In this document: in pieces, positions 1-64,000 of the stretch | How positions within the stretch are numbered: position 1 is the first letter of the stretch | Layout of the letters: the number at the start of each line of letters is the position of its first letter | Assembly: GCA_043803685.1 (NCBI GenBank) | Contig: JAZDJU010000072.1 | Span: forward strand, 28,889 to 92,888 | Direction: 5' to 3' | Source of the DNA: Candidatus Omnitrophota bacterium | Lineage (GTDB): Bacteria > Omnitrophota > Omnitrophia > Omnitrophales > Aquincolibacteriaceae | Length of the DNA stretch: 64,000 nucleotides | The notes under the pieces: model-generated | Database searches by the model: none | The model's input: only the letters and a program-made list of their open reading frames with translations | What the model was told of the DNA's origin: nothing | Program-made: the position numbers and the translations under genes

Positions 1-641
1 TGTGTGAACTGGGCGTAGCAGTCCAGATTTCCAATGGCATTGAGACTGGCGTCCGAAAAGCCGGCGTTCTTGAGCCGTTTATGGAAGGAACGGTTCACGG
101 CTTCCACATCCCGGTAGATCTTGTCCAATCCCTTGAACTCCCAATCGGCTTCGCCGCCTCTTTTTTTTACGAAACATTGAGCCAGAGCGTACATGGAAAG
201 CGCGCGATAGGCTGTCTCCGCGATCGTGGCGAACGGCAAATGGATCAGCGTAAGCGGACGAAGTTTGTCCATGATCGGGCACCCGCTCGTGGCCATATAG
301 ATCCCGAAAATGGATCTCAGGGCGTCCTGGAGCGGGATGTTCCTCTGATAGTTCCTGGGTTTTGTTCGGATCGTGACGCTGACCTCTTCGTAGGAGATAT
401 CCATAGAGAATATGTTGGTGATCCTGATCAGGCTTACCGCGACCGGACAATGAGGGTGGTTCTTGGGATCGAGAGGGCAGTCTTCACATTGGCAGAAACC
501 CAGCTTCGTCCATTCCGGGTAAGCGGCGGGAGGCGGAAGGATGAGGGCGAGGGAATCGGGATCCAGTTCGATCAGAAAGTTGTTCTTCCGACCATCCTTC
601 GAAACGATCTCGTATTCTAAACGGATAGAGTTTTCTGCCAT
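1..641 (-). CDS. DUF6901-like hypothetical protein (3' end runs off the window)
   Basis: Hand-translated, absent from the ORF track. Open from ATG at 641: MAENSIRLEYE...PEWTKLGFCQCEDCPLD..HCPVA...GIYMATSGCPIMDKLRPLTLIHLPFAT..ETAYRALSMY. No stop before position 1. Confidence 0.75.
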   Translation of the reverse strand, partial: MAENSIRLEYEIVSKDGRKNNFLIELDPDSLALILPPPAAYPEWTKLGFCQCEDCPLDPKNHPHCPVAVSLIRITNIFSMDISYEEVSVTIRTKPRNYQRNIPLQDALRSIFGIYMATSGCPIMDKLRPLTLIHLPFATIAETAYRALSMYALAQCFVKKRGGEADWEFKGLDKIYRDVEAVNRSFHKRLKNAGFSDASLNAIGNLDCYAQFT

Positions 642-761
642 TGAAATGTCCCGTATTCTGGAACGGCCGCATCGTAATATACTTTAGGCGCTTCTTTCAG
701 AAACGGCAGGTCGCGTTTTGTTTAGGCGATTATTTTATTCACAGTATAATAACGCGCAAAT

Positions 762-1010
762 ATGATCGAAAGAATCCTTTCTCTAACGATTCTCGGGCTC
801 ATTTTTTCTTCCGGAGCTTTTGCCTCGGAAGTTCCCGGCGACAAAGAACTGAATGCGGGCAGGATATTACACGTCCTTTGCCTCGCTTTGATGCGCGCTA
901 TCAATACCAGCTTCTTCGGAAAAAATCCTCCCAAGACACCTTCGCACTTCGCACGGACCGGCACTTTTTACTGGATGAAAAATGGGGGCGCGTATCGGCA
1001 TAGGCAATGA
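762..1010 (+). CDS. Possible small exported protein or gene remnant
   Basis: Signal-peptide-like N-terminus (ILSLTILGLIFSSGAFA) just after TATAAT at 745-750; the rest is unrecognisable. Confidence 0.25.
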   Translation: MIERILSLTILGLIFSSGAFASEVPGDKELNAGRILHVLCLALMRAINTSFFGKNPPKTPSHFARTGTFYWMKNGGAYRHRQ

Positions 1011-1035
1011 ATGGTTCATCACTTCAGGAGGTCCT

Positions 1036-2166
1036 ATGAAAAAAACGAACAGGATTCTTTTCGCGATCATACTACTTTTCACGATGGCGCCTTACGCCGG
1101 GGCCTGTACTAGTCTACGGGTCAAGACGGCGGATGGATTAGTGTTTTACGCGCGGACGATGGAAGGCGGGGAGCTCTTTCATTCCTCGGTGTCTGTGATC
1201 CCCAAGGGGACGGAATATCTGGGGACGCTTCCGGACGGAACGCAGGCGGGGCTCGCGTGGACCACGAAATACGGCATGGTCGGCATGAACACGTACGGCC
1301 TGCCAGTCATCAGCGACGGTATGAATGAAGTGGGGTTGGCGGCCGGGAATAATGAGTTCCCAGGGTTTTCCGGATATCAAGTATTCGATCCGGCCAAGGC
1401 CGCGGAGACGATCGCTCAATATGAAGTGATCACCTGGATCCTATCGAATTTTGCCACGGTCGCTGAAGTGAAAGAAGCGATCAAGAATATCCGTGTCTCC
1501 AAGGGACCCGAGGCGCTGGTCGGGAATCTGGAGCTCCACTATGCCGTTCATGATCCGAAGGGGGATTCGATCGTAATCGAGCATGTCGCAGGCGAGCTAC
1601 GTGTCTATGACAACCCGCTCGGCGTCATGACCAATTCCCCCGCGTTTGACTGGCATCTGACGAATCTCCGTAATTATGCCAACCTCTCACCTGCGAATCC
1701 CAAGCCTTTTACGATTGAGGGGATCAAGGAATCGGGATTCGGTCAGGGGACCGGGATGCTCGGCCTTCCGGGGGATTACACGCCGCCGTCGCGGTTCGTC
1801 CGCATGGTTGCGCTTGTCCATTCGGCGTTGCCGGTGAGCGGGGCGGACGAAGGCCTCAATCTCGCCATGACGATCATCGGCAACATCGATATTCCGATCG
1901 GATCCGTCCGTGATCTGAGCGGCAAGGAGCCGGTTTATGACCAAACCCAGTGGGCGACCGCGGCGGACCTCGCTGGGAAGCGGTTTTACTTTCGTACGCG
2001 AACCAACAAGGATTGGCGGGTGGTCGATGTGACGAAAGCTCTGGCGGATGCCAAGGGAATCATGACGATCCCGGCGGAGATGCCCGCGGAATATCGTGAT
2101 GTCACCGCTAAGGCCAAAGAATTCGGTCCGCTCCCGACGAAATATTATCCCGCGGGAAAACCCTGA
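1036..2166 (+). CDS. Choloylglycine hydrolase / linear amide C-N hydrolase (Ntn family), exported
   Basis: RBS AGGAGG; signal peptide ending AGA then nucleophile CTS; ARTME, DGMNEVGL, NPLGVMTNSP, LPGDYTPPSRFVR motifs. Confidence 0.92.
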   Translation: MKKTNRILFAIILLFTMAPYAGACTSLRVKTADGLVFYARTMEGGELFHSSVSVIPKGTEYLGTLPDGTQAGLAWTTKYGMVGMNTYGLPVISDGMNEVGLAAGNNEFPGFSGYQVFDPAKAAETIAQYEVITWILSNFATVAEVKEAIKNIRVSKGPEALVGNLELHYAVHDPKGDSIVIEHVAGELRVYDNPLGVMTNSPAFDWHLTNLRNYANLSPANPKPFTIEGIKESGFGQGTGMLGLPGDYTPPSRFVRMVALVHSALPVSGADEGLNLAMTIIGNIDIPIGSVRDLSGKEPVYDQTQWATAADLAGKRFYFRTRTNKDWRVVDVTKALADAKGIMTIPAEMPAEYRDVTAKAKEFGPLPTKYYPAGKP

Positions 2167-2213
2167 AGAAGATCCGCGGATCTTTTTGATCTTCAATGAG
2201 AGAAAGAAAACCC

Positions 2214-2300
2214 ATGAAACATCACCATAAAATATGGCTCACCGGAGCTTTGTTGTTGGCCTTGGTTGCCATGATAAGCCTCATGCTAATGCAGGCTTGA
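2214..2300 (+). CDS. Putative 28-aa hydrophobic peptide or orphaned signal peptide
   Basis: MKHHHKIWLTGALLLALVAMISLMLMQA* with a purine-rich upstream region. Confidence 0.3.
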   Translation: MKHHHKIWLTGALLLALVAMISLMLMQA

Positions 2301-2372
2301 AGCGGCTTTCTCTGATCTTTGATGAGCTTTCGATGCCCAGGTCTTTTATTTTCAGGACAACCCTAACGAGGA

Positions 2373-4088
2373 ATGATCATGAAAAAAACAATGGTGGTTA
2401 TTAGTGTTGCGGCGTTGATGTTCCTGGCCACGGTGGCGTTTGCAGCGGATCCGGATGCGATCTACTTTAATGGAAAGATATCGACCCTGGATGCCGGCGA
2501 GACCCTTGCAAGTGCAGTGGGGGTGAAGGATGGCAAGATCACGAATGTAGGAACCTCTGAAGAACTGAAAACGCTTGCGGGGCCGACCACCCAAATGATC
2601 GATCTTGCCGGGAAGACCGTGGTACCGGGGCTGATCGATGCCCACTGCCATCCCATGGAAGCGATGATGATGAAGGAGACGTGGGTGGATTGCCGCTTTC
2701 CGGAAACCCCGTCGGTCAAGGTAGCCCTCGAGCACATCGCCGCGTGGGTCAAGAAGACCCCTGCAGGGGAGTGGGTGTTCGTGGCGTGCGTTTCCGCGAG
2801 TCAGAACAAGTTCGAGGAAAAGAGAATGCCGACAAAAGCGGAGCTTGACGTGGTTGCGCCGGAAAATCCGGTGATGGTCGCCAACGGCACGCACATGGGG
2901 ATCGCCAACTCGGCCGCGCTGAAGAAGATGGGGATCACCAAAGGTATGGCGAAACTTCCTCACGGAGGCTCCGTGATCCTCGATCAGGACGGCGAACCCA
3001 CGGGCGTGATTACGGATGGAATGGCAGATATCCCGACGACGCCCACCCTGGTCCAGTTGGAGCAGTATTACACGAAGGACCTCCAGGAGTTCTGGAACCA
3101 GCACGGATTTACCTCGGTCCTGGCGATCACGCCCGCGGCGGCGCTGCCGGTCTTGCAGAAGATCGCCGGGATGAAAGTTCAGCCGACGCTCCGTTACACG
3201 ACTTCCATCTGGACCTCGGCGAACGCGGAAGATATGCCCGAAGATCTCAGCAAGTTCCGGATGCCCGCAAACTCGGATCCCTCGTGGTACCGGTTCGGCG
3301 GGATCAAGGTGTGGATGGACGGTGAGAACGATTGCCGTACGGGGTATATGTACGGACCTTATGTCGGACATTTCGACACGGACCCCGAGGGGGATCGGGG
3401 AAGTCTGGTGACGGCACAATCCGTCGCGGATCGTTTTGCCGGTATCGCCGTGAAGAACGGTGTCATGAGCATGATGCACTGTTCGGGAGACGAGGCCATC
3501 GATATGGGGCTCACGGCGCTTGAAGGTCAGATCAAGTCTGGGACGACGGGATCGATCATGCGCCTCGAACATTTCGGTATGTTCCAGATGAGCGATGAGC
3601 AATTGGCTCGCGCGAAGGCCATGATGGGTAAGGGTTTCAGGATATCCGTTCAGCCGACGTGGCTTCTCGATCTGGTGAAGGCGGATTATGAGAACATGGG
3701 ACCCGAGCGGACGAAGACCGGGTTCCGCTTCCGCAACATGATCGACGCGGGGCTTGAACCGGCGGCGGGTTCGGACGTGACCGGGATCTATCTCGACAAC
3801 GTCAATCCGTTCCTTGCCATCTATGCGTCTGTGACACGGAATTCTGACGCGGGTATTTTTGAGCCTGCGCAGGCCATTACCGTGACCGAGGCGCTCAAGA
3901 TGTGGACGATCTGGGCGGCAAGATCGATGGGGGAAGAGTCGGTCAAGGGTTCGATCGAACCGGGCAAGTATGCGGACATGACCGTGCTTTCTGACGACAT
4001 CTTCACGATGCCGACGGAGAAGCTCAAGGACGTTAAAGTCCTCAAGACTATCGTCGGCGGTGACGTTGTTTATGAGGCCAAGCCGTAA
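2373..4088 (+). CDS. Exported amidohydrolase (YtcJ / Amidohydro_3 family)
   Basis: Signal peptide; VVPGLIDAHCH, GIKVWMDG, HCSGD, RLEH, AGSD, KGSIEPGKYAD motifs. Confidence 0.92.
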   Translation: MIMKKTMVVISVAALMFLATVAFAADPDAIYFNGKISTLDAGETLASAVGVKDGKITNVGTSEELKTLAGPTTQMIDLAGKTVVPGLIDAHCHPMEAMMMKETWVDCRFPETPSVKVALEHIAAWVKKTPAGEWVFVACVSASQNKFEEKRMPTKAELDVVAPENPVMVANGTHMGIANSAALKKMGITKGMAKLPHGGSVILDQDGEPTGVITDGMADIPTTPTLVQLEQYYTKDLQEFWNQHGFTSVLAITPAAALPVLQKIAGMKVQPTLRYTTSIWTSANAEDMPEDLSKFRMPANSDPSWYRFGGIKVWMDGENDCRTGYMYGPYVGHFDTDPEGDRGSLVTAQSVADRFAGIAVKNGVMSMMHCSGDEAIDMGLTALEGQIKSGTTGSIMRLEHFGMFQMSDEQLARAKAMMGKGFRISVQPTWLLDLVKADYENMGPERTKTGFRFRNMIDAGLEPAAGSDVTGIYLDNVNPFLAIYASVTRNSDAGIFEPAQAITVTEALKMWTIWAARSMGEESVKGSIEPGKYADMTVLSDDIFTMPTEKLKDVKVLKTIVGGDVVYEAKP

Positions 4089-4177
4089 GAAGAAAGCGCT
4101 TACTTTGCAACATACAGCCCGCTGACAGACCAAGGGGAGAGACCGCCAGAATGAGATTGACGCCGGGGAAGGCTTTC

Positions 4178-4822
4178 ATGATCAATAAGCACACCCATCT
4201 CCTGGCGGTGATCGTTTTTATTTTTCTGTCCTCCCCGTACTTTAGCAGCTTTCACCCCAAGTTCCCCATCATCACGTTTATTTTTTTGCTCGCCCTGATG
4301 TTCATTTTAAGAACGCTCAAGATCAGCCGGAAAGTGCTTTGGCTCTGCGGAGGTATTGGTGCGACGGTATTTTTGCTCCAGCTGATACTCAATTTCTCGA
4401 ACGGTTCGACGTTGACAGTTCCCCTGACTCTCGTGGTGTGCGGCGTTTACATTATTTTTTTACTGCTCTGTATCTTCCTGATGGGTTCCGAACTTTTCAA
4501 ATCGACCAGGGTGGATCTGGACGCCATCGTGGGCGGTATCAATATCTACCTCCTGCTCGGCTTTTTGTGGGCCCTTCTCTACTACTCGATCTATGACCTG
4601 GATCGCCAGGCATTCCACTTTTCCTCGGCGCCGAGTACGACTTATTTTTTCTGTTTCAGTCTTTCGACTCTTTCCACGATCGGTTTCGGGGATATGTTCC
4701 CGATCAACAAGTGGGCCATGGTGCTGGCGTGTTTCGAAGGCGTTACGGGGCAATTGTTTCTGGCGATCTTTATCGCGAGGCTGGTCAGCTTGCACGCCAT
4801 GGGGCGTGTCGAGAAAACCTGA
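4178..4822 (+). CDS. Potassium channel family (Ion_trans_2) membrane protein
   Basis: Several TM helices; pore signature FSLSTLSTIGFGD followed by EGVTGQLFLAIFIARLV. Confidence 0.85.
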   Translation: MINKHTHLLAVIVFIFLSSPYFSSFHPKFPIITFIFLLALMFILRTLKISRKVLWLCGGIGATVFLLQLILNFSNGSTLTVPLTLVVCGVYIIFLLLCIFLMGSELFKSTRVDLDAIVGGINIYLLLGFLWALLYYSIYDLDRQAFHFSSAPSTTYFFCFSLSTLSTIGFGDMFPINKWAMVLACFEGVTGQLFLAIFIARLVSLHAMGRVEKT

Positions 4823-4917
4823 AGGAAAGGCGTTCGTTTTTACGGGGGGGTGTTGCGAAGTAGACTGGGGTCGCGGGTTCTTGAAGCTATAAAAAGTTAA
4901 ATGGTTAAGGAGGAGTT

Positions 4918-5760
4918 ATGTTGCACAGAAGATCTTTGCTGTCGGCGTTAGGCATTGCGGTTCTCATGATCGGTATGGAGCATGCCTGGGCGCAGGAAGA
5001 TGTTTCGCCGAAAGTCCCGGCCACCCAACCCGCCGCGGCGTCTGTCGATCCGCGCGCGGTGAGCGCGCTCAAACTTATGAGCGATACGCTTTCTCAGGCG
5101 AAGTCGCTACAGTTTCAAGCCCGTAGTATGACGCCTCTCAAGTCGCCGAACGGGATGTGGATCAGTCTCTACGGAAGCTCACGGGTCGTGAAAGAAGGCT
5201 CCGGCAAACTCTTTGTGGAAACCCGGGGCGATCTTTTTCCGTACGATTTTTATTTTGATAGTAAGTTGGTCACGGCTTATTCGCCGACGAAGAATCTTTA
5301 TGCCGAGAAGGCGGTGTCCGGTACGGTGGATGACGTGATCGAAGCAGCTTATCTGGAAGAGGGAAAGTCCTTCCCCTATGCCGACATCCTTGTGTCCCAA
5401 CCCTATGAGGTCTTGACCCGGGGATTGGTCCGGGCGGCTTATGTCGGGCAATCGGATTTTCAACCTTTGTCGGGCAGCGGGAGCGTTCAGACCGATCATT
5501 TCATTTTTTCGAATGAAGGAGTCGAGTGGCAGATATGGATCGATATGGAAGATCATCTGCCAAGGATGGTCTGCGCGACCTATCTGGACGTTGTGGGAGA
5601 ACCCAGCTACACCGTGGAGTTTGGCGACTGGAAGCTCGATGCGCCGGTCCCTCCGGAGACGTTCAAGTTCCAGAATGTTTCCCAGGCGGCGAAGGTCGAG
5701 TTTCGTAATCCGATGCAGCAGGGCCGTGGAATTGCTTCCGGCGCTGCGGACAAACAGTAA
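4918..5760 (+). CDS. DUF2092-like periplasmic protein
   Basis: RBS AAGGAGG; signal peptide; ALKLMSDTL, YFDSK, NLYA, WQIWI..LP, FGDWKLD..F.F pattern. Confidence 0.8.
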   Translation: MLHRRSLLSALGIAVLMIGMEHAWAQEDVSPKVPATQPAAASVDPRAVSALKLMSDTLSQAKSLQFQARSMTPLKSPNGMWISLYGSSRVVKEGSGKLFVETRGDLFPYDFYFDSKLVTAYSPTKNLYAEKAVSGTVDDVIEAAYLEEGKSFPYADILVSQPYEVLTRGLVRAAYVGQSDFQPLSGSGSVQTDHFIFSNEGVEWQIWIDMEDHLPRMVCATYLDVVGEPSYTVEFGDWKLDAPVPPETFKFQNVSQAAKVEFRNPMQQGRGIASGAADKQ

Positions 5761-5776
5761 CGTGAGGAGCCCGGCC

Positions 5777-6418
5777 ATGAAAAATAAAAAACTGATCATC
5801 CTGATGATATTCGCTTTAGTGGCGTCGTTTTGCTCCGGACCTGTCTATGCGAGGGGCGGGGGAGGTGGAGGAGGTTTCGGAGGCGGACGTGGGGGCGGAG
5901 GCTGGAGCGGTGGGCGTGGCGGAGATTTCGGAGGCGGTCGTGGTGGTGATTTCGGCGGGGGAGGCCACATGCCGGGTTACCACGGGAGCGGAGAGTATCA
6001 TGGCGGCGGGAATTGGGATCATGGCGAACACCGGCGTAACAATAACAATAACAACAACGATAACGATAATAACACCACGAATAATTACAATGTGGACGGA
6101 TGGGGCGGTGGTTGGGGTGGCGGATGGGGGTACGGAGCCGCGGACGATGCCCTTGCGGGGATGGCGATGGGCACGATGATCGGCGCAGCGGCGGCTCAGC
6201 CCTCCACGGTCGTGGTGGAACAGCCTGTGGTCCAACAGTCACCGCCTTTGAATGCCCAGGTGACGGTACTTCCCGCAGGATGTACCGCGCAAAATGTCGG
6301 CGGGACGATGGCCTATCAGTGTGGGGCGGTCTGGTACCGGCCTTTTTTTGGAGCGAGTGGCGTCTACTATCAGGCTGTGCCACCGCCGCCATCGGACAGT
6401 CACGATGCCTTGGTTTAG
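5777..6418 (+). CDS. Secreted Gly/Asn-rich protein with DUF6515-like C-terminus
   Basis: RBS GAGGAG; signal peptide; GGGRGGDF repeats; poly-Asn tract; C-terminal LPAGC...YQCGAVWYRP..GVYYQAVPPP. Confidence 0.75.
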   Translation: MKNKKLIILMIFALVASFCSGPVYARGGGGGGGFGGGRGGGGWSGGRGGDFGGGRGGDFGGGGHMPGYHGSGEYHGGGNWDHGEHRRNNNNNNNDNDNNTTNNYNVDGWGGGWGGGWGYGAADDALAGMAMGTMIGAAAAQPSTVVVEQPVVQQSPPLNAQVTVLPAGCTAQNVGGTMAYQCGAVWYRPFFGASGVYYQAVPPPPSDSHDALV

Positions 6419-6451
6419 TAAAGACTTTTCCTTTTTGAAAAGGGACGAAGA

Positions 6452-7501
6452 TTGATAAAACGTAAGATCCTGTTTTTTTTTGGCGCATTTTTGATCGTTC
6501 AAAGCGCCTATGCCGGCACTTTGGGCCACTATTATCCCGGTGTTCCTGGCATGCGCGACATCGTTGTGCCGCCCAAAGGTTTTTATGCCATCTATTACAA
6601 CCCGATCTACGGCAGCAATGATCTAAGGGACGCGCGCGGCAAAAAACTTTCTCATTTCTCTAAGTCTGAAAGCAGGACGGAATTCCTTAATGTCGAAGGA
6701 AAACAAATTCCCCTCACGCTTTCAGCGAATCTGTCCGCCGACATCAGCACGGCGATGAGGTTCACCACCCAGCAGCTCCTTCTCCTGTGGGTTCCGGGAT
6801 GGAAATTCCTTGGCGCCGATTACGCGATGCTCGTGGCTCCTTCTCTGGGGTATGTGAGTCTTAAGGCGAAGATCAAGGCGCGCGAAGTCGGGACGCTCAC
6901 GGTCGAGGGTGTCGCGCACACCGTTTCGGCGAACCAGGAGTTCAATCTCAAAAGCGATGATTACGGATTCGGCGACATGTTGGTACAGCCCCTGATGCTC
7001 GACTGGCGCGGCAAGCATTATGACCTCGGCGTGAACTACGGTTTTTGGGCGCCGACCGGATCTTATAGCTCAAAGCGCGCCGCCAATGTCGGCATGGCCT
7101 TCTGGAGCCAGCAGTTCCAGGCGTTCGGGGCCTACTATTTCGACAAGTACCACAAGACAGCCCTCATCACGACCGCGACCTACAATTTGAATAGCAAGAA
7201 TTACAGCAAGGACCTGACACCGGGGCAGAGCATGACGCTCGAGTACGCGCTGAGTCACTATATGAACAGTCGCATCGAAGTCGGCGTGTGCGGTTACGAC
7301 CAGTGGCAGATCTCTCAAGACCGTGGAAAAGCGGCGAGGAATACGAATGTCTTCTATCAAATCCACGCCATCGGCGGTCAGTTCACGGGATGGATCCTCA
7401 AAGAAAAACTTAGCCTGACGGCCAAGTGTTACTACGAATATTACGGGGGCGATCGTTTTAAAGGTATTTTGGGGACGGCGAACCTGATCTACGTGTTCTA
7501 A
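6452..7501 (+). CDS. Outer-membrane transporter (SphA / phenol MetA-degradation family)
   Basis: Signal peptide; HYYPG, GFGDMLVQP, APTGSY motifs; C-terminal aromatic beta-signal YVF. Confidence 0.8.
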   Translation: MIKRKILFFFGAFLIVQSAYAGTLGHYYPGVPGMRDIVVPPKGFYAIYYNPIYGSNDLRDARGKKLSHFSKSESRTEFLNVEGKQIPLTLSANLSADISTAMRFTTQQLLLLWVPGWKFLGADYAMLVAPSLGYVSLKAKIKAREVGTLTVEGVAHTVSANQEFNLKSDDYGFGDMLVQPLMLDWRGKHYDLGVNYGFWAPTGSYSSKRAANVGMAFWSQQFQAFGAYYFDKYHKTALITTATYNLNSKNYSKDLTPGQSMTLEYALSHYMNSRIEVGVCGYDQWQISQDRGKAARNTNVFYQIHAIGGQFTGWILKEKLSLTAKCYYEYYGGDRFKGILGTANLIYVF

Positions 7502-7521
7502 ACTGCCAAGGAGGCTTCAAG

Positions 7522-8394
7522 ATGTATCAAGGAAAATGGATCTCTTGTGTTTGCATGCTGATCCTTTCTCTCAGCTTGTTCGTTCTGCCTGTGCTAGCCG
7601 GCGCCGCTGAAAAACAAGACGCTCCTGCCGCGAATCTTCAAAATGGAGAATCAAGCGCGCAAACGACGGAACAGAAAAATGAAGCGCTGATCAAGGCCGC
7701 GCAGAATCCGATCGCAAACATGGTGAGCGTCCCGTTCCAGAATAATTTCAATCTCGGATACGGCCCGCACGGCAAGATGCAATACGTCTGCAATATTCAA
7801 CCCGTTTATCCGATAGGATTGCCCCGCAAATGGACGCTCATTACCCGGAATATTCTTCCCGTGATCGCTCAGCCATGGCCCCGGGATACAGGGGGGCTGG
7901 GGGATCTCACGAGTTCCTTTTTCTTTACGCAGCCTCCCGCCGGCAATCTCATGGTCGGTGCGGGTCCTGTGTTCCAATTCCCGACGGCGACCGATCGCAC
8001 GTTGGGTCTTGAAAAATGGTCAGTTGGGCCGACCGGGGTCGCGGTCTATTCCAAAGGGAAGTGGCTCGTCGGAGCGCTCGTCAACAATCTTTGGTCTTAT
8101 GCCGGAAATCGTAACCGCAAAGATGTGAACGACATGACGCTCCAGCCTTTCATCAATTATAATCTTCCGAAGAACTGGTTCGTCTTCACTTCGCCGATCC
8201 TGACCGCGAACTGGAATGCCAGGAACGGCGAAAAGTGGACGATCCCCGTGGGCGGCGGGCTCGGCAAGCTCCTCCATTTCGGCAAGGTGCCTGTTAACAT
8301 GAGCGTTCAGGGGTTGTATAATCTGGAGCGTCCCAGGTATCAGGCGGATTGGACGGTCCGGTATTCGGTGCAGTTCCTTTTCCCGAAGTCCTAG
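7522..8394 (+). CDS. Outer-membrane beta-barrel protein ('neuromedin U'-annotated family)
   Basis: AQNPIANMVSVPFQNN, NIQPV, GLGD, PTAT..LG.EKWSVGP, LQPFINYN, WTIPVGGG, FLFP motifs. Confidence 0.8.
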   Translation: MYQGKWISCVCMLILSLSLFVLPVLAGAAEKQDAPAANLQNGESSAQTTEQKNEALIKAAQNPIANMVSVPFQNNFNLGYGPHGKMQYVCNIQPVYPIGLPRKWTLITRNILPVIAQPWPRDTGGLGDLTSSFFFTQPPAGNLMVGAGPVFQFPTATDRTLGLEKWSVGPTGVAVYSKGKWLVGALVNNLWSYAGNRNRKDVNDMTLQPFINYNLPKNWFVFTSPILTANWNARNGEKWTIPVGGGLGKLLHFGKVPVNMSVQGLYNLERPRYQADWTVRYSVQFLFPKS

Positions 8395-8471
8395 CACCGC
8401 ATCACATTTGAAATGAGGGGTATGCGGTGCAGCACTGTTAACCCTAATAATCAAATGGAGAACAGTGCTAG
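8391..8471. repeat. Inverted pair of ~40-bp CTAG-ended palindromic elements
   Basis: 8391-8430 and the reverse complement of 8432-8471 share CTAGCAC..CATTTGA..AGGG..GTGC; each copy is itself a hairpin. Confidence 0.7.
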
Positions 8472-8528
8472 GCTGGGATTCGATCGTTACGAACTCAATA
8501 TTTTAATGAGGAATATCAAGGAGGCTCT

Positions 8529-8693
8529 ATGTTTGATCTCAATAAGCTCGGGGATATGGCAAAGCTAGCAGGTGAAGCCAAAAACATGCAGGAGAAACAG
8601 GAGAAAATGGCGCGGGAGCAGCTGGAAATGCTTCGCAAGATATCCACTCAAATGGACACTGTGATCGCCCTTCTCAAGGATCGTGCAAAATAA
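8529..8693 (+). CDS. Small coiled-coil protein (54 aa)
   Basis: Strong RBS AAGGAGG; MFDLNKLGDMAKLAGEAKNMQEKQEK...; below the ORF-track size cut-off. Confidence 0.7.
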   Translation: MFDLNKLGDMAKLAGEAKNMQEKQEKMAREQLEMLRKISTQMDTVIALLKDRAK

Positions 8694-8713
8694 GAGGTTC
8701 GGAGGATTCTGGA

Positions 8714-9748
8714 ATGAAGATCGAAGAGAATAAGTCCCTCAAGGCGCTCAACACGTTTGGGATCGAGGTCGCGGCAAAATATTTCGTGGAGATCCACTCG
8801 GTCGGGGAGCTTCAGGAGCTTCTCCATGATCCGCGGTTCTTGGTCGGCAAGAAGCTGGTTCTTGGAGGGGGCAGTAACATTCTGTTGACGGGAAATTTTG
8901 ACGGGTGGGTCATCAAGAACGCGATCCCGGGCGTTGAGATCGTGAGCGAAACAGGGACCGAGGTGATCCTGAAAGCCGGAGCTGGGAAAGATTGGCACGA
9001 CCTGGTGTCAGGGTGTATTGAACTGAATTACGGAGGACTCGAGAATCTTTCGCTGATTCCGGGGCTTGTGGGCGCAGCGCCTATCCAGAACATCGGGGCC
9101 TACGGCGCTGAGCTCAAGGATGTGTTCCATGAGCTGGAAGCGGTCGAGCTCGCTTCAGGAAATTTGGTCAAATTCAGCGCCAAAGATTGCGCCTTCGGAT
9201 ACCGGGACAGTATTTTTAAACATAAACTCGCGGGGCAATTCTTTATTACGTCGGTCTCGTTCAGGCTTACGAAGCTTTCGGCTCCCGGAGTTCATTATAT
9301 TTTCCTGACCGAATACGGGGATGTTCAGGCGGCGTTGGATGCCATGGGGGTCCAGAATCTGTCCCTGCAGGCCGTGAGCGACGCGGTCTGCCAGATTCGG
9401 CGCGCCAAGCTTCCCGATCCCAAGGAGCTCGGCAACGCCGGAAGTTTTTTCAAGAATCCCTCCATTCCTCAGGAACAATACGACAAGCTTGCCGCGAAAT
9501 ATCTCCACATGCCGCACTACTCGCAGCAAGACGGAACGGTCAAAGTCCCGGCGGGCTGGCTCGTCGAGCAATGCGGTTGGAAAGGGCAAGTGTTCGGGAA
9601 GATGGGTTGCCACAAAACCCAGGCGCTTGTGATCGTGAACTACGGCGGTGCGACGGGCCGGGAGATCCTCGAGCTTGCCAAGGCCGTTGCCGCGTCCGTG
9701 AAAGAAAAATTCGGGATCGAGCTTTCTTACGAAGTGAATATCGTTTGA
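8714..9748 (+). CDS. murB: UDP-N-acetylmuramate dehydrogenase
   Basis: NTFGI, LGGGSNIL, GLENLSLIPG.VGAAPIQNIGAYG, FGYRDSIFK, GNAGSFFKNP motifs. Confidence 0.97.
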   Translation: MKIEENKSLKALNTFGIEVAAKYFVEIHSVGELQELLHDPRFLVGKKLVLGGGSNILLTGNFDGWVIKNAIPGVEIVSETGTEVILKAGAGKDWHDLVSGCIELNYGGLENLSLIPGLVGAAPIQNIGAYGAELKDVFHELEAVELASGNLVKFSAKDCAFGYRDSIFKHKLAGQFFITSVSFRLTKLSAPGVHYIFLTEYGDVQAALDAMGVQNLSLQAVSDAVCQIRRAKLPDPKELGNAGSFFKNPSIPQEQYDKLAAKYLHMPHYSQQDGTVKVPAGWLVEQCGWKGQVFGKMGCHKTQALVIVNYGGATGREILELAKAVAASVKEKFGIELSYEVNIV

Positions 9749-9779
9749 ACGGCAGGATCCTAGAAGTCGAGTCACCTTC

Positions 9780-11285
9780 ATGAAATCCAAGACTATTCTG
9801 GTGACGGGTGGGACGGGGTATGTCGGGGGTCGGTTGATCCCGCTTCTCCTCGAGAAAGGTTATCGCGTTCGCGCTGTTGCCCGCTCACTCCAAAAACTTC
9901 AAAGCCGTCCCTGGGCTAATTTCCCCAATGTCGAGCTCGTGGCCGCCGATCTTCTAGATCCTATGGCTCTTCGAAAAGCGGTGGCGGGCTGCGGGGTCGC
10001 CTATTATCTCGTTCACTCCATGTTATCCCGTCCCAAGATCTTTGAGCATGCGGACCGTCGGGCCGCGGCGAATATGGCGAGGGCTGCGGAAGAAGCGGGT
10101 CTTGAGCGGATCATCTATCTTGGGGGGCTCGGGGACGTGAGTTCGGACCTCAGTCATCATCTGAGGTCGCGCGCGGAAGTGGCGACGATCCTCCGGGCGG
10201 GGAAAGTCCCCGTGACGGTGCTCAGGGCCGCCATGATCATTGGTTCCGGCAGTACTTCTTTTGAGATCGTCCGTTATCTGGTGGACCGCTTGCCCGTGAT
10301 GGTGATCCCGAAATGGCTCGAGACCCCGTGTCAGCCGATCGCGATCCGTAATGTTCTGAATTATCTGACAAGCTGTCTCGAACGTCCGGAAACCAAGGGT
10401 GAGACCTACGACATTGGCGGGCCGGATGTTGTGAGTTACCGGAAGCTGATGGAACTTTACGCTGAAGAAGCCGGGCTTCCGAAACGCCGGCTTCTCGCGA
10501 TCCCGTTCCTTTCGACGCGCCTGAGCGCCTATTGGATCCACCTGGTGACGCCTATCCCGGGTCCGATGGCGCGCGCGCTGGCTGAAGGACTTCGTAATCC
10601 CGTAATCTGTCAGGATCTGCGGATCCTGAAAATTCTTCCACAGGAACTTTTAGATTGCCGTATGGCGATGAAACTTGCGTTGCAGAGAGTCGAAGAGGAC
10701 AGCGTCAAGACTCACTGGAGTGACGCGGGGAAGGTTCCACCCGCGGAAATGCTGTACCCAGGCGACCCTCAATGGGCGGGAGGAACCGTTTTTGAGGATG
10801 AGCGGAGCGTGAAAGTTCAGGCTAGTCCCGGACAAGTCTGGGATACGATCAAGATGATCGGCGGCACGACCGGCTGGTATCATGCTGACGGTCTCTGGAA
10901 GCTTCGGGGTTTTCTGGACCGGATGGTGGGCGGAGTGGGACTCCGGAGGGGACGGAGGAGCATCCAGGAGATCCGTTCCGGGGATGCGCTGGATTTCTGG
11001 CGCGTGGGTCATGTCATGGAAGGAAGCGAACTTTTCTTGATCGCGGAAATGAAACTACCAGGGGTCGCGACCTTGGAGTTCAAGATCGAGAAGGATATTG
11101 GGGATCCCGGCTGCTGTAAGCTTCAGCAGAGAGCCCGGTTCATTCCCAAGGGACTCTGGGGGATCCTTTACTGGTACGGGGTGTTGCCGTTGCATGCTTA
11201 TGTTTTCGGGGGTATGCTTCAGAAGATCGCTCGTGCCGCGGAAGCGAAGAAAGGGCCTGAAGATGTCGATCGTGAACGAGGATGA
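9780..11285 (+). CDS. SDR/NAD(P)-binding oxidoreductase with DUF2867 domain (YbjT-like)
   Basis: VTGGTGYVGGRL, YYLVHSM, RAAMIIGSGS, C-terminal DFWRV and AEMKLPG. Confidence 0.9.
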   Translation: MKSKTILVTGGTGYVGGRLIPLLLEKGYRVRAVARSLQKLQSRPWANFPNVELVAADLLDPMALRKAVAGCGVAYYLVHSMLSRPKIFEHADRRAAANMARAAEEAGLERIIYLGGLGDVSSDLSHHLRSRAEVATILRAGKVPVTVLRAAMIIGSGSTSFEIVRYLVDRLPVMVIPKWLETPCQPIAIRNVLNYLTSCLERPETKGETYDIGGPDVVSYRKLMELYAEEAGLPKRRLLAIPFLSTRLSAYWIHLVTPIPGPMARALAEGLRNPVICQDLRILKILPQELLDCRMAMKLALQRVEEDSVKTHWSDAGKVPPAEMLYPGDPQWAGGTVFEDERSVKVQASPGQVWDTIKMIGGTTGWYHADGLWKLRGFLDRMVGGVGLRRGRRSIQEIRSGDALDFWRVGHVMEGSELFLIAEMKLPGVATLEFKIEKDIGDPGCCKLQQRARFIPKGLWGILYWYGVLPLHAYVFGGMLQKIARAAEAKKGPEDVDRERG

Positions 11286-11511
11286 GGAACTTCCTGATTG
11301 GGAAGTGAAGGACGAGGAACCCCCTGAGCGGCTCCAAAAGAAATGGGAACAGGAAGAGACCGGAGGGCACCGGACGGTTCTTTGCCGGGCGTGTAAAAAG
11401 GAAACGTCTTCGGGGAATCTGACTTGTGTATTCTGTGGATCCGAGATCTTCGAAGAGAACGCGCTCGATCGTTTGCTGAACTCGATCAAACGTTTTTTCA
11501 GAAAGAGCTAA
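11263..11511 (+). CDS. Small zinc-ribbon protein
   Basis: CRAC...CVFCG; start overlaps the end of the upstream gene. Confidence 0.6.
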   Translation: MSIVNEDEELPDWEVKDEEPPERLQKKWEQEETGGHRTVLCRACKKETSSGNLTCVFCGSEIFEENALDRLLNSIKRFFRKS

Positions 11512-11515
11512 CGTT

Positions 11516-11827
11516 ATGAAATGTCCTTTTTGCGCCGAAGAGATCCAGGAAGAAGCCGTCAAGTGCCGGTTCTGTAAAGAATTCCTTGTCATGCGCCCGG
11601 AAACAGTACAGGTCCCTTGGTACGGAAAGCCCATGTTCCTGATCGCGAGTTTTTTGACGGTCGGGCCGTTCGCCCTGCCGTTCGTATGGTTCCATCCGAC
11701 GTATAGCCGGCGCACCAAGATCGTCGTGACCGTGATTGTGTTGATCCTCTCCTCCGTCCTTTTCTGGGCGGTTTTTCGCTCCGCAAAGACCGTTTACGAT
11801 TATTACAAACAAGTCGGTATTCTTTAA
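11516..11827 (+). CDS. Zinc-ribbon membrane protein
   Basis: CPFCAEEI..AVKCRFC followed by hydrophobic helices. Confidence 0.75.
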   Translation: MKCPFCAEEIQEEAVKCRFCKEFLVMRPETVQVPWYGKPMFLIASFLTVGPFALPFVWFHPTYSRRTKIVVTVIVLILSSVLFWAVFRSAKTVYDYYKQVGIL

Positions 11828-11879
11828 TTTCTCCAGGGCCCGTCGCGCCTTTTGCCCTCAGATCCCAAAGGTATTGAAG

Positions 11880-11907
11880 TTGCGGCCCCGTCGTTTCCGA
11901 ATATAAT
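11880..11907 (+). promoter_or_regulatory. Putative sigma70 promoter (second copy at 12685-12712)
   Basis: TTGCGG-N16-TATAAT upstream of each of the two paralogous repeat genes. Confidence 0.55.
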
Positions 11908-11950
11908 GTCTGGCATCTTCGGGGACTTGCCAAGAAAAGGACACGGAACC

Positions 11951-12559
11951 ATGCGTAAAATCATTTTTGCATTCTTTCTGGCGTGCATTTTTTTCGGGGG
12001 GCACGTGACTCTGGCCCATGCTTCGGATTGTTCGAAAGAAACTCTGACGGACAAATGGGGGGACCGGATCCATACGATTTTGAAAAGGGGGGAAGAAAAA
12101 AAGAAGATCCTCGCGAAGCGGAAGGCGGATCGCGCGCTCGCTTGCGCGAAGAGGAAGGCCGAGAAAGCTGACGAGAGTCTGCAGGACTCCTTAGACTGTT
12201 CGAAAGAGACCCGGAAGGAAAAATGGGGGGACCGGATCCATACGATTTTGAAAAGGGGGGAAGAAAAAAAGAAGATCCTCGCGAAGCGGAAGGCGGATCG
12301 TGTGCTCGCTTGCGAGAAACGGAAGGCTGAGCAAGCCGCCGGGAATCTTTGGGACTCCTTAGACTGTTCGGAAGAAAATCTAAGGGATCAATGGCCGGAT
12401 TGGGTCGTGACCCTCGGAAAAAGTGGAGCGGAAAAAGATAAAATTCTCGCGGAATGGAAAGCGGATCCTAGGCTCGCCTGCGCGAAGTTGAAGGCCGAGA
12501 AAGCTGCGGAGGAAGCGCGTAAGTCCTCGGAAAAACTACAAAAGGAGTTGGAGCTTTAA
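11951..12559 (+). CDS. Secreted protein with three 56-aa Cys-pair helical repeats
   Basis: Signal peptide; DCS.E..D.W.D...KILA.RKADR.LAC repeated at a 168-nt period (12026, 12194, 12362). Confidence 0.8.
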   Translation: MRKIIFAFFLACIFFGGHVTLAHASDCSKETLTDKWGDRIHTILKRGEEKKKILAKRKADRALACAKRKAEKADESLQDSLDCSKETRKEKWGDRIHTILKRGEEKKKILAKRKADRVLACEKRKAEQAAGNLWDSLDCSEENLRDQWPDWVVTLGKSGAEKDKILAEWKADPRLACAKLKAEKAAEEARKSSEKLQKELEL

Positions 12560-12761
12560 TCTTTCCTGCTTTGAGCCTGGGGTTAGACTATGCAAGAGAT
12601 CGAGCGGGAAGCCGAAAAAGCCGCTAAGGAAGCGCCGAAGGGATGCGTCCTTTGTTTCGCCTTTCCAACGCAAGGGTATTCAGGTTGCGGAAGCTCTATT
12701 TCCGATTATAATGCCCCTGTGTTTTTTAAACCTGGATCATTGGACAAAAGGAGACAAGGCC

Positions 12762-13034
12762 ATGCGTAAATTCATGACAGCGTTTTTTGTTTTAACACTC
12801 ATGTTCGCAAGTACTTCCACGGTTGTTTTCGCGGCGGATTGTTCCAAGGATACGCCGATTGACCAGGTCGGGGATTGGGTCGCGACCCTCGGGAAGAAAG
12901 ACATGGAAAAAGACCAGATCCTGGTGAGGCGCAAGGCGGATCGCGTGCTCGCCTGCACCAAGCGGGAAGCCGAAAAAGCCGCCAAGGAAGTGCAAAAGTC
13001 CGCGAATGATATGAAAAAGAAAATGGGGTTTTGA
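12762..13034 (+). CDS. Secreted single-module paralog of the 11951 gene
   Basis: RBS AAGGAG; signal peptide; DCSKDTPIDQVGDWVATLGK..EKDQIL.RRKADRVLAC. Confidence 0.8.
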   Translation: MRKFMTAFFVLTLMFASTSTVVFAADCSKDTPIDQVGDWVATLGKKDMEKDQILVRRKADRVLACTKREAEKAAKEVQKSANDMKKKMGF

Positions 13035-13070
13035 TCCTGAAGCAGCGGATACTTTGCGGTCAGAATATGG

Positions 13071-13105
13071 AACGGCCCGGTCCAAAAGATCGGGCCGTTT
13101 TTTTT
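13071..13105 (+). terminator. Rho-independent terminator
   Basis: AACGGCCCGGTC / GATCGGGCCGTT hairpin followed by a T-run. Confidence 0.8.
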
Positions 13106-13134
13106 GGAACTTTTTCTCCGATAAGGCGGTCTAA
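13106..13134 (+). promoter_or_regulatory. ECF (RpoE-like) promoter upstream of the sigma gene
   Basis: GGAACTT-N16-GTCTAA. Confidence 0.75.
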
Positions 13135-13160
13135 GCCGTCGGAGCCTGGAGTTTGAGACT

Positions 13161-13724
13161 ATGCAAGAGATCGAGCGGGAAGTGATCGTTAGAGCGGGAG
13201 AGGGGGACATGATGGCCTTTCGGGAGATCTATCAAAAAACTTCCGGATATGTCTACACCCTGGCGTACCGGGTCGTGAACGCGAAGCCGGACGCTGAAGA
13301 GGTGACCCAGGACGTGTTCCTTAAGGTTCACCGCCATCTCCGTGCCTTCAAGTTCGAATCCTCGTTCAAGACCTGGCTTTACCGGATCGCTGTGAATACC
13401 GCGATCAACCACGCGAAGAAAAGAAGCCGTGTGACGAACCGCGAAGTGGAAGAAGTATTGGACGATCCTGCGATCGCGTCCCAGCCCGAGGCGGGGAAGC
13501 GCCTCGAGGTGGAAGATGCCGGGAGACGATTGAACCTCCTGCTGGAACAGTTGAATCCGGATCAGCGGGCCTGTATTCTCTCCCGCGAGATCGAAGGCAT
13601 GGATTATCAGGAGATCGCGGACAGTCTTGGGATCAATATCAATACCGTTCGTTCGAGACTTAAGAGAGCCCGTGAAACCTTGATGGCGATCGGGCGAAGG
13701 GAGGTAGCGAGCCATGGAATGTAA
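13161..13724 (+). CDS. ECF sigma-70 family RNA polymerase sigma factor
   Basis: DAEEVTQDVFLK, FKTWLYRIAVN, EIADSLGININTVRSRLKRARE. Confidence 0.95.
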   Translation: MQEIEREVIVRAGEGDMMAFREIYQKTSGYVYTLAYRVVNAKPDAEEVTQDVFLKVHRHLRAFKFESSFKTWLYRIAVNTAINHAKKRSRVTNREVEEVLDDPAIASQPEAGKRLEVEDAGRRLNLLLEQLNPDQRACILSREIEGMDYQEIADSLGININTVRSRLKRARETLMAIGRREVASHGM

Positions 13725-14214
13725 AAAGATACAAGACCGACTGATGACCGACTATGTGGATCAGGCGCTTGATCCCGCGGAAAGCGCCGGTATCGAACGT
13801 CATTTGACCTCGTGTCCCCATTGCCGGGAATTTTTGGAAGGGGTCCGGCAGACTGCGGTGATGCCTTTTAAGGAGGCCGAGGAAATGAAGCCGGAGGATG
13901 CTGTTTGGGTGAAGATCCAGGAGAGGATCGAGGCGGAGCGCAGGCATTCCTGGGATTGGTTCGGAGGGTTGGCGGAGTCCCTGGCGCCTTTTTTCAGGAT
14001 CTCAGCGCCCATTTTCCGGGCGGCTTTCGTCACAGCCATGATCCTTGTGATCGTGATAGTCGCGAAATGGCCATCCAGTTACGCGGATCCGGTCTATGGC
14101 TATATTTCCGAACAGATGACTTTTATGAACGGGCTCCAGACAGGGAATACGGAGCTTTTGAACGGGGATCTCAAAGACGACGAATTGGTTTTTGAAGAAA
14201 TGACGGCCGGGTAA
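13714..14214 (+). CDS. Anti-sigma factor (zf-HC2) with TM helix
   Basis: C...HLTSCPHC motif; one TM segment; overlaps the sigma gene. Confidence 0.9.
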   Translation: MECKKIQDRLMTDYVDQALDPAESAGIERHLTSCPHCREFLEGVRQTAVMPFKEAEEMKPEDAVWVKIQERIEAERRHSWDWFGGLAESLAPFFRISAPIFRAAFVTAMILVIVIVAKWPSSYADPVYGYISEQMTFMNGLQTGNTELLNGDLKDDELVFEEMTAG

Positions 14215-14215
14215 C

Positions 14216-14244
14216 GGAACTTTTCCGGGATGCGGTTTGTCTTA
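14216..14244 (+). promoter_or_regulatory. Second ECF promoter, upstream of the Spy/CpxP gene
   Basis: GGAACTT-N16-GTCTTA, same spacing as the 13106 copy. Confidence 0.75.
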
Positions 14245-14270
14245 TGGAACAGAAAAGGGAGGGTTTCAAA

Positions 14271-14807
14271 ATGGAAAACAAAATGAAAAAGGTCGTGGCA
14301 GTTTTGATGGTGGTAGGGTTGATGGCCGTGGGGCCTGTCGCCTACGCTGCAACGGAGGCAAATAGCTCGGAAGGTGGCAAGGGGGGCAAGCAGGGGAAAG
14401 GCCCGAAGTTCGAAGAGATGATGAAAGATCTCAAGCTGACCCCGGAACAGAAGGAAAAACTCAAGGCCCAACGCGAGGCCCAGAAGGAAAGCAATAAGGC
14501 GGCGCGTGAGCAGATGAAGACAAAAATGGAGGCGCTCCATGCCGCGATCGAGAAGCCAGGCGCGACGCGCGCGGATGTGGCAGGGCTCGTGGGCGAGGTG
14601 AACGCTCTCAAGGCGCAGATGTTCGCGCAAAGGATCGATGGCGTCTTCGCGATGAAAGAGATCCTTACGCCCGAACAATTCGCCAAGATGGAAGCGAAGC
14701 GCAAGGAGCACATGGGTAAGATGCGCAAGCATTGGGGCAACAAGGAGTCCAAGGGGTCCGAGGGATCTCAGGAATTACAGGAACCCCCGGAACCGCCGCA
14801 GGATTAA
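14271..14807 (+). CDS. Spy/CpxP-family periplasmic chaperone
   Basis: Signal peptide; two LTPEQ motifs; helical, charged sequence. Confidence 0.88.
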   Translation: MENKMKKVVAVLMVVGLMAVGPVAYAATEANSSEGGKGGKQGKGPKFEEMMKDLKLTPEQKEKLKAQREAQKESNKAAREQMKTKMEALHAAIEKPGATRADVAGLVGEVNALKAQMFAQRIDGVFAMKEILTPEQFAKMEAKRKEHMGKMRKHWGNKESKGSEGSQELQEPPEPPQD

Positions 14808-14831
14808 ATCTCAGACCGGTATGGGGATGAG

Positions 14832-14870
14832 CGCCGGGCTTTCCCTTAGGGGGAGGCCCGGCGTTCTTTT
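14832..14870 (+). terminator. Rho-independent terminator
   Basis: CGCCGGGCTTTCCC / GGGAGGCCCGGCG hairpin followed by TTCTTTT. Confidence 0.7.
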
Positions 14871-14961
14871 ATTAAGCCATAACGCCTCCTTTTCATATGA
14901 GGCGTTTTTTGTTATCATACCCGCCCTATCCCAACTGTAAAATTCTTTACATAAATGGTAG

Positions 14962-15058
14962 TTGGGACAGCCCTGATTATTATTTTCTTTTCTTGAATGG
15001 TAACCAGGGCAGCCCCAATCGCAGCTTTGCTTCGATTGATCAGAATTGGGACTGCCCT
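14962..15058. repeat. Three alternating REP-like 13-mers
   Basis: TTGGGACAGCCCT (14962), AGGGCAGCCCCAA (15006, inverted), TTGGGACTGCCCT (15046). Confidence 0.55.
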
Positions 15059-15095
15059 AATTTCCGTTTTGCGGAAATTAATATGAATTAGGACT

Positions 15096-15878
15096 ATGGA
15101 AACCTTATCCTTAAGACAGAACAACATCCTTCGGGGTGTGATCGAGACGCATATTGAGACCACGCAACCGGTGGGTTCCCGGCTGATCGCCGAACGATAT
15201 GCGATCTCCTTTTCGCCGGCGACGATCCGCCATGAGATGGGCTCTCTGGAAGAAATGGGTTATCTCACGCATCCCCATACCTCGTCAGGCCGTTTACCGA
15301 CGGATCATGGTTACCGTTATTATCTGGATCACACTTCGTTCGAAACCACGGTTTCCGAACCCTTAGTCCGTTTGGGAGAGGAGCTTGTTCCCTCCGACGG
15401 GGGCGACAAGCTTGAGGAGTTCCTGGACCATATCTCTCTTTTGCTTTCCTCGCTCTCTCAGGAGATCGGACTGGTTCTGATGCCTTCGACGGAGAGTTTG
15501 GAGATCGAAAGTCCGGGACGCATCAAGCTTTCTTTGCAGGGATTGTCCCGCATGCTTGAAAAACCGGAATTCCAGGACGTCCGGAAGGTCCGGAATCTCC
15601 TGGCCGTCATTGAGGAAAAAGTGGCGTTGATGCAATGGGTCCTGACTCACGCGGACCTGGGGCGCGTGTCCGTTTCTGTGGGCCGCGAGCATTCGCACGA
15701 AGCGCTCGAAGATTGCGCGATCGTGACAGCCCGCTACGGCGCGGGAAAGAACCGTCAGGGCGTCATCGCGGTCCTGGGCCCCCGGCGTATGGCCTACCGG
15801 CAGGTCATTCCTTTGATCTCTCGTATGGCCGCAACCATAAGTGATATTCTTGAACAAAGGGAGTTTGAAGCATCATGA
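15096..15878 (+). CDS. hrcA: Heat-inducible transcription repressor, short form
   Basis: PVGSR, SPATIRHEM, GYLTHPHTSSGRLPT, VLGPRRMAY; lies upstream of grpE. Confidence 0.93.
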   Translation: METLSLRQNNILRGVIETHIETTQPVGSRLIAERYAISFSPATIRHEMGSLEEMGYLTHPHTSSGRLPTDHGYRYYLDHTSFETTVSEPLVRLGEELVPSDGGDKLEEFLDHISLLLSSLSQEIGLVLMPSTESLEIESPGRIKLSLQGLSRMLEKPEFQDVRKVRNLLAVIEEKVALMQWVLTHADLGRVSVSVGREHSHEALEDCAIVTARYGAGKNRQGVIAVLGPRRMAYRQVIPLISRMAATISDILEQREFEAS

Positions 15879-16525
15879 GCCATCATCACAAGAAGGACCA
15901 TCCTAAAAAGCAGGACGACGGGCAGCCGGTCGAGGGGGGCGCAACCGCTTCCTCAGCCCAAGACGGTGAAAAGATCGAAGTTCCGGCCGCGGAGCACGAG
16001 GCCCTCAAGAAGAAGGTTGAGGAGCTCGAAGGATTGCGTCAGAAATTCCTGATGGCGGCGGCGGATTATGAAAATGCCAAGAAACGGAACGCCAAGGACA
16101 AAGAAGATTTCATCAAGTTCAGCCAGGAGCGGATCTTGAGGGATCTTTTGCCGGTCGTGGATAATTTTGAACGCGCGGTGGGCCACGCGAACACGGCTTC
16201 CGTGAACGCTTCCGACGAAGACGCTCTGCGGCAGAACCTGAAAACGCTCATCTCCGGTGTGGAACGCGTGCAGAAACAGTTAAACGACATTCTCAAGATG
16301 CACGGGCTCAAGCGGATCGAGACGGCGGACCAGGTGTTCAATCCGCATTTCCACGAAGTCGTCGCGCACGTGCCCGAGGAAGGCAAGGAAGACCAGATCG
16401 TCGACGAACTCGAACCCGGTTTCATGCTGCATGACCGTCTTCTCAGAGCCGCGAAGGTCCGTGTCCGCGTGTCACCCCAACAAAAAACGTCCTCTTCCGA
16501 AGAGAAAGAGGACGAAATTACTTAA
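15875..16525 (+). CDS. grpE: Nucleotide exchange factor GrpE
   Basis: AADYENAKKR, LLPVVDNFERA, FNPHFHE, GFMLHDRLLRAAKV. Confidence 0.95.
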   Translation: MSHHHKKDHPKKQDDGQPVEGGATASSAQDGEKIEVPAAEHEALKKKVEELEGLRQKFLMAAADYENAKKRNAKDKEDFIKFSQERILRDLLPVVDNFERAVGHANTASVNASDEDALRQNLKTLISGVERVQKQLNDILKMHGLKRIETADQVFNPHFHEVVAHVPEEGKEDQIVDELEPGFMLHDRLLRAAKVRVRVSPQQKTSSSEEKEDEIT

Positions 16526-16621
16526 AAAGGCCGAGCCACGTTCCACGCGCGACGCTCCACGAAGAGTTTTCTACATTTACGTGGCACGTGGCCCGTTCGT
16601 TCGTGGCACGGGATTTAATTC

Positions 16622-17719
16622 ATGGCCAAACGCGATTATTATGAAGTGTTGAGTGTGACCCGGACTGCGGACGGGGAGACGATCAAGAAGAGTTACCGCA
16701 AACTCGCCCTTCAGTACCATCCCGACCGCAATCCCGGGGACAAGGCGTCGGAGGAAAAATTCAAGGAGGCCGCGGAGGCTTACGCCGTCTTGAGCGACTC
16801 GGACAAGCGGGCCCGTTACGACCAGTTCGGGCACAATATGGGTGGCGCGGGATTTTCCGGCTTCGAAGGTTTTCAGGACGCGTTCGGCGGGTTCAACGAT
16901 ATTTTTGGCGATCTTTTCGAGGATTTCTTTGGCGGCAGCGGGGGCGGCGGGAGACGGCGTGGCCGGGGCCAGCGGGGATCTGACCTGGAATACACGGTGG
17001 AGCTCGAGCTCACCGAGGTGCTCACCGGCAAGACCTTTGACCTTGAGATCCCGCGCAAGGAAACTTGCGGTGAGTGCCAGGGCACAGGCGCCGAAAAAGG
17101 TTCCCAGAAGAAAACCTGCACGGATTGCGGGGGGCGTGGAGAAGTTCGCGTCTCCCAGGGGTTTTTCACGCTTCGCAGGACTTGTCCCCGGTGCCGTGGC
17201 GCGGGAGAGGCGATCGAGAAGCCCTGCCCGAGTTGTCACGGAGAGGGACGCGCGCGCAAGACCCGGAAACTTCAGGTGAAAATTCCAGCCGGGATCGAGC
17301 ACGGTTCGCGGCTTCGCGTGACCGGAGAAGGCGAGGCCGGACAAGGCGGCGCATCACGCGGCGATCTGTACATTCAGGTGCTTGTCAAAAAGAACAAGAC
17401 CTTCGAGCGGCAGGGGAACGACATTTATTGCGAAGTTCTGATCCCTTACACGGTGGCGGTGCTGGGCGGCGAAGTGGAAGTGCCGACGCTTACGGGAAAA
17501 ACGGCTCTTGAGATCGCGGCGGGCACTCCGTCGGCGAAGGTCCTCAAGATCAAGGGCGAGGGCGTTCCGGCTTTCGGGATGGAAGGACGGCGCGGGGACG
17601 AGTACGTGAAGGTCGATATCGAGGTCCCGGTGAAATTGAGCAAGCAGGAACGCGAGCTCCTGGAAAAGTTCGCGGCTGAGCGCAAAGAGAAGGTTCAGAC
17701 GAAGAAGAGTTTCTTTTAA
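16622..17719 (+). CDS. dnaJ: Chaperone DnaJ
   Basis: J-domain HPD; G/F-rich region; four CxxCxGxG repeats. Confidence 0.97.
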
Positions 17720-17796
17720 AGAACGGGAAACGGCAAGCGTGGAACGGTGAACGGTTTCGTTTCCCGTCGGACGTTCCACGCTCCCCGAGGAGAAAT

Positions 17797-18228
17797 ATGG
17801 AATATTTCGATTACCGTTACCGGGTGCTTTACGCGGACACGGATCAGATGGGGATCACCTACTACGCGAACTATCTGAAATGGTTCGAGGCCGCGCGCAC
17901 GGAGTATTTCCGGGCGCTGGGGTTTCCCTACACCGAGTGCGAAAAAAAAGGGATCTACCTGCCGGTCGCGGAGGCGCACGCGAATTATCTCGCGCCCTCG
18001 ACCTACGACGACGATATTACGGTGCGCACAAGCGTGGTCGAGGTCGGTAACAGCACGATCCGATTTGAGTACCAGGTGATGAACGCGAAAACCCACATCG
18101 TGCTCGCGACGGGGCACACCGTCCACGTGTTCGTGAATAAGGCGATGAAGCCGTGTCGTGTGCCCGAAGAGATCAAACAAGTGGTCAAGGAGCACGCGCT
18201 TCTCAAGAAACGCTGCCGCTGTAAGTAA
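17797..18228 (+). CDS. Acyl-CoA thioesterase (YbgC/4HBT family)
   Basis: RVLYADTDQMGITYYANYLKWFEAAR. Confidence 0.9.
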   Translation: MEYFDYRYRVLYADTDQMGITYYANYLKWFEAARTEYFRALGFPYTECEKKGIYLPVAEAHANYLAPSTYDDDITVRTSVVEVGNSTIRFEYQVMNAKTHIVLATGHTVHVFVNKAMKPCRVPEEIKQVVKEHALLKKRCRCK

Positions 18229-18349
18229 GTACTGAGTTCTGGGTACGGAGTTCGGAGTGAAAAATTTTTTGGCTTTAACCTCATCCGCGTGGCCCGTGGC
18301 CCGTGGCCCGTGGCTCGTGGCGCGTGGAACGATGATAGAAAGGGTTAAG

Positions 18350-19402
18350 ATGACGAAGAAGATCAAAGTGACAGTGCTCGGGGACGGTGGATGGGGAACG
18401 GCCCTTGCGCTCGTGAACCATCGTCGCGGGAATGACGTGATGATCTGGTCCGCTTTTGAGGACTACGCCGCAGTGCTCCGGAAAAAACGCGAAAATGTTA
18501 AATTTCTGCCGGGCGTGAAACTGCCCAAAGATCTTCGCGTCACCTCCGACCTCAACGAAGCGGTCGATTTCGGGGACGTGCTAGTCCTTGCCATTCCTTC
18601 GCAGTATCTGCGCAGTGTCATTTCCAGGATCAAAGGGCTTTCATTTAAGGGCAAGATCCTCGTGAGTACTGCCAAAGGGATCGAAAAGAAGACCTGCCTG
18701 AGGCCTTCTGAGATCATCCGTTCGGTTCTGGGCAAGAAACTTCCGCTCGTGGTGTTATCAGGGCCTTCGCACGCAGAAGAAGTGGCGCGCAGGATCCCGA
18801 CCCTGACCGTGGCGGCTTCAGAGAACCCGAAACATGCCCAGTACGTTCAGGAATATTTTCGCGATCCCCAGTTCCGGATCTACGTCCAGAAGGATCTGGT
18901 GGGGGTCGAGTTCGGCGGCGCGCTCAAGAACGTGATCGCGATCGCGGCCGGTGTTTGTGACGGCCTGAAGTTCGGGGACAACACCAAGTCGGGTCTCATC
19001 ACGCGCGGACTTTACGAGATCGTGCGACTCGGCGTGAAACACGGCGCGAACCCCAACACCTTCTTCGGTCTTTCCGGGATCGGCGACCTCATCACGACCT
19101 GTTTTTCCAAGCACGGCCGCAATCTTCATGTGGGCCGCGAGCTTGGCAAGGGTCGCAAGATAAAAAAGATCCTCGGGGAAATGGCCATGGTCGCCGAGGG
19201 CGTGGACACGGCTTTGAGCGTCCACCAGCTTTGTGAGCGGGAAGACCTCCAGTTGCCGATCATGGGCGAGGTCTATCAGATGCTCTTCAAGGACAAGGAC
19301 CCCGGCAAGGTGGTGGAGTCGCTTCTTTCGCGCACGCCTTATGAGGAATGGAAAGCCTTCGACCTTAGCTCGTTCCGCGGGAAGATTGTGCGGAAAAAAT
19401 AA
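18350..19402 (+). CDS. gpsA: NAD(P)H-dependent glycerol-3-phosphate dehydrogenase
   Basis: GDGGWGTALA, KGIE, SGPSHAEEV, GGALKNVIAIAAG, GIGDLITTC. Confidence 0.96.
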   Translation: MTKKIKVTVLGDGGWGTALALVNHRRGNDVMIWSAFEDYAAVLRKKRENVKFLPGVKLPKDLRVTSDLNEAVDFGDVLVLAIPSQYLRSVISRIKGLSFKGKILVSTAKGIEKKTCLRPSEIIRSVLGKKLPLVVLSGPSHAEEVARRIPTLTVAASENPKHAQYVQEYFRDPQFRIYVQKDLVGVEFGGALKNVIAIAAGVCDGLKFGDNTKSGLITRGLYEIVRLGVKHGANPNTFFGLSGIGDLITTCFSKHGRNLHVGRELGKGRKIKKILGEMAMVAEGVDTALSVHQLCEREDLQLPIMGEVYQMLFKDKDPGKVVESLLSRTPYEEWKAFDLSSFRGKIVRKK

Positions 19403-19418
19403 TCTCTTTTCTGGACAC

Positions 19419-19455
19419 AAAAAAAGCCACGAGGAAAAACCTCGTGGCTTTTTTT
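19419..19455. terminator. Bidirectional terminator between convergent genes
   Basis: A7-GCCACGAGG / CCTCGTGGC-T7 perfect stem. Confidence 0.88.
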
Positions 19456-19466
19456 ATTTGTTCGAC

Positions 19467-20873
19467 TTACATCCCAGGCTTCATCTCGATCGAAGGCGCT
19501 TCCGGTCCTTTGCTCCCGAAGGCCCGCGGAAAAATATCATCCCAGTGGGCGGTCAGGCTGATCGTGAATGCCTGGGAATAAGAGTAGTAGTCCCCGTCGA
19601 CCGAGGAATTAAGGAGCGCCGCGTTCTCCCCGATGCTGTTATTGATGCTCCTCGTGAAATAGAACGAATTGTAATAGCAGATGTCCGCGGTCAGGTATTT
19701 ATTGATCTCGTAGCCCGCGCCGAGGCTGATCGCCAGGTGATTCGAGTCAGGGACGGCGGGGATGAACGATTTGTTGGGAATGGGGGTCCAATAGAACCAG
19801 CTTCCCCCGCGTAGCGTCAGCTTCTTGGTCAGTTTATGACTGACGCCGAGCTGGATCCCGAAGCTGTCTCGATAGTCCTTGTCCGCGGAGCGGATGTTGT
19901 TCAGGATGGTGTCATCCCTCACATTTCCGGACGGGTCTGCCACGAAATACTGGCGTTTATAGAGCGACCAATGAGACCATGTGAAATCCGCCTCGTAGTG
20001 GGTCTTTTCCGTGGGCTGATACGCGTAGGCCCAGGTCATGTTCATCGGAAGCGTGACCTTGGTATGAACACCGGTTTCATAATTCCGGAGTCCCAGACCG
20101 CCGAAGGCCGCGGGGACATTGGAATTCTCCACCTTCGCCAAGCCGCTCGTTTTCACGATCACCGGGCTTCGGAAATAATAACCCAAACGGTGCTTCGGAG
20201 TGAGCTTGATCAAGGTGCCCAATTGCCATCCCCAGTGGTTTCCCGAGGTATTGATCCGGATCTGTCCGTCAGGGCTTGTGACGCCGAACGGGGCGGTAAT
20301 GAGATTGTTCGGATAGCCCTGAACCCCGCCGAAATCCGTGATCCGGTACCACACCGGTCCGGCGCCGACGGAGATCTTGTCGGTGACCTTGTAGGCGATC
20401 GTGGGCTTGATCGAGAACATCTTCAGATAATTGTTCCAACCCGCGTAATGCACCGCCGGATCATTCGAATTGTACTTGGTCATCATTCCAAAGGGCGAAT
20501 CAAAGCCGACGCCGAGACCCAAGCGGTCGCAGAACATTTTCCCGGGATTGACGGTCATATAGCCGGTGGGAACCAGGTTGAGCGTTCCGGAGCTGTGGGT
20601 GTCGCCCGTCCTGTTGTTATCTTTGTATGTGATCAGGCTGATGAAATTCGCGTTTGTCTGGAACTGCACGCCCGGGAGGTCCGCGATGCCGGCCGGGTTA
20701 TACGAAATGGCCGCGGGTTCGTCTGGTGAGGCCGTTCCTGCGCCGCCCAAAGCTAGCTGTTTGGCGCTGAACGAGGCGTTCTCATAACCGCCGGAACCGA
20801 CGGCGAAAGCAGAAGAGGGGGCGAGAGAAATAAAGGCGATCAGGATCGCGATCGACAGGATCTTTTTCAGCAT
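19467..20873 (-). CDS. FadL/OmpP1-family outer-membrane transport protein
   Basis: Signal peptide; ALGGAG...AISYNPAG hatch; GFDSPFG; IPAVPDS; amphipathic beta strands. Confidence 0.88.
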   Translation of the reverse strand: MLKKILSIAILIAFISLAPSSAFAVGSGGYENASFSAKQLALGGAGTASPDEPAAISYNPAGIADLPGVQFQTNANFISLITYKDNNRTGDTHSSGTLNLVPTGYMTVNPGKMFCDRLGLGVGFDSPFGMMTKYNSNDPAVHYAGWNNYLKMFSIKPTIAYKVTDKISVGAGPVWYRITDFGGVQGYPNNLITAPFGVTSPDGQIRINTSGNHWGWQLGTLIKLTPKHRLGYYFRSPVIVKTSGLAKVENSNVPAAFGGLGLRNYETGVHTKVTLPMNMTWAYAYQPTEKTHYEADFTWSHWSLYKRQYFVADPSGNVRDDTILNNIRSADKDYRDSFGIQLGVSHKLTKKLTLRGGSWFYWTPIPNKSFIPAVPDSNHLAISLGAGYEINKYLTADICYYNSFYFTRSINNSIGENAALLNSSVDGDYYSYSQAFTISLTAHWDDIFPRAFGSKGPEAPSIEMKPGM

Positions 20874-21136
20874 GAGCGAACACTCCTTCGTTAGGGTGCA
20901 GAGTCTGCGTCTCTTTAAAAATGTTCTTGATGGATCTTTTACGGAAGAAAACAGCTCGTAACTTGTGTTGTATTATCGAGTTGGGCGCGTGTTTTCTTCA
21001 GCGTTTATTTGGTGTTTTGAAGAGATAATCTCAAAAAATGATAAACGATGCTAGTTAATGCTATATCGAAATTCTAGATGCCTTGTTCTTATCAAAATAA
21101 GGTGTTAGTTTTTTATCAGAAAAGGGAGTTTACGCG

Positions 21137-21343
21137 ATGTCTTCAGAAGAACTTGAATTTCGACTCTCGCAGATCCGGGACAAAAAAGTCGCCACCGAGA
21201 TCCGTCGTTTTCTTTTGAACCTTTTCCTTCTTTTTGACGGCACACCTCCGCCGCATATTCAAACCTACATCGCCGAGATCATGGAACTCGTGGAAGCACG
21301 CCGGGTTCCCGAACGCATACGCGTCGCTCTCAATCCGATGTAG
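21137..21343 (+). CDS. Small hypothetical protein (68 aa)
   Basis: RBS AAGGGAG; amphipathic helical sequence. Confidence 0.5.
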   Translation: MSSEELEFRLSQIRDKKVATEIRRFLLNLFLLFDGTPPPHIQTYIAEIMELVEARRVPERIRVALNPM

Positions 21344-21721
21344 GATGCGGCGGCGGGCCGGCCGTCATAAATACCGCGCCACGATCCACGTTGCACGGGC
21401 CACAAATACCGCACCACGCGCTACGTTCCACGAGCCACGTACCACGAATCCCGCATTCTTCGAAGTACTCCGTACGCCGTACACCTTCCGCGGTCCGCTA
21501 TACACCCCTACTATTGATAGACTCTTAACGCTTTACGAACGATTCCGCAGAAATATTCCGCTTCTTCCCGTTCTCATTTCCTTCGCGCGGAGTTAGGCTC
21601 CTGTCAGCCCAAACTTATCATTGATTTCCAAGAGGGTAGTTTGGACGGCCCCATCCCGCTTCCGGCGGGATGATGAGTATTGGGACCGCTCGTTTTAAAA
21701 AAAGTTCTGAAGGAGGAAGCC

Positions 21722-21967
21722 ATGGAGCATGTCACGGAAACACCCAAGATCTCGCCGCAAGATCCGATGTCGAATGGTACCTGGGTCCAGATCACCTTCA
21801 TCCTTGATCCTGAACTCTACCAGATCCTTTGGGAACGCGCTGAGGAGGAACATCGGACCCTTTCTTGCCTCGCCCGCGAAGCCGTTATCCATTTTTTGAA
21901 AAGAACAAACATTCCGCATTTAGCCAGAAAAACCTCTGTCGCGAAAAATTCTGAGGACCTTCTATGA
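21722..21967 (+). CDS. Ribbon-helix-helix (CopG-like) DNA-binding protein
   Basis: RBS AGGAGG; VQITFILDPELYQILWERAEEEHRTLSCLAREAV; ATGA overlap with the giant gene. Confidence 0.7.
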   Translation: MEHVTETPKISPQDPMSNGTWVQITFILDPELYQILWERAEEEHRTLSCLAREAVIHFLKRTNIPHLARKTSVAKNSEDLL

Positions 21968-24900
21968 ACTTTAACTGTTCTTGCCCGCACAAATTTACTG
22001 CACTATTTGTCGCTTTTGTTTTTGGTTGGAACCAGATCCTTTGGGCGGGGGAGATCCTTCCGAAGGATTATGTCGTTCCTTCGACGCAGCTTTTCGCGAC
22101 AACGCCCGTGACAGGAACGATCCAGGCGATCACAACGCCGCCGGTCAAGACTTTCACAACGACAGACTTTTTATCAAATGAACAGGGGCCTTTGTCACCT
22201 TCCACTCCCGCCGCCAACGATATCACTCACTATGATTACGAGCGTTATGATTTTCAGGATGCGCTTGATCTTCTGAGGCCGGAGTTCTCAACCGCGGTGA
22301 TCGTGAAAAAGATCACGGTTGAAGACCTGAGAAAGCTCGCGGAGCTTCCATTCGAAACCGGTGTGATCGTACTTCATGGGGAGATCGTTCTCTTTACTTC
22401 CGGGGGTAAAAGCGAACTCGGGATCCTTTCGGCCGCCAGTCAGTTGATTAAAAAAGCCACTTTTGTTTCGCATACGCATACCGGAGGATCCTTGGTGACG
22501 GGACCTTCCGAATTCGATCTCGCTCATGCGGGGGATCAAGAGTATGTGATCACTGAGGAAGGTGTTTATGCCTACGATCGCACAGGGCTTCTTAACAATG
22601 GGGACGTCTGCTCCTATGGCACCTACATTGAAAAACTCAATTGGGCTGTTAAAAATGCCATGCCCGAAAAGGATCAGGTCGAAGCCCGGAAAGACCTGAA
22701 CGCCTTTATCGCCGATCAGGATCTCTATAACGCTTCTTCCGACCGTAAAGTGTTTCGTTCGGCAGAACCCCCTGCGGTATCAGGAACGACTTATTCAGCG
22801 AGCGCGATCACGGCGTTATCATCGACTCCTTTAGCTAGCGCTAGTTTGAAGACGACATTGCCAGGGCAGAGTGCCAACGGGACGAACAATTTCGTGCAGT
22901 ATGATTCGACGAAGTTCTCATTTGAATACAGTCTGCCTGTGGAGCCGGAGACGGTGATTGATGCGGACAGTGAGAATGATGATTTTGCGGTGGGACAGAT
23001 CTCGTGGGGTTATTTCAACAGTTCGAATGTCTTTGTGGGGAGCGGAGCTAATGTGGGGAGTCCGTTAGTGATGGCACTAAGGGCGGATCACGTGATGCGA
23101 GCGAAGGTAGAGGTGGTGGACACGACGGGAGCGAAGGCGCAGTTTTGGGCGGATCTTTCAACGGGTTACCAGAATTTTAGTTTTGATGTCAGCGGGTTGA
23201 ACGAGTCGAGTATCGCGTCGGTGACCGTGGTGTCGGATGTGGCACATGGTGGGACGAGCGGTAAGATTTACGTGATCACGAATGGTCTGAGTTATACGCC
23301 AGTGGTGGCGGGGACGACGTATTCGGCGAGTGCGATTACAACGCTACCTTGGGCTCCTGCAGCAACTTCCAGCCTTGGTACGACCTCTGCTGGGCAGAGT
23401 GCCAACGGGACGAACAATTTTGTGCAGTATGATTCGACGAAGTATTCCTTTCAATACAGTCTGCCTGTGGAGCCGGAGACGGTGATTGATGCGGACAGTG
23501 AGAATGATGATTTTGCGGTGGGACAGATCTCGTGGGGCTATTTCGATAGTTCGAACGTGTTTCAGGGGACGGCTGGGAATGTGGGGAGTCCATTGCTGAT
23601 GGCGTTAAGGGCGGATCACGTGATGCGAGTAAAGGTGGAGGTGGTGGATACGACAGGTGCGAAATCCCAGTTTTGGGCAGATCTTTCAACGGGGTACCAG
23701 AATTACAGTTTTGATATCAGCGCGTTGAATGAATCGAGCATTGCCTCTGTGAGCGTGGTGTCAGATGTGGAGCATGGCGGAACCGCAGGGAAAATTTACG
23801 TAATAACGAATGCCCTGAGTTACACGCCTGTGGTGGCGGGGACTGTCTACAATCTTGCCAACATTTCGAGGTTTTTCGCGAGTCCGGTGGTGGGATCAAG
23901 TCACGGGACGACAGTAGCCTCAGACACAGCGACGGTGACAGCGACGCAGACGAGTTCGACGATGTTTAATGTGAATTCCCAGGTGAATGTGGCTGGGGAA
24001 TACACAACGAGTACGATCGGATGGGGCTCATTTAATAGTTCGAACGTGTTTGTGGGGACCGGGGAGACTTTAGCGAATACCGTGATGTTTGCGTTGAACG
24101 GGACCGCCGGGAAGAAGTTGAAGGTGGAGTTTGTTAACACATCGGGGGTGAAGAAGTCGTTCTGGGTGACGCCTGCTACGACGCATCAGAATTATGCATT
24201 TGATATTACGGGGCTTGGGACGGTTGGGATGATCAATTTCGTGAGTAGCGAGGTGGGGACGACGGCGTACACGGTGGAGACGAAGGGGTTGGCTTTTACT
24301 CCGCCTGTCCAATATTTTTACGACAGTGCCGGCAATCTTATCCAGAAGATCGTCAGTACCTATTATGACAACAAAAAACCTGCCACGGTCGATGACTACC
24401 GGTATTCCAACGGGCTTCAGACCTTTCTATATCAAACGACATACGATTCGGCTGGCCTGAAGACTTCTTATAAATCGACTACGTATCATACCGACGGGAA
24501 AACGGTCAAAATATTCACGGCCTATTTCTTCAGCGCAGGTGTTAAAACAGGCTATAACCAGGCCACTTTTAGTGCTGCGGGCGTGAAGACTCAGGATAGC
24601 GCTGTGACGTATTATCCGAACGGTACGACGGTGAAGACTTCCGAAAGCCGTCCCTTTGTGAACGGTGTGCCCACGAATTATTATCAAATCCAATACGATT
24701 CTTCAGGATTAATGATCGGAAGCAGCTCAACAGCCTATTACCCGGACGGAAGAACGGTAAAGTCATCTCAGGAAGATTATTATGAAGTAGGAGTTCGGAC
24801 AAGTAAGAAAAGTTCCTCATATACGATAAGTGGAGTGAAGACCCAGGATTGGAATGTCACATATGACTCGAATGGCACCACGGTTAAGACGATCGATGAC

Positions 24901-27900
24901 ATTCGATATGGGAATAACCTTCGGACCTATTTGTACCAGACGGTCAACGATTTCGCCGGCGTAAAGACCCATTATATTATGACGACTTATCATCCGGATG
25001 GTCAGACGGCCAAGGTGGTTAAGGATGAGTATTACGCAGGGGCGGTCAGAGCGGGCTACAACCAGGCGACCTACAGTACCACGGGTGTGAAAACGCAAGA
25101 TAGTGCGGTGACGTATTATCCGAATGGTACGACCATGAAGACTTCCGAAAGCCGTCCTTTTGTAAATGGTGTACCCACGAATTATTATCAGATCCAATAT
25201 GACCCTGCCGGACTAAAGACCGGAAGCACTTCAACAGCTTATTATTCAGATGGAAAGACGGTCAAGTCATTTCAGGAAGATTTTTATGAGAATGGTGTCA
25301 GAACACGAAAATATTGTACAGATTACAATACTGCGGGTTTGCGGACGCATCTGCTGATCCAGGTCTATTACACGGATGGAAAGACAAAAACCTCAGACGA
25401 TTACGATTACACCGGATCGCGTCTTATTAAACGCATCTTAAAGGAATATAGCTCGGCCGGGATTGAAACCAGTAGCTTAACGGAAAATTATCCCCCGCAG
25501 ATTCTCACGAACACGAGCGGATACGCTGTGCGTTACACGGCGGACGGAAATAGTTACGAAGAAACGATCTCTCTTACGGAAGGTTTGAACGCGGTCCAGA
25601 AGACAGTGAATGGTTATAACGGAACACCGGTTCTGATCGAATGGAAGATCACGCTGGACACCGTACCACCCGAGATCCTTTTCACTTCACCTTCGGTCAC
25701 CAACCAAAAAAATTACACTTTGACCTATACCGCCGACGGTATCGCCAAGACGAAAGTTTTTGCAGATCTCGAGGAAGGAGTCAACGCGCTTTCTATTGCG
25801 GAGGTTGATCCGTCTGGCAATCAAACCATTGCGAATTGGAATGTGACGGTAGATACGATCGCCCCAATCGGTGCGATCACCATCAATGGAGGAGCTTTGT
25901 ACACGTCCTCAAAAGAAGTAGCGTTAGATCTTTCGGGGGCTGATACGGGGTCAGGCGTGAACCAAATGAGATTTACTATTGATAGCGGGACAACTTGGAC
26001 GGCTTGGGAGTCATTCGCTGCAACAAAGGGGCTGACGCTTGCGGGTGCGGACGGGGATAAAGTCATCCAATATCAGCTTCGGGATCAAGTTGGAAATCTT
26101 AGTCAGGTTTATTCTGATTCCATCGCGCTGAAGACAATCCCTGTCATTCAATTTACGTCCGCGACAGCGGTTACAAATTCCGAGTATTTACTGACCTATA
26201 CGGTCAACGGGACGGCTCAATCGGAGCGTTGGCAGCTTTCTGCGGGCGTGAATCCGATTTTAGTTCGAGTCCCGGGAGATTTTTCCACTTTCGTGAGACT
26301 TGACGTCACGCTCAATCAACCCGATATGACCCTTCCTGCGATGCCTGTTCTACCGACGCTTCCGGAGGGTCTCATTAGCGTGACGGCTCAAAACGGGCTT
26401 ATCATAAAATATGACGGGAGCACGATCGTTTCCGTCGAAAATCCAGGAGAATATCAGCTATATCTTCCTCAGTTTGACGTGAACGGTACGCTCACGGATG
26501 GAGTGTTTCAGTTTTCAAATGGCGATAAACTTCTTTATCAAAACTCCAAGCCGGTTCTTAAGATAACGAGTTCGGGAGAGAAAACCCTTTATGGCAGCAC
26601 GGGAATCGTAAATTCCGTGATCGAACCAGATGGGAGTCGGATTTGGTTCAGTTACAGGGTGGACGATCAGGGCCAAGTTCTTTCGGTTCTGTCCCGAGAT
26701 GCTTCTGCAACGAGCTTGTATGAAGGAGGCATCCCCTCCCGGATCCTGATGCAAGACGGTTCCGATATCCGTTATGAAGACGGTCTTTTGAGCAGTTATC
26801 GCGACGCAACCGGCAATCTCTATCAATACCAGATCGTGGAATTGCGGTCTTCCGGCACGATCACCGGTTACCGATCCATTTTGTCCGATGTCACGCCTGC
26901 GGGGAGCGCTTCCCCGATCCCGTTTTCCGCGATCTCGGCGGATCTTTCTCAATACCCGGCTATTCAAAGTACCCTGGGTAACAAGATCTCGACTGAGATC
27001 GATTATGACGCGAACTCGAAAATGACAAAGTTCATTTCGGGAAAAGGAGAGGTTCTTACGCTTCATAATCAACTGCCCGAGTATCTCACGGACTCGTCCG
27101 GTAATCTGAAACTCTTTGAAAGCACAGTGAATTCCGCAGGAACTCTTTCTTCGGTGGCTCTGACACAAAATAGTGTTCCTTCACAGGTTTTTGATGCCAG
27201 TGGGAATATCCGTTCCATTGCTTTGAGCGACGGAACGGTGTTTCAGGTTACGGATCACAAACTCGGGGCAGTCACGCTCTCCGACGGTAGCGTTCTGACC
27301 GATCTAAGGTGGAATGCTTCGACCCAGATCATGACGGATTATGTGAGAACGTACACGGACGGGACAAAGTCCATTTACGCCAATTCCCACATGGTCCGCA
27401 AGGAAGAGCCTAATGGAAACATTACGAGCTATATTGATCTGAACGGGGTCGATCAGCCGGATCTTATGACGACGGCCGATGGCCGGACGTATCACTTTAT
27501 TACTTTCCAGAACGCGCAAGGGCTTTGGGACCGGAAGACCGAACTTGTAAAAATGACACTTTCGGATGGCAGCCGTGTCGAGTTCGAGAATGGGAAACCT
27601 GTGCGTTATATCAAGAGCGAGCAGGTCCAACTCGACCCCCTTAGTGTTCCAATGCTTTCTTCTGATCGTTCCTATGTCGCTTCGGTAATCCTGTCGAACG
27701 CGGAATTGCGTTCTCTGACGATCGACTCCGCGGGAACGATTCTTTCAGGGGAGATTCTTTTTAATGACGGAACGCAATATTTCATCGAAAACGGCGCTCT
27801 TGTCAAACAGATCACGGCAGATGGGAAAATCGTAGAGGTAGAGACCACGGTCCCTCTTTCTTTTGAGAAGTCCATGCCGGTCAAACCGGAACCGCTTACT

Positions 27901-30900
27901 CCGGCTGAGGTCGATTACCGGAACGAATTGATTGATGCGCAGTTCCGTTATTTCACAGATCCGTTGGGGATCGATGCCGACAGCGGGATGCCGGTCGATC
28001 ATTATTTAAGTGACACTCATCAGCAATCGAGCTACAGCCAGGCGACGCTCGTAGGCTTTTGGGCGGAGATCCTGGCGACTATTGCGAGAGGAGATTACGC
28101 GCCTTCTTCGCTCGGCAGGGCCCAGGCTTTTCAAAAACTCGAATCGCTTCTCGCCGAACTCCAGAAAGTCCAGTCCCAGGCCGGATGGAACGGGATGTTC
28201 TCATTTTTTGGGATCTCGAAACAGACACAGCCTGTTTACGATCAAAGCGGAAATCAGACCGGGACGAAACTTGTTGTGAGCTATAGCCGGCAGTTTGACA
28301 ATATTGGCATTGGCGATAACCTCAATCTTTCGGTGAGTCTCGCGAGTGTTGTGGGCGCTTTGTCGGGAATAACACTTGAGGATCCGACGCTCAGTTCCCA
28401 AAGGGACGCGATCGTTACACGCATTCATTCGATCCTCTCTCTTCAAGATGCCGGGTACGCGAAATTTTACGATACCTCGGCCAATCAGTTTTATAGTGTC
28501 CGCAAATTTGATTCAAATGGGGACTCTGCTTTTGATAGTGGGCATATGGATCGTGTGTTCAACGAGTTCTTACCGGGACTTGTGTGGCTCGCGGCCCGTA
28601 ATCCGAGTTACAAACCTGCGCTAGATAATCTGGACGTGACGATCCGGCCCTATACAACGCGGGACGGTACGAGGATCGAAAACGCCGTGCCTTTTGACGG
28701 CGGAGCTTTTCAGATGTTTTGGCCGCTTATGCACGTCGACGAAACGAAGTATCCCGAGTTTAACGTTGCGCTTAGCAACTTTCTTTATTCTCAGGCGGAA
28801 TTTGTCAGTCAGAACGGTATCCCCGGTCTTCTTTCGGCAGGTGACGATCCCGGGAATGGTTATAACGGGAAGATCGGATTAACGTCAGCTTCCGAGACGG
28901 ATGACCCTCTATCGACAAGTGTTGGCTCTCTCTATGGAACAGCGGGTGCATTTTTGCTAGCGCCCCATTACACGCTTCAATTTTTAAAGAATATCGAGGC
29001 GAAATTCCCCGGGGTCCGGACGAACTCGGGGCTTGTGGATTCCATAGCGCTGAGAAACGGACAGGCTGTTTATTCCAAGCAAGCCTTTGGCGTTGATCAA
29101 GCGTCGTTCATTCTTTCACTGCTTGGAACCAGCCAGAATTATTTCACACAATATCTCCGTCAAAAGGGCTTAGAGGATCAGTTTGATGCTCTTTATAAGG
29201 GGATGAGTTTTAATCTCGCGCCTGCAATCGCTCAAAATCCACCGCCGCCGAATTTCGATCTTTCTACCCCGGCTCTTTACAGTGGGATCCATCAACAGCC
29301 GGATGGTCTGGCAAATGCGCTTACCAAACGTAGTTCTTTTATTCCCATGATCGTGGATCCCGAGCTTGGGGAGGGGCGCATCTATGATTATCTGGACCCA
29401 GAGGGGAATTTTCATCATACCGAGATCGAATTCGGAACAGGAAGAGATCTCAAAAAGATGCCTCTTGCTCAATATTTGCTTCTTCCGGGGCGGGGCGATA
29501 TGTCGCGCTTGCTTTTTAGCGCGGTCAGTTTGGATCTGTTGAATGAAGCGACGACTCAGGGTGCTTTCTACACGCCTTCCTATGGATATGCGAACAGTTC
29601 CCTCGCAACAGATCCCATCGGAGAGGTGCGTCATATCGATTTTAATCTTCAGAGGATCTCGTCCCCGGTCGGACTTTATGCGACCTACAATAACCGAGAT
29701 CTGTCGCAGTACGATTACATTTCGGTTCCGGTACGCCTCGGTTCTAATGCTCCGGAAGGGGTAAGCCTCAAATTTGAGTTTGCGGGGATGGGAGAAGTTT
29801 TTGTGACGGGAGCACTGACTCGGGATTGGCAGTATGTACAGATTCCGGTGAGCAAACCCGCAGGCCTTTTGCAGAAGATCGCCGTCGTCATTCAATCACC
29901 GGATGGTAAGGCCGTGAGTGGGGATGTTTATCTTGGGCCGTTGAGCGCTTTCAAAGTCCGGACTTCGAACCAGATGGACTGGCAGGCCATGCTCGGGAAA
30001 AGTGATTCTGAGATCCGGAGTTTTCTCAAAAGTAAAATATCGCGTCAATCCACAGGCGGGGGCGTCATGGAAGCGGATGAGGTTCTCGAGGATTTCAAGC
30101 TGGATTCCGATGGGAAGCTTGTGGACGGAGTGTTAAAGCGGGCTGACGGAAGTATTCAGTATTTCCGTAATGGGCAGCTTATGAAGTGGGTTTTTCGAAA
30201 TGGCAGGACCGTCCTTTTTGAAAAGGGTCTCGCGACGTTCATTCTGGATCTGGCGCAGGGCAAGCTTCAAGAGGGGCGTTTTTATTACGACAGTACCTTC
30301 CGTGGCGAGATCCAGTCCTTCGTGATGCAGGATAACGACAGCAAAAAGATCTATGGATCTGATGGAAAGCTTCAGACTGTGGTCAAGAATGGATGGATCA
30401 CCCATTTCAAGGATGGCAAGATCGATTCGATCGCGCTTTCGGAATCCACGCTGACGCGACTTGTTTTTGCGGAAGATCAAAGTTTGCTGCGGGCTCACGT
30501 CAAAATGAACGATGGACGTGAGTTCGACATTGATCAGGGAGGGGAACAGGCTGTTGTAAGACCCAACGGAGCCAAGGTCTACTACAAGGGATCCCGGATC
30601 GTGGGAATTGAGACTTCCCAGAACGGGAGAACGGACTTTACCTACGCGACAAATTCAAGCGGACAACTGACGGGTGTTACCGCGTCCTTTCATGAAACGG
30701 TGATGGATAGCCTGGGTCATTCAAGTATCGCGTTGCGGACGATGTCACTTTTTGAATATCTTTTGCGGCCGGAGCGTAGTTTGGAGAAGCAGGAGATCCT
30801 CAGGGAACCGCCCCAGCAGATCCTTCCGATTGCTAATATCGCAGGATTTAGCGTGGGGTATCTTCCAAGCGGTGAGATCACCAACGGTCAAAAATTTTAT

Positions 30901-33900
30901 CAAGACGGGGTTCCTTACGGCTGGTATCAATTTCGTTATAACAGTTTAAGTGGACCCACCCTTGGGATGGTTGCCGGGAATTATACGCAGCCGGTCAGCC
31001 TTGGGGCCTATGATTTTATCCAGGTGACGCTTGAGCAGGATCCGGGCATGACGTGGAACCAGGATTTTAATTTTGTTTTGAAAACTCCGACCCGGCAGAC
31101 CTTGTATACATTTGAACTCAATAACGCGCCGAACCAGTATCAATCCTTTGGGTTTTCATTGGCGGGGAAGTCCGGGAGCGAAGGGGAGATCACGCTCGAA
31201 GTGGTCCGCGAAGCTGGCGGCGTCGGGAAGACCGGGCAGGTTAACATTAAGGATATTTCCTATCTCGCGATCAAGAGCCTCGATCATCCACTTTGGGAAA
31301 ATGATGTTTCTATCAATGCTACGGAGCTCCAGGGATTGAAGATCGAGGCGGATACTTATACGGATATCGGCGTGGAAATAGCGTCACACGTCCCACTCTC
31401 TTATGACAAGCTTGTTCCGCTTTTGGATATGCCCTCTTCGGTCTCTTATTCGGACAAAGATTCGACGCATCTCGGCCAGCTCACAGGCTTCAGGCGTTTT
31501 GACGGCGCCGAAGTGAGTGTGAGCGGTTCCGATGTCACGAAAGTGGTCCTTCCCGACGGGACGGTGAATGAATATTCCCAACAAGGGAACGTCTCTCAAG
31601 GAACGATCAAGGATGGCTCCGGATCCGGCGCCGCGGTGGGCAGTCTCAATTACCACTATGGCGAGCTTCGAAAGATCACCCAATCCGACGGCAAGGTCTA
31701 TGAGCTGAGTTATGAATTCGATGCCCAGGGTGACCCGATCACGCTCATCAAAGACGATCTGACGGGGGACGTCCGCCGGTTTAAAGACGGAAAACTCATC
31801 GAATCCATATCGAGCGGCGGCGTGAGTACGACTTATGAGTACCAGAACGGAGAATTGATCGGCGCGGAGCTTTTCTATAAAAATCGGGTGCTTCAAAGTT
31901 CTAGCTATCAATTCATAGGCGATGAAACACAGGTCACGGATGCCAAGGGTACAACGTGGTATTACGATGCGAATGGGAACCTGAAGAAGCATCTCACAAA
32001 AGACGGCTATCTTTATGCCTATTCGGATTATTCCGCGACACCTCAAGATCTTCCCGAGATGCCGCAGGATTTCAAGTCGGCGAATGTTTTTAACGCGACC
32101 GATCTTCGCGCTGTGAGTCTGATCGGTTATGAGGCCAAGGACGGTATGCAGGTCAGACAAGGGGATGAAGGTCTTGTGGAAATCCTTTCTCCTGCTGGGG
32201 ACAAGGCCGTCAACGTTGTCTTGGATGATGACCGGAAGATCAAAAGCGGGCAGATCCAATTCGCAAATGGATTGATCCTCAGGATCGAGAATTATCTTCC
32301 CGTGGGAGGTCGATTGACGGATGGAATTCTGTTTTCGGCGAATTTTCCAACGGGGAATGGGAAGGTCACTCTTCTGCAGGACTCCACGGGTGCCTATACC
32401 GGTAGCATGTTCGAGAAGAACGGAACTTATTACAGCTATGATGCTTATGGTTTTCTGACGAAGATATCTTCCCCGAATGGCGAGTCCCAGCAATTCACCT
32501 ACTTTCTGGAGGCCTCCGCAAGCGACGCCTATGGCGTGTTGAATCGTCAACAGGTCGCGTTTAACGGCGTTCCTTTTCCTGAAGAAATGACAATCCAGGC
32601 GGGGAATGATCTTGTCTTGAGCGGGGTGAGCGGTGTTTTGGCGAAGCGCGAGGGCGACACCGGTTTTATTATTAGCGCGTATGATGATTCCTTGAACCAG
32701 TGGAAAGTCCTTTCCGGAAAATTCTCTTCAGACGGTGATCGCATTCTTATGAGAAACTTTCTTAAGAACCTCAAGCCCGGACAATATGTTGCTGTTGCGG
32801 TCAAAGATCCCGATTTTTCAAGAGCCGGAGAAGATATCCTGGCGCTTTTAGAGGGGATCGGATCCGGACAGGTTCGGACGGCCAGCGCCGGGAATCAAAC
32901 CTGGTGTTTGTTCGGAAATGAATATTTGAAAAAGGGCGAAGGCCGGGAACAGGCCGGAGGAAGTTCTTTCTCAACCGTCACGGAAGAAAAAATATTTTCC
33001 GTTCTCGCTGAGGGAAGCAATCCCGTTTATAACAGAATGAATATGTTTTTGTCCGTGCCGAAAACAGCGGCGGACGCCTACGCATCATTCCTGAAGGCTT
33101 ACGAGCCTAACAAACCCAAAGGGGACCTTGAGGAGATCACGGTTTACAGCAAAGAAAACCAGATCGTTTATTCTGAGAGCGTGAACGGCGTCCGTACGTT
33201 CTATGACAAAGGAAAGCCGCGCGAAACGTACACAAGTGACGGGGAGCTTCTCTATACGCACGAATACGGTTGTCCCAATGGTGGGTGCCCGGACCCGAAC
33301 GATCCCTATCTGGCAAGAGTGACGCTTGTCAAAGCCCGTCTTGATTTTGAGACGGAATCCGCGAAGGCGCATCAGCAGATCGAACAGGTCAAATTTGACG
33401 CGCTTCACCAACTTGCGGAACAAGAAGAGGTCGCTCAGGCCGGCATTAAACAGGAAGTCTCTAACAGCATTGCCGTGCTTGATGCCTATATCAGTCAGCT
33501 GCAGTCCCAGCGCTATCGGAGCGTAAAGGTCTGCAAAAGCGCCTTTTTGGGATTCGGGAAAAAGTGTCATGAAGAACAATATGATGTCCCGGGGATTGCC
33601 GGCATGATCAGCGAAGCGCAAAATCAAAAGGTGGAGCTTCTCCAGAATATCCAGCCCGGGCAGATCGCGACGATTCCCACGTTGATCGCGCAAAAAAAAC
33701 TCGAGATCGAAGCCGCGACTACTCAAAAAATGACGGATCTCGCCGCGCAGGAAGCGTCCGTTCTTCACGATATTTATGAACGGGAAACAGCGCCGGTTCT
33801 TTCCGACATTTACAGACGCTTGCTGGGCCGGGACCCTTCCAAAGAGGAGGTCTCCTCCGAGATCGCGCGATTCGGGACGATACAGGCGGTCGATCTGAAC

Positions 33901-36900
33901 CGGACCGTTACAGAGATCAAGAGCTCGAATGAATTTCAATCCAAGACCAACGACAAAGCCGCGATCATCAACCAGGTTCAGACATTCCTTAACTCGTATG
34001 TCGCAACTGCCCATGATCCGGCCGCACGTGCTGCTCTTGCGCAGTCCCTTCGGCTCGATCCCTCCGAGATCGTGGATCTCCGCCAGGAAGAGGTGACGGC
34101 GATCATCGGTTGGCTCGAGGCTCGGGATCTTCATTTCGGGCAGTCCGCATTTCTGTCACTCAAAAGCATGCTTTTCTCCCGCGGGATCGATGTGCCCATG
34201 GTGACGCTTGGGGTTGAAACCGTGCTTGTGGATATTCTCACCGGCACGATCAACAAGTTTACTGAAGGGGATCTTGTGCTTTCTGTATTTTCATTTCAAC
34301 GTGCGGCAAAAATCCACGGAGCGGACATTACCGGGGTCCGCTACGCTTTAAGCGACCTTAAGGCGCTTTATCAATCAGTCTGTGGTTTGTTGTCTGTGGA
34401 CTGTGGTCTAAGAATGATCGCGCATGTAGCGGGAAACCACTTTGTGGTGATCACGGCTGTGACGGCAGAGGGCATCACCTATTTTGAGACCAATCAAGGC
34501 CATGCCGGTGAGCTTGTTAACGGGACTTATGATCAATTCATGAAAGTTTGGGATACGGGGAACGGGACAGGGCATCTTGTGGTTTTTAAGGATCAGGCCA
34601 TTACGGCCAAGGTGATCCATGATCAAACAGCGATGAAACTCCGGGGAGCATTTTTCCCTTTGGTATGGCTTGCCTGGCTTGCGGTCGCTTCGTTTGTTCT
34701 GTCGGTGGCAAGCGTTGTCGTGTCTTATATTAGTCCGACTCTTGGCAAGATCCTGGGGTATGCGGCCATGGTGGTCGGGATCGTTGCGATCGCGGCGAGC
34801 GTTGTGAATTTCGCGGTCCAGGGATTTAGCATGGCGCTTAATTCCATTAATAGCGTCGGGTTCTTGCAGTCGGTCCAGAACGGATTTACGATGCTAGGGA
34901 ATGCGATCTGGGAAGGAGTGGCGCATGTCGGCCAGTTCCTGAAGCAAGGGTTTACGTTCCTTGCGGATGCTTTTACGGGAAATTTCAGCGGTTTGGGTGC
35001 CGGGATCACACAGATCGGCAAATTTTCGATGGACGGCGTAAAGGTCATGTTGGATTCCTCCGGCGTGCTTGTGAAACAAAACCTGACTTTCGGGCAAATG
35101 GTGGGCCGGAGCATGATCTCTGCAGCGATCAATATCCCGGTGTCCAAAGGACTTGAAGGCCTCGGCATCGATCCCAGAATGGCTCGGCTTGCCGGCGCGT
35201 TCGTCTCGGGGGGAGTGGTCGGGCTCGGTGGAGGCGCGACGGGATTTCTTCAGTCAGGGGTGCAGGCGTATCTGCTCCAAGGGGTTTCCGAGATAGGACT
35301 CAAGCTGGATCTGCCTCCGCCAATTACCGCGGCATTGTCCCTTGCGGTCAACGCGTCTCTGACCGGTCTTTTTAGCTCCAATTTCGTTCTTAAAGAAGCG
35401 CTTCCTCAGATCTTCCCCCAATTTACTCAGCAGCTGACCCTTGGCGGCATCGAACTCCTCGGCTGCTCCCTCGCTCTCGATCCCCGCATTACGCAGTTGA
35501 TCGGTTTAACGACCGCCGCAGCCGTGGGAGGCGTCACAAGAGATCTTTTGAATCCGAATGGCATGACGTCTTTGTGGCAGTCCATTCAAAACGCCGTGTT
35601 AAGCCGGGAAGTGGCGGGGGGGATCGTTTCGATAGGGGCTGGATTTGTGGTCCATGAGTTGGGATTGGATCAATCGTTGCTTGGATCCTTGTCGAGTCGT
35701 CTTGTGGCTGGAGCGTTTAGTGATTTTCTGGCCTCGCCGAAGAATTTCAGTCTCGCCGCCAGCATCATCAAGTCGACGGACGAATCTTTTAGTGAGTTTT
35801 TCGATCCTGCATTACTGCCACAGCTTTTGACCGCCGTGATGGATCATGGTCTGGCGGATGGGATCGAACAATATGCCACCATGCTTTTTACCCGGGAAAC
35901 TATTAACGAATTTACGTCCGCAGGAATGTCGATCGGCCAATGGATCCAAAACAGCATGTCTAATGCGGAAGACGTTGTTTACAACGGACAGTCCCTGAAA
36001 CGTTTGCGTCTTCTTCAGAACGGGAAAGCGATTAATTTCTTTTATGTTCCCAAGAACGACAAACTGGAACTTTCAATGATCTATGAGGAATATGCCAACG
36101 GCCGTCGGCCAAGACTCATAGAATTTGTTACCGATGAGCAGGGCAGGATTACGGAAGCTTATGTGGAGGAGCAGGCTGTGGATGGGACGATCCATCGCGA
36201 CAAACTTGATGCGAATGGGATGATTAAAGAAGTGACATTTCGAGATTGGAATGAGGAAACCTACGCGAAGCTCTCGTTTAATAGCGCCGGCGGTCTCGAG
36301 TTCACCAATTACACGCTGGGTATTACGGATCATCTTTCCGAAAAAGGTGATTTTACGTTTAATTTTACCGCGGCACCGGATTTTCATGATTTTGATCAGC
36401 TGCTTTTCAATTACGATACGAATCTGACGCCGGAACAAAAAAGCAGCCTGGCAATGTTTACCTATGGGAACGGTTTCTGGAACCAGCACGTAGCACCCGA
36501 TGCGACTTCGCCGGTTATGGCGAATTTTATGGGTAAGATGGCTCAGGATCAGGCCATGACGGGACACCCGGGGATCGTGTTGTTCGATCAAAACGGGAAT
36601 ATCGCGTTGGATTCCTATGGGAATGTTCTGACCACAGCATCGTTACCAATAGGACTTTACAAGGAAACCGGACTGGTGGGGAATATCCTGAATTGGGCGG
36701 CCAATACTTGGCTTGGTGCCACTTTCATGCGGGACTCCATTGAGGCGCAATATAGGAACTATTTCGATCTTATTAAATTGAATCAAAACAGATTCGGCTT
36801 AGATCCGAATATTCCATTCGTCCATTTCGCTCACTCGGGAGACTTTCAGCCATTGATCCAGGCGCTTGAGCATATGCCAGACCCATATCGCGAAAAGATC

Positions 36901-37329
36901 ACAACGGTCGTCGCTTACGGAACTCCCTACATTGGAGATGGGATTATCAATGATCCATTTCTCAAAACATTGATCCGCGTTAAGGGAGAATATGATGCTG
37001 TCCCGTTCCAGGAACTCGGTCAAAAATTTCAAATTGAAGACGCGAATGGTAATGTGCGGCCCGTTGAAAACCAGTACAATATTGAGATCTTAAAGGCCGG
37101 GCATAGCGATTTTAGTTGCGCTTCCGGGCCGAGTGGCAATGCGTGCTCTGATTTCGTTAATCAACAGACTAGCATGTTTATGAGGGATTTAAATTTAGCG
37201 GCTAATGATAAAGCGGACCTAGAGTATTTATTAACCTCCAATTTAATTCCTGGTGTGCGCTACGACTCGGTTAATAAGCTGGTAATAGTGAATCCCAACG
37301 AATATGTATCTCCAAATGGTGCCCGATGA
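21964..37329 (+). CDS. Giant (5121 aa) secreted multidomain protein, polymorphic-toxin-like
   Basis: Uninterrupted 15.4-kb ORF with signal peptide, internal repeats and several recognisable enzymatic motifs (see findings). Confidence 0.92.
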   Translation: MNFNCSCPHKFTALFVAFVFGWNQILWAGEILPKDYVVPSTQLFATTPVTGTIQAITTPPVKTFTTTDFLSNEQGPLSPSTPAANDITHYDYERYDFQDALDLLRPEFSTAVIVKKITVEDLRKLAELPFETGVIVLHGEIVLFTSGGKSELGILSAASQLIKKATFVSHTHTGGSLVTGPSEFDLAHAGDQEYVITEEGVYAYDRTGLLNNGDVCSYGTYIEKLNWAVKNAMPEKDQVEARKDLNAFIADQDLYNASSDRKVFRSAEPPAVSGTTYSASAITALSSTPLASASLKTTLPGQSANGTNNFVQYDSTKFSFEYSLPVEPETVIDADSENDDFAVGQISWGYFNSSNVFVGSGANVGSPLVMALRADHVMRAKVEVVDTTGAKAQFWADLSTGYQNFSFDVSGLNESSIASVTVVSDVAHGGTSGKIYVITNGLSYTPVVAGTTYSASAITTLPWAPAATSSLGTTSAGQSANGTNNFVQYDSTKYSFQYSLPVEPETVIDADSENDDFAVGQISWGYFDSSNVFQGTAGNVGSPLLMALRADHVMRVKVEVVDTTGAKSQFWADLSTGYQNYSFDISALNESSIASVSVVSDVEHGGTAGKIYVITNALSYTPVVAGTVYNLANISRFFASPVVGSSHGTTVASDTATVTATQTSSTMFNVNSQVNVAGEYTTSTIGWGSFNSSNVFVGTGETLANTVMFALNGTAGKKLKVEFVNTSGVKKSFWVTPATTHQNYAFDITGLGTVGMINFVSSEVGTTAYTVETKGLAFTPPVQYFYDSAGNLIQKIVSTYYDNKKPATVDDYRYSNGLQTFLYQTTYDSAGLKTSYKSTTYHTDGKTVKIFTAYFFSAGVKTGYNQATFSAAGVKTQDSAVTYYPNGTTVKTSESRPFVNGVPTNYYQIQYDSSGLMIGSSSTAYYPDGRTVKSSQEDYYEVGVRTSKKSSSYTISGVKTQDWNVTYDSNGTTVKTIDDIRYGNNLRTYLYQTVNDFAGVKTHYIMTTYHPDGQTAKVVKDEYYAGAVRAGYNQATYSTTGVKTQDSAVTYYPNGTTMKTSESRPFVNGVPTNYYQIQYDPAGLKTGSTSTAYYSDGKTVKSFQEDFYENGVRTRKYCTDYNTAGLRTHLLIQVYYTDGKTKTSDDYDYTGSRLIKRILKEYSSAGIETSSLTENYPPQILTNTSGYAVRYTADGNSYEETISLTEGLNAVQKTVNGYNGTPVLIEWKITLDTVPPEILFTSPSVTNQKNYTLTYTADGIAKTKVFADLEEGVNALSIAEVDPSGNQTIANWNVTVDTIAPIGAITINGGALYTSSKEVALDLSGADTGSGVNQMRFTIDSGTTWTAWESFAATKGLTLAGADGDKVIQYQLRDQVGNLSQVYSDSIALKTIPVIQFTSATAVTNSEYLLTYTVNGTAQSERWQLSAGVNPILVRVPGDFSTFVRLDVTLNQPDMTLPAMPVLPTLPEGLISVTAQNGLIIKYDGSTIVSVENPGEYQLYLPQFDVNGTLTDGVFQFSNGDKLLYQNSKPVLKITSSGEKTLYGSTGIVNSVIEPDGSRIWFSYRVDDQGQVLSVLSRDASATSLYEGGIPSRILMQDGSDIRYEDGLLSSYRDATGNLYQYQIVELRSSGTITGYRSILSDVTPAGSASPIPFSAISADLSQYPAIQSTLGNKISTEIDYDANSKMTKFISGKGEVLTLHNQLPEYLTDSSGNLKLFESTVNSAGTLSSVALTQNSVPSQVFDASGNIRSIALSDGTVFQVTDHKLGAVTLSDGSVLTDLRWNASTQIMTDYVRTYTDGTKSIYANSHMVRKEEPNGNITSYIDLNGVDQPDLMTTADGRTYHFITFQNAQGLWDRKTELVKMTLSDGSRVEFENGKPVRYIKSEQVQLDPLSVPMLSSDRSYVASVILSNAELRSLTIDSAGTILSGEILFNDGTQYFIENGALVKQITADGKIVEVETTVPLSFEKSMPVKPEPLTPAEVDYRNELIDAQFRYFTDPLGIDADSGMPVDHYLSDTHQQSSYSQATLVGFWAEILATIARGDYAPSSLGRAQAFQKLESLLAELQKVQSQAGWNGMFSFFGISKQTQPVYDQSGNQTGTKLVVSYSRQFDNIGIGDNLNLSVSLASVVGALSGITLEDPTLSSQRDAIVTRIHSILSLQDAGYAKFYDTSANQFYSVRKFDSNGDSAFDSGHMDRVFNEFLPGLVWLAARNPSYKPALDNLDVTIRPYTTRDGTRIENAVPFDGGAFQMFWPLMHVDETKYPEFNVALSNFLYSQAEFVSQNGIPGLLSAGDDPGNGYNGKIGLTSASETDDPLSTSVGSLYGTAGAFLLAPHYTLQFLKNIEAKFPGVRTNSGLVDSIALRNGQAVYSKQAFGVDQASFILSLLGTSQNYFTQYLRQKGLEDQFDALYKGMSFNLAPAIAQNPPPPNFDLSTPALYSGIHQQPDGLANALTKRSSFIPMIVDPELGEGRIYDYLDPEGNFHHTEIEFGTGRDLKKMPLAQYLLLPGRGDMSRLLFSAVSLDLLNEATTQGAFYTPSYGYANSSLATDPIGEVRHIDFNLQRISSPVGLYATYNNRDLSQYDYISVPVRLGSNAPEGVSLKFEFAGMGEVFVTGALTRDWQYVQIPVSKPAGLLQKIAVVIQSPDGKAVSGDVYLGPLSAFKVRTSNQMDWQAMLGKSDSEIRSFLKSKISRQSTGGGVMEADEVLEDFKLDSDGKLVDGVLKRADGSIQYFRNGQLMKWVFRNGRTVLFEKGLATFILDLAQGKLQEGRFYYDSTFRGEIQSFVMQDNDSKKIYGSDGKLQTVVKNGWITHFKDGKIDSIALSESTLTRLVFAEDQSLLRAHVKMNDGREFDIDQGGEQAVVRPNGAKVYYKGSRIVGIETSQNGRTDFTYATNSSGQLTGVTASFHETVMDSLGHSSIALRTMSLFEYLLRPERSLEKQEILREPPQQILPIANIAGFSVGYLPSGEITNGQKFYQDGVPYGWYQFRYNSLSGPTLGMVAGNYTQPVSLGAYDFIQVTLEQDPGMTWNQDFNFVLKTPTRQTLYTFELNNAPNQYQSFGFSLAGKSGSEGEITLEVVREAGGVGKTGQVNIKDISYLAIKSLDHPLWENDVSINATELQGLKIEADTYTDIGVEIASHVPLSYDKLVPLLDMPSSVSYSDKDSTHLGQLTGFRRFDGAEVSVSGSDVTKVVLPDGTVNEYSQQGNVSQGTIKDGSGSGAAVGSLNYHYGELRKITQSDGKVYELSYEFDAQGDPITLIKDDLTGDVRRFKDGKLIESISSGGVSTTYEYQNGELIGAELFYKNRVLQSSSYQFIGDETQVTDAKGTTWYYDANGNLKKHLTKDGYLYAYSDYSATPQDLPEMPQDFKSANVFNATDLRAVSLIGYEAKDGMQVRQGDEGLVEILSPAGDKAVNVVLDDDRKIKSGQIQFANGLILRIENYLPVGGRLTDGILFSANFPTGNGKVTLLQDSTGAYTGSMFEKNGTYYSYDAYGFLTKISSPNGESQQFTYFLEASASDAYGVLNRQQVAFNGVPFPEEMTIQAGNDLVLSGVSGVLAKREGDTGFIISAYDDSLNQWKVLSGKFSSDGDRILMRNFLKNLKPGQYVAVAVKDPDFSRAGEDILALLEGIGSGQVRTASAGNQTWCLFGNEYLKKGEGREQAGGSSFSTVTEEKIFSVLAEGSNPVYNRMNMFLSVPKTAADAYASFLKAYEPNKPKGDLEEITVYSKENQIVYSESVNGVRTFYDKGKPRETYTSDGELLYTHEYGCPNGGCPDPNDPYLARVTLVKARLDFETESAKAHQQIEQVKFDALHQLAEQEEVAQAGIKQEVSNSIAVLDAYISQLQSQRYRSVKVCKSAFLGFGKKCHEEQYDVPGIAGMISEAQNQKVELLQNIQPGQIATIPTLIAQKKLEIEAATTQKMTDLAAQEASVLHDIYERETAPVLSDIYRRLLGRDPSKEEVSSEIARFGTIQAVDLNRTVTEIKSSNEFQSKTNDKAAIINQVQTFLNSYVATAHDPAARAALAQSLRLDPSEIVDLRQEEVTAIIGWLEARDLHFGQSAFLSLKSMLFSRGIDVPMVTLGVETVLVDILTGTINKFTEGDLVLSVFSFQRAAKIHGADITGVRYALSDLKALYQSVCGLLSVDCGLRMIAHVAGNHFVVITAVTAEGITYFETNQGHAGELVNGTYDQFMKVWDTGNGTGHLVVFKDQAITAKVIHDQTAMKLRGAFFPLVWLAWLAVASFVLSVASVVVSYISPTLGKILGYAAMVVGIVAIAASVVNFAVQGFSMALNSINSVGFLQSVQNGFTMLGNAIWEGVAHVGQFLKQGFTFLADAFTGNFSGLGAGITQIGKFSMDGVKVMLDSSGVLVKQNLTFGQMVGRSMISAAINIPVSKGLEGLGIDPRMARLAGAFVSGGVVGLGGGATGFLQSGVQAYLLQGVSEIGLKLDLPPPITAALSLAVNASLTGLFSSNFVLKEALPQIFPQFTQQLTLGGIELLGCSLALDPRITQLIGLTTAAAVGGVTRDLLNPNGMTSLWQSIQNAVLSREVAGGIVSIGAGFVVHELGLDQSLLGSLSSRLVAGAFSDFLASPKNFSLAASIIKSTDESFSEFFDPALLPQLLTAVMDHGLADGIEQYATMLFTRETINEFTSAGMSIGQWIQNSMSNAEDVVYNGQSLKRLRLLQNGKAINFFYVPKNDKLELSMIYEEYANGRRPRLIEFVTDEQGRITEAYVEEQAVDGTIHRDKLDANGMIKEVTFRDWNEETYAKLSFNSAGGLEFTNYTLGITDHLSEKGDFTFNFTAAPDFHDFDQLLFNYDTNLTPEQKSSLAMFTYGNGFWNQHVAPDATSPVMANFMGKMAQDQAMTGHPGIVLFDQNGNIALDSYGNVLTTASLPIGLYKETGLVGNILNWAANTWLGATFMRDSIEAQYRNYFDLIKLNQNRFGLDPNIPFVHFAHSGDFQPLIQALEHMPDPYREKITTVVAYGTPYIGDGIINDPFLKTLIRVKGEYDAVPFQELGQKFQIEDANGNVRPVENQYNIEILKAGHSDFSCASGPSGNACSDFVNQQTSMFMRDLNLAANDKADLEYLLTSNLIPGVRYDSVNKLVIVNPNEYVSPNGAR
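22780..24305 (+). repeat. Internal tandem ~176-aa beta-rich repeats of the giant gene (two close copies, one diverged)
   Basis: GTTYSASAIT...GQSANGTNNFVQYDSTK...VEPETVIDADSENDDFAVGQISWGYF...SYTPVVAGT repeated with long stretches of DNA identity. Confidence 0.85.
24390..25320 (+). repeat. Duplicated YD/MORN-like repeat block in the giant gene
   Basis: KTQDSAVTYYPNGTT(V/M)KTSESRPFVNGVPTNYYQIQYD occurs twice, within many TYY.DGKT units. Confidence 0.8.
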
Positions 37330-38183
37330 ATAAACCTCTTTTTTTATTATTTATGATATTTATTGTTTGTCCTCATTTAGGATCAGCTGATTCCGGGGCA
37401 TCAAAAACTCAACCCAATCAATATCAGAAAGCTGTAAATGCTCAATCTCAGTATCATGCTTTGCGTACGCAGGGCAATCGATTGCTTAACGAAGGTAGAT
37501 ATCCCGAATCTCTTATCTGTCATGAAAAAGCATTTAAAATGGCGGAAGGAACAAGCCTAGAGGCTGTTTCAAGAAACAAGTTAATGATTTTATATGAGAA
37601 GCTTGGTAGTTATTCGAAAGCTTTAGGGCAATGCCAGTGGTTTCTAACTCGATCTAATGGAGATTCTCCGCTTTGGGATGATTGGGTGAAAACTAAGCAA
37701 CGTCTTCTGCGAAAAATTGAGGCGCAGAAGCGTGGGGAGAAGATAGCAGAGCCTAAGCCTGCGTCTTCAGGGACTAAGGCGATTCGCAATGTTGTTGATT
37801 TTGAAACCGCGTCTTATGCTGATCAAAAAGAATATCTTGAGAAGAAATTCCCCGAGAATACGGAGATTTTAAAACTTTCAAAACAGGCATTATTAGCCGA
37901 ACATGCAGGCAAATTCGCTGAAGCCAAAGAGTACTATGAGCAATTATTGTCACGCAAAGAGGATGTGACCGCTACTCAGGGAGAGGGCGCTTGGCCCATG
38001 CTTCATTGCGCTGTTCAGCGCACCTCGGAATTGACCGGCGATGAGGCTCGTGAGAAAGAAATGCTTGGCTGGATTAAAGCGAATATGCTCGATCCTCAAG
38101 GCCAGTTTCATCAATCTCTTTCCAATCTTATGCTTGACGTGATCGATCATCTGAATAAACAGATCAAGAAATACCAGCTTTAG
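37326..38183 (+). CDS. Exported TPR-like protein, probable immunity or partner of the giant protein
   Basis: ATGA overlap with the giant gene; signal peptide; helical TPR-like segments (GRYPESLICHEKAF, GKFAEAKEYYEQLL); AT-richer DNA. Confidence 0.7.
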   Translation: MNKPLFLLFMIFIVCPHLGSADSGASKTQPNQYQKAVNAQSQYHALRTQGNRLLNEGRYPESLICHEKAFKMAEGTSLEAVSRNKLMILYEKLGSYSKALGQCQWFLTRSNGDSPLWDDWVKTKQRLLRKIEAQKRGEKIAEPKPASSGTKAIRNVVDFETASYADQKEYLEKKFPENTEILKLSKQALLAEHAGKFAEAKEYYEQLLSRKEDVTATQGEGAWPMLHCAVQRTSELTGDEAREKEMLGWIKANMLDPQGQFHQSLSNLMLDVIDHLNKQIKKYQL

Positions 38184-38189
38184 AACGGA

Positions 38190-38973
38190 GAAAGGGGTCA
38201 CACCTATTTATTTGCGGATCATACTGTCTCTGAAAAATTCTGATGGAAAGGAGGTTGGGTCATTCAAACTGATCGATGCCAAGAAAACGACGATTCATCC
38301 TTCCCAACATTCCTCATCACGCTATTCAGCGTGGAAATAATCGCCAAGATGTTTATTTTGATCAAGAGGACCGGGACTATTATTTTCGATTTCTTCACCT
38401 CGAAAGTTCCCGGAATCGGGTCCGAATTGGTGCTTATTGTTTAATGACGAATCATATTCATCTGCTTTTATATCCTGAGGATGCAACGGGGCTGGTCAGG
38501 ATGATGAAAAGCGTTTCGCAGAATTACACGCAATATGCTAATAAGAAATACCACCGCAGCGGAAAGCTTTGGGAAAACCGCTATAAGCTACATCTCGTGG
38601 ATCCTGACCGCCAGTGGTGGTTGGCGCGGTATATTGAGAAAAATCCATTGCGTGCCAGGATGGTCGAACAAGCTGAACATTATCCTTATTCCAGCGCAAG
38701 AGGGCATTTACTGGGGGAAGAGGATAAGATTTTAAGCTATGATATTCTCGGTGCGTTTAGGGATCGTTTCCGGAAGTTTTTTGAAGAAATTTCGAGTGAA
38801 GAGGAAAGCGAGTTGCGCCGGTTGCGGGAAGTAATCCAACAGGAGAAGGCTTTTGGCGGGCAGGAATTTTTGGAAAAAATACAAACGATTTTCGGATTCG
38901 ACTTTGAACTTAAAGAGCGGGGAAGGCCAAAACGGAATGAGTTATCCACAAATAAATAGGTGTGACCCCTTTC
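38190..38973 (+). mobile_element. Y1/RAYT transposase element bounded by 30-bp inverted repeats
   Basis: GAAAGGGGTCACACCTATTTATTTGCGGAT (38190-38219) matches the reverse complement of 38944-38973 at 29/30. Confidence 0.8.
38276..38959 (+). CDS. REP-associated tyrosine transposase (Y1_Tnp, HUH)
   Basis: MPRK.R, HAIQRGNNRQ, AYCLMTNHIHLL, GKLWENRY, YIEKNPLRA, YPYSS, RGRP. Confidence 0.93.
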   Translation: MPRKRRFILPNIPHHAIQRGNNRQDVYFDQEDRDYYFRFLHLESSRNRVRIGAYCLMTNHIHLLLYPEDATGLVRMMKSVSQNYTQYANKKYHRSGKLWENRYKLHLVDPDRQWWLARYIEKNPLRARMVEQAEHYPYSSARGHLLGEEDKILSYDILGAFRDRFRKFFEEISSEEESELRRLREVIQQEKAFGGQEFLEKIQTIFGFDFELKERGRPKRNELSTNK

Positions 38974-39036
38974 CTCTTTCTCAGGGGAGGGTAAGTCGAT
39001 GCATTTTGATGCTCATTCATGGCAATAGGTGTGCGG

Positions 39037-39459
39037 ATGAAAAATAGAGAGGGGACATTTTCTTGGGTGATGGTCGGGGCTTTCTTGATCGCGGGGATGG
39101 CGTTGAGTCCCACGGGATACGGGGAGGAACCGGCCAAGGAATATTACGAGAGCGGGCAATTGAAGTCGGAGCAGTCGCTGAAGGGCGGAAAGCTTGAGGG
39201 GCCGTTCAAAGTGTATTTCGAGAGCGGGCAACTCCGGAAAGAAGGGGCTTTCAAGAGCGGGAAGCGGGAGGGGGCGTTCAAGACCTTTGCTGAGAACGGG
39301 CAGTTGGTTCTGGAGGAGTCTTACAAGAATGGAAAACTGGACGGGGCGTTCAAGACGTATCACGGTACCGGAAAGCTCAGGAGTTACGCGCTCTATAGAG
39401 CCGGGACGCAGGTCGGGCTGCTCAAAATGTATGACAAAGAGGGTAAGTCAAAGCCGTGA
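39037..39459 (+). CDS. MORN-variant repeat (YwqK-like antitoxin family) exported protein
   Basis: Repeated YYESGQL/ENGQL..G.F.GGK.EG; signal peptide. Confidence 0.82.
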   Translation: MKNREGTFSWVMVGAFLIAGMALSPTGYGEEPAKEYYESGQLKSEQSLKGGKLEGPFKVYFESGQLRKEGAFKSGKREGAFKTFAENGQLVLEESYKNGKLDGAFKTYHGTGKLRSYALYRAGTQVGLLKMYDKEGKSKP

Positions 39460-39662
39460 CGTAGCAACCCGCTCCGGTGAGACTCAGGTGCGGCCCCGGG
39501 TGTTTCAGGACACTGCCGGGTGTTCGATAATTGTTTTCCAAGACTCATTTTTTGCTTTCTGTTGACGATAATACCTGGGTGCTTCAATATACGGGAGTGT
39601 GTGGGGGCGCCGAGGCAGTCGCGAGTGTCTTTGAAACGGAGTGAAAGATAACGGAGGAGATC

Positions 39663-40253
39663 ATGGCGAAGAAAAAAATTAACAGTGCAAGGATTTTGAG
39701 CTTTGTATTGATCGGGATCATCCTTATTGGGGCCGCCATGTTTTTTCTTCAAGGATCCGGGGATAAGGTGGTAAGGGCGTATTATCCCGGAGGAGAATTG
39801 GAGCACGAGTATCCGTACAAGGATGGCGTTCTGGAGGGGGTGTGTACGGGTTATTATCCCAACGGGAATATTAAATTGGAAGAGCTCTATCAGAACGGGC
39901 AGTTTCACGGGATGCGCAAAACCTATTATGAAACGGGGCAGTTGCAGTTGGAGACGTATTATCCCATGGGCAACTCGGGGTTGAGGACTGTGAAAGGATA
40001 TTACGAGAACGGGAAGCTGCAGTTCGAGTCGATCTATGAGAACGAGAATCTCCAAGAGAGGACCGTTAAAGAATATTATGACAATGGACAGGTCAAGGTG
40101 GAATCGGTCTACAGGAGCGGGCCGGAGGGTTTGGGCTCGGTGAAGGAATTTTACGAGAACGGGAAGCTGAAGACCCTGGGGTCCTTTAAGGGGGGGAAAC
40201 TGATCGGGCCGATCAATGCGTACGATGAGAACGGGAACCTGCAACAACCGTAG
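39663..40253 (+). CDS. MORN-variant repeat (YwqK-like) membrane-anchored protein
   Basis: RBS GGAGGAG; N-terminal TM; repeated YYENGKL/YYDNGQV. Confidence 0.85.
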   Translation: MAKKKINSARILSFVLIGIILIGAAMFFLQGSGDKVVRAYYPGGELEHEYPYKDGVLEGVCTGYYPNGNIKLEELYQNGQFHGMRKTYYETGQLQLETYYPMGNSGLRTVKGYYENGKLQFESIYENENLQERTVKEYYDNGQVKVESVYRSGPEGLGSVKEFYENGKLKTLGSFKGGKLIGPINAYDENGNLQQP

Positions 40254-40291
40254 GAAGGCTCAGGGCTTTTAAAGTCCTGCTTGAGGTTTCA

Positions 40292-40696
40292 ATGTCAGAA
40301 AATGAAAAATGCATCCTGGTCATTGACGATGAAGAGGATGTCTGCCGTATCATCAAAGAGAGATTCGAGACCTGTGGTTATGAGGTTTTGACCGCCGGGG
40401 ACGGGGCCGAGGGTTTCCGCAAGACAAAACAGGGAAAGCCCGACTGTGTGCTTCTCGATATCCTTATTCCACAAGGCGAGGACGGTTTGACGTACCTTCG
40501 CAAGGTCCGTTTTTACCATCACGAGGATCTTCAGGAACAGACACGTATCCGGCGAACGCCCGTCATCATGCTCACCGGCGCGGGGCAAAAAATGAGGCCC
40601 CTCTTCGAGTTCGAGGGGATCAGCGGTTTCGTGGAGAAGCCTTTTGATCTTGCGCTCCTCCAGAGCAAGGTCGAGCATGTCCTTCGTAAGAATTAG
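40292..40696 (+). CDS. Single-domain response regulator
   Basis: ILVIDDE, PDCVLLD, PVIMLT, VEKPF. Confidence 0.9.
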   Translation: MSENEKCILVIDDEEDVCRIIKERFETCGYEVLTAGDGAEGFRKTKQGKPDCVLLDILIPQGEDGLTYLRKVRFYHHEDLQEQTRIRRTPVIMLTGAGQKMRPLFEFEGISGFVEKPFDLALLQSKVEHVLRKN

Positions 40697-40789
40697 ACTG
40701 CGCTTGCGCCGATCCTCGGAAGGTCCTGGGGCCCACGGCCATGAGCGGCAGTCCCTTCCGGCCCTCGGGTGTGCGAGGTCTTTTCGGGG

Positions 40790-42238
40790 ATGAAGATCTG
40801 CCTCATCAATCCGCCTTTTACCGAACGGTTCTGCCGGGGAGCCCGTTGGCAGGCCTCGAGCAAAGGCGCAGCCCTGTGGATGCCGGTCTGGCTGATCTAC
40901 GCGACCGGCGTGCTCGACCAAGCCGGCCATGAGACGCATCTCATTGACAGCCCTGCCAAAAAACAGTCCCGTCAAGAGCTCCTCGAGGAAACTCAGAGGT
41001 TCGATCCCGGGATGATCGTGATCTACACGGCGACCGGCAGCATCGTGAACGATCTGGAGATCACGGGGCTCCTGAAAAAGGCTTGTCCCACGGCCATCAT
41101 CGTCCTGACGGGGCCGCATGTTTCGGTTCTGCCTGAGGATTCCCTGAGGCGATGTCCTAGCGCGGATTATGTGATCTGCCGCGAGTTCGACTATGTCCTG
41201 CGCGATATGGCGGCTGCGATGGACCGGGGGGAGGATCCCTCGTCCCTTGCCGGGGTCGCGTGCCTCCGTGGCGGGAAATTCCGGGCGAACGAACCACCTC
41301 CTCCGATCGAAAACCTCGACGAACTTCCTTTTTCCATACAGGTCATCGAAAAACATCTGAATATCTATCACTACCACATGGACTATCTGCTTTATCCGTG
41401 GGTTCAGACGTATTTCGGCCGCGGTTGTTACGCGCAATGTGTTTTCTGTCTGTGGCCCCAGACCCTGATGGGCCGGAAATACCGCAAGCGCAGTCTCGAC
41501 AGCATTTTTGCCGAGCTCGATTACATCCGTGATCACGCGCCCTACGTGAAAGAACTTATGATCGATGACGACACTTTCACCTTCGACCTCGCGCGCGTTC
41601 GGGAATTCTGTGAGCGGAAGATCGCCGGCGGTTACAAGATCAATTGGTGCGCCAATGTCCGGCCCAATATCGCTGATGTCGAACTCCTCAAGCTGATGAA
41701 GAAGGCGGGCTGCCGCGCGATGGTGGCCGGTTACGAGTCCGGAAGTCCTGAGATCCTGAAACGGATGAAAAAGGGGATCACGCTCCGGCAGATGGAGCAG
41801 TTCTCTGAAGCCGCGCGCAAGGCCGGGATCCAGGTCCACGGCGATTTCATCATCGGCCTTCCGGGAGAAACTCCCGAGACGATCGAGGAGACTTTTCGGG
41901 CCGCGCTCCGTCTGAAACCCGCGACCCTGCAGGTCTCGATCGCCCTGCCGCTTCCGGGCACGGAATTCTATGACTGGCTCAAGGAAAATAAATATCTGAA
42001 GACCGAGGATTTTTCGAAATTCCTGACCCCGGAAGGAGCGCAGAACGTGATGATGGATTATCCGGGACTCTCAGGCGAGGACATGAAAAAAGCGATGCAC
42101 AAGATCGTGGTCTGTTATTATTTACGACCGGCTTATCTCGCGGGCGCTCTCTGGCGCGTCGTGAAGGACCCGCGCGAAGCGGTGAAGTTCTGGCATGCGG
42201 GCTGTAAATTTATTAAATACGCTCTGTTCGGAGCCTGA
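40790..42238 (+). CDS. Cobalamin-binding radical SAM protein (HpnJ-like)
   Basis: LINPP, RWQA, GPHVS, GRGCYAQCVFC, DDDTF, GYESGS, FIIGLPGET. Confidence 0.9.
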   Translation: MKICLINPPFTERFCRGARWQASSKGAALWMPVWLIYATGVLDQAGHETHLIDSPAKKQSRQELLEETQRFDPGMIVIYTATGSIVNDLEITGLLKKACPTAIIVLTGPHVSVLPEDSLRRCPSADYVICREFDYVLRDMAAAMDRGEDPSSLAGVACLRGGKFRANEPPPPIENLDELPFSIQVIEKHLNIYHYHMDYLLYPWVQTYFGRGCYAQCVFCLWPQTLMGRKYRKRSLDSIFAELDYIRDHAPYVKELMIDDDTFTFDLARVREFCERKIAGGYKINWCANVRPNIADVELLKLMKKAGCRAMVAGYESGSPEILKRMKKGITLRQMEQFSEAARKAGIQVHGDFIIGLPGETPETIEETFRAALRLKPATLQVSIALPLPGTEFYDWLKENKYLKTEDFSKFLTPEGAQNVMMDYPGLSGEDMKKAMHKIVVCYYLRPAYLAGALWRVVKDPREAVKFWHAGCKFIKYALFGA

Positions 42239-42248
42239 GGGAACTATC

Positions 42249-43679
42249 GTGGACTTGCTGCTCATCAATCCTTATTCGACGAATGCCAACCCGATGATCC
42301 CGCTCGGACTCGCGTCCCTGGCAGCCGTGGCCCTTGAGGCGGGGCATTCGGTCGAGGTCGTGGATGCATGGGCCGAAGGTCTGAGGGACCCGGCGCGACT
42401 CGCTGCGCGCCTGCGTGCTTTGTCTGTTCCAAAAGTGACGGGCGTGAGCGTTCTTACGACGAATTTGCGGGGAGCGAAGGATGCGGTGACGGTTTTGAGG
42501 TCGTCTTTTCCCGAGACTTTTCTTATGATCGGAGGTCCACACGTTTCGGCCATGCCCGGCGAAGTTTTAGATCAATTTCCCGAAGCGGACCTCGGGGTTT
42601 TCGGCGAAGGAGAGTTGACGCTCAAGGAAGTGCTCACGGCGTTCTTCGCGGACGGTAAACCGCCCCGAAACCTGGCCGGAACTTTATGGAAGGACAGCCA
42701 CGGGACGACCGTCAAGGCCGCACCCAGGCCGGTCATCACGGACCTCGACAGTCTTCCGCGACCTGCACGGCATCTTTTCATGTTGGATAAGTATCATCCT
42801 CACGCTCCGTATGGTCGGCGTTGGAGGTACGCCAACGAGATCACGAGTCGGGGTTGTCCGTACCACTGCGCCTATTGTTCCAAAAGCGTTTTCGGCGATT
42901 CTTACCGCGCGTTCTCTCCCGAGCGGGTCGTGAACGATCTCCGCGAACTCGTCGACCGTTACCATGTGCGTGAGATCCACTTCTATGATGATGACCTGAC
43001 GCTGAATCGTAAACGGGCGGTGGAATTCATGGAGCGTCTCATCGCGGCGAAGCTTGATCTCATCTGGTCCTGCACGACCCGGTGCGATCTCGTGGATGCT
43101 GAACTTTTGGGGTTGATGAAAAAAGCGGGATGTTGGATGGTGTGTTATGGTGTCGAATCGGGCGATGACACTCTTCGGGAAACCGTCAATAAAGGTATAA
43201 GCCGGAAGCAAATCGAACAAGCCTTTCGTGAGACGAAATGTGCGGGTATAAAAGTTACGGGATATTTCATCATCGGTTTGCCGGGCGAGACGGAACGAAC
43301 AGCGAAAGCCACTATGGATTTCATGGATCAATTGAATCCCCACTACGTGAATTGTGGAGTCATGGCCGTTTTTCCGGGCAGTCCGTTCTATTTTGACATT
43401 CAAAGCGGAAAGTACGGAGGCGGTCGATTGGTGCAGACCCGTGAGGGGGACTCCTCGCAAGATTCTCCCTTTCAGGATTCTCTTCTCGTTGGTTTTGAAG
43501 GAGCGCTGACCCGTCCGCAAATGGAAACGTTCGTCCGTTCGGCCGTCCGCCGTTTTTATCTTCGCCCACGCAATATTCTGAGGATACTGTTCGACATTCA
43601 CTCATTCGACCAATTGTGTCACACGGTATCCACGGGATGGAATATGCTTTTCTGGCTGATAGCCAAGCCCAAAAAATAG
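42249..43679 (+). CDS. Cobalamin-binding radical SAM protein
   Basis: PLGLASLAA, GGPHVS, GEGE, SRGCPYHCAYC, GVESG. Confidence 0.92.
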   Translation: MDLLLINPYSTNANPMIPLGLASLAAVALEAGHSVEVVDAWAEGLRDPARLAARLRALSVPKVTGVSVLTTNLRGAKDAVTVLRSSFPETFLMIGGPHVSAMPGEVLDQFPEADLGVFGEGELTLKEVLTAFFADGKPPRNLAGTLWKDSHGTTVKAAPRPVITDLDSLPRPARHLFMLDKYHPHAPYGRRWRYANEITSRGCPYHCAYCSKSVFGDSYRAFSPERVVNDLRELVDRYHVREIHFYDDDLTLNRKRAVEFMERLIAAKLDLIWSCTTRCDLVDAELLGLMKKAGCWMVCYGVESGDDTLRETVNKGISRKQIEQAFRETKCAGIKVTGYFIIGLPGETERTAKATMDFMDQLNPHYVNCGVMAVFPGSPFYFDIQSGKYGGGRLVQTREGDSSQDSPFQDSLLVGFEGALTRPQMETFVRSAVRRFYLRPRNILRILFDIHSFDQLCHTVSTGWNMLFWLIAKPKK

Positions 43680-43710
43680 CACGCCAAGTCTTCCAAGGAG
43701 CAATATCATA

Positions 43711-45147
43711 ATGAAAGTTCTGATGGCTTGTCCCAATGATAGTTCGTTGGCGGCCTCTTTGAGCAAGAAGGGGGGGATATCGATCCCTCTGGGGCTGGCC
43801 TATCTAGGGGCGTTTGTCCAGGACATGCCGGGCATTCATTTGGTCGGATTTGATAATAACGTTCTAAAATTAAATCCGGTGGAATATCGCGAGATCATTA
43901 TGCGTGAAGCTCCGGACGTTGTGGCTATCAGTGTCATGACCGCGACCGTGTTTTCTGCGTGGGAAATGGCGAGAGTGGTTAAGGACGTCAACCCCCGGAC
44001 TGTCGTTGTGGTGGGCGGCGTGCATTGTTCGGCCTTGCCCGAAAACACGCTCCAGGAATCTTCCATTGATTATGGAGTGGTGGGGGAAGGGGAAGAGGCC
44101 TTCCGTGAACTTCTGACGGCTCTTGTGGAAAAACGGGATCCGTCCGGGATCCAGAACCTTGTTTATCGTCGCGATGGGAAGGTCTGCGTCAATCCCAGGC
44201 GTCCTTCGATCCAGGACGTCGACAAAATACCTTTTCCAAGGCGCAATCTTTTCAATGATTTTAAATACGGCATGAATGTCAATCGGCGCGCCACTTCCGG
44301 AAGAAGTGCCACGATCCTTACCAGCCGGGGGTGTCCGTACGGCTGTATTTTCTGTTCCAAATCGATCTACGGACGGCAGTTCCACCAAAGGTCTCCGAAG
44401 AACGTGATCGAGGAAATGAAACTCCTGGAGAGGGAAGGTTACACGGAGGTTTTGATCGTCGACGACACGTTCACGGTCCACAAGAAATGGGTGCTCGAGT
44501 TTTGTGATCTTTTTACTCGGGAAAAACTAAGCATGCGTTGGAACTGCCATGCGCGTGTCAACACGATTGATGAAGAAATAGTTACAGCGATGAAACGGGC
44601 GCATTGCACGGGGATGGCGTTCGGGATCGAATCCGGCAACCCGGAGATGTTGAAAAAGATCGACAAGCAGATCGACTTGGACCAGGCGCGGGAGGCGGTC
44701 CGTTTGTGCCGGAAGCACGGGATCAGCACGCTTTGCAGTTATATTTTCGGTCATCCTGGCGATACTCGCGAAACTGTCAATGATACCCTGAGGGTTGCCA
44801 TGGAACTGGATTCGGACTATGCGAATTTCGCCATGCTCATTCCGATGCCGGGGTCGAAGGTCTTTGAGGACTTGATGCAGAAAGGCATGATCGATCAGAC
44901 GCATTGGGATCGTTATTTGGGGCATGCCAAAGAGATCTTGAATGTCAGTCTTTGTGAACTGACGCCGGCGGAACTTCAGGCGGCGCAGAAGCGTGCTTTT
45001 GGGAGATATTATTTTCGACTTCATTACATTAGACGGAGGTTGATACATCTTCGTAATCCGGCGGAGCTGTTCGGCCTGGTCCGAGGCGCCTATCTGATCC
45101 TTTTATTCCTCTCGCAATCTCTATTCGAAAAACGTCCGAAACGTTAA
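43711..45147 (+). CDS. Cobalamin-binding radical SAM protein
   Basis: PLGLAYLG, GGVHCS, GEGE, SRGCPYGCIFC, GIESG. Confidence 0.92.
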   Translation: MKVLMACPNDSSLAASLSKKGGISIPLGLAYLGAFVQDMPGIHLVGFDNNVLKLNPVEYREIIMREAPDVVAISVMTATVFSAWEMARVVKDVNPRTVVVVGGVHCSALPENTLQESSIDYGVVGEGEEAFRELLTALVEKRDPSGIQNLVYRRDGKVCVNPRRPSIQDVDKIPFPRRNLFNDFKYGMNVNRRATSGRSATILTSRGCPYGCIFCSKSIYGRQFHQRSPKNVIEEMKLLEREGYTEVLIVDDTFTVHKKWVLEFCDLFTREKLSMRWNCHARVNTIDEEIVTAMKRAHCTGMAFGIESGNPEMLKKIDKQIDLDQAREAVRLCRKHGISTLCSYIFGHPGDTRETVNDTLRVAMELDSDYANFAMLIPMPGSKVFEDLMQKGMIDQTHWDRYLGHAKEILNVSLCELTPAELQAAQKRAFGRYYFRLHYIRRRLIHLRNPAELFGLVRGAYLILLFLSQSLFEKRPKR

Positions 45148-45157
45148 CGGAAAAAGC

Positions 45158-46675
45158 ATGCCCGATATCGTCCTCATCAATCCGCACTGGTACATGGCCG
45201 AAGGCAATCTGGACGATCTTTGGTTGCCTGTGCCGGGCGGGGTGTTGGCCGTCGCCGCGGCCGCGAGGGCTTCCGGCCACTCCGTCGGTCTGTTAGATGT
45301 ATTGGGCGAAGGCTATGAGCAGCGCGAATGGATGACGCGCGAGGGTCATCGTGTTTGCAGGTTTGGTCTTCCGGACTCGGCAATCATAGAAAGACTGCGT
45401 GCGACTGGGGCCAAGGTCGTGGGCATCGGTAATATGTTCACCGGAGTTTTTCGCGGCACGAAGGAATGTGCGGAACTCGCCAGAAAGGCGTTGCCTCACG
45501 CCAAGATCGTGCTCGGGGGCGTGCATCCTTCCTGTGCTCCCGAGGAAAGCGTCGCCATTCCTGATGTGGACTATGTGATCTGCGGGGAAGGTGAGAAAAG
45601 TTTTACGGCGCTACTCTCCCATTTATTGGCAGGTTCTTCCGAGATCCCGCCCGGGGTTTACTGGAAAGAAAATAATAGGATGCGCAATTCCGGACCCCCG
45701 GCAATGATCCTGGATATCGAGCCGCTTCCGATGCCCGCTTACGATCTTCTGAATCTGGAACTCTATCGCCGGACTGCTGTGACCGACCTGATCCATCGCG
45801 GGGATAAAGTGGAGCTGACGATGCCGATCATCACGAGCCGGGGGTGTCCTTTTCAGTGCATTTTTTGTGCCGCCTACCGGCTGAACGGCCGACGCTGGCG
45901 GGGCCGGTCTCCCTCCCGGGTGGTCGGTGAAATAGAAATTCTTTACCGGCAGTACGGCATACGTTCCTTCTCGATTGAGGATAGCAATTTCAGTTACGAC
46001 GAACAGCGTGCTTTGGACATCTGCGAGGAGATCCTCAGACGCGGTCTCAAGATCCGCTGGAATACCCCTAATGGTCTTCGGGCAGATCGGGTTACCCCCC
46101 GATTGATCGACGCCATGAAACGCGCTGGATGTTACGAGGTTACGCTCGCCGCCGAACACGGTGATCAGGAGTTCCTGACGAAGGTCGTCCGTAAAGGGTT
46201 GGACCTCGAGTCTATTTTTCGTGCCGGTGCGATCATCCGCAAAGCCGGTCTGCCTGTGACTTGCTATCTCATGATGGGTTTCCCGGGGGAGACCGAAAAA
46301 GAATTATTCCGTACCGTGGTTTTTGGACGAAAACTGGCTTTGGCAGGCATTTTCCCTCTCATTTTTATCAGCGCTCCTTTTCCCGGGACGGCCATGTACC
46401 AGAGCTTTGTTGAAAAGGGGTGCTTGCCAAAGCAATCGTTGTCCAGCGAAGAGTATCTCTGCTCGTTGCGAGTGCCGCTCATGAAAATGTCGCAGGGCAT
46501 CGATCTGTGCCTTTGGCGTCGCAGGGCCATGCAGCAAGCGTATTTTCTGTTTCTCCTGCGGCACCCCATTCTATTCTTTCGTTTTCCAGCGATGCGTAAA
46601 TTCTTGGCTTTATTGATTTCGCCTCAGAAAAGCTGGTTTGCGCTTAAAAAAGCTTATCAGCATTTTTTAAAATAA
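45158..46675 (+). CDS. Cobalamin-binding radical SAM protein
   Basis: GGVHPS, GEGE, SRGCPFQCIFC, MMGFPGET. Confidence 0.92.
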   Translation: MPDIVLINPHWYMAEGNLDDLWLPVPGGVLAVAAAARASGHSVGLLDVLGEGYEQREWMTREGHRVCRFGLPDSAIIERLRATGAKVVGIGNMFTGVFRGTKECAELARKALPHAKIVLGGVHPSCAPEESVAIPDVDYVICGEGEKSFTALLSHLLAGSSEIPPGVYWKENNRMRNSGPPAMILDIEPLPMPAYDLLNLELYRRTAVTDLIHRGDKVELTMPIITSRGCPFQCIFCAAYRLNGRRWRGRSPSRVVGEIEILYRQYGIRSFSIEDSNFSYDEQRALDICEEILRRGLKIRWNTPNGLRADRVTPRLIDAMKRAGCYEVTLAAEHGDQEFLTKVVRKGLDLESIFRAGAIIRKAGLPVTCYLMMGFPGETEKELFRTVVFGRKLALAGIFPLIFISAPFPGTAMYQSFVEKGCLPKQSLSSEEYLCSLRVPLMKMSQGIDLCLWRRRAMQQAYFLFLLRHPILFFRFPAMRKFLALLISPQKSWFALKKAYQHFLK

Positions 46676-46692
46676 GGATCACGCAAACGACC

Positions 46693-47736
46693 ATGAACGT
46701 TCTTTCGCTCAAAACAATAACAAAATTACAGTTGATGGTGAAAAGCGTTCTTTCCGTTTCGCCTTCAGCCCTATACAACTATGCGAAATATAAACTCAGT
46801 GCCCGGGAACCAAAGTTAAACTTTCTTTCTTATCGTCCTATCCTCTGTGCTTTATTGGTCACCCGACGATGCAATCTTAGTTGTCCTTTTTGTATCGTTC
46901 CGCCGTTGTCTCAGCCCGAGGAGTGGCGTCCCTACGAGGCGGATCGAGGGAAAGTTGAAAGGATTCTTGACCACCCGGCGGTTCGCCGCGCCCCATTCAT
47001 CGGTCTCTCCGGCGGGGAGCCTCTTTTGAATGAGGAACTAGGTGCGATTATCCGCCTTATTCGGCAACGGGGTCATTTGTGTGGCGTTGTCACCAATGGC
47101 ATATTGCTGATGAATCGTATCCGCGAACTGAAGAGGAATGATATCAATATAATTAATATTTCCGTTTATGATGCCAATATAAAAAAATTAGCCGCGGAGT
47201 TAGCGGCCATCAACAATGTTTTTCGTTGCCGGACCAACAAGATCCTTTTCAGTAGCGAGGTCGAAAAGAACCCAGAGAAACTCGAGGAAATTATCCGGAT
47301 GAGTCGAGATACCGGTTGTCATGGCGTCTACTTTGGGAATAACCTGTCTTTTGACACCGAGGGGCCGGATGAGATCATTTATGATGATAATGAGAGCTAT
47401 AGGGAATTTCGTATTCGAATGACAGAAAAATACCGGGGATTTCCCATTTATTGGGCGGCACCCGTGAAGCGTATTCTTTCCCGCCAGGACAAGAAGTGTC
47501 GGATGCTCTGGTATTATCTTTCAACGGACATGATGGGAAATCTGGGGCTTTGCTGCGGCTATTCGACCGACAAGCAGGGCGCTTATGGCAACCTTTTTGC
47601 CAAGGATGATACGGGATCATGGAATTCAGTCCTAAAGGTGAATATGCGAAAGATCATATTAGCTGATAGTGCAGAAGTCCCTGGCAAGTGCCGTAAGTGT
47701 TCGATCATGTGCGATAAGTGGGTGTCCGATTATTAG
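46693..47736 (+). CDS. Radical SAM protein with SPASM/twitch C-terminus
   Basis: CNLSCPFC, SGGEPLL, TNG; C-terminal C..CC..CRKC..C. Confidence 0.88.
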   Translation: MNVLSLKTITKLQLMVKSVLSVSPSALYNYAKYKLSAREPKLNFLSYRPILCALLVTRRCNLSCPFCIVPPLSQPEEWRPYEADRGKVERILDHPAVRRAPFIGLSGGEPLLNEELGAIIRLIRQRGHLCGVVTNGILLMNRIRELKRNDINIINISVYDANIKKLAAELAAINNVFRCRTNKILFSSEVEKNPEKLEEIIRMSRDTGCHGVYFGNNLSFDTEGPDEIIYDDNESYREFRIRMTEKYRGFPIYWAAPVKRILSRQDKKCRMLWYYLSTDMMGNLGLCCGYSTDKQGAYGNLFAKDDTGSWNSVLKVNMRKIILADSAEVPGKCRKCSIMCDKWVSDY

Positions 47737-47755
47737 CGAACGGGATTGAACCGAT

Positions 47756-48547
47756 ATGTCTCAAACATTCCCAGAATTTCTTGAGCATGTTGCCGAAACA
47801 CGGCCTCTCTCGGGGAGCTATTTTGGGCCATGCGTTTCCATGCGCTGGGACGCCTGGCGAGTGATCCGGCTTGTGAATGTCGAACTGGATCGGTTGAAAT
47901 TGAGCCCCCCCCGTTCAGTGCTGGACGTGGGATGCGGCATTGGCGTTTATGAACGTGAGTTGTCCCTGCGTTGGCCTTCTGCCACAGTCCTGGGATGTGA
48001 TTTTTCCGAGAAAAATATCCAGGCCGCAAGGGACTATGAACCCTCGGCTTCTTTTTTGCGTAGTGATGCGGAGGCACTACCGCTTCGAAATGCGTCCGTG
48101 GATCTAGCTCTGGCCATTGAGGTGATGGAGCATTTCCTGCATCCGGAAAATGTGGCCGCCGAACTCGCGCGAGTGGTTCGTCCCGGTGGATTGCTGATCG
48201 TCGTTGTGCCGTTGGCGCCCCCCATTCCTTTTGTACGTACCGTTTCACGTATTGCCACGCACTTTATCGGCTCCCAGGTCATTGTCGAGGGTGAATTTAA
48301 GGAACATATGCGGATCTATAATTGCCAAACCTTAAAGAGAGCGTTCGCCCATGGCTGGAAGGTCCGTCGGTTCATAAAATTCAACCTGATGACGTTTGTG
48401 ATGGCCGCTATGGAAAAGATCTTTCCCGTATGGGCGCGTCGCAGTGCAGAGAATCGTCAGCGGTTTCTGGATGCTCTGGATGTCAGCTGCGGGCATGTGT
48501 TGTACGCTAAGGGACTCTTGATCCTTGAACGGGAGGGACTTCCGTGA
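47756..48547 (+). CDS. Class I SAM-dependent methyltransferase
   Basis: VLDVGCGIG, DAEALP, EVMEH, RVVRPGG. Confidence 0.9.
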   Translation: MSQTFPEFLEHVAETRPLSGSYFGPCVSMRWDAWRVIRLVNVELDRLKLSPPRSVLDVGCGIGVYERELSLRWPSATVLGCDFSEKNIQAARDYEPSASFLRSDAEALPLRNASVDLALAIEVMEHFLHPENVAAELARVVRPGGLLIVVVPLAPPIPFVRTVSRIATHFIGSQVIVEGEFKEHMRIYNCQTLKRAFAHGWKVRRFIKFNLMTFVMAAMEKIFPVWARRSAENRQRFLDALDVSCGHVLYAKGLLILEREGLP

Positions 48548-49947
48548 AGGTCCTTTTCTTGAATCCTCCTTTCGGATCGAACCGTCCGGAAGGTCTCGAC
48601 GCGCCGATGGGTATCATGTATCTGGGCGCCGTACTGAAACAGGCGGGCCATGTGTGTCTCTTCGTGGATCACGTGTGGGAGGCGCAGGATGACTGGCGGA
48701 AGTGGGAGTCGGTGATCTCGGTGAAACCCGACCTCGTGCTCATCAACACCCAGATCCGTTTCAGCAGCGAAACTCACGAAGCGGTGCGAAGGCTCCGGTT
48801 GCAGCATCCCACGCTTCCGGCTATTGCGTTCGGGCCTCAGGCTTCGACGGAGTCTTCCCGGTTGCTGAAGGAAATGGGTTTTGATGCTTGCATTGTTGGC
48901 GAGCCTGAAGAAGTGATCTTCGATATCTTAAAAGATATTGCGGAGCAAAAACCCCTTTTGGCGCGGCCGGGTATCGCGACCTTGAAGAATACAGATCCGG
49001 GGTCTGCACCGAGGGTGGATGTCGAGAAATTGCCGTTGCCTGATTGGGATCTGGCGGAATACGGGCGCTATATTCAAGCGACTCATAATGCTGTTTTTAT
49101 GGCTTCACGGGGACTGGATCACGACGATGGGTTCAATCAGCCGCCTCTTATCCACGCGACGAAACCGGCTCGGCGTCTTAGCGTCGAGCGTGTGATGCGC
49201 GAGCTCAAGCGTCTGCGCGAATGTTTCCCCGGAAGCTACATGCTTCTGTTTCATGATGAGGTCTTTACGGAAGACCGGGAATGGGCGGTCCGCTTGTGCG
49301 TTGAACTCAAAAAAGCCGCGCTCGGGGTTCCTTACTGGTGTTTCACCCGTCCCGATCTTGTGGACGAGGATCTTTGCCGATTGATGCGTGAAAGCGGTTT
49401 TGTCGGCGTGAGCATGGGAATGGAAAGCGCGTCCGATCGGGTTCTGAAAATGCTCGGAAGAAAAATGACTGTCGCTCAGATCGAGAAAGGGTTTCGTGTG
49501 GCACAAAGCGCGGGGCTTCTCACGACAGGCTCTGTGATGATCGGCAATCCCGGGTGTTCGGCTGGGGAACCTGACGAGAGTCCGGAGGAACTTGAGGCGA
49601 CGGTTCGCCTGGTGGCACGTTTGCACCCGGACGTTCTCACCGTGACGCTCATGACTCCGCTTCCGGGAACCCCAGTCTATGAAGCTGTGAAGAACAAGCT
49701 CCTCGCAAAGTCGCCTGGAGAATTCAATTATTATCATGTTTGGCCGGGGAAATATCCCGTACGTCTCGACGGGATCACGGCGGAGGACCTCACGAAGACT
49801 GTGGGGGATATTCGTGGCGTGTGGAAACGCGGGCTTTGGAAGACTGCGCTCAGGATGTTGGCCCTTGCCATTTCGAACGGGCCATTCCGTCGCACTTTGT
49901 TCAACCAGGTCCTCAAAGTATTGAAGCGCAAGGTTCTGCCCGCGTAA
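48544..49947 (+). CDS. Cobalamin-binding radical-SAM-fold protein lacking CxxxCxxC
   Basis: LNPP, PMGIMYL, GEPE, HDEVF, GMESAS present; SRGLDHDDGFN replaces SRGCxxxCxxC. Confidence 0.85.
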   Translation: MKVLFLNPPFGSNRPEGLDAPMGIMYLGAVLKQAGHVCLFVDHVWEAQDDWRKWESVISVKPDLVLINTQIRFSSETHEAVRRLRLQHPTLPAIAFGPQASTESSRLLKEMGFDACIVGEPEEVIFDILKDIAEQKPLLARPGIATLKNTDPGSAPRVDVEKLPLPDWDLAEYGRYIQATHNAVFMASRGLDHDDGFNQPPLIHATKPARRLSVERVMRELKRLRECFPGSYMLLFHDEVFTEDREWAVRLCVELKKAALGVPYWCFTRPDLVDEDLCRLMRESGFVGVSMGMESASDRVLKMLGRKMTVAQIEKGFRVAQSAGLLTTGSVMIGNPGCSAGEPDESPEELEATVRLVARLHPDVLTVTLMTPLPGTPVYEAVKNKLLAKSPGEFNYYHVWPGKYPVRLDGITAEDLTKTVGDIRGVWKRGLWKTALRMLALAISNGPFRRTLFNQVLKVLKRKVLPA

Positions 49948-49965
49948 CGGGAGAAAATTCAATTT

Positions 49966-50973
49966 ATGGATATATCGGTTTGTATCGTCACTTATAACGC
50001 CGCGGAACATATTGGCGCTTGTCTGAGATCGATCCTCGATTTGGCGCCCCACGGCGGCAAGACGGAGGTCCTCGTGATCGATGGATGCTCCACGGATGAT
50101 ACCGCGAAGATAGTCCGCGATTTTGGATCGAGCGTTCGGCTTGTCGAAAATCCGAAGAGAACGATCGCTTCGAACAGGAATGTGGCTATTCGCGAGGCCC
50201 TCTATCCCTATATTGCTTTTACGGATTCGGACTGCACCGTGCCACCCAACTGGATTAGAACGCTTTCGGAATCTTTTGAGGAGATCCAAAAAAATGATAC
50301 TCGCTTAGCCGGGGTGGGCGGCGGGAACATAACCCCTTCTGCGAAAAGTCCGTTTCAGACCGCTCTTGGCATAGCGCTTGATTCGTTCCTCGGAAGTCTT
50401 GGGTCTGTGCAGGGTAAGATCTTCCGTGCGCGGCGCCGGGTGCCAAGCATCGCGTGCCTGAATGCCCTCTATTCGCGCGCCGCCCTGGAATCAGCCGGTG
50501 GATTCGATGAATCATTAGAAAATATGTGCGAAGATGCGGATATGAACTATCGTTTGAACAAAAAAGGATGTGGATTGTATTTTGTTCCAGGGGCTCTCGT
50601 GGAGCATCGCGCGAGGCAGTCGCTTCGATCCTGGTGCGTCAATATGTATCACTATGGGATCGGTAGGGCTAAGATCATGCGTAAGCACCGAACGCTGTTC
50701 TCTCCGGCGCACACGGCAGCACTTCTTTTCCTTCCCCTCTTGCTTGCCGCGAGTTTTCTGGGTATTTTTTGGACGTCTTTTTTTCTCGTGTGGTTGTACC
50801 TTCCGCTGATTCTGATCTCGGGGATCTTTTTAGCCATGAAGAAGCACGCTGCTTTAGGCCCGCGTGTGGGTCTCATCCTGCTCGGCACCCATTTTTGTTA
50901 TGCCGCGGGTCTCGTGCGGGGGTTTGTCCGGGGTTATTCGGGTTTTTCTTCCACCTGTGAGACGAAGGGATAA
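49966..50973 (+). CDS. Glycosyltransferase family 2 with C-terminal TM helices
   Basis: ISVCIVTYN, DGCSTD, RN, FTDSDC, EDADM. Confidence 0.92.
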   Translation: MDISVCIVTYNAAEHIGACLRSILDLAPHGGKTEVLVIDGCSTDDTAKIVRDFGSSVRLVENPKRTIASNRNVAIREALYPYIAFTDSDCTVPPNWIRTLSESFEEIQKNDTRLAGVGGGNITPSAKSPFQTALGIALDSFLGSLGSVQGKIFRARRRVPSIACLNALYSRAALESAGGFDESLENMCEDADMNYRLNKKGCGLYFVPGALVEHRARQSLRSWCVNMYHYGIGRAKIMRKHRTLFSPAHTAALLFLPLLLAASFLGIFWTSFFLVWLYLPLILISGIFLAMKKHAALGPRVGLILLGTHFCYAAGLVRGFVRGYSGFSSTCETKG

Positions 50974-50981
50974 ATGCGTTC

Positions 50982-51416
50982 ATGTTCGTCAAACAGCATA
51001 TTCTTGTGGGAACGGTGGCTGCGTCGGTTGTGAGCTGGTACGCATCGCCGCAAGCAGGTCTTTCTTTGCTGGCAGGAAGTACACTCATTGATGCGGACCA
51101 TTATTTCTGGTACGCCGCAAAATTCAAAGACGGGTCCCTTCACCGTGCGATGAAGTTCTTTGAAGCGAAAGAAGCGGATCACTACTATTGTTTGTGTGTC
51201 CTTCATACAATCGAGGCGATAGCCGTTTATATAGCAGGCGTGCTTATGACACACGGTACGGTATTCTGGGTTTTTGCTGGGTGTCTGTTGCATATGGTGT
51301 TCGATGTAGCTCAGAGCCTCCTGGACGGAGGCCTTTTAAAGAGAAAATGGAGTTTGATCCGCGCGCTCTTTTTTCGCAATGTGGATCCTCTCCAGAGGAA
51401 AACAGAAAATGGATGA
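50982..51416 (+). CDS. Membrane protein resembling membrane-bound metal-dependent hydrolases
   Basis: H...IDADH...LHTIE...LHMVFD within hydrophobic helices. Confidence 0.6.
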   Translation: MFVKQHILVGTVAASVVSWYASPQAGLSLLAGSTLIDADHYFWYAAKFKDGSLHRAMKFFEAKEADHYYCLCVLHTIEAIAVYIAGVLMTHGTVFWVFAGCLLHMVFDVAQSLLDGGLLKRKWSLIRALFFRNVDPLQRKTENG

Positions 51417-52131
51417 TACGAGCCGTTCTCATGCGTTGGTGTTGATCCCGGCCTATAATGAGGCTTCCCGGATCAAAGGTCTCATCGAGAATATCCGGCG
51501 TGTGGCGCCTGAAATGTCCGTGCTTGTGGTGAATGACGGTTCCAAAGACCCGACGGCAAGCGTGGCTCGCGCGGCCGGGGCCGTGGTTGTGACCCACCCG
51601 TTCAACATGGGCTATGGCGCGACCATCCAGACCGGCTACAAATATGCTTTGGCGCACGGTTTTAATTATCTCGTCCAACTTGATGCCGATGGCCAGCACG
51701 ATCCGGCCTGTATTCCGGGGCTGCTCGCTCCGGTGATCGCCGGGAAGACCGATGTGGCGATCGGTTCGCGTTTTCTGGGGACGAGTTATCAGCCGCCGCT
51801 TGTGCGTCGGTTGGGGATGGCGCTTTTCCGGCGGATCGTGTTCCTGGTGACGGGACAATTCATCACGGATACGACTTCCGGATATCAGGCGTTCAATCAA
51901 GACGTCTTGAAGTTCTTTTGCAAGGATATCTTTCCGGTCGATTTCCCGGACGCCGATATGCTGATCACACTCCACCGCGCGGGATTCCGCATGCTTGAAG
52001 TCCCTGTCCGGATGTTCGAGAATAGAGAAGGGAAGTCCATGCACGGCGGGCTCAAGCCGGTCTATTACATGTTCAAGATGCTGCTTTCCATTGGAGTGAC
52101 GCTTCTGAGAGCTAAAGGAAAAAATCCGTGA
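51409..52131 (+). CDS. Glycosyltransferase family 2 (polyprenol-P-sugar synthase-like)
   Basis: IPAYNE, NDGSKD, LDADGQH, GSRF, DTTSGY. Confidence 0.92.
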   Translation: MDDTSRSHALVLIPAYNEASRIKGLIENIRRVAPEMSVLVVNDGSKDPTASVARAAGAVVVTHPFNMGYGATIQTGYKYALAHGFNYLVQLDADGQHDPACIPGLLAPVIAGKTDVAIGSRFLGTSYQPPLVRRLGMALFRRIVFLVTGQFITDTTSGYQAFNQDVLKFFCKDIFPVDFPDADMLITLHRAGFRMLEVPVRMFENREGKSMHGGLKPVYYMFKMLLSIGVTLLRAKGKNP

Positions 52132-52182
52132 GAGGTTCTGCCGTTGTGTGCCGCCCAGGCCATGACAGAAAACGAGGGGATC

Positions 52183-52563
52183 ATGCTTGAGCACCAGAAA
52201 AATTTTGCCCTATTCATTTGTTGTTTGGTTTTTTTGTATACCGTGAACCTTGTGAGACGGCGGAAGCTTCGCGAGGAGTACTCGGTGCTTTGGCTTGTCA
52301 CGAGTGTGCTGATGTTCATGCTGGTTCTGCGTTACGAATGGCTCGAGACCCTCACGCGTCTCATCGGCGCAGGTCTTCCGACCACGACGCTCTTTATTTG
52401 TTCGATCATCTTCCTTATGTTGATCGCGGTCCAGTTCTCGATCAAACTGTCCAACCTGACGAACCAGGTCAAGAACCTTGCCCAGGAAAATGCTCTGCTT
52501 CGGGGAGAAATAGGCGGGAGCGGGGAAGAAAAGAAATCTAACTGCGGGTCCCCCCGGAAATAA
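52183..52563 (+). CDS. DUF2304-family membrane protein
   Basis: RRRKLREEYSVLW, three TM helices, KNLAQE; usual position after a DPM1-like GT2. Confidence 0.82.
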   Translation: MLEHQKNFALFICCLVFLYTVNLVRRRKLREEYSVLWLVTSVLMFMLVLRYEWLETLTRLIGAGLPTTTLFICSIIFLMLIAVQFSIKLSNLTNQVKNLAQENALLRGEIGGSGEEKKSNCGSPRK

Positions 52564-52605
52564 AACCTGACTTCGGGGTGCTTGCTTTAGAACCTTCAGG
52601 CTTTC

Positions 52606-53769
52606 CTAAAAAATCGAAAGGTCCAGGAAGTAAGAGTTGGCTTCTTCCTGCGAGACCACGCCCCTGTCAACAGCTTCTCTGAGAGCGTCATTGCGCCCCA
52701 AGAAGCCCTGGTTGCGGTTCATGCTCATAAAATTGTAGATCTGGATGGTCTGGTTCTCGCGGATCATGTTCCGGATCGGGATTGTGACCGGCATTGTTTC
52801 GAAGATCGCGACGCGTCCGGGACTTGATTTTCTCTTGAGCAGGACCTGGGAAACGACGGCCTGAAGCGTCATGGCGAGCTGAAATCTTATCTGGGCCTGT
52901 TGGTTCGGGGGAAAGACGTCGACCAAGCGGTCGACTGCCTGGACGGAATCATTGGTGTGAAGCGTGGCAAATACGAGGTGGCCGGTTTCTGCCGCGGTCA
53001 GGGCCATCGAGATGCTTTCCAGATCGCGCATTTCCTCGACCACGAGCACGTCCGGGTCTTCCCGGAGTGCCACACGAAGAGCGCTCGCGAAAGAGGTCGC
53101 GTCATCCCCGATCTCGCGCTGGCTGATCAGGCAGGTTTTGTTCTTGTGGATGTATTCGATAGGTTCGGAGAGCGTGATGATGTGGGCGTTCTTGAAATTG
53201 TTCATGTGGTTAATAAGAGCCGCCATCGTTGTGGTTTTACCGCAACCGGTGCCGCCGGTGAGCAGCACTAGCCCGTGGGGTAAGGCCGTCAGCCTTTCCA
53301 TCATGGGAGGAAGCCCGAGCAGCTCCATCGTGGGAGGATTCAGCGGATTGAGGCGAAGCGCCGCGCTCAAGTGGTTTCGCTGGTAAAAAAAATTAATACG
53401 GAAACGACAGGGAGTGTCCGGGATTGTGATAGAACAATCCACTTGCCGGTTCGTTTCAAGATATTCTTGTTGCTTCCGGTTGAGGAGCACTTCGACGCAG
53501 GCGGACATCAAAGCATCCGTGACGGGTTTTGCTTGTGAGAATGCCGAGAGAGTGCCGTCGACGCGGAAGATCGGTAAGCTCCCTACCTGAAAATGGATGT
53601 CGGATACATTCCGGGTTGCGGCGCTTTTAAAGATGTGCAGCACCTTGTCCCAGCTTGCATGGGCAGACATGGGGGGTTCGGAAGAAGGAGGGGGCGTGCC
53701 ACCGGCCGGATCTTTTCGAGCATTTTTATGGTTCTGCTCCTCAATAATAAAAAATTCATTGTCCGTCAT
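52606..53769 (-). CDS. pilT: Type IV pilus retraction ATPase (PilT/PilU family)
   Basis: SDIH, RFRINFF, GGTGCGKTTT, QREIG, LREDPDV, AETGHLVFATLH, IRNMIRE. Confidence 0.88.
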   Translation of the reverse strand: MTDNEFFIIEEQNHKNARKDPAGGTPPPSSEPPMSAHASWDKVLHIFKSAATRNVSDIHFQVGSLPIFRVDGTLSAFSQAKPVTDALMSACVEVLLNRKQQEYLETNRQVDCSITIPDTPCRFRINFFYQRNHLSAALRLNPLNPPTMELLGLPPMMERLTALPHGLVLLTGGTGCGKTTTMAALINHMNNFKNAHIITLSEPIEYIHKNKTCLISQREIGDDATSFASALRVALREDPDVLVVEEMRDLESISMALTAAETGHLVFATLHTNDSVQAVDRLVDVFPPNQQAQIRFQLAMTLQAVVSQVLLKRKSSPGRVAIFETMPVTIPIRNMIRENQTIQIYNFMSMNRNQGFLGRNDALREAVDRGVVSQEEANSYFLDLSIF

Positions 53770-53959
53770 GAATATCCCCCAGGATTTTTTAGTTTCACGC
53801 CGAATGGAAAAGATCTGAACGCGAAAAGTATATCCGCAGGCAGAACCGTTTGGAAGCTTTTTATCAGGGATGGATTTGTATTGCATCATGCCGGTCCTTT
53901 CGGTATTTTAGCCTTAGAATTGGAACGGTTTTTTCAGAGTGCTATCCAAGGAGGGCGCT

Positions 53960-54646
53960 ATGGGAGCTTATGAATATACGATGGGGAGAGCGCTGGATCT
54001 CAGGGCTGAGCAGGAGAAGACGCTTGCGACGCCCAAGCTTCCGGCGAACCTGATATTGAAATTCATGTTCTGGCAATTCGACGTGCTTTACGGGAAAGCG
54101 CGTTCACTCCCGAAGGTGATGGTGCTTGAGATCCTGGCCCGCTATCCCTACTGGGCCTGGGAGAATGGCGCCTATCATTATCTTTCCAAGCTTTACAGTG
54201 GCACAAAAAAAGTCGCCGCTGAAAAAGTCGAGACGGCGCTCCGCCACATCCAGATGGGTCGCGAGTCCCAGGACAACGAACAGTGGCATATGCTTCTCTG
54301 GGCGGACCTTTGCCATCAGAAGGAGATCCGTTTGGGGAAAATCCGGCATTTTCTGATCCCCAGGTCCATGACACTCGTCTATTTTTTCATCACGCGTATT
54401 ATGTATTGGCTCAACCCTGTCTGGTCGTTCGCGATGAACGCCGCCTTCGAGTCCCACGCCGAGCATGAATACATGCTTTACGCGAAGGAGCATCCTGAGT
54501 TCGAGCAGACGCCCGTGGATTCCGTATGGTTCAAATATTATCCCAAACAAAAATCCCTGGCAGACCTTGTGCGTCGCGTGGGTTTGGATGAGCGTGACCA
54601 TATGAACCACTCATTGGAAGAAGTCGAGAGATTACGGAAGTGGTAA
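53960..54646 (+). CDS. Alternative-oxidase/PTOX-like di-iron protein
   Basis: LEILARYPY, ESQDNEQWH, FESHAEHEY, DERDH ferritin-like ligand set. Confidence 0.75.
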   Translation: MGAYEYTMGRALDLRAEQEKTLATPKLPANLILKFMFWQFDVLYGKARSLPKVMVLEILARYPYWAWENGAYHYLSKLYSGTKKVAAEKVETALRHIQMGRESQDNEQWHMLLWADLCHQKEIRLGKIRHFLIPRSMTLVYFFITRIMYWLNPVWSFAMNAAFESHAEHEYMLYAKEHPEFEQTPVDSVWFKYYPKQKSLADLVRRVGLDERDHMNHSLEEVERLRKW

Positions 54647-54688
54647 TGATTCACTGGCAATTTCCACATTTTGAAGAGTAGCACGTGG

Positions 54689-55048
54689 AGAATTTCCAAG
54701 GATCCTGAAGCGCGCTCCGAAGGTCAAGCGGGCACGGTGCCCTTGAGGTCTTGGTTTCGGCACCGGCGGTGCTCGAATCCAGCGATTCTCGCTCGCACTG
54801 AACGACCCATAAGAATTTATAGGAAGTTTAGTGCGGCACTCGCTTTCAATACAATTTTTTATAGAGAGCCAGTGCCGCCTGCGGCCTCATCCCGCAAATT
54901 CCCCCTTTCAATACGGGGGAAACCCTGCTTTGCGGGATTCCGGCAGCTGCCTCCGTCAAGACCTCAGGGCGAGCGAGACCGTAGATGCGAGTGAAGTTTT
55001 CCCTCGCTGGGGGAAAACGAACGGCGATGAAGGGTTCTTGGAAATTCT
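54689..55048 (+). ncRNA. Unassigned ~360-nt structured non-coding element
   Basis: 18-bp closing helix with two G-U pairs, at least 6 internal stems and a possible pseudoknot. Confidence 0.55.
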
Positions 55049-55060
55049 GTGACCGTTACT

Positions 55061-55102
55061 CTAGTACCGTGTCAATTTTGAAATTAGGGTACACGGTACT
55101 AG
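55061..55102 (+). repeat. CTAG-bounded 42-bp palindromic element
   Basis: CTAGTACCGTGT-CAATTTTGAAATTAGGGT-ACACGGTACTAG. Confidence 0.8.
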
Positions 55103-55130
55103 AGAAAAGCAGGAATTGACAGGTAATGAT

Positions 55131-56288
55131 TCAGGATTCAGTTCGCTCGTAAAGAGAAAGATCGGGAGCGGGAAGCTTGAGGTCGGGGAAGCGTCGCGCG
55201 ATGCTTTCGTGGAACAGATAATCGAGGTGGCCGTTATTTTCGGGGGCCTTCCCCAGGACGTCCCGCCAAACAGTTGTGTTCTCCATACAGAAATAGATAA
55301 AGACGTCCTTCCAACGCTTCCGGATCCCGGAAACAATGTGCTGGTAAATCTTCACTCGTTCCGGACGGAAATAGCGAATCTTCCCGTCGAGCCCCTTGAC
55401 GAATTCCGCGGTCGTGATCTTCGTTGCCGGGAAACGTGCTTCGATGATCTTTTTAAGCGAAGGCGGATAACGCAAACTGCCCAGGCTGATCCACATCACT
55501 TCGTTCTCCGGGACAGAAGCGGTCAGCTTTTCAAGGAGACTCGCATACTCTTCTTTCCATCCCGGGAGCATGAGCAGGGGGTCGAAATGGAATCCGAGGC
55601 GGTAGCCTTTCCTGAGGACCTTTCGCGCGGCCCTGAGTCGTGCCTCCAGGGACGCGGCTTTGTGTTCTTCCGTCCGGATGAACGCGTCGGGATTGAGCGA
55701 CCAGGAAACGAGGACGTTCTTTTTCGGGATCTCCGGTAGATGATCGATCGCGGCGGTCTTGGTCTTGATCTCAAGGATCATTTTCTTGCCCAGAGCGTGA
55801 CGAATCAGGCTCTTATTGAGTCCCGTCAGGCGGTCGAGCGCGAGGCTATCAGTCAGTTCTCCCGTGCCCATCCGGAAAAGTCGCCGGGGCTGGCTTTTGA
55901 TCAGAGCATCGATCTCGCGGGTGATATTCTGAATGTTCACATAGATCGTGATGAGCGGGACGTTCAGGAAATTTTGAAGGATGCAATAGGTGCAGTCGAG
56001 CGGGCAGTGGGTTTGCGCGTTGAGGGTCCTGTAGCGGCAGCAAAGATAATCCGTTCCTGTGGCAGGACACGGTTTGAGAAAGGCACCCTTGAAGTTCGTG
56101 AGCCAGAGACTTCTCTTCCCACGGGTGAGCGGTGTTTTTTCGATTTCCTTTAAGAAGACATCCTTGTTTTTTACGATGGTGACCGGGACCCTCCGAAGGC
56201 TTTTCAGAATGCGCTGTGCCAGGGGTGCCCGTGCGGCATTTTTATCCAGGTAAATATGATCGATCTTGGGGATCTGCTTTGAGCTCAT
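55131..56288 (-). CDS. Spore photoproduct lyase-family radical SAM protein
   Basis: CPLDCTYCILQ, RMGTGELTDSL, EIKTK, SWSLNP, FHFDP, YFCME. Confidence 0.85.
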   Translation of the reverse strand: MSSKQIPKIDHIYLDKNAARAPLAQRILKSLRRVPVTIVKNKDVFLKEIEKTPLTRGKRSLWLTNFKGAFLKPCPATGTDYLCCRYRTLNAQTHCPLDCTYCILQNFLNVPLITIYVNIQNITREIDALIKSQPRRLFRMGTGELTDSLALDRLTGLNKSLIRHALGKKMILEIKTKTAAIDHLPEIPKKNVLVSWSLNPDAFIRTEEHKAASLEARLRAARKVLRKGYRLGFHFDPLLMLPGWKEEYASLLEKLTASVPENEVMWISLGSLRYPPSLKKIIEARFPATKITTAEFVKGLDGKIRYFRPERVKIYQHIVSGIRKRWKDVFIYFCMENTTVWRDVLGKAPENNGHLDYLFHESIARRFPDLKLPAPDLSLYERTES

Positions 56289-56430
56289 GGCGCATTCTAC
56301 CCCGCATGTCTCATTCCCATAAAGAGAAATGCGAAAGAGGGTGTATTGGTTTCTGATGTGTAAAGAAGAAAAATTATTGAAGAAACGGCGAAATCGTTGA
56401 TACTTATCGAAAGAAAGGAATCTTTAACCT

Positions 56431-56874
56431 GTGCGTATTCGTTTTTCCATGGCTTGGCTCAAATCCGGGCAAGCTCCGGCGAAAGGTTTTAAATCTTCCG
56501 CGGCTTTTTCTCTGCTCAGGGACTATGCCGAGAGGATCGGACATTTCCTGCCTTGCGAGACTGGCGCTTATCCTTCGAAGACCAAGTCCTGCATCTGGGT
56601 GTGCGAGCGAGGGAAGAAGAGTCGGACGGTTTCTTCCGAGGAGCTGGCGAAGGAGCTCCAGAAATGCATGAACTCCGGCGTTCAGGTCCTGGAGGTCGTA
56701 GTCGGCGGGCCGGATGGATTTGCGGACCACGCGCTGGATGAGATGAAGCCTTCTTTCCGCTGGAGCTTTGGTCCCATGACGCTGCCGCATGAGCTTGCCG
56801 CCGTCGTCGCCTCCGAGCAAGTTTACCGCGCGCTCACCATTCTTCACCGCCATCCCTACCACTCTGGGCACTGA
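56431..56874 (+). CDS. rlmH: 23S rRNA (pseudouridine1915-N3)-methyltransferase
   Basis: GGPDGF, SFGPMTLPHELA..V..EQVYRALTIL..HPYH. Confidence 0.9.
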   Translation: MRIRFSMAWLKSGQAPAKGFKSSAAFSLLRDYAERIGHFLPCETGAYPSKTKSCIWVCERGKKSRTVSSEELAKELQKCMNSGVQVLEVVVGGPDGFADHALDEMKPSFRWSFGPMTLPHELAAVVASEQVYRALTILHRHPYHSGH

Positions 56875-56950
56875 CACTGTGTCAGATTTAAATCTATGGG
56901 TTCACAGTACTGTGCCGTGTACCCTAAATTCAAAATTGACACGGTACTAG
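56871..56950. repeat. Inverted pair of the CTAG palindromic element
   Basis: Degenerate + copy at 56871-56910 starts at the rlmH stop; the reverse complement of 56912-56950 matches the 55061 copy at 37/39. Confidence 0.78.
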
Positions 56951-57117
56951 CTAAGCCCCTTTTCAGCTTTGTTTTGATGCTCCGTGTTATGAATCGATCA
57001 AAATGTTATATATTGCTATAACCATTTTAGCTGAAGACATTGTAAAAGCATTTTTCTCATGCTACGTTTAGGAGTGGAACTCAAAGTTATATTGAAAAGG
57101 ATTGAAAGCGTGAAACC

Positions 57118-58404
57118 ATGAAAAAAATGACGGAGTTGGGGATTAGAACTTCCTTATTGGCGTTATGGCTATGTTCTCTGACTCTCTCTGTCTACGCGAT
57201 CGCACCCGAAGTCCTAAGCAAGGACGCTGGCGAAAATCGTCTTGTTCGTGGCGTTCCGGCAACAGGGTCAGAGACAGTAAAAGCAGGGATTGTTCCGGAA
57301 CAGAAACCAACCGCTTCGAATGATTTTCTTCACGGGGGATCGCCGCTTTCAAATCCCAATGATAAGACACCTCAGAACGAGGTGGATCTGACTTCTGTAA
57401 AGCCTCCTAGCGAGCAGGAGATCCGCGCGCTGGTTGACCAGGTTTTGTCCCGGATGGCGAATGCGGGACTCGGAGAAAATTTATCCAAGACTTTGAACTA
57501 CATCAGCAATGGGGATTACGCGGGCTTGACCGCTTTCCAAAAAGAGAATCCTGGTGTTATAAATGCATTCGCAAGCGCACTGCAGGATGTGTCGGCACCG
57601 CATATTGGGACTACTCCGATTGTGCTACCCAACGAGCCTCCAGTCTTTGCCGCGGGGGGCTTTGGGGTTTCGGACCCCGGTTCTAAGTCCGGCAATGATT
57701 ATATCAATCGTTGGTTGGCAGAATTTCGAAAAGTCCAGGCTCGGTTATCCGGTCCAGGTATGGGCGCAGATCGCCCGGAACTTCTCGTTAGTGAAGTCGC
57801 GAAGCTTTATCAGCCGATCGCAACCCGTATTTCGGAGGTAAGTAAAGACGTTGAAGAGGCGAGTCATTCTTTGAAGGGTTCCAATGGGAGAAGGACATCT
57901 TCCGATGATCTTTTGAAGGATTTTAGTGAGAAAGCCAGGAAAGCCATTGTGGATTCTCTCAGCCAAGCGCAGGCGAACCTTGCGGACGGATTACTTTCCA
58001 ATCCGATCGAGGCTACGGCATTTGCTTCCGAAACGGTCCCCGCATCCGGGGATGCCGGGGGGGCGCGTAAAATGTTGTCTCCGGAGCTGTATGCTAAACA
58101 CAGACAATATCGTGTAATCGACTCGGTTTTTATCGGAAAAGATTTTTCCTACGCACAGAAAATGCTTCATCCTCCGGCAAATCTCCACCCTTACCTGAAG
58201 TGGCTTCTCTATACGCGCAACCTGACTCCGCGCATGATGGAAAATTATCTTAAAACGCGTGAAGCCGCGATGACGCTCTACATGCGTGCTAAAGAGGGCC
58301 ATGGGAATATCCGATATAAGGGGCAAGTCTACGGCGCATTCCTTCCCTTCGCGGAAACCGCCGCGGGCAATTTCGAACTTGTGGAACCGGTCTCCGGCAA
58401 GTAA
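57118..58404 (+). CDS. Secreted hypothetical protein
   Basis: 428-aa ORF with signal peptide and DFLxxxxPLS motif; directly upstream of the kinase gene. Confidence 0.8.
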   Translation: MKKMTELGIRTSLLALWLCSLTLSVYAIAPEVLSKDAGENRLVRGVPATGSETVKAGIVPEQKPTASNDFLHGGSPLSNPNDKTPQNEVDLTSVKPPSEQEIRALVDQVLSRMANAGLGENLSKTLNYISNGDYAGLTAFQKENPGVINAFASALQDVSAPHIGTTPIVLPNEPPVFAAGGFGVSDPGSKSGNDYINRWLAEFRKVQARLSGPGMGADRPELLVSEVAKLYQPIATRISEVSKDVEEASHSLKGSNGRRTSSDDLLKDFSEKARKAIVDSLSQAQANLADGLLSNPIEATAFASETVPASGDAGGARKMLSPELYAKHRQYRVIDSVFIGKDFSYAQKMLHPPANLHPYLKWLLYTRNLTPRMMENYLKTREAAMTLYMRAKEGHGNIRYKGQVYGAFLPFAETAAGNFELVEPVSGK

Positions 58405-58431
58405 CCTCCGGGAGGTCGTGGAGGACTCCTT

Positions 58432-59994
58432 TTGCGGCGTTTTGTGTGGTTCTCACTACTGGTTGTCGGGATCTTTCTTTCCGTAGGCCCTTCCGTTTCT
58501 ATTGCCTCGACGCGAGAAGAGGCCCTTTCCCGTTATGAAAAGCTCATGTCGTTTTTGGAGCGGTCGGATCTCAGGGCCGATGCCTCGGGAGGCGTGGCGG
58601 AACGTATGGATTCCATTCACGAGGCTCTGACCCGGGCTGATTATGATGCGGCCGGTCGGCAGATCGACTCCCTGACGGGGGAACTGGAAAACGATCATGA
58701 TCCCCAGAAGAAAGATCTGGACAAGGAGGCCCGGCTTTACTGGTTTGAATTTCTTCTCGATGTTTTCCAGAAACTAGCCGTTCTGGGACTCCTGGCTTTT
58801 CTTCTGATACAGAACTCCAGTTGGCGGGCGGCGCTCAAAAGGAACAAGGTCCCGAATTCCACCCGTTTCGTCTGGGGGGTTCTGGCGGTGTTCGTGAGCG
58901 TGGTCTTCCGGGTGCTCGATCTCTCCCGCTATGGAGATTCGGTGTGGTCGATCTTTGATATGCAGGTTGTTTTGGCCGCGATCGCCGGATTGTTGATGGG
59001 GCCCTTTTGGGGTATTCTGAGCGGCCTTTTGATGGCGCTCCTTCGCCTCCTTTCGAAACCGGGTATTTTAGACGGCCCCGCGGTCGTTCTTGGCGCTGCC
59101 GCAATCAGTAGCTTTTTCTCGTGGGGTACGAATCCCTACATCCGTTCCGGGAAGAGAGGATTCGTTTGCGGCGCGCTTGTGGGATTGGCCCACGGATGCA
59201 CGGTCTATCTGCCTCTTGCGGGCATGCTGTCCCCGGGAAATATTATTTTCAGTATTGTCCTCGTGACTTTTTTGGAGGGGTTGGGAGTTGCGGTTTTTTT
59301 CTCGGTGATCTCAGTGGTCCTCCAGAGCGAACTCAAAAAAGATATGGAACATGAACTTCTGAGGACCCAGCTCTTGTTCCTGCAAGCACAGTTGAACCCG
59401 CATTTCCTTTTTAACGCGCTTAATACGATCGCTTCGGTCTGCGGTAAAGCGGGCGCCTCGACGGCCGAATCGCTTGTTGTCAAGCTCGCTGGCTTTCTCC
59501 GACATATTCTGAGCCGCCGGGAGGACCATGTGACCCTCCGGGAAGAATTGACTTTTATCGATACCTATCTCGACCTTGAAAAGGCAAGGTTCGGCGACAA
59601 GTTGAAGATCCACAGAGATCTGACATTGAACGACGCGGCATGGGCGGTCAAGATACCGCTGTTGATCCTGCAACCGCTTGTCGAGAACGCGATCAAGCAT
59701 GGGCTTCGTCCCAAACAGGGGGATGGCACGGTCACGATCTCTGGCAGGGTCGAGGGGGACGAAGTCGAGATCGCGATCACGGATGACGGTGTCGGAAAGG
59801 GGGCGGAATTTTTTTCGGACCTGCTTGCGGGCCGGACGGATAAAGTCGATGGAACGGGGATCGGTTTGAGGAACATTGAAGCGCGTCTCAGGAAACTTTA
59901 TAGTAAAAAGCAGGGGCTTTCATTCAGCGGAGGGCCGGGCCAGGGGACTTGCGTCAAGGTCCGTTTTCCGCTTCAACCCAGGAGAAATTCATGA
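58432..59994 (+). CDS. LytS/YehU-family sensor histidine kinase
   Basis: TM bundle; LQAQLNPHFLFNALNTI, EKARFG, LQPLVENAIKHG, DDGVG, GIGLRNI. Confidence 0.93.
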   Translation: MRRFVWFSLLVVGIFLSVGPSVSIASTREEALSRYEKLMSFLERSDLRADASGGVAERMDSIHEALTRADYDAAGRQIDSLTGELENDHDPQKKDLDKEARLYWFEFLLDVFQKLAVLGLLAFLLIQNSSWRAALKRNKVPNSTRFVWGVLAVFVSVVFRVLDLSRYGDSVWSIFDMQVVLAAIAGLLMGPFWGILSGLLMALLRLLSKPGILDGPAVVLGAAAISSFFSWGTNPYIRSGKRGFVCGALVGLAHGCTVYLPLAGMLSPGNIIFSIVLVTFLEGLGVAVFFSVISVVLQSELKKDMEHELLRTQLLFLQAQLNPHFLFNALNTIASVCGKAGASTAESLVVKLAGFLRHILSRREDHVTLREELTFIDTYLDLEKARFGDKLKIHRDLTLNDAAWAVKIPLLILQPLVENAIKHGLRPKQGDGTVTISGRVEGDEVEIAITDDGVGKGAEFFSDLLAGRTDKVDGTGIGLRNIEARLRKLYSKKQGLSFSGGPGQGTCVKVRFPLQPRRNS

Positions 59995-60752
59995 TCAAGG
60001 TTATGGTCGTAGATGATGAGGCGCCTGCCCGTGAGCGAATGGTCAGACTGATCGCCTGCAATCCCGGATTTAAAGTGGTGGCTCAGGCATCCGATGGAGT
60101 GGAGGCTCTACACCTACTGGAGGAGCATGCCGTGGATATCCTGTTCCTGGATATCGATATGCCCAGGAAAAACGGGATCGAGGTCGCGCTCGAACTTGCG
60201 GATCAAAATACGCCACCTCAGGTGGTGTTCGTGACCGCGCACGATGAATTTGCTGTGAAGGCGTTTGAGGCCCATGCGATCGATTATGTGCTGAAGCCTT
60301 TTGATGAGGAACGGATCGAGAAAACCTTTAAAAAGATCAAAGAGGCCGTGAGATTCAAACGATTGTCCGGACAAGAATGGGCCGCGTTCGGTGACGATTA
60401 TGCTTCGAAGGTCCAGAAGATCGTGGGACGACGCGTGAATTCCAAGGAGCGGATACTGATCGATCCCGCCGACGTTTTCTATTTTCATGCAAATCTGGCG
60501 ATGGTTGTGGCCTGTCTCGGGGACAAGGAATGGAACGTTACGCTGACGCTTGATGAGCTCGAACGGTCGTTGGGTCCTGCCCATTTTGCCCGATCCCACA
60601 GGGCCTATCTTGTGAACCTTGCCAAGGTCGAGAAAGTCGTCCCGATGTTCAATGAGAATTATGAACTTGTGTTGAAGGATAACGCCCACACGCATATTCC
60701 TCTCGCGCGTCGTAATGCCAAAGAATTCAAGAAAAAACTCGGTAATTGGTGA
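59991..60752 (+). CDS. LytTR-family response regulator
   Basis: VDDE.PAR, FLDIDMP, FVTAHDEFAVKAFE, DYVLKP, F.RSHRAYLVNL. Confidence 0.95.
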   Translation: MIKVMVVDDEAPARERMVRLIACNPGFKVVAQASDGVEALHLLEEHAVDILFLDIDMPRKNGIEVALELADQNTPPQVVFVTAHDEFAVKAFEAHAIDYVLKPFDEERIEKTFKKIKEAVRFKRLSGQEWAAFGDDYASKVQKIVGRRVNSKERILIDPADVFYFHANLAMVVACLGDKEWNVTLTLDELERSLGPAHFARSHRAYLVNLAKVEKVVPMFNENYELVLKDNAHTHIPLARRNAKEFKKKLGNW

Positions 60753-60757
60753 TTTTT

Positions 60758-60804
60758 CAGACCACAGACCACAGACCACAGACCACAGACCACAGACCAC
60801 AGAC
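60758..60804. repeat. Heptamer tandem repeat (CAGACCA)6+
   Basis: Six perfect copies plus a partial copy just after the LytTR stop. Confidence 0.9.
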
Positions 60805-60881
60805 AAAAACACTCCTTTTTGCTGCGGTAGCTTTTTAGCAGGGGCAGTCTGCCGTCTTCAGTCTGCCGTCTAAAACCCATC

Positions 60882-60932
60882 GCCGTTCGTAGCCTGTTCT
60901 CCTCCGTTCACGCCTCTTTTCCCGCCGCTAGT
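60882..60932 (+). promoter_or_regulatory. Putative LytTR binding boxes
   Basis: GCCGTTCGT (60882), TCCGTTCAC (60903), GCCGCTAGT (60924), 21-bp period. Confidence 0.7.
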
Positions 60933-60992
60933 CGCAATTCCTTCGCCCTATTCTTGCTTCTAGGGCATGCTCTCTAGTGGGAGGAACAGAAA

Positions 60993-61196
60993 ATGAAAAA
61001 CGAAACGGTAGGGGCGAAGAAGGTCGAGGGAAAAGCAGGGCTCAGCGCCGCCAGGTTGCCTTGGTGGGCCAAGGCCCTTATCGCTCAACAGATCGAGTCC
61101 TCTTTTCCCGCAAGTGCGTCTCATCATATTCATCATGGTTCTAAGTTTTGTCCAGAAAGTAGCGCCAAAATTCAAACATCCCAAGGAGGGAACTAA
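60993..61196 (+). CDS. Small hypothetical protein (67 aa)
   Basis: RBS GGAGGA; stop lies 1 nt before the next start codon. Confidence 0.45.
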   Translation: MKNETVGAKKVEGKAGLSAARLPWWAKALIAQQIESSFPASASHHIHHGSKFCPESSAKIQTSQGGN

Positions 61197-61197
61197 C

Positions 61198-64000
61198 ATG
61201 AAAACGCTCAAAGAGGTGCAGTGCCAAAAGAGGGTGGTTTGGAGTCTTGTGGTGATGTTCTCATTTTTGCAGATCGTGCCCACGGGGTGGGCGGCTACAC
61301 GGCCTGTGGCTGTGGACGAACTGCAGTTACGAAGTGTGCCCGGATCTGTCGATGCCTTGGCGAATTCGCCGGCGTCGCCGAAGCCTGCGCCGCAACAGGC
61401 CATTGGGTTTGTCGACAGCACGGCCTTTCAGCTCAATGACAATCCTTTGTCTCCGGCAACGGGTGCTGTCACATCGACGCTAGCAGCTGTGAAAAATCCT
61501 ATTGAGAAGGTCATTATCGGTCCGTCACGTGGTCCGATCGAGAAGGTAGTTGTGGGTCCGACTATTGAGCCGGTCCACATTGGTCCGTCGCCTGTAACGA
61601 ATCCGATTGAAAAGGTGATTGTCGGTCCGTCGCCTGTAACGAATCCGATCGAGAAGGTTGTTGTGGGTCCGTCTCCCGTGACGAATCCGATTGAAAAGGT
61701 GATCGTCGGTCCGTCTCCTGTGACGAATCCGATTGAAAAGGTGATCGTCGGTCCGTCACCTGTGACGAATCCGATCGAAAAGGTGGTCATCGGTCCGTCA
61801 TCTGTCGTTCCACCGGCGGTGCAGACGCATGTGGATGAGTTGAAGGAAGCTCTTGGCGAAAGGTTCTTAGTCAATGCACAGCTTCAAGCGGACGGGTCGT
61901 ATCTCGTTACAGTCAAATTTCTTGTAACCATTTCTGACGAGAACGGGCTCAGTGAAACACTGAGTGGAAGGAGCGGTCTGACGGAGATGAAATATAATCT
62001 TTCCTGGGACGGGATCCTGAACAAGGATTCTTTAAGAATGACTTTTTGGCTTGACGAAGCGGGGAAGGTGTTTCATCCGAAGGAGGAACTTCTCTTCAAC
62101 GGGATGGCATTGTTGAAGGGGGGGATGAATGACACGGAAACCCTAGCCTTCCTGGCAAGGGAGATCACGGTAATGAAAGTGGCTGCGGACGGCGCGGTTA
62201 CTATTCGCGTTCCGGGGCGGATGTATTTCAAGGTTTATCGGGATGAGGAAGGAGCTTTGCAAGTGGAAATGTACGTACAACTTCCCCCGGCGGTGCAGGC
62301 GTATGCAGATAAGCTGAAGAGCACTCTTGGGGCTGGGTACGATGTGACCGCAATGCTTCGAAGTGACGGGACGTTTCTTGTGAGGATCGAAAGGTCGAAT
62401 ACCTGCTCCGGGACGGGTGATGTGGGATGCAGCGACCAAAATGCGGGCCCTCAAGGGAGTTTCCGGTCCATGAAATTCAGTATTAGCAAGGACGGGAGTG
62501 TGAACTGGGATTCGATCAAAGCGTACTACAACGGGATGGAAGTGGACGGAAAGATGCTCTTTGGCGCGATGGGGGCTTTGGAAGCGTCCTTTCATCCTGT
62601 GGGCTCGGCTTGGATGCCGCCGTCCCAGACGTACATAGCCCGTTTAGTGGAGCTAGCGAGCCAGATCCGTGTGAAAGAATCGGGAGAGAATTTCCTTCGG
62701 TTTGATCACGACGGGAAGTCCTACAAGGCATCCCGGGATGCGAATGGAAATATCAAGCTGGACAACTGGCTTCCTCCGGCGGTGCAGGCGTATGTGGATG
62801 CGCTGAAGAAATCGCTAGGGGACCGATACGTCGTCGATACGATTCTGCAAGCGGACGGGACGTATCTTGTAAAGATGGCAAGGGTAACAAGAATTCCTGG
62901 CCCAATTACGGGGTCATATATCGACATTGTTTATCCTAACCGTCCTGGGGACTTTTTGAATTTGCAATTCAAGCTGACCCAGGATGGGAGTCTCGATAGG
63001 AGCTCCATCACAGCGTTTTACGGTGCGATCTACACACTCGATGCGGAGCTTCTTTTTGAGGGAATGAAGCTCTTGAAGCCGGGCGTGAACGATCAAGATG
63101 CTATGAGGCTGATGACCCAAATCAGTCTGAATTCTGAACTTTATACTCCCACCATCCCCGTAGCTGGGGAGATCGGCGCGATTCATTTTCTGTACATGGA
63201 AATTACGCCTTTGCCAAAGAATTACAGGGTGTACCGGGATGAGCAGGGGAATATAAAGCTCAAGGAGGAGCTTCCTCCTTCGGTTCAGTGGCATGTTGCT
63301 GATCTCCAGAAACGGATCGGTGCGGGTTTCAAAGTGATGGTGACAGGTCAACCAGGCGGGACGTATCTGGTCAGCGTGACGGACTCAAAAAACTATATCA
63401 CGGGGCCGACGAGCGGTTTGAAGGAGATGAGTTATCTCCTTCGTCCTATGCAGAACGGGTGGATCGATCCCACGACCCTACACGTTACTTATTATGGGAA
63501 TTCCAAGGTGGATACCCAACTACTTCTTCAGGCCGCTGAGTTGTTGACAAAACCGTTGGTCATGGGGATGGACTCAGTCGCATTGCTGGCCAAGATCGCG
63601 GTGATTAGTACAGATCAGGCCGGTGCGATCTATTTCTCGGTGGGAAATAAGAACTACAAGGCCTTCCGGGACGCGAATGGGAATGTGAAGTTGTTGGATG
63701 AGGCGGTTGCTACATCCATCGTTCGACCTGTTGCGAAGACAGCGGTGAAGACGGGCGGCCTAAAGGCCGAAGTTGTTGAGAAAACCAAGGCTGGAACTGT
63801 AGCTCTTGGTGTGTTGAAATCTCAGTTCGTTTCTTCTCGCAAGGTGTCTGCAAAGGTGCAGGTGCCTGGTGCGGAGAGTTCCACGAAGCAAGTTTCGACG
63901 GGTTTGAAGGCGGTCAACAGCCAGGGAAGTAAAGCGAGCGTATCTTCGGGTTCTGAGAAGGGAAGCGTGCTACTTAGCAAGGTTTTGGCTGAGGTAACGC
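61198..64000 (+). CDS. Large secreted repeat protein (3' end runs off the window)
   Basis: Hand-translated, absent from the ORF track. RBS AAGGAGG, signal peptide, 14-aa repeats, four ~160-aa PPAVQ domains; no stop seen to the window end. Confidence 0.88.
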   Translation, partial: MKTLKEVQCQKRVVWSLVVMFSFLQIVPTGWAATRPVAVDELQLRSVPGSVDALANSPASPKPAPQQAIGFVDSTAFQLNDNPLSPATGAVTSTLAAVKNPIEKVIIGPSRGPIEKVVVGPTIEPVHIGPSPVTNPIEKVIVGPSPVTNPIEKVVVGPSPVTNPIEKVIVGPSPVTNPIEKVIVGPSPVTNPIEKVVIGPSSVVPPAVQTHVDELKEALGERFLVNAQLQADGSYLVTVKFLVTISDENGLSETLSGRSGLTEMKYNLSWDGILNKDSLRMTFWLDEAGKVFHPKEELLFNGMALLKGGMNDTETLAFLAREITVMKVAADGAVTIRVPGRMYFKVYRDEEGALQVEMYVQLPPAVQAYADKLKSTLGAGYDVTAMLRSDGTFLVRIERSNTCSGTGDVGCSDQNAGPQGSFRSMKFSISKDGSVNWDSIKAYYNGMEVDGKMLFGAMGALEASFHPVGSAWMPPSQTYIARLVELASQIRVKESGENFLRFDHDGKSYKASRDANGNIKLDNWLPPAVQAYVDALKKSLGDRYVVDTILQADGTYLVKMARVTRIPGPITGSYIDIVYPNRPGDFLNLQFKLTQDGSLDRSSITAFYGAIYTLDAELLFEGMKLLKPGVNDQDAMRLMTQISLNSELYTPTIPVAGEIGAIHFLYMEITPLPKNYRVYRDEQGNIKLKEELPPSVQWHVADLQKRIGAGFKVMVTGQPGGTYLVSVTDSKNYITGPTSGLKEMSYLLRPMQNGWIDPTTLHVTYYGNSKVDTQLLLQAAELLTKPLVMGMDSVALLAKIAVISTDQAGAIYFSVGNKNYKAFRDANGNVKLLDEAVATSIVRPVAKTAVKTGGLKAEVVEKTKAGTVALGVLKSQFVSSRKVSAKVQVPGAESSTKQVSTGLKAVNSQGSKASVSSGSEKGSVLLSKVLAEVT
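61582..61800 (+). repeat. Coding 42-bp tandem repeat x5 (GPSPVTNPIEKVIV)
   Basis: Five contiguous units with mostly synonymous variation; degenerate units upstream from about 61495. Confidence 0.9.

Follow-up and report, generated by a model that had tools for sequence, protein, structure and literature searches.

A giant exported protein of an Omnitrophota bacterium with an exchangeable C-terminal tip and a co-varying neighbour gene, probably a polymorphic toxin with its immunity protein

The Sec-dependent RHS/YD polymorphic toxins are described in the available text of Zhang et al. (2012, PMC3482391) as having an export signal, a long repeat-bearing body, a papain-fold (C39-like) domain ahead of a variable toxin tip and an adjacent, co-varying immunity gene. 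The locus analyzed here is alike in these features; among its relatives one shows an orphan tip remnant with an immunity gene, and one carries Ntox10 of that catalogue. In contrast to those toxins, the giants studied here are 4,300-5,700 aa long, contain a GH192-type glycoside hydrolase and a JAB-like N-terminal domain, and have a hydrophobic hairpin plus low-charge helices of ~350 aa immediately ahead of the tip, a boundary motif of their own, tip families without Pfam models and a fixed syntenic site in one Omnitrophota lineage. Rhs/YD-repeat toxins (T6SS Rhs, Tc toxin TcC) share with our locus YD repeats (in the giant, Pfam RHS_repeat 1.8e-11 and TIGR01643 1.2e-6 at aa ~3319-3348), a variable tip and a downstream, here putative, immunity gene. 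Unlike in Rhs toxins, few repeats are detectable in the giant and no NCBIfam Rhs core model matches; VgrG, PAAR or Tc partner genes were not found in the window, by which we mean the whole analyzed stretch of 64,000 nt. The T6SS Tle lipases with periplasmic Tli follow a comparable logic of a serine alpha/beta-hydrolase toxin and an exported immunity protein, and the tip of one distant relative (P0019) gave a weak Tle3 match (E 2.2e-4, under the cut-off), but there is no T6SS here and the tip of the window lies outside all Tle and other Pfam hydrolase families. MARTX and large clostridial toxins have a similar logic of protease, hydrophobic membrane-inserting region and effector domain, although their parts stand in another order and the likeness would be one of logic, not of homology. 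Giant proteins of the same phylum (Archaeovorins, Dockerin-type; West-Roberts et al. 2023; 10.64898/2026.06.07.730766) likewise have glycoside hydrolases, C39-like domains, C-terminal transmembrane segments and a suggested attack on other cells, and the 2026 preprint (10.64898/2026.06.07.730766) lists a 24-protein C39 architecture cluster. These giants differ by their size of at least 30,000 aa and by SecA-like, glycosyltransferase, GGDEF and other domains, and the accessible text of the sources describes neither a variable tip nor an immunity gene for them. Finally, EeSGL1 (GH192, PDB 8XUJ, PMC12102758) is homologous to the giant over ~290 residues (8xuj_A, phmmer E 3.9e-15; profile A2 5e-12). 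EeSGL1 mutants at two catalytic residues are reported to have lost activity (PMC12102758, Nakajima et al. 2025); D2118 and E2201 of the giant align with these residues and are invariant in 13/13 homologs. Unlike in EeSGL1, the GH192-type part is here one domain inside a 5,121-aa protein, and its substrate is putative. This match bears out the glucanase-like barrel of an earlier, sequence-only reading of this DNA and provides a homolog for its glycan-targeting part. The features of the locus are as follows.

21722..21967, +, RHH type gene; ATGA overlap of its stop with the giant start
21964..37329, +, giant exported protein gene of proposed polymorphic-toxin type, 5121 aa; open frame
22231..22653, +, JAB/MPN-like domain, aa ~90-230, with H170-x-H172...S182..D185
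22771..25638, +, window-specific repeat region (self-comparison)
27940..29202, +, GH192 beta-1,2-glucanase-type (alpha/alpha)6-barrel homolog, aa ~1993-2413
32725..32916, +, ILEI/PANDER-like domain, aa ~3588-3651; YD repeat upstream
34111..34608, +, C39-peptidase-like domain, aa ~4050-4215 (alignment and Foldseek)
34642..34839, +, two strongly hydrophobic helices, aa 4227-4292, predicted membrane hairpin
34840..35871, +, low-charge helical region rich in Gly/Ala/Leu/Ser, aa 4293-4636
35872..35901, +, boundary motif [YFL]-A-[TS]-x-[IL]-F-[ST]-R-x-T, aa 4637-4646, directly 5' of the variable part
36031..37326, +, class-A tip, beta-rich subdomain and alpha/beta-hydrolase (AlphaFold2, Foldseek)
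37326..38183, +, exported TPR protein gene D1, proposed cognate immunity protein
38182..38981, +, Y1 (HUH) transposase-like gene (38276..38959) plus flanking inverted repeats
39019..39459 and 39663..40253, +, two exported MORN_2-repeat genes (Pfam)

The RHH, giant and exported TPR-like genes had been described as joined by ATGA overlaps, and ATGA can indeed be read in the DNA at both junctions. The stop-free frame of the giant is followed directly by the 285-aa ORF of D1, while the small ORF in front of it ends at 21967 and starts with ATG at 21722 or, alternatively, with TTG at 21680. The GC content is 0.51-0.59 as far as ~35.8 kb, drops to 0.46-0.47 from 35.85 kb, beginning at the boundary motif, reaches its minimum of 0.38 at 37.2-37.6 kb and is back at 0.55 by 39.0 kb, in agreement with the AT-richer DNA noticed earlier from the C-terminal domain on. 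The gene order gpsA-fadL-small ORF-giant is kept in 10 loci. Dedicated secretion genes flanking the giant locus were not found in the window, nor is a way through the outer membrane evident there.

Most of the domains proposed for the giant from the letters alone were recovered. A signal-like N-terminus is visible by eye, and self-comparison returned the repeated beta domains as three repeats of ~176 aa spanning aa 270-800 (79-83% identity between the first two, 33-38% for the third) and the YD-like repeats with an 84-aa period at aa ~780-1225, in addition to the YD repeat further downstream; aa 460-1230 are not common to the homologs. For the JAB-like domain, the residues H170-x-H172...S182-x-x-D185 are invariant in 10/10 aligned N-termini, but Pfam Prok-JAB matched only weakly (3/10, best E 0.0015) and a profile search against the PDB gave no significant match; other homologs carry beta-helix, discoidin or other modules in place of this N-terminal module. 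The Ig-like part is likewise seen weakly in the window (Big_13 E 0.009; OmpL47-type 5e-5) and more strongly in homologs. The 20 related Omnitrophota loci whose 3' end is complete have a conserved core of ~3,400 aa (aa ~1230-4640), which includes the glucanase-type barrel, the ILEI domain (Pfam 3e-7, 31.3 bits against a cut-off of 27) and the C39-like domain. In an alignment of 16 sequences of the latter, HFGxS(4061)AF and H4159 are invariant and no Cys is conserved across the family; Ser4061 presumably occupies the place of the C39 family's Cys. Pfam Peptidase_C39 gave no match in the window's own giant but is above the cut-off at the aligned position in P0018, P0019, P0020, P0021 and P0046, and the model (pLDDT here 60-80) matched the peptidase domains of PCAT1, LahT and ComA in Foldseek (TM by target 0.57-0.70). 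The hairpin that follows has 19-aa Kyte-Doolittle means of 2.24 and 2.44, and the sole other such hydrophobic segment is a weaker stretch in the glucanase domain. The hydrophobic Gly/Ala region of the first reading corresponds to aa 4230-4690, with 10.6% charged residues against 18.3% overall, 11.7% Gly and 10.2% Ala; its low-charge helices were modelled as all-helical with low confidence, and no sequence relatives were found in the PDB.

An alpha/beta-hydrolase had been suspected at the C-terminus, and as a fold it was confirmed by an AlphaFold2 model of the class-A tip (pLDDT 85.3, pTM 0.75). Foldseek returned 89 PDB matches at E<=0.001, those listed being alpha/beta-hydrolases and one protein of unknown function, with modest scores (best E 9e-5, TM by target <=0.56). 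Polyester (PET) hydrolases, cutinases, esterases including feruloyl esterase, and peptidases are the nearest folds. Ser4958 lies in the motif AHSGD instead of the usual G-x-S-x-G (GFSGG in class B) and is Ser in 31/31 rows, His5047 is His in 36/36 non-gap rows, and the column of the candidate catalytic acid has Asp in just 13/34 rows. No Pfam family was found for the tip at E<=1 across 36 members, nor any sequence tie to named toxin lipase families, and only 33 relatives were detected among 1.84 billion representatives. The window's tip, as modelled, belongs to the serine alpha/beta-hydrolases, in a family that Pfam does not cover.

We compared 45 related loci, of which the 20 Omnitrophota loci with a complete 3' end were used for the tips. 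Near full length, 13 Omnitrophota homologs are 46-74% identical to the giant. Homology to the query stops at aa 4531-4752 in 12 of the 20 loci, leaving unaligned tails of 464-676 aa, and the remaining eight align through at least aa 5091; database proteins gave the same picture. The boundary motif is recognisable in 21/21 aligned giants, whatever their tip class. When the last 400 aa of the 20 loci and the window were compared all-against-all, six classes were obtained: class A (the window and seven loci at 40-70% identity, plus L010 and L004 at 22-28%), class B (six loci), class C (two loci) and three singletons. Classes A and B are remote homologs with common Ser and His motifs; classes C, D, E and Ntox10 resemble neither of them. 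The Ntox10 assignment rests on the L026/P0008 tail (Pfam 5.3e-24 and 2.4e-22), and this domain is listed among polymorphic toxins with RHS repeats (Zhang et al. 2012, PMC3482391, as far as available). By sequence, the last ~450 aa make up six or more classes with little or no relationship to one another.

The next gene follows the tip. D1 is homologous within class A and likewise within class B, and the D1 proteins of classes C, D, E and Ntox10 are unrelated. Among 190 locus pairs, tip and D1 are shared in 30 and D1 alone in none; 0 of 2000 label shuffles reached 30, although the shuffle ignores relatedness. The 20 of 50 same-tip-class pairs lacking a clear D1 match involve L004, L008 and L010, with D1 ORFs that are short, split or highly diverged, plus the class-C pair L017-L025, and L021 has a class-A tip yet a different, contig-truncated next gene. 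On the core tree, the window (A), L001 (A) and L002 (B) form a clade (96/96) with L017 (C) as sister, and L007 (B) is sister to L016 (A) and L008 (A) (100/98). In L015 the giant with a class-B tip is followed by a class-B D1, a Y1 gene, a stop and 32 aa left over from the 3' part of a class-A tip; ATGA and an orphan D1 of class A come next. Tip and D1 have a lower GC content than the preceding core in 21/21 loci. The sequence-only reading had expected a swapped C-terminus together with its downstream gene, and neither proved invariant. Our comparison shows, at the level of sequence, a core between an exchangeable N-terminal module and an exchangeable tip, with tip and next gene changing together between genomes, and it supports the view that tips were switched by exchange, not drift.

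The exported TPR-like gene of the earlier reading was found as D1, with an N-terminal hydrophobic signal-like segment and weak Pfam TPR matches. D1 has 31 homologs of ~260-300 aa, and all taxon-labelled ones are named Omnitrophota. All 16 D1 proteins adjoining hydrolase tips have a signal-like N-terminus, both class-C D1 proteins lack one, and those of the Ntox10 and class-E loci have hydrophobic segments over ~70 residues; the predicted location of D1 fits the tip class. The window itself yielded neither an orphan tip nor a second immunity gene.

The locus probably encodes a giant polymorphic toxin at a fixed chromosomal site, together with the cognate immunity protein. The variable tip, the co-varying D1 and Ntox10 in the tip slot speak for the polymorphic-toxin part of the sequence-only reading, whereas its MORN immunity genes and fixed RHH partner are not supported. 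Contact dependence, prey targeting, delivery and toxicity we infer. The N-terminal signal would take the giant out of the cytoplasm; the JAB-like domain, the beta-rich and YD-like repeats and the Ig-like and ILEI domains may bind a target surface, and the GH192-type barrel would cleave a beta-1,2-glucan-like glycan in the target envelope. Hairpin and Gly/Ala-rich helices could then enter the membrane and bring the tip across, or alternatively anchor the giant in the producer's own membrane. The C39-like domain may free the tip near the boundary motif or merely bind it; since it lacks the family's Cys, release is doubtful. The hydrolase tip would act from the periplasm on an ester-linked part of the envelope (a lipid or an acylated or acetylated polymer), the periplasmic TPR protein would bind the tip and shield producer and kin, and recombination at or past the boundary motif could bring in new tip-immunity pairs. 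An exchangeable toxic tip with a matching protective gene is a hallmark of bacterial contact weapons, and the giant would combine a sugar-cutting domain with a toxin-type tip in a phylum suspected of microbial predation.

The same machine could serve kin discrimination among close relatives, as CDI/Rhs systems do, instead of predation. We regard this as a tentative possibility: cognate and orphan immunity genes are sensible only if neighbours bear the same weapons, and polymorphic toxins have been implicated in intra-specific conflict (Zhang et al. 2012, PMC3482391, available text), but the conserved core has a hydrolase for a beta-1,2-glucan-type glycan and Omnitrophota are reported, in the accessible part of 10.1101/2023.11.21.568195, to be predatory or host-dependent. 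The two uses are compatible with each other. Alternatively, the giant might be no weapon but a surface polymer-degrading or adhesion enzyme, in which glucanase and C-terminal esterase cooperate on a polymer from the environment or a host surface, the TPR protein acts in the periplasm as chaperone or assembly factor, and tip variation reflects substrate adaptation. TPR proteins are frequently chaperones and assembly factors too, and the TPR partner is kept by both hydrolase tip classes, A and B. The closest tip folds are polymer-type hydrolases (PET hydrolases, cutinases, feruloyl esterase), so that a polymer-degrading role fits the tip equally well; a GH192-type domain and, in relatives, the lectin-like modules discoidin, Laminin_G_3, GH115_C and beta-helix point the same way, and the available text of 10.1101/2023.11.21.568195 portrays Omnitrophota giants chiefly as proteins that process cell walls or glycans. 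However, one relative has Ntox10 in the same slot, other loci combine non-hydrolase tips with small cytoplasmic or membrane partners, L015 retains a displaced tip remnant and orphan partner gene, close relatives switch tips, and a low-GC cassette is seen in 21/21 loci; this is the signature of toxin-immunity exchange and not of an enzyme-chaperone pairing, which makes the enzyme explanation unlikely.

That the MORN genes supply the system with further (orphan) immunity proteins is quite improbable. Both are real members of Pfam MORN_2 (2.3e-20 for 39019..39459, 1.3e-26 for 39663..40253), presumably the family of B. subtilis YwqK, both have hydrophobic N-terminal segments and would be exported like the TPR protein, and they lie in the variable zone 3' of the giant, but they are not the next genes, as the Y1 gene intervenes. 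Homologs occur in 0/45 related loci at E<=1e-4, no toxin remnant adjoins them, NCBIfam yields a weak adhesin-model match only, and their GC content of 0.49-0.56 is chromosome-like and outside the low-GC block. They belong to a genome-variable stretch of ~11-12 kb with a response regulator, six B12-radical-SAM genes and glycosyltransferases, which L016, L022, L028, L008 and L002 lack between the giant and the AOX/SPL/T2SSE genes. Old vertical divergence of one domain without cassette exchange, to which the remote homology of A and B with the same Ser/His motifs and weak links via L010 and L004 might point, is barely credible, being contradicted by the unrelated classes C, D, E and Ntox10, the supported interspersion of classes on the core tree, the GC break at the boundary and the L015 remnant.

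The gene in front of the giant is of RHH type, as read before: a profile of five homologs (A6) matched AvtR (E 0.0025), HP0222 (0.0097) and, more weakly, ORF56/Arc in the PDB, and in Pfam two of the five matched NikA-like (best 4.2e-5) and two RHH_1. A fixed partnership is not supported, a homolog standing at the equivalent position in only 4/19 related loci with a 5' end (L010, L015, L016, L032). The earlier gene list lacked the Y1 transposase-like gene, which lies between the TPR gene and the MORN genes; it matches Pfam Y1_Tnp (2.4e-12, 47.5 bits against a cut-off of 23) and, under the cut-off of 80, NCBIfam RAYT (REP-associated-tyrosine-transposase; 57.4 bits). It is flanked by 38-nt inverted repeats (38182-38219 and 38944-38981, 89% complementary), the only two copies in the window against 0 expected; gene and repeats make up the 3' end of the low-GC block. 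Y1 homologs lie directly 3' of D1 in L004, L006, L007, L015 and L026, and a fragment is found in L024.

The frame of the giant gene runs for 5121 codons without a stop, and an ATGA overlap is found at both of its junctions, with the stop of the preceding small ORF at 21967 and the start of the following 285-codon ORF at 37326. The GC content of the window is 0.51-0.59 until about 35.8 kb, 0.46-0.47 from 35.85 kb and 0.38 at 37.2-37.6 kb, and it reaches 0.55 again at 39.0 kb. The open frame, the junctions and the GC profile thus confirm what the sequence-only reading had noted at this place, namely a giant ORF with ATGA joins and an AT-richer 3' part. The following elements are considered here (amino acid numbers refer to the giant of the window):

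21137-21343 (+): ORF of 68 aa
21964..37329 (+): gene of the giant, 5121 aa
35872: boundary motif of the giant, aa 4637-4646
37326..38183 (+): first gene downstream of the giant (D1), an exported TPR protein of 285 aa and proposed immunity protein
38182-38219 and 38944-38981: inverted repeats of 38 nt
38276..38959: Y1 (HUH) transposase-like gene
about 39000-52600: two MORN genes, a response regulator (40292..40696), six radical-SAM genes (40769..49947), a methyltransferase and glycosyltransferases
61114-63999 (+, continuing past the window end): second exported protein, at least 962 aa

The surroundings of the giant are ordinary chromosome: upstream lie hrcA-grpE-dnaJ, gpsA and the gene of a FadL-type outer-membrane protein, and downstream we find the response regulator, the six B12-binding or plain radical-SAM genes, glycosyltransferases, a T2SSE-type ATPase and AOX-like and SPL-like genes. 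In the gene annotation of the window no secretion-system genes adjoin the locus. The order gpsA, fadL-type gene, an ORF of 63-68 aa and giant is kept in 10 loci, and therefore the giant occupies a fixed chromosomal place in the lineage. The 68-aa ORF has no Pfam family, and its position after the FadL-type gene and before the giant is invariable; its identity is 56-75% in 9 related loci, a tenth (L014) has it in split form, and its conservation exceeds that of the RHH gene preceding the giant.

A word-indexed protein search returned 21 proteins including the query. Thirteen homologs (P0002-P0014) are 46-74% identical to the giant over 51-75% of its residues 1-5000, and every named one belongs to Omnitrophota. 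By scanning one genome per species we collected 45 related loci, which are labelled Omnitrophota/Omnitrophica or 'uncultured bacterium' with one exception labelled Elusimicrobia. Comparison of the homologs splits the giant into three zones: a modular region (aa 1-1230), a conserved core (about aa 1230-4640) and the C-terminal tip.

We compared the 20 related loci with a complete 3' end. The alignment with the window reaches at least aa 5091 in 8 of them, and in the other 12 the similarity ends at aa 4531-4752 and is followed by tails of 464-676 residues that are unrelated to the window tip. An all-against-all comparison of the last 400 aa resulted in at least six tip classes:

Tip classes of the compared giants
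Class A: window, L013, L016, L024, L021, L008, L028, L001 (40-70% identical)
Distant relatives of class A: L010, L004 (22-28% identical)
Class B: L002, L015, L007, L022, L006, L005
Class C: L017, L025
Singletons: three tips, one of them L026 (= P0008) with Pfam Ntox10

The downstream gene changes together with the tip. In class-A loci D1 encodes homologous TPR proteins and in class-B loci a second, weakly related TPR family, and the D1 products of classes C, D, E and Ntox10 are unrelated proteins of 108-316 aa. Among 190 locus pairs (leaving out L021, whose D1 is cut at the contig end), 30 share both tip and D1, 20 share only the tip and none shares only D1. The 20 tip-only pairs stem from the class-C pair and from L004, L008 and L010, in which the D1 ORF is short, split or has diverged strongly. 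None of 2000 label shuffles reached 30 shared pairs; the shuffle ignores relatedness, and for this reason the argument for exchange is carried by a tree of the core. These comparisons bear out the variable C-terminus with an adjacent immunity-like gene that had been proposed: when homologous loci are set side by side, both parts change together over a conserved core.

In a maximum-likelihood tree of a core segment (aa 3700-4500), the window and L001, both with class-A tips, form one clade with the class-B giant of L002 (96/96), and L017 with its class-C tip is sister to them. In the same tree the class-B giant of L007 is sister to the class-A giants of L016 and L008 (100/98). A further locus, L015, shows the order giant with class-B tip, class-B D1, Y1 transposase-like gene, stop, a 32-aa 3' remnant of a class-A tip, ATGA and an orphan class-A D1 (22736-24313 from the Y1 gene on). 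The orphan D1 is intact and 38% identical to D1 of the window, and repeats containing GGTACC flank the Y1 gene. We take L015 to preserve a tip-displacement event, the fossil of a tip replacement; in the window itself neither an orphan tip remnant nor an orphan immunity gene was found. Moreover, in all 21 loci the GC content of tip plus D1 lies below that of the preceding 3 kb of core. Judged from these sequence comparisons, the differences between tips appear to result from exchange and not from drift.

The proteins encoded by D1 differ in their predicted location. A signal-like N-terminus is present in 16 of 16 D1 products beside hydrolase tips and is missing in the two class-C D1 proteins, and the D1 products of Ntox10 and class E are hydrophobic membrane proteins. 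These predicted locations would fit the role of an immunity protein. A TPR_Slam identity of the window D1 was rejected, as the match has 24.5 bits against a cut-off of 35.2 and the protein has no barrel domain.

A search with Pfam and NCBIfam on the window tip and the 20 tails found no family except Ntox10 in L026/P0008 (Pfam 5.3e-24 and 2.4e-22). Ntox10 is listed among polymorphic toxins with RHS repeats in the accessible part of Zhang et al. 2012 (PMC3482391). The two class-C tips (L017 20666-22057, L025 27476-28885) end in a region of about 160 aa with a conserved Q-x-E-I motif. In the protein atlas the L017 tail is nearest to clusters of TNT, an NAD-glycohydrolase toxin (0.92 and 0.90), with 141 and 124 shared features, which is below the guide value of 170, and the identity was confirmed by neither Pfam nor a PDB profile; a TNT-like class-C tip is therefore a lead only.

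For the window tip, an alpha/beta-hydrolase had been proposed. A sequence search of the PDB with the last 1,122 aa gave no significant match, a relaxed Pfam scan over 36 relatives of the tip returned only noise and no hydrolase family at E<=1, and distant relatives of the tip matched no family either, apart from a below-cut-off Tle3 match of the P0019 tip, the sole hint of a named toxin lipase family (Tle1-5). Relatives of the window tip are rare: 1.84 billion representatives contained 33, for the most part giants or pieces of giants, along with some proteins of 250-780 aa that have other N-termini. Seven short proteins of 109-260 aa (P0032-P0035, P0039, P0041, P0054) align solely with the C-terminal portion of class-A tips; they may be tip fragments that stand alone or were orphaned, or proteins cut off where a contig ends. 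In the protein atlas the window tip falls mostly into unnamed clusters, one of which has DUF900 in 17% of its members. The structural evidence is more specific. An AlphaFold2 model of the tip built from 36 sequences (pLDDT 85.3, pTM 0.75) consists of a beta-rich subdomain followed by an alpha/beta domain, and Foldseek found 89 PDB matches at E<=0.001 with modest scores (best E 9e-5). Apart from one protein of unknown function, the matches listed are all alpha/beta-hydrolases, including PET hydrolases, cutinases, acyl-protein thioesterase, feruloyl esterase, prolyl oligopeptidases, DPP4 and, with a TM by target of 0.55-0.56, Bacillus lipase A. In the tip alignment we recognize an N-G-F-x-N turn, the nucleophile motif F-[AS]-H-S-G-[DN]-F (G-F-S-G-G-F in class B) and N-I-E-I-x-G-A-x-H-x-D-F; no non-gap row departs from Ser4958 (31 of 31) or from His5047 (36 of 36). 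The candidate column for the catalytic acid, Asp5011, has Asp in 13 of 34 rows at a place where the alignment is uncertain. The model, the Foldseek matches and the conserved Ser4958 and His5047 together bear out the C-terminal alpha/beta-hydrolase, and by their shared Ser/His motifs classes A and B are remote relatives within one serine-hydrolase family.

Directly before the variable part, all 21 giants keep the motif [YFL]-A-[TS]-x-[IL]-F-[ST]-R-x-T, and the GC drop of the window starts at it. CDI and Rhs toxins have boundary motifs as well, and by analogy the motif of the giants is probably their counterpart.

Within the core, aa 4050-4215 (approximately) form a C39-peptidase-like region. 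The window giant itself has no match to Pfam Peptidase_C39; aligned relatives reach 23.1-33.6 bits at this position against a cut-off of 22. In the PDB no significant match to a profile of aa 4030-4660 was found, and the AlphaFold2 model of the same segment has a mean pLDDT of 53.1 and a pTM of 0.31, so that its helical part is not interpretable and only the C39-like part (pLDDT 60-80) was used. For this part Foldseek ranks the peptidase domains of PCAT1, LahT and ComA at the top, with a TM by target of 0.57-0.70; no weight was given to the long alignments that span entire PCAT1 chains (TM about 0.15). C39 peptidases have their catalytic Cys near the N-terminus of the domain. Across 16 sequences of the family no Cys of the domain is conserved, His4159 is present in all 16 and an invariant motif HFGxS(4061)AF lies at the N-terminus, so the domain would be either a serine variant or non-catalytic. 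Ser4061 may be the equivalent of the Cys; the Pfam matches extend over model positions 40-131 only. Two strongly hydrophobic helices (aa 4227-4292) directly follow the domain, and a low-charge stretch rich in Gly, Ala, Leu and Ser comes next, with 10.6% charged residues at aa 4230-4690 against 18.3% overall.

Further upstream, about aa 1993-2413 are homologous to EeSGL1, a GH192 beta-1,2-glucanase (8xuj_A; phmmer E 3.9e-15, profile 5e-12). Residues D2118 and E2201 do not vary in 13 of 13 giants and correspond in the alignment to an Asp and a Glu of EeSGL1 whose mutants lost more than 99.9% of activity according to the accessible part of PMC12102758, which also names for XcSGL the Glu/Phe/Tyr triad that defines clan GH-S. 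The glucanase-like barrel seen earlier in the translation is therefore borne out by the homology and by both conserved catalytic residues. The core also contains YD repeats (Pfam RHS_repeat 1.8e-11 at about aa 3319-3348; NCBIfam TIGR01643 1.2e-6) and an ILEI domain (about aa 3588-3651; 31.3 bits against a cut-off of 27), and its Ig-like matches in Pfam and NCBIfam are weak.

The N-terminal zone is built from different modules. After a hydrophobic signal-like stretch visible in the translation, aa 1-460 are common to some relatives, and others have beta-helix, discoidin, GH115_C or Laminin_G_3 modules instead. JAB/MPN+ metalloproteases bind metal through H-x-H...S-x-x-D plus an upstream Glu. 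The JAB-like domain of the giant has H170-x-H172...S182-x-x-D185 invariant in 10 of 10 aligned sequences and E151 near-invariant (at least 90% of the 10 rows); the Prok-JAB match in Pfam is weak and found in 3 of the 10, and a profile of the domain had no meaningful match in the PDB. A piecewise self-comparison showed three repeats of about 176 aa and then YD-like repeats with a period of 84 aa.

Directly after the 285-aa gene, and followed by the two MORN_2-repeat genes, lies the Y1 gene, which the sequence-only reading did not list. It matches Pfam Y1_Tnp with 47.5 bits (cut-off 23) and the NCBIfam REP-associated tyrosine transposase with 57.4 bits (below the cut-off of 80), and HUH-type and Tyr motifs are visible in its translation. 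Transposases of this REP-associated or IS200 type have inverted palindromic repeats at their flanks and many REP copies in the genome. The inverted repeats that bracket it are 89% complementary, and the left arm begins at the stop of D1; the repeat occurs only in these two copies in the 64-kb window and in none of the 45 loci. The low-GC block of the window ends exactly with this Y1 unit of gene and repeats. Six of 21 loci have a Y1 gene behind D1, and their tips belong to classes A, B and Ntox10: besides the window these are L004, L006, L007, L015 and L026, where it adjoins D1 directly, and a seventh (L024) has a fragment. The displaced class-A tip of L015 is truncated immediately behind the Y1 unit. 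When the six Y1 proteins were compared, the window and L006 showed 61% identity in the core and 39% in Y1, and L006 and L007 showed 45% and 49%, respectively. In this small sample of six, Y1 similarity tracks the tip class somewhat better than it tracks the core, which suggests that the Y1 unit may belong to a mobile cassette. We consider it rather improbable that the exchangeable unit comprises tip, immunity gene and Y1 gene and that an enzyme of the single-stranded DNA transposase type with flanking hairpin repeats drives or guides tip replacement at the boundary motif. If true, such Y1-driven swapping would be a dedicated cassette mechanism for polymorphic toxins in place of plain homologous recombination. 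Beside D1 of L004 (16602-19516) a Y1-like frame continues into an ORF with integrase core and Mu-transposase-C, followed by an IstB-like ATPase gene, which looks like an IS21-type insertion at the same spot.

The giant is modular in build, with an exchangeable tip and a co-varying partner, enzyme folds and conserved catalytic residues. In the working that we propose, the giant would be exported via its N-terminal signal and bind its target by means of the variable N-terminal module together with its Ig-like and ILEI domains, and the GH192-type domain would cut a beta-1,2-glucan-like envelope glycan. The hairpin and the Gly/Ala-rich helices may insert in a membrane, either for anchoring in the producer or for entry into the target; both would leave the tip periplasmic, which agrees with an exported D1. 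The C39-like domain might release or handle the tip, the tip would attack an ester-linked envelope component, and D1 would protect self and kin.

Omnitrophota are uncultured and very small and presumably live on other microbes or prey on them, and their giant genes have so far been read as cell-wall-degrading machines whose killing principle is not known. Rhs toxins have an Rhs core with a C-terminal autoproteolytic motif before the tip. Like these YD-repeat toxins the giant carries YD repeats; unlike them, it has no Rhs-core model among its NCBIfam matches, and its boundary motif differs in sequence. It also differs from the polymorphic toxins in the accessible part of the 2012 catalogue (PMC3482391) by combining a glycoside hydrolase, a Ser-type C39-like domain and a membrane hairpin. 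For Omnitrophota giants of at least 30,000 aa, the available text of West-Roberts et al. (10.1101/2023.11.21.568195) describes C39-like domains, glycoside hydrolases and transmembrane segments at the C-terminus, and it proposes that they attack cell walls. The accessible part of a 2026 preprint (10.64898/2026.06.07.730766) contains a C39 architecture cluster of 24 proteins and an RHH antitoxin gene adjoining one giant, and gigantic multi-domain proteins in Omnitrophota are remarked on in the available text of the lipocone paper. In the accessible portions of open papers and preprints we found no report of exchangeable tips with immunity genes in Omnitrophota giants. The swapped tips, the co-varying D1, Ntox10 and the L015 remnant support the central reading of the giant as a polymorphic toxin, here with an unusual body plan and Pfam-less tips. 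One syntenic family of Omnitrophota giants thus appears to obey the rules of polymorphic toxins, with an exchangeable tip, a matching immunity gene and orphan leftovers, and tip families without a Pfam model are added. The idea of a 'giant predatory protein' in Omnitrophota gains a concrete, testable putative toxin-immunity pair, namely a hydrolase of about 430 aa and its 285-aa partner, as well as a glucanase domain with known catalytic residues and a conserved boundary motif; judged by the beta-1,2-glucanase homolog, the attack may be directed at glucans of the envelope or periplasm.

Two further claims on the neighboring genes fared less well. The two YwqK-type MORN genes had been regarded as immunity genes; they do have MORN_2 repeats, but no homolog was found in the 45 related loci and no toxin remnant or partner toxin beside them, and their GC content is like that of the chromosome, so this role was rejected. 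The RHH assignment of the small gene before the giant is reasonable, with profile matches to AvtR, HP0222, ORF56 and Arc in the PDB (E 0.0025-0.8) and a NikA-like match in Pfam (4.2e-5), and the gene may act as a regulator; as a fixed partner of the giant it did not hold, a homolog being present in 4 of 19 loci with a 5' end.

Close to its N-terminus, the second exported protein at the window end carries 12-aa repeats in tandem (type G-P-S-P-V-T-N-P-I-E-K-V); it matches no Pfam family and resembles neither the giant nor the 45 loci. Gene content is particularly variable in the zone that follows the giant. T2SSE, AOX or SPL genes follow 3.3-3.9 kb after the giant in L016, L022, L028, L008 and L002 and about 15.3 kb after it in the window, and about 11-12 kb of the segment with the MORN and radical-SAM genes are missing at the equivalent place in these five loci. 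Directly after D1, small toxin-antitoxin-type genes were observed in two loci, a MazE-like gene with PIN in L016 (22660-23291) and an HTH-nucleotidyltransferase in L008 (22613-23152).

Follow-up and report, generated by a model that had tools for sequence, protein, structure and literature searches.

A modular N-terminal leader with a conserved box behind the signal peptide of large secreted proteins in Omnitrophota

Giant surface proteins are the most striking feature of the Omnitrophota, a group of uncultivated bacteria that are ultra-small and in part predatory. Among the systems described in other bacteria, the TPS domain (PF05860) is an N-terminal module right behind the Sec signal peptide of very large TpsA exoproteins. 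It folds into a beta-helix of some 250 residues and contains NPNL and NPNGI boxes, it is accompanied by an adjacent TpsB gene, and it is read after Sec by an outer-membrane transporter. YSIRK-G/S, ESPR and KxYKxGKxW with AST are motif-bearing signal peptides of subsets of surface proteins, acting at the Gram-positive cytoplasmic membrane or on type V proteins. The LES of Bacteroidota surface lipoproteins needs the Cys of the lipobox and lies within about 5 residues of it, and the type IX secretion tag is a folded C-terminal domain on diverse large cargo, bound by the FadL-family shuttle PorV.

The window, a stretch of 64,000 nucleotides from an Omnitrophota genome, encodes three secreted proteins for which an earlier note had proposed a shared motif, about 40 residues past the signal-peptidase site and behind a Pro/Thr-rich linker. 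Translation of the DNA agreed with this for all three peptides: TTTDFLSNEQGPLSP is encoded at 22156-22200 in a giant secreted protein of 5121 aa (21964..37329, + strand, from the ORF list), SNDFLHGGSPLSN at 57316-57354 in a secreted protein of 428 aa (p428; 57118..58404, + strand) and STAFQLNDNPLSP at 61417-61455 in an open frame of 962 aa (p962; 61198..63999, + strand), which is cut by the contig end. The distance from the Phe of the box to the likely AxA-type cleavage site is 41 residues in the giant, 41-43 in p428 and 45 in p962 (probable start ATG 61198), the cleavage regions being ILWA↓GEIL, VYA↓IAPE and GWA↓ATRP, respectively. P/T/S-rich stretches precede the box in each case. As had also been claimed, the three proteins are otherwise unrelated; outside the leader described below, the best pairwise BLASTP E values were 0.10, 1.9 and 1.5.

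The translated signal peptide of the giant (aa 1-28, 21964..22047, + strand) ends in F-G-W-N-Q-I-L-W-A and is predicted by AlphaFold to form a helix at residues 9-28. According to the leader alignment (A1) it is followed by a mature N-terminus G-E-I-L-P-K-D-Y and a Pro/Thr-rich spacer (aa 29-64, 22048..22155, + strand; pLDDT 48-64). The box itself, T-T-T-D-F-L-x5-P-L-S-P, covers aa 65-79 (22156..22200, + strand) and has a short predicted helix at residues 66-71 (pLDDT about 69). The sole Pfam match of the entire giant was ILEI (E 2.1e-6). The p428 protein, with a signal peptide at aa 1-27, belongs to no known family in Pfam, and a PDB sequence search with it found nothing (best E 0.94). Its box is present, and its signal peptide does not have the Gln that is otherwise invariant in the leaders; in its orthologues within the genus S-P-L-S is found in the same place, and the D-F-L half drifts to DL, NAW or LFL. 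The p962 protein is a repeat protein with the signal peptide F-S-F-L-Q-I-V-P-T-G-W-A, of a type that recurs in leaders L014 and L053.

Part of the proposal did not survive comparison with shuffled sequence. Among 20,693 six-frame ORFs the motif regex matched 4 times; 100 residue shuffles averaged 3.29 matches, and since 44 of the 100 shuffles reached 4 matches, the bare count is not enriched genome-wide. The position of the matches, on the other hand, is enriched. Of the 655 ORFs that start like a signal peptide, 4 carried the motif in the following 90 residues, which accounts for every match; 1000 shuffles put to the same positional test averaged 0.05 and never exceeded 2. None of the 2196 ORFs lacking such a start had a match. 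This test is partly circular, because the regex was fitted to the three window sequences. For an independent test, profiles were built solely from leaders of other genomes (47 or 15). Against 27,694 ORFs of the genome the 47-leader profile found the paralogue C63 (E 4.9e-25), the giant (1.1e-18), p962 (4.9e-5, model positions 9-82) and p428 (0.045, motif half only), and the 15-leader profile gave E values of 0.016 for p428 (rank 3) and 0.42 for p962 (rank 5). With 0.016-0.045 in these relatives-only searches p428 is thus the weakest member, and its E value of 0.73 with a 20-column motif-only profile shows the latter to be too short to serve. The other signal-peptide proteins of the window (FadL, DUF2092, MetA-type porin, LTXXQ, TPR and amidases) all failed to reach E<1 with the leader profiles. 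This bears out the remark in the earlier note that the periplasmic enzymes of the window lack the motif, and the same holds for its usual outer-membrane proteins; ordinary proteins of both compartments elsewhere in the genome did not score either. The position of the shared peptides and their conservation in other genomes are not due to chance.

Alignment identifies the three peptides as the final box of a single conserved, modular leader that takes up roughly the first 80 residues. The leader begins with a Sec-type signal peptide with the consensus I-F-x-W-N-Q-I-V-W-A, in which the Gln lies a few residues before the AxA-like signal-peptidase I site, and continues with an acidic mature start E/D-G-I-L-P-x-D/E-Y plus a Q-P dipeptide. 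This is followed by a Pro/Thr/Ser-rich spacer, of which the length is mostly fixed and the sequence is not conserved, and finally by the box T-T-T-D-F-L-x3-5-(S/G)-P-L-S. In the 47 leaders from relatives, the Gln was present in 47/47, the Phe four residues upstream in 96% and the Ala at -1 in 83%. Within the box, conservation was 100% for Phe, 89% for Leu, 70% for Pro, 96% for the Leu of P-L-S and 68% for Ser, and in the spacer columns the most frequent residue reached just 10-40%. The distance between the Gln and the box Phe was 41-50 residues in 35 of the 42 leaders measured; of the seven larger values six were caused by the regex anchoring on an earlier Gln, and one (57 residues) was real. 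This spacing is not universal, as the giants L009 and L027 have about 80 and 105 residues, respectively. Structure prediction suggests a disordered leader (pLDDT 48-69), in which the box adopts a short helix. Box codons differ among the copies in the genome (GAC TTT TTA, GAT TTT CTT and GAT TTC CTG), indicating that conservation acts at the protein level. Scans of the leaders against Pfam and NCBIfam, which hold no model for it, yielded noise only (E>=0.026), and residues 1-95 had no usable match in the ESM Atlas. Passages of 10.64898/2026.06.07.730766 and 10.1101/2023.11.21.568195 on the giant proteins of Omnitrophota describe no conserved box behind the signal peptide.

The leader resembles the TPS domain in being an N-terminal module with short conserved boxes behind the Sec signal peptide of very large exoproteins. 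In contrast to the TPS domain, however, its tag consists of about 55 residues that are predicted to be disordered, and has no match in Pfam. The TPS profile did not match aa 1-300 of the giant, p428, p962 or the 18 leaders. The one TPS match of the genome is on contig C129, and the window contains no ShlB (PF03865) gene, so that an adjacent TpsB is missing here; of the two ShlB genes in the genome, neither of which is on the contig of the window, the copy on C103 has its own TpsA-like neighbour and the one on C49 has a downstream neighbour of unknown family. Lineage-specific signal-peptide residues are shared in kind with YSIRK-G/S, ESPR and KxYKxGKxW, and AST, a required early mature stretch of the accessory-Sec system, offers a parallel to the part behind the cleavage site. 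The sequence of the leader is nevertheless unrelated to these, about 41 residues of the mature chain come before its most specific box, and its host is diderm; none of these families was among the Pfam and NCBIfam matches of the 18 leaders up to E=1. The LES, which separates surface-exposed from periplasmic proteins, is like the box a short linear motif behind a cleavage site, but the leader has no Cys at +1 (consensus VWA↓(E/D)G) and hence no lipobox, and its box is about 41 residues away. With type IX secretion the leader has in common that a transferable tag is found on diverse large cargo and that the giant adjoins the only FadL-family gene of the genome. It is N-terminal, however, and the adjacency to FadL is restricted to a single syntenic locus of one family (see below). 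The prepilin-type (class III) box G↓F-T-L-I-E was absent in 18/18 aligned leaders, in which the charged n-region is directly followed by the hydrophobic core. For a double-glycine/C39 route, there was no conserved GG in the leader and PF03412 was not found in the genome (91% complete).

The distribution of the leader was determined with profile A1 (an alignment of 18 rows) in 401 Omnitrophota genomes at a threshold of E<=0.01. It matched 192 of these, a number that overstates the independence of leader conservation because kin share descent. In the family to which the window belongs 63 of 65 genomes were positive, and in the other nine families of the order 27 of 30. Matches in the order mostly spanned model positions 5-80, with 1-7 per genome, and elsewhere in the phylum they were weak and mostly partial, which agrees with the lineage specificity that the earlier note had suggested. 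A box that can still be recognised as a relative of that in the leader, E-D-F-x-P...S-P, is found behind signal peptides of this type in one distant family of the phylum. The signal-peptide half alone (model positions 3-40) is present on other giants of the genome, C34 (E 0.0012) and C47 (0.031). An exhaustive profile search of 1.84 billion protein representatives (E<=1e-3), which superseded a word-indexed protein search that gave 7 proteins only, resulted in 53 proteins with the match starting at residues 1-71. In these 53 proteins the leader occurs at the extreme N-terminus only, in one copy per protein, and never internally.

Pfam matches were obtained for 16 of the 25 carriers scanned, and none for the other 9. 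The matches included RHS repeats (4), right-handed beta-helix (5), Big_13 (4) and FG-GAP (2), and further Laminin_G_3, calpain C2 with DUF4214, GH115_C, DUF4082, ILEI and DUF5639. The cargo is thus diverse, and comprises RHS, beta-helix, Ig-like, FG-GAP, lectin, calpain-like and JAMM-like types. Short carriers exist as well, such as p428 and others of 372-656 aa. The tally supports the view of a leader that moves as a module among proteins unrelated to each other, most of them very large and with domains of extracellular type. The idea of a mark for surface proteins therefore stands insofar as a modular leader is found on a small subset (1-7 per genome) of large proteins with such domains; the motif itself, however, is only the last box of this longer leader. 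Eleven other giant secreted proteins of the genome bear a different N-terminal module, showing that the tag is not required for large secreted proteins in general. At least two N-terminal modules are thus in use among the large secreted proteins of this genome, a hint of parallel routes.

Directly behind the leader the giant contains a putative JAMM/MPN-like domain (aa ~94-260, 22243..22743, + strand), assigned by the signature in its homologues. The JAMM/MPN+ signature E...HxH...S-x-x-D is present, with E131, H170, H172 and D185 invariant and S182 conserved in at least 90% of 41 homologues. In fold comparisons the top Foldseek and VIA rows were JAMM proteins (5ld9, 1oi0, 1r5x and Rpn11), but these matches were weak (Foldseek E 0.065-0.2; best Z 4.7, rmsd 3.7 over 98 residues). 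A profile search of the PDB reached MPN at E 0.5 only, and the Pfam scan of the domain gave no match. Of the 30 best leader loci, 10 run into a JAMM-like domain, beginning 15-60 residues past the box, 18 have none within at least 387 residues and 2 were too short; the domain is also located behind the box in the long-spacer giants L009 and L027. The JAMM-like query had no match in G013 (97% complete, 6 leader matches) or G014 (96% complete, 2 matches).

The divergent neighbour of the giant encodes a FadL/Toluene_X outer-membrane barrel (19467..20873, - strand; Pfam 1.8e-49), which is the only copy in the genome. FadL adjoins a leader gene in 13 of the 17 other genomes of the genus with a FadL match; outside the genus it was found upstream of leader genes at 5/11 loci in the same family and at 0/9 in other families. 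The adjacency represents the synteny of one locus within one family, in the order hrcA-grpE-dnaJ-thioesterase-gpsA, fadL, giant. Moreover, G029 and G032 (91% and 94% complete) have strong leaders (E 2.9e-19 and 3.0e-15) and no FadL match. FadL was considered as a candidate receptor by analogy with PorV, and was not retained. The predicted complex between mature FadL (A3, 20 rows) and the mature part of the leader (A1, residues 28-83), with a score of 0.00 and a mark of 0.32, speaks neither for nor against such a role.

Sequence reading revealed a small ORF of 81 aa upstream of the giant (21723..21967, + strand), of which the TGA overlaps the ATG of the giant (ATGA). It has homologues upstream of leader giants in G019, G009 and G001, and no match in Pfam. 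At the other end, a secreted TPR protein (37326..38183, + strand) overlaps the stop of the giant, and is encoded directly downstream of a leader giant in G014, G010 and G011 as well. It was discarded as a receptor; it is present in 10/19 other genomes of the genus and in 0/21 outside it, and is thus too narrowly distributed for an order-wide tag. The ORFs within 1.5 kb of 63 leader ORFs formed clusters of FadL, its antisense shadow frames and the small upstream ORF only. A Pfam scan of 132 upstream ORFs at 20 leader loci outside the genus showed no recurrent secretion gene but FadL; a T2SSE ATPase was present at one of these loci, histidine kinases at three and PEP-CTERM proteins at one. No partner gene that tracks the leader was found in the neighbourhoods searched.

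Based on the sequence comparisons described above, we infer a post-Sec targeting or processing function for the leader. The best explanation, tentative and with slightly less than an even chance of being right, is that the modular leader of about 80 residues is a post-Sec linear tag read by a shared envelope factor. Sec would export the carrier and signal peptidase I would remove the signal peptide, after which the exposed, predicted-disordered tag of about 55 residues could be read as a linear motif by a shared periplasmic or outer-membrane factor, with F-L and P-L serving as hydrophobic anchor points on a short helix. This reading would commit the carriers to a common later step, either passage of the outer membrane or retention at it, and the tag may be clipped afterwards. 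We infer the existence of the receptor as well as every functional step. In its more far-reaching form, which is possible but rather doubtful, the leader would be a transferable linear address tag of an undescribed post-Sec route moving very large proteins across, or fixing them onto, the Omnitrophota outer membrane, and machinery so far unrecognised there would take the conserved Gln of the signal peptide, the ruler-like spacer and the F-L...P-L-S box as one combined signal.

The leader might instead be a removable pro-peptide, in which the D-F-L...P-L-S box marks the cut of a dedicated protease, acting in cis by means of the JAMM-like domain in a third of the carriers and in trans for the rest. 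The intact E...HxH...SxxD signature shortly past the box in 10 of the 30 top loci, the JAMM-like domain behind the box even in the long-spacer giants L009 and L027, and a predicted-disordered and strictly N-terminal tag, as in pro-segments, are all consistent with this. In addition, passages of 10.1101/2023.11.21.568195 report other peptidase domains (C39 and S8) close to the N-terminus of giant proteins in Omnitrophota, and suggest that processing takes place. A C39 peptidase was not found in this genome, however, and G013 and G014 have leaders but no match for the JAMM-like query used. Known JAMM enzymes cut isopeptide or Gly-Gly-type bonds, neither of which is present in the box, and with the weak fold assignment (no higher than Z 4.7, no Pfam match) we consider a processing site unlikely. 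Somewhat less likely again is a role at the level of Sec, in which the special signal peptide, together with the first part of the mature chain, would set the pace for very long chains crossing the inner membrane or chaperone them on the way, and would not address a later step. Comparable roles have been proposed for ESPR and, in accessory-Sec substrates, for the AST segment. The invariant Gln and other conserved residues do sit within the signal peptide itself, the signal-peptide half is found alone on giants C34 and C47 and, as partial matches, across the phylum, and the mostly fixed distance from signal peptide to box would suit recognition at the translocon exit. Yet p428 and the carriers of 372-656 aa are not long, p428 retains the box but not the Gln-type signal peptide, and the 11 other giants manage without the box.

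That the Thr/Ser-rich box is a site of O-glycosylation or a covalent or non-covalent envelope anchor, and not a transport signal, seems improbable to us. T-T-T precedes and S-P-L-S lies within the box, the surroundings are rich in Pro, Thr and Ser, and the window is rich in glycan genes; but sequons usually recur, whereas the box is found once per protein and never internally, and its best-conserved residues are hydrophobic (F, L, L) instead of Ser or Thr. We give very little credence to a leader without any function of its own, that is, a working cassette of promoter plus signal peptide that recombination has spread, the box being either carried along by inheritance or similar by coincidence. 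In its favour, species of the genus differ in the domain that follows the leader at the syntenic fadL locus (JAMM-like or beta-helix), suggesting that cassettes have been exchanged; the bare regex is equally frequent in shuffled sequence, and p428 attains borderline E values only (0.016-0.045). These points are outweighed by box residues kept at 89-100% while the intervening spacer has diverged to 10-40%, by the related E-D-F-x-P...S-P box behind the same signal-peptide type in a distant family, and by the synonymous codon differences, which point to selection on the protein.

With the leader profile, cargo that is probably secreted or surface-bound can be listed from sequence throughout the order, and the box offers a defined peptide on which binding partners, cleavage and modification could be studied. 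Should the post-Sec tag of the preferred reading turn out to be a linear signal for export across the outer membrane, signals of this kind would be new to diderm bacteria, and the leader would be the first short linear N-terminal one for outer-membrane export of diderm non-lipoproteins. The attack or surface secretome of putatively predatory nanobacteria could then be listed from sequence alone.

When the giant was compared at its C-terminus with 33 leader carriers no shorter than 400 aa, many of which may be truncated, no tail common to all was seen. The C-terminal ~100 aa of the giant are common to leader carriers P0012, P0013, P0029 and P0036. One subfamily of the carriers shares a C-terminal domain, and another has an ELT[KQ] end.

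The motif is the last element of a longer N-terminal leader that is shared by otherwise unrelated secreted proteins. The giant protein (21964-37329, 5121 aa), p428 (57118-58404) and p962 (from a probable ATG at 61198 to the contig end at 63999) each have a signal-peptide-like start, followed by a Pro/Thr/Ser-rich stretch and the motif, and the three motif peptides were confirmed letter for letter in translation. The likely cleavage site and the motif Phe are 41 residues apart in the giant, 41-43 in p428 and 45 in p962. Beyond the leader region no kinship between the three was found (best pairwise BLASTP E-values 0.10, 1.9 and 1.5). Translations and BLASTP thus agree with the earlier note, which placed the motif about 40 residues after the signal-peptidase site, behind a Pro/Thr-rich linker, in three unrelated proteins.

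The leader was found by searching the first 300 residues of the giant in 40 relatives and aligning the matches; besides homologues of residues 90-290, this yielded ORFs of different architecture that matched only residues ~6-89. In the alignment the leader consists of a basic n-region, a hydrophobic core ending in I-F-x-W-N-Q-I-V-W-A, a mature start (E/D)-G-I-L-P-x-(D/E)-Y, a Q-P dipeptide, a variable spacer and a box, T-T-T-D-F-L-x3-5-(S/G)-P-L-S. All 47 leaders from relatives had the Gln of the signal peptide and the Phe of the box. The Phe four positions ahead of that Gln and the Leu of P-L-S were each conserved in 96%, the Leu of the box in 89% and the Ala at -1 in 83%; in the spacer columns the commonest residue reached only 10-40%. 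Copies within the window's genome encode the same leader residues by different codons. Measured in 42 leaders, the distance from Gln to Phe fell at 41-50 residues in 35; of the seven larger values, six arose because the search expression had caught an earlier Gln, and the seventh (57) was real. Two giants have long spacers of ~80 and ~105 residues. AlphaFold2 (giant residues 1-300, 41-row alignment) predicted one helix for the signal peptide and another, short one over the box, the leader being of low confidence (pLDDT 48-69).

On its own the pattern is no rarity: among 20,693 ORFs from a six-frame translation of the genome (2.89 Mb) there were 4 matches, against a mean of 3.29 after residue shuffling, and 44 of 100 shuffles reached 4. 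What stands out is its position. All four matches, the fourth of which is on contig C63 in a paralogue of the giant's N-terminus, fell within the 90 residues that follow a signal-peptide-like start (4 of 655 ORFs of this type; mean 0.05 and maximum 2 in 1000 shuffles), a test that is partly circular because the pattern was fitted to these sequences. None of the 2196 ORFs without such a start contained it. Enrichment at this position over shuffled and control sequences, on which the earlier note had staked the motif, holds in this partly circular test; the bare count is not enriched. For an independent test, a profile built from the 47 leaders, all from other genomes, was scored on all 27,694 ORFs of the window's genome. 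It gave E-values of 4.9e-25 for the C63 paralogue, 1.1e-18 for the giant, 4.9e-5 for p962 and 0.045 for p428 (box half only); a 15-row profile gave 0.016 for p428 (rank 3) and 0.42 for p962 (rank 5). Based on the independent profile scores, the giant and p962 are secure members by sequence, and p428 is a probable, divergent one. p428 has kept the spacing and the box without the Gln-type signal peptide, and its orthologues in the genus keep S-P-L-S, with D-F-L drifting to DL, NAW or LFL.

In genomes sampled across the phylum, the leader profile matched 192 of 401 at E<=0.01. Matches were found in 63 of 65 genomes of the window's family and in 27 of 30 from the order's other nine families; most were full-length, and a genome with matches had 1-7 of them among at most 13 candidates scored. 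In the rest of the phylum 101 of 305 genomes matched weakly, mostly, among the matches listed, with the signal-peptide half only. Three loci of a distant family (L111, L112 and L113) have the same signal-peptide type (F-x-W-N/D-Q-I/L-x-W-A), followed ~40 residues later by N-A-I-E-D-F-x-P...S-P, which looks like a diverged variant of the box. This resemblance suggests that the leader may predate the order. A search of 1.84 billion protein representatives gave 53 matches at E<=1e-3 and 14 at E<=1e-10; in all 53 the match started at residues 1-71, in proteins of 55 to 7110 aa.

Pfam matches were found in 16 of 25 carriers scanned, and comprised RHS repeats, right-handed beta-helix, Ig-like Big_13, FG-GAP, Laminin_G_3, calpain with DUF4214, GH115_C, DUF4082, ILEI and DUF5639; nine had none. 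In the giant, a secreted JAMM/MPN-like domain (22243-22743, residues ~94-260) lies directly behind the leader. All of 41 homologues share its residues E131, H170, H172 and D185, and at least 90% of them have S182; the domain occurs in 30 of 41 related genomes, including in ORFs of 13,000-39,000 aa. It had no Pfam match in the giant, and fold matches were weak (best Z 4.7). At the 30 best leader loci this domain came next in 10 and did not follow within at least 387 residues in 18; in 2 the sequence was too short to tell. Judged from this varied cargo, the leader is a module ahead of unrelated, extracellular-type proteins.

The leader is thus lineage-specific, strictly N-terminal, modular, conserved at few points and predicted to be disordered, and is carried by few large extracellular-type proteins. 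It could well, if short of probably, be a tag that is read after Sec export: carriers would be exported and cleaved by signal peptidase, and a shared factor would then read the tag as a linear motif and commit them to outer-membrane passage or surface retention. The earlier proposal of a sorting, export or processing tag is borne out as to a lineage-specific leader on extracellular-type proteins; the sorting or export step we infer. A removable pro-segment, cut near the box, is rather unlikely, and is weakened by two genomes (G013 and G014) that carry leaders with no JAMM-like match. It is doubtful that the leader paces export at the Sec level, and improbable that it is a handle for modification or anchoring; that it is inherited baggage or chance seems very improbable.

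In its putative working the leader comes closest to the TPS domain of two-partner secretion, the LES of Bacteroidota and the motif-bearing signal peptides (YSIRK, ESPR and the accessory-Sec AST segment), but it lacks the tested defining features of each. No Pfam or NCBIfam model matched it, and we class it as a family-specific N-terminal leader with putative targeting function, of a kind already known. Two preprints on Omnitrophota giant proteins (10.64898/2026.06.07.730766 and 10.1101/2023.11.21.568195) discuss signal peptides as well as type II-like secretion genes located nearby; their passages on signal peptides and secretion do not mention a conserved box.

The giant's locus (15096-38183) has a conserved order: hrcA-grpE-dnaJ-thioesterase-gpsA, a divergent FadL-type barrel gene (19467-20873, the only FadL gene in the genome), a small ORF, the giant, and a secreted TPR protein, confined to the genus, whose gene overlaps the giant's stop. 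The small ORF (21723-21967, 81 aa) has a GGAGGA ribosome-binding site, and its TGA overlaps the start codon of the giant (ATGA); in three other genomes, too, leader giants are preceded by a homologue. It had no Pfam match and by eye looks like a ribbon-helix-helix protein. FadL adjoins a leader gene in 13 of 17 other genus genomes with a FadL match and in G021, at 5 of 11 more loci from the family and at none of 9 loci of the order's other families; G029 and G032 have strong leaders, yet no FadL match. Several genera of the family have the same order from hrcA to the leader giant (L121, L122, L123, L129 and L134). At conserved fadL-giant loci the domain right behind the leader is JAMM-like in some species and a beta-helix in others, which would fit an exchange of cargo with the leader staying in place.

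A neighbourhood survey of leader loci revealed no recurrent secretion gene. The window's genome has five secretins and two TpsB genes, one with its own TpsA-like neighbour (C103) and one whose downstream neighbour matches no known family (C49); a C39 peptidase was not found in it. p428 and p962 flank a LytS/LytTR pair, and the C63 paralogue (L138) lies beside a 7TM histidine kinase. HisKA_7TM histidine kinases with response regulators are located just upstream of leader-bearing genes at L138, L118 and L127.

Eleven other giant ORFs of this genome (2023-10,126 aa), all outside the window (C59, C57, C67, C98, C114, C47, C80, C49 and C34), have no box; their signal peptides are followed by a different conserved module, I-P-x-E-[FL]-G ... 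H-I-Q-x-A-H-x-x-Y-E-A-Q-x-N-I, without a Pfam match in the two N-termini scanned. The giant secreted proteins of this genome therefore fall into at least two classes.

In p962, the box is directly followed by ~7 tandem 14-residue repeats (N-P-I-E-K-V-I-V-G-P-S-P-V-T, 61480-61830) and then by four repeats of ~150-190 residues, each starting with L-P-P-A-V-Q. Its end at the contig break (63940-63999) reads ..LLSKVLAEVT; the carriers P0009, P0041 and P0031 have very similar ends (..L-T-E-L-T-K/Q or ..S-S-L-T-E), which reflects either a C-terminal motif that they share or a point at which the assemblies tend to break. Just downstream of the giant and TPR genes lies an IS200/Y1-type transposase gene (38276-38959), and 40769-52131 contains a run of five B12-binding radical-SAM genes, one further radical-SAM gene, a methyltransferase and two GT2 glycosyltransferases.

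Follow-up and report, generated by a model that had tools for sequence, protein, structure and literature searches.

A probable new family of MITEs with unusual conservation of the fold, between convergent genes in Candidatus Omnitrophota

A densely base-paired segment (54689-55048) lies between two convergent genes in the window, the term used here for the whole 64,000-nt stretch of Candidatus Omnitrophota DNA that was analysed. This segment is very likely the interior of a nested composite non-autonomous MITE that was inserted between the two genes in this lineage. The element would represent a MITE family that is new and whose fold is conserved to an atypical degree. It stands out from ordinary MITEs by an interior of ~277 nt with 14-17 helices that covary across families, the constraint on this interior at resident sites and its flips of orientation.

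The segment is housed in a gap of 484 nt between the convergent ORFs 53939-54646 (plus strand) and 55131-56288 (minus strand). The left gene encodes an alternative-oxidase-like (AOX-like) protein of 235 aa (Pfam AOX, E 3.2e-08) and the right gene a spore-photoproduct-lyase-like (SPL-like) radical SAM protein of 385 aa (Pfam SPL, E 1.9e-30). AOX-like orthologues with 85-87% identity were found by protein search in 8 of 15 same-genus genomes. In six of these eight loci, the SPL-like gene is convergent and abuts or overlaps the AOX-like gene, with at most ~15 nt between them, so that the site is empty. In G001, the AOX-like gene has a different neighbour. In G008 (locus L081, G008:C129), ~0.6 kb of DNA unrelated to the MITE lies between the AOX-like and SPL-like genes, and given this insert the junction may have been struck more than once.

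At the occupied site, an exact 12-nt direct repeat is found on both sides, at 54642-54653 and 55122-55133, which we read as a target-site duplication of 11-12 nt. The left copy includes the stop codon of the left gene and the right copy that of the right gene, and the relatives carry a single short junction here. As one copy of the direct repeat would rebuild the compact junction of the relatives, the difference is best read as an insertion. The whole composite element spans 54654-55122 (plus strand, ~469 nt), with inverted repeats and the duplication at its ends. Its left boundary is also the point at which homology stops in copies from two further genomes (L116, L117).

The left terminal inverted repeat (54654-54665, plus strand, 12 nt) is a motif that recurs in genomes of the genus, with 28 exact matches in 9 of 20 genomes compared with 5 for the backwards control. 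The right one (55112-55122, minus strand, 11 nt) carries a single substitution relative to it and is one base shorter, and aligns to the perfect right end of the copy in G018. In that genome, perfect 12-nt inverted repeats stand 347 nt apart, which is the base form of the element. Direct repeats of 10-12 nt, read by eye, were also present outside the terminal repeats of three further copies in other genomes. Recognisable outer terminal repeats were missing in about half of the 20 copies inspected, and given the copies without them, the ~277-nt interior might be a unit of its own.

As far as PMC10969869 sets them out, the hallmarks of a MITE are a length below 500 bp, terminal inverted repeats of ~4-30 bp, flanking direct repeats and a stable predicted structure of the transcript. 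The element is below 500 bp both as the composite (469 nt) and in its base form (347 nt), it has terminal inverted repeats and direct repeats, and it combines an empty site with a lack of coding capacity and many dispersed copies. The first-pass annotation had left the choice between a structured MITE and an undescribed large ncRNA, to be decided by whether a BLAST search returned many dispersed copies or one syntenic copy. The dispersed copies, together with the empty site in six of eight relatives, the terminal inverted repeats and the target duplication, bear out the MITE reading. Prokaryotic MITEs are typically AT-rich in the account of PMC10969869, whereas the G+C content of this element is 55-65%.

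A DDE-type transposase supplied in trans could bind the terminal repeats and make staggered cuts of 10-12 nt. At this locus, a MITE of ~347 nt with 12-nt terminal inverted repeats was inserted into the short junction that separates the two stop codons, duplicating 11-12 nt of target. When 20 genomes were searched for an autonomous partner, no terminal repeats were found paired at a spacing of 1-3 kb, these genomes being fragmented MAGs in which the insertion sequence may be unassembled. In its own genome, a one-mismatch search with the terminal repeat returned the window copy and chance matches only. Of seven lone exact matches to the terminal repeat in relatives, the one that was followed through (G012:C4) was a truncated copy with no transposase. 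None of the nine DDE_Tnp_1 (PF01609) loci found in 5 genomes carries the terminal repeat. At locus L164:2250-2340 (G012:C4), yet another palindromic repeat comes after this truncated left end.

The composite is itself nested. When the gap was compared by BLAST with its own genome, only two parts of it were repeated there, 54794-54882 (at least 12 copies) and 55061-55099. The first corresponds to an 82-nt two-hairpin repeat at 54793-54874 (plus strand, boundaries +/-3 nt), with at least 12 strong copies in the genome. Of 41 genomes searched with a covariance model of this unit, 24 gave a match, among them all but two of the other 19 in the genus (17 of 19), and many of the matches lie at contig ends. 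The unit is exactly missing from 25 of the 27 aligned scaffold copies of the genus ("scaffold" being used for the structured interior), which places an insertion at 54793-54874. A second host was identified in the same genome (G000), in a diverged scaffold copy on contig C40. The two units are 94% identical (77/82) and their hosts 59% (127/215), and the orthologue of the second host in another genome (G018_C22) is without the unit. Such similar units in such diverged hosts, together with the unit-free orthologue, indicate that the 82-nt unit is separately mobile and landed twice at one position of its host.

A CGC stands directly 5' of the unit in all 11 aligned copies, and conserved G-T wobbles occur in its two hairpins in 10 and 7 of the 11, respectively. 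No consistent target duplication or 3' repeat was seen in these 11 copies. A likeness to IS200/IS605-type elements or to REP/RAYT was weighed on account of the hairpins and the fixed 5' CGC, but no Y1 transposase flanked by the hairpins of the unit was found, and the three Y1_Tnp loci of the genome gave no match to the covariance model at E<=10. One of these three Y1 transposase ORFs is in the window at ~38309-38644 (G000 C72:67197-67532; PF01797, 48 bits; an open frame of 228 aa), with no 82-nt unit nearby. Seven copies of the unit lie inside another repeat of ~170 nt (G000 C101:10759 and 11801, C123:45347, C42:19644, C34:39088, C37:207685 and C31:71359). This repeat has four related arms of 9-10 nt whose alternative pairings could form a four-way junction or two local hairpins, and it is probably another MITE family that hosts the 82-nt unit.

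The second repeated part is a 38-nt palindromic repeat at 55065-55102, with CTAG on both sides and perfect 12-nt arms that span 55061-55102. Alignment showed that it is missing from the 347-nt form in G018. Taking both nested repeats out of the composite leaves 349 nt (469 - 82 - 38), which can be set beside the 347 nt of the base form. Further copies of the palindrome are present in the genome, and their arms show compensatory changes. It also belongs to a longer dispersed repeat, found in the window at 56912-56950 (G000 C72:85800-85838) and elsewhere at C75:9996, C10:37531, C49:24600, C37:123981 and C79:35040. The longer copies have ~25 conserved bases downstream whose end can pair with the loop of the hairpin, giving two overlapping alternative hairpins.

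In related genomes, a further repeat of ~70-90 nt, consisting of a hairpin and an AT-rich tail, is nested in copies of the interior (L098, L101, L103, L110 and L116, in G002, G006, G003, G010 and G012, respectively), where it occupies at least two different positions. Small repeats seem to land preferentially in the structured interior.

Once the 82-nt unit is taken out of 54689-55048, the interior of ~277 nt remains, with its 5' half at 54689-54792 and its 3' half at 54875-55048 (both plus strand). The first-pass annotation had treated the 360 nt as one unit in its ncRNA reading, and in this respect that reading did not hold; what stands of it, in altered form, is that the fold of the MITE interior shows strong covariation and that this interior is constrained in its evolution. 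Both halves have homologues in 13 of the 20 genomes of the genus and contain covarying helices. The number of matches ranges from 0 to 9 per genome, with 7 of the 20 having none. Among 301 genomes sampled from the phylum, BLAST detected the interior in 23, namely in 16 of 65 of its own family, in 3 of 3 and 1 of 12 of two other families (f7 and f9), and as two weak partial matches further away. A pattern scan of a species-level genome collection marked at least 118 loci; among the matches listed, two were true members by profile, both from Candidatus Omnitrophota, and one further match (E 7e-4, 12.6 bits) was probably due to chance. Members were found with nhmmer profiles and BLAST, by which distant ones may be missed. 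The interior thus forms a family with many copies, whose members occur in several bacterial families within a single order. Internally deleted copies of ~140 nt, in which only ~60 profile positions at the start and ~80 at the end are left, were observed at L126, L135 and L136 (G016:C10, G010:C1 and G014:C16).

A coding function of the interior was considered and rejected. In the window copy, all six frames are interrupted, by 2-6 stops each. Most copies have some stop-free frame, but no open frame is common to the 35 copies. A riboswitch or leader was rejected as well, the genes next to 20 copies being unrelated housekeeping genes by Pfam. Among the 37 neighbouring ORFs of these 20 copies, Pfam detected no transposase or recombinase. 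When the ORF table was read for orientation, 9 copies ran along both neighbours and 6 against both. The first-pass annotation had found no tmRNA, RNase P, SRP or intron hallmarks, and Rfam 15 (4227 models) gave no match at gathering score in the whole window. In 54500-55300, four chance-level matches appeared at E<=10 (RAGATH-12, Moco, mir-365 and HgcF; E of at least 0.33 and far below gathering), and 10 uninterrupted copies of the interior gave no match at E<=1. The body of literature that was searched yielded neither a description of the element nor a paper joining Omnitrophota with non-coding RNA, and the phylum was not named in the papers listed by wider searches.

The dense base pairing of 54689-55048 was confirmed by folding. 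The plus strand reaches -169.4 kcal/mol, compared with -123.4 +/- 6.7 for 100 shuffles (z -6.88, no shuffle as good), and the minus strand -161.2 kcal/mol (z -6.39); the consensus folding energy is also nearly equal on both strands. The 18-bp outer helix that had been proposed (54689-54706 with 55031-55048, two G-T wobbles) is part of the minimum-energy fold. Five further proposed helices (54739-54753/54957-54970, 54795-54803/54826-54834, 54835-54847/54864-54876, 54889-54898/54929-54938 and 54996-55003/55011-55018) were recovered in the fold or in the list of inverted repeats.

The proposed pseudoknot fared differently. Its helix (54787-54794 with 54971-54978) is perfectly complementary, yet it is not conserved in related copies. 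Its 3' arm overlaps 54973-54980, which in the consensus of the family pairs with 54722-54729 in a covarying helix, and its 5' arm is made partly by the end of the nested 82-nt unit. As the pairing is not conserved and its 3' arm is used by the covarying helix, the pseudoknot is probably fortuitous. The lack of conservation also counts against a large ncRNA that exists as a single syntenic copy with a pseudoknot. The strong fold (z -6.9), the intergenic position and the lack of an Rfam match would suit such an RNA, but it is absent from the syntenic site in six of eight relatives and is built from three dispersed repeats. The empty sites and dispersed copies refute this explanation, to which we give hardly any credence.

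The fold of the interior consists of 14-17 helices maintained by compensatory substitutions. In the alignment of 27 copies from the genus, 91.4% of cells are paired and 59 of 89 pairs have changed on both sides, with 41-48% for slid controls; on four of five measures, not one of 500 shuffles attained the value observed. When 16 copies including other genera and families were aligned, 90.1% of cells were paired and 72 of 89 pairs had changed on both sides (slid controls 38-45%), and none of 500 shuffles reached the observed value for any of the five measures. The consensus structures were derived from the same alignments that were tested and are thus favoured over their slid versions, but the gap to the slid controls and the many full helix swaps are far beyond this bias. 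Among the changing stems, the loops and junctions keep their sequence. Two of the loops, 54780-54786 and 55007-55013 (alignment columns ~104-110 and 339-346), have conserved complementary sequences of 6-7 nt, and their stems covary. The single variable position in these sequences does not covary. The two loops could touch each other, or they could be inverted binding sites for a protein.

One explanation for this fold is that the ~277-nt interior encodes a large structured RNA, which would belong to a new ncRNA class with a role in trans or in cis. The MITE would carry this gene as cargo, and selection at the level of the host would keep it. The covariation of all helices across genera and families speaks for it, as do the conserved loops and junctions among changing stems and the lack of a matching Rfam family. 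So does the pattern of wobbles on the plus strand, where G-U exceeds A-C by 125 to 70 in the 27 genus copies and by 60 to 36 in the 16-copy set, a moderate bias of ~1.7-fold. The first-pass annotation had taken the two G-U pairs of the outer helix as favouring a plus-strand RNA. The nearly equal folding of both strands counts against an RNA gene. A further objection is that no sigma-70-like promoter or intrinsic terminator was detected in 54400-55400. The variable copy number, with seven genomes of the genus having no match, and the tolerance of internally deleted and repeat-interrupted copies also speak against it. We consider an RNA gene possible but less likely than not.

Alternatively, the fold could be needed at the DNA level only, as hairpins or cruciforms formed in single-stranded or supercoiled DNA for transposition or inversion, in which case the element would be purely selfish. 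This would account for the almost equal folding of both strands and for the repeated insertion of other small repeats into the interior at defined places. Two loops that share one short sequence, which occurs in both orientations, would also fit. Against this, DDE-type elements normally need only their ends, and the excess of G-U over A-C points to one strand. We regard a fold of DNA alone as rather unlikely, also in view of how the resident copies diverge.

Comparison of the flanks identified nine loci that are common to genomes, and at three of these the interior diverges more slowly than fourfold-degenerate sites of the adjacent genes. Identity of the scaffold compared with that of fourfold sites was 87.9% to 64.7% at the NAD kinase locus, 75.4% to 53.8% at the ADH-LpxL locus and 61.5% to 48.4% at the locus shared by G018_C22 and G000_C40, with the fourfold sites near saturation in two of these three loci. 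For the ADH-LpxL and the G018_C22/G000_C40 loci, short overlapping ORFs (<=132 residues, with identity <0.75) were left out of the comparison. At a fourth shared locus, the interior is 93-95% identical and the flanks 74-80%. At one shared locus, the outer terminal repeat is partly gone and the interior is kept. Both the slower-than-neutral divergence at the three loci and the retention of the interior beside a decayed terminal repeat speak for an RNA gene, whereas selection on a selfish element leaves the slow divergence of resident copies unexplained.

At four of the nine shared loci, the interior is inverted between species and the flanks and spacers are not. The break of each flip falls in the terminal arms of the interior, which are ~18 nt long. 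The flips may arise by recombination or gene conversion between these arms, or between dispersed copies aligned through them. A fold that acts in DNA would sit well with flips between terminal arms. They could also mean that the interior is an invertible DNA switch (inverton) flipped by a recombinase in trans, since inverted arms of ~18 nt flank it, it is inverted without its flanks and spacers, and its size is within the range of invertons. However, the 37 neighbouring ORFs of 20 copies include no recombinase, those matched by Pfam being housekeeping genes, and no promoter-like site was found inside the window copy, which lies between the 3' ends of its neighbours and would leave a promoter switch without a gene to act on. 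All flips observed are differences between species, and 14-17 covarying helices would be superfluous for an inverton. An inverton is therefore an improbable explanation.

These observations suggest that the fold matters after insertion. On the sequence evidence, its most likely level is that of RNA, be it as part of read-through transcripts or as a separate transcript, although we would put the chance of this at about even. There, the fold could, for example, have a stabilising, terminating or insulating role regardless of its orientation. A more specific proposal, which we consider less likely than not, is that one order of Omnitrophota has in this interior a new class of large structured RNA, or of structured invertible DNA module, that is spread by a transposon, kept by the host at its landing sites and able to switch orientation.

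Several known repeats can be compared with this element. The ERIC/IRU repeats of enterobacteria are intergenic imperfect palindromes that are transcribed with their neighbours, ERIC being a single hairpin of ~127 nt, and the compensatory changes reported in them suggest selection at the RNA level. The present interior is larger (~277 nt), with many helices, and the element has clear transposon ends. Invertons are likewise DNA segments bounded by inverted repeats and found in both orientations; here, no invertase or promoter was found, the copies adjoin housekeeping genes and the flips are between species.

The closest parallels are the MITEs Chunjie of Geobacter uraniireducens, QMITE2 of Coxiella burnetii and Correia, in so far as they are described in PMC10969869. 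Like these, the element is shorter than 500 bp, intergenic, multi-copy and without an ORF; it has terminal inverted repeats, direct repeats in young copies, size variants, old copies without ends and very stable predicted transcript structures. It differs from their description there in being G+C-rich, in its long duplication of 10-12 nt and in an interior that is a multi-branch fold of 14-17 helices, compensatory across several families, and not a simple long hairpin. It also differs in the constraint at resident sites and the in-place flips, and no parent insertion sequence was found here. The BOX, RUP and SPRITE repeats of Streptococcus pneumoniae, again in the description given by PMC10969869, are similar in that small repeats cluster, insert into each other and form modular, mosaic intergenic elements. 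They have no sequence relation to the repeats described here, whose nesting is site-specific, with the 82-nt unit at one position in two hosts of 59% identity. The large-RNA families of Rfam resemble the interior in size and degree of structure, but none of their covariance models matches it.

MITEs are usually treated as simple palindromic junk, and screens for structured RNAs usually discard multi-copy repeats. This element joins clear transposon ends with the signature used to call new ncRNA classes, namely many covarying helices, conserved loops and slower-than-neutral divergence. If the fold is not functional, the element is a warning that a syntenic ncRNA gene should not be called from strong folding and covariation alone. 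Its layered, site-specific nesting would offer a natural system in which to study how tiny mobile repeats choose their targets. Should the fold be functional, a complex structure of RNA or DNA would have been spread by transposition in a poorly known, uncultivated phylum, and if the proposed reading of the interior is true, it would be a mobile, domesticated RNA gene and not junk.
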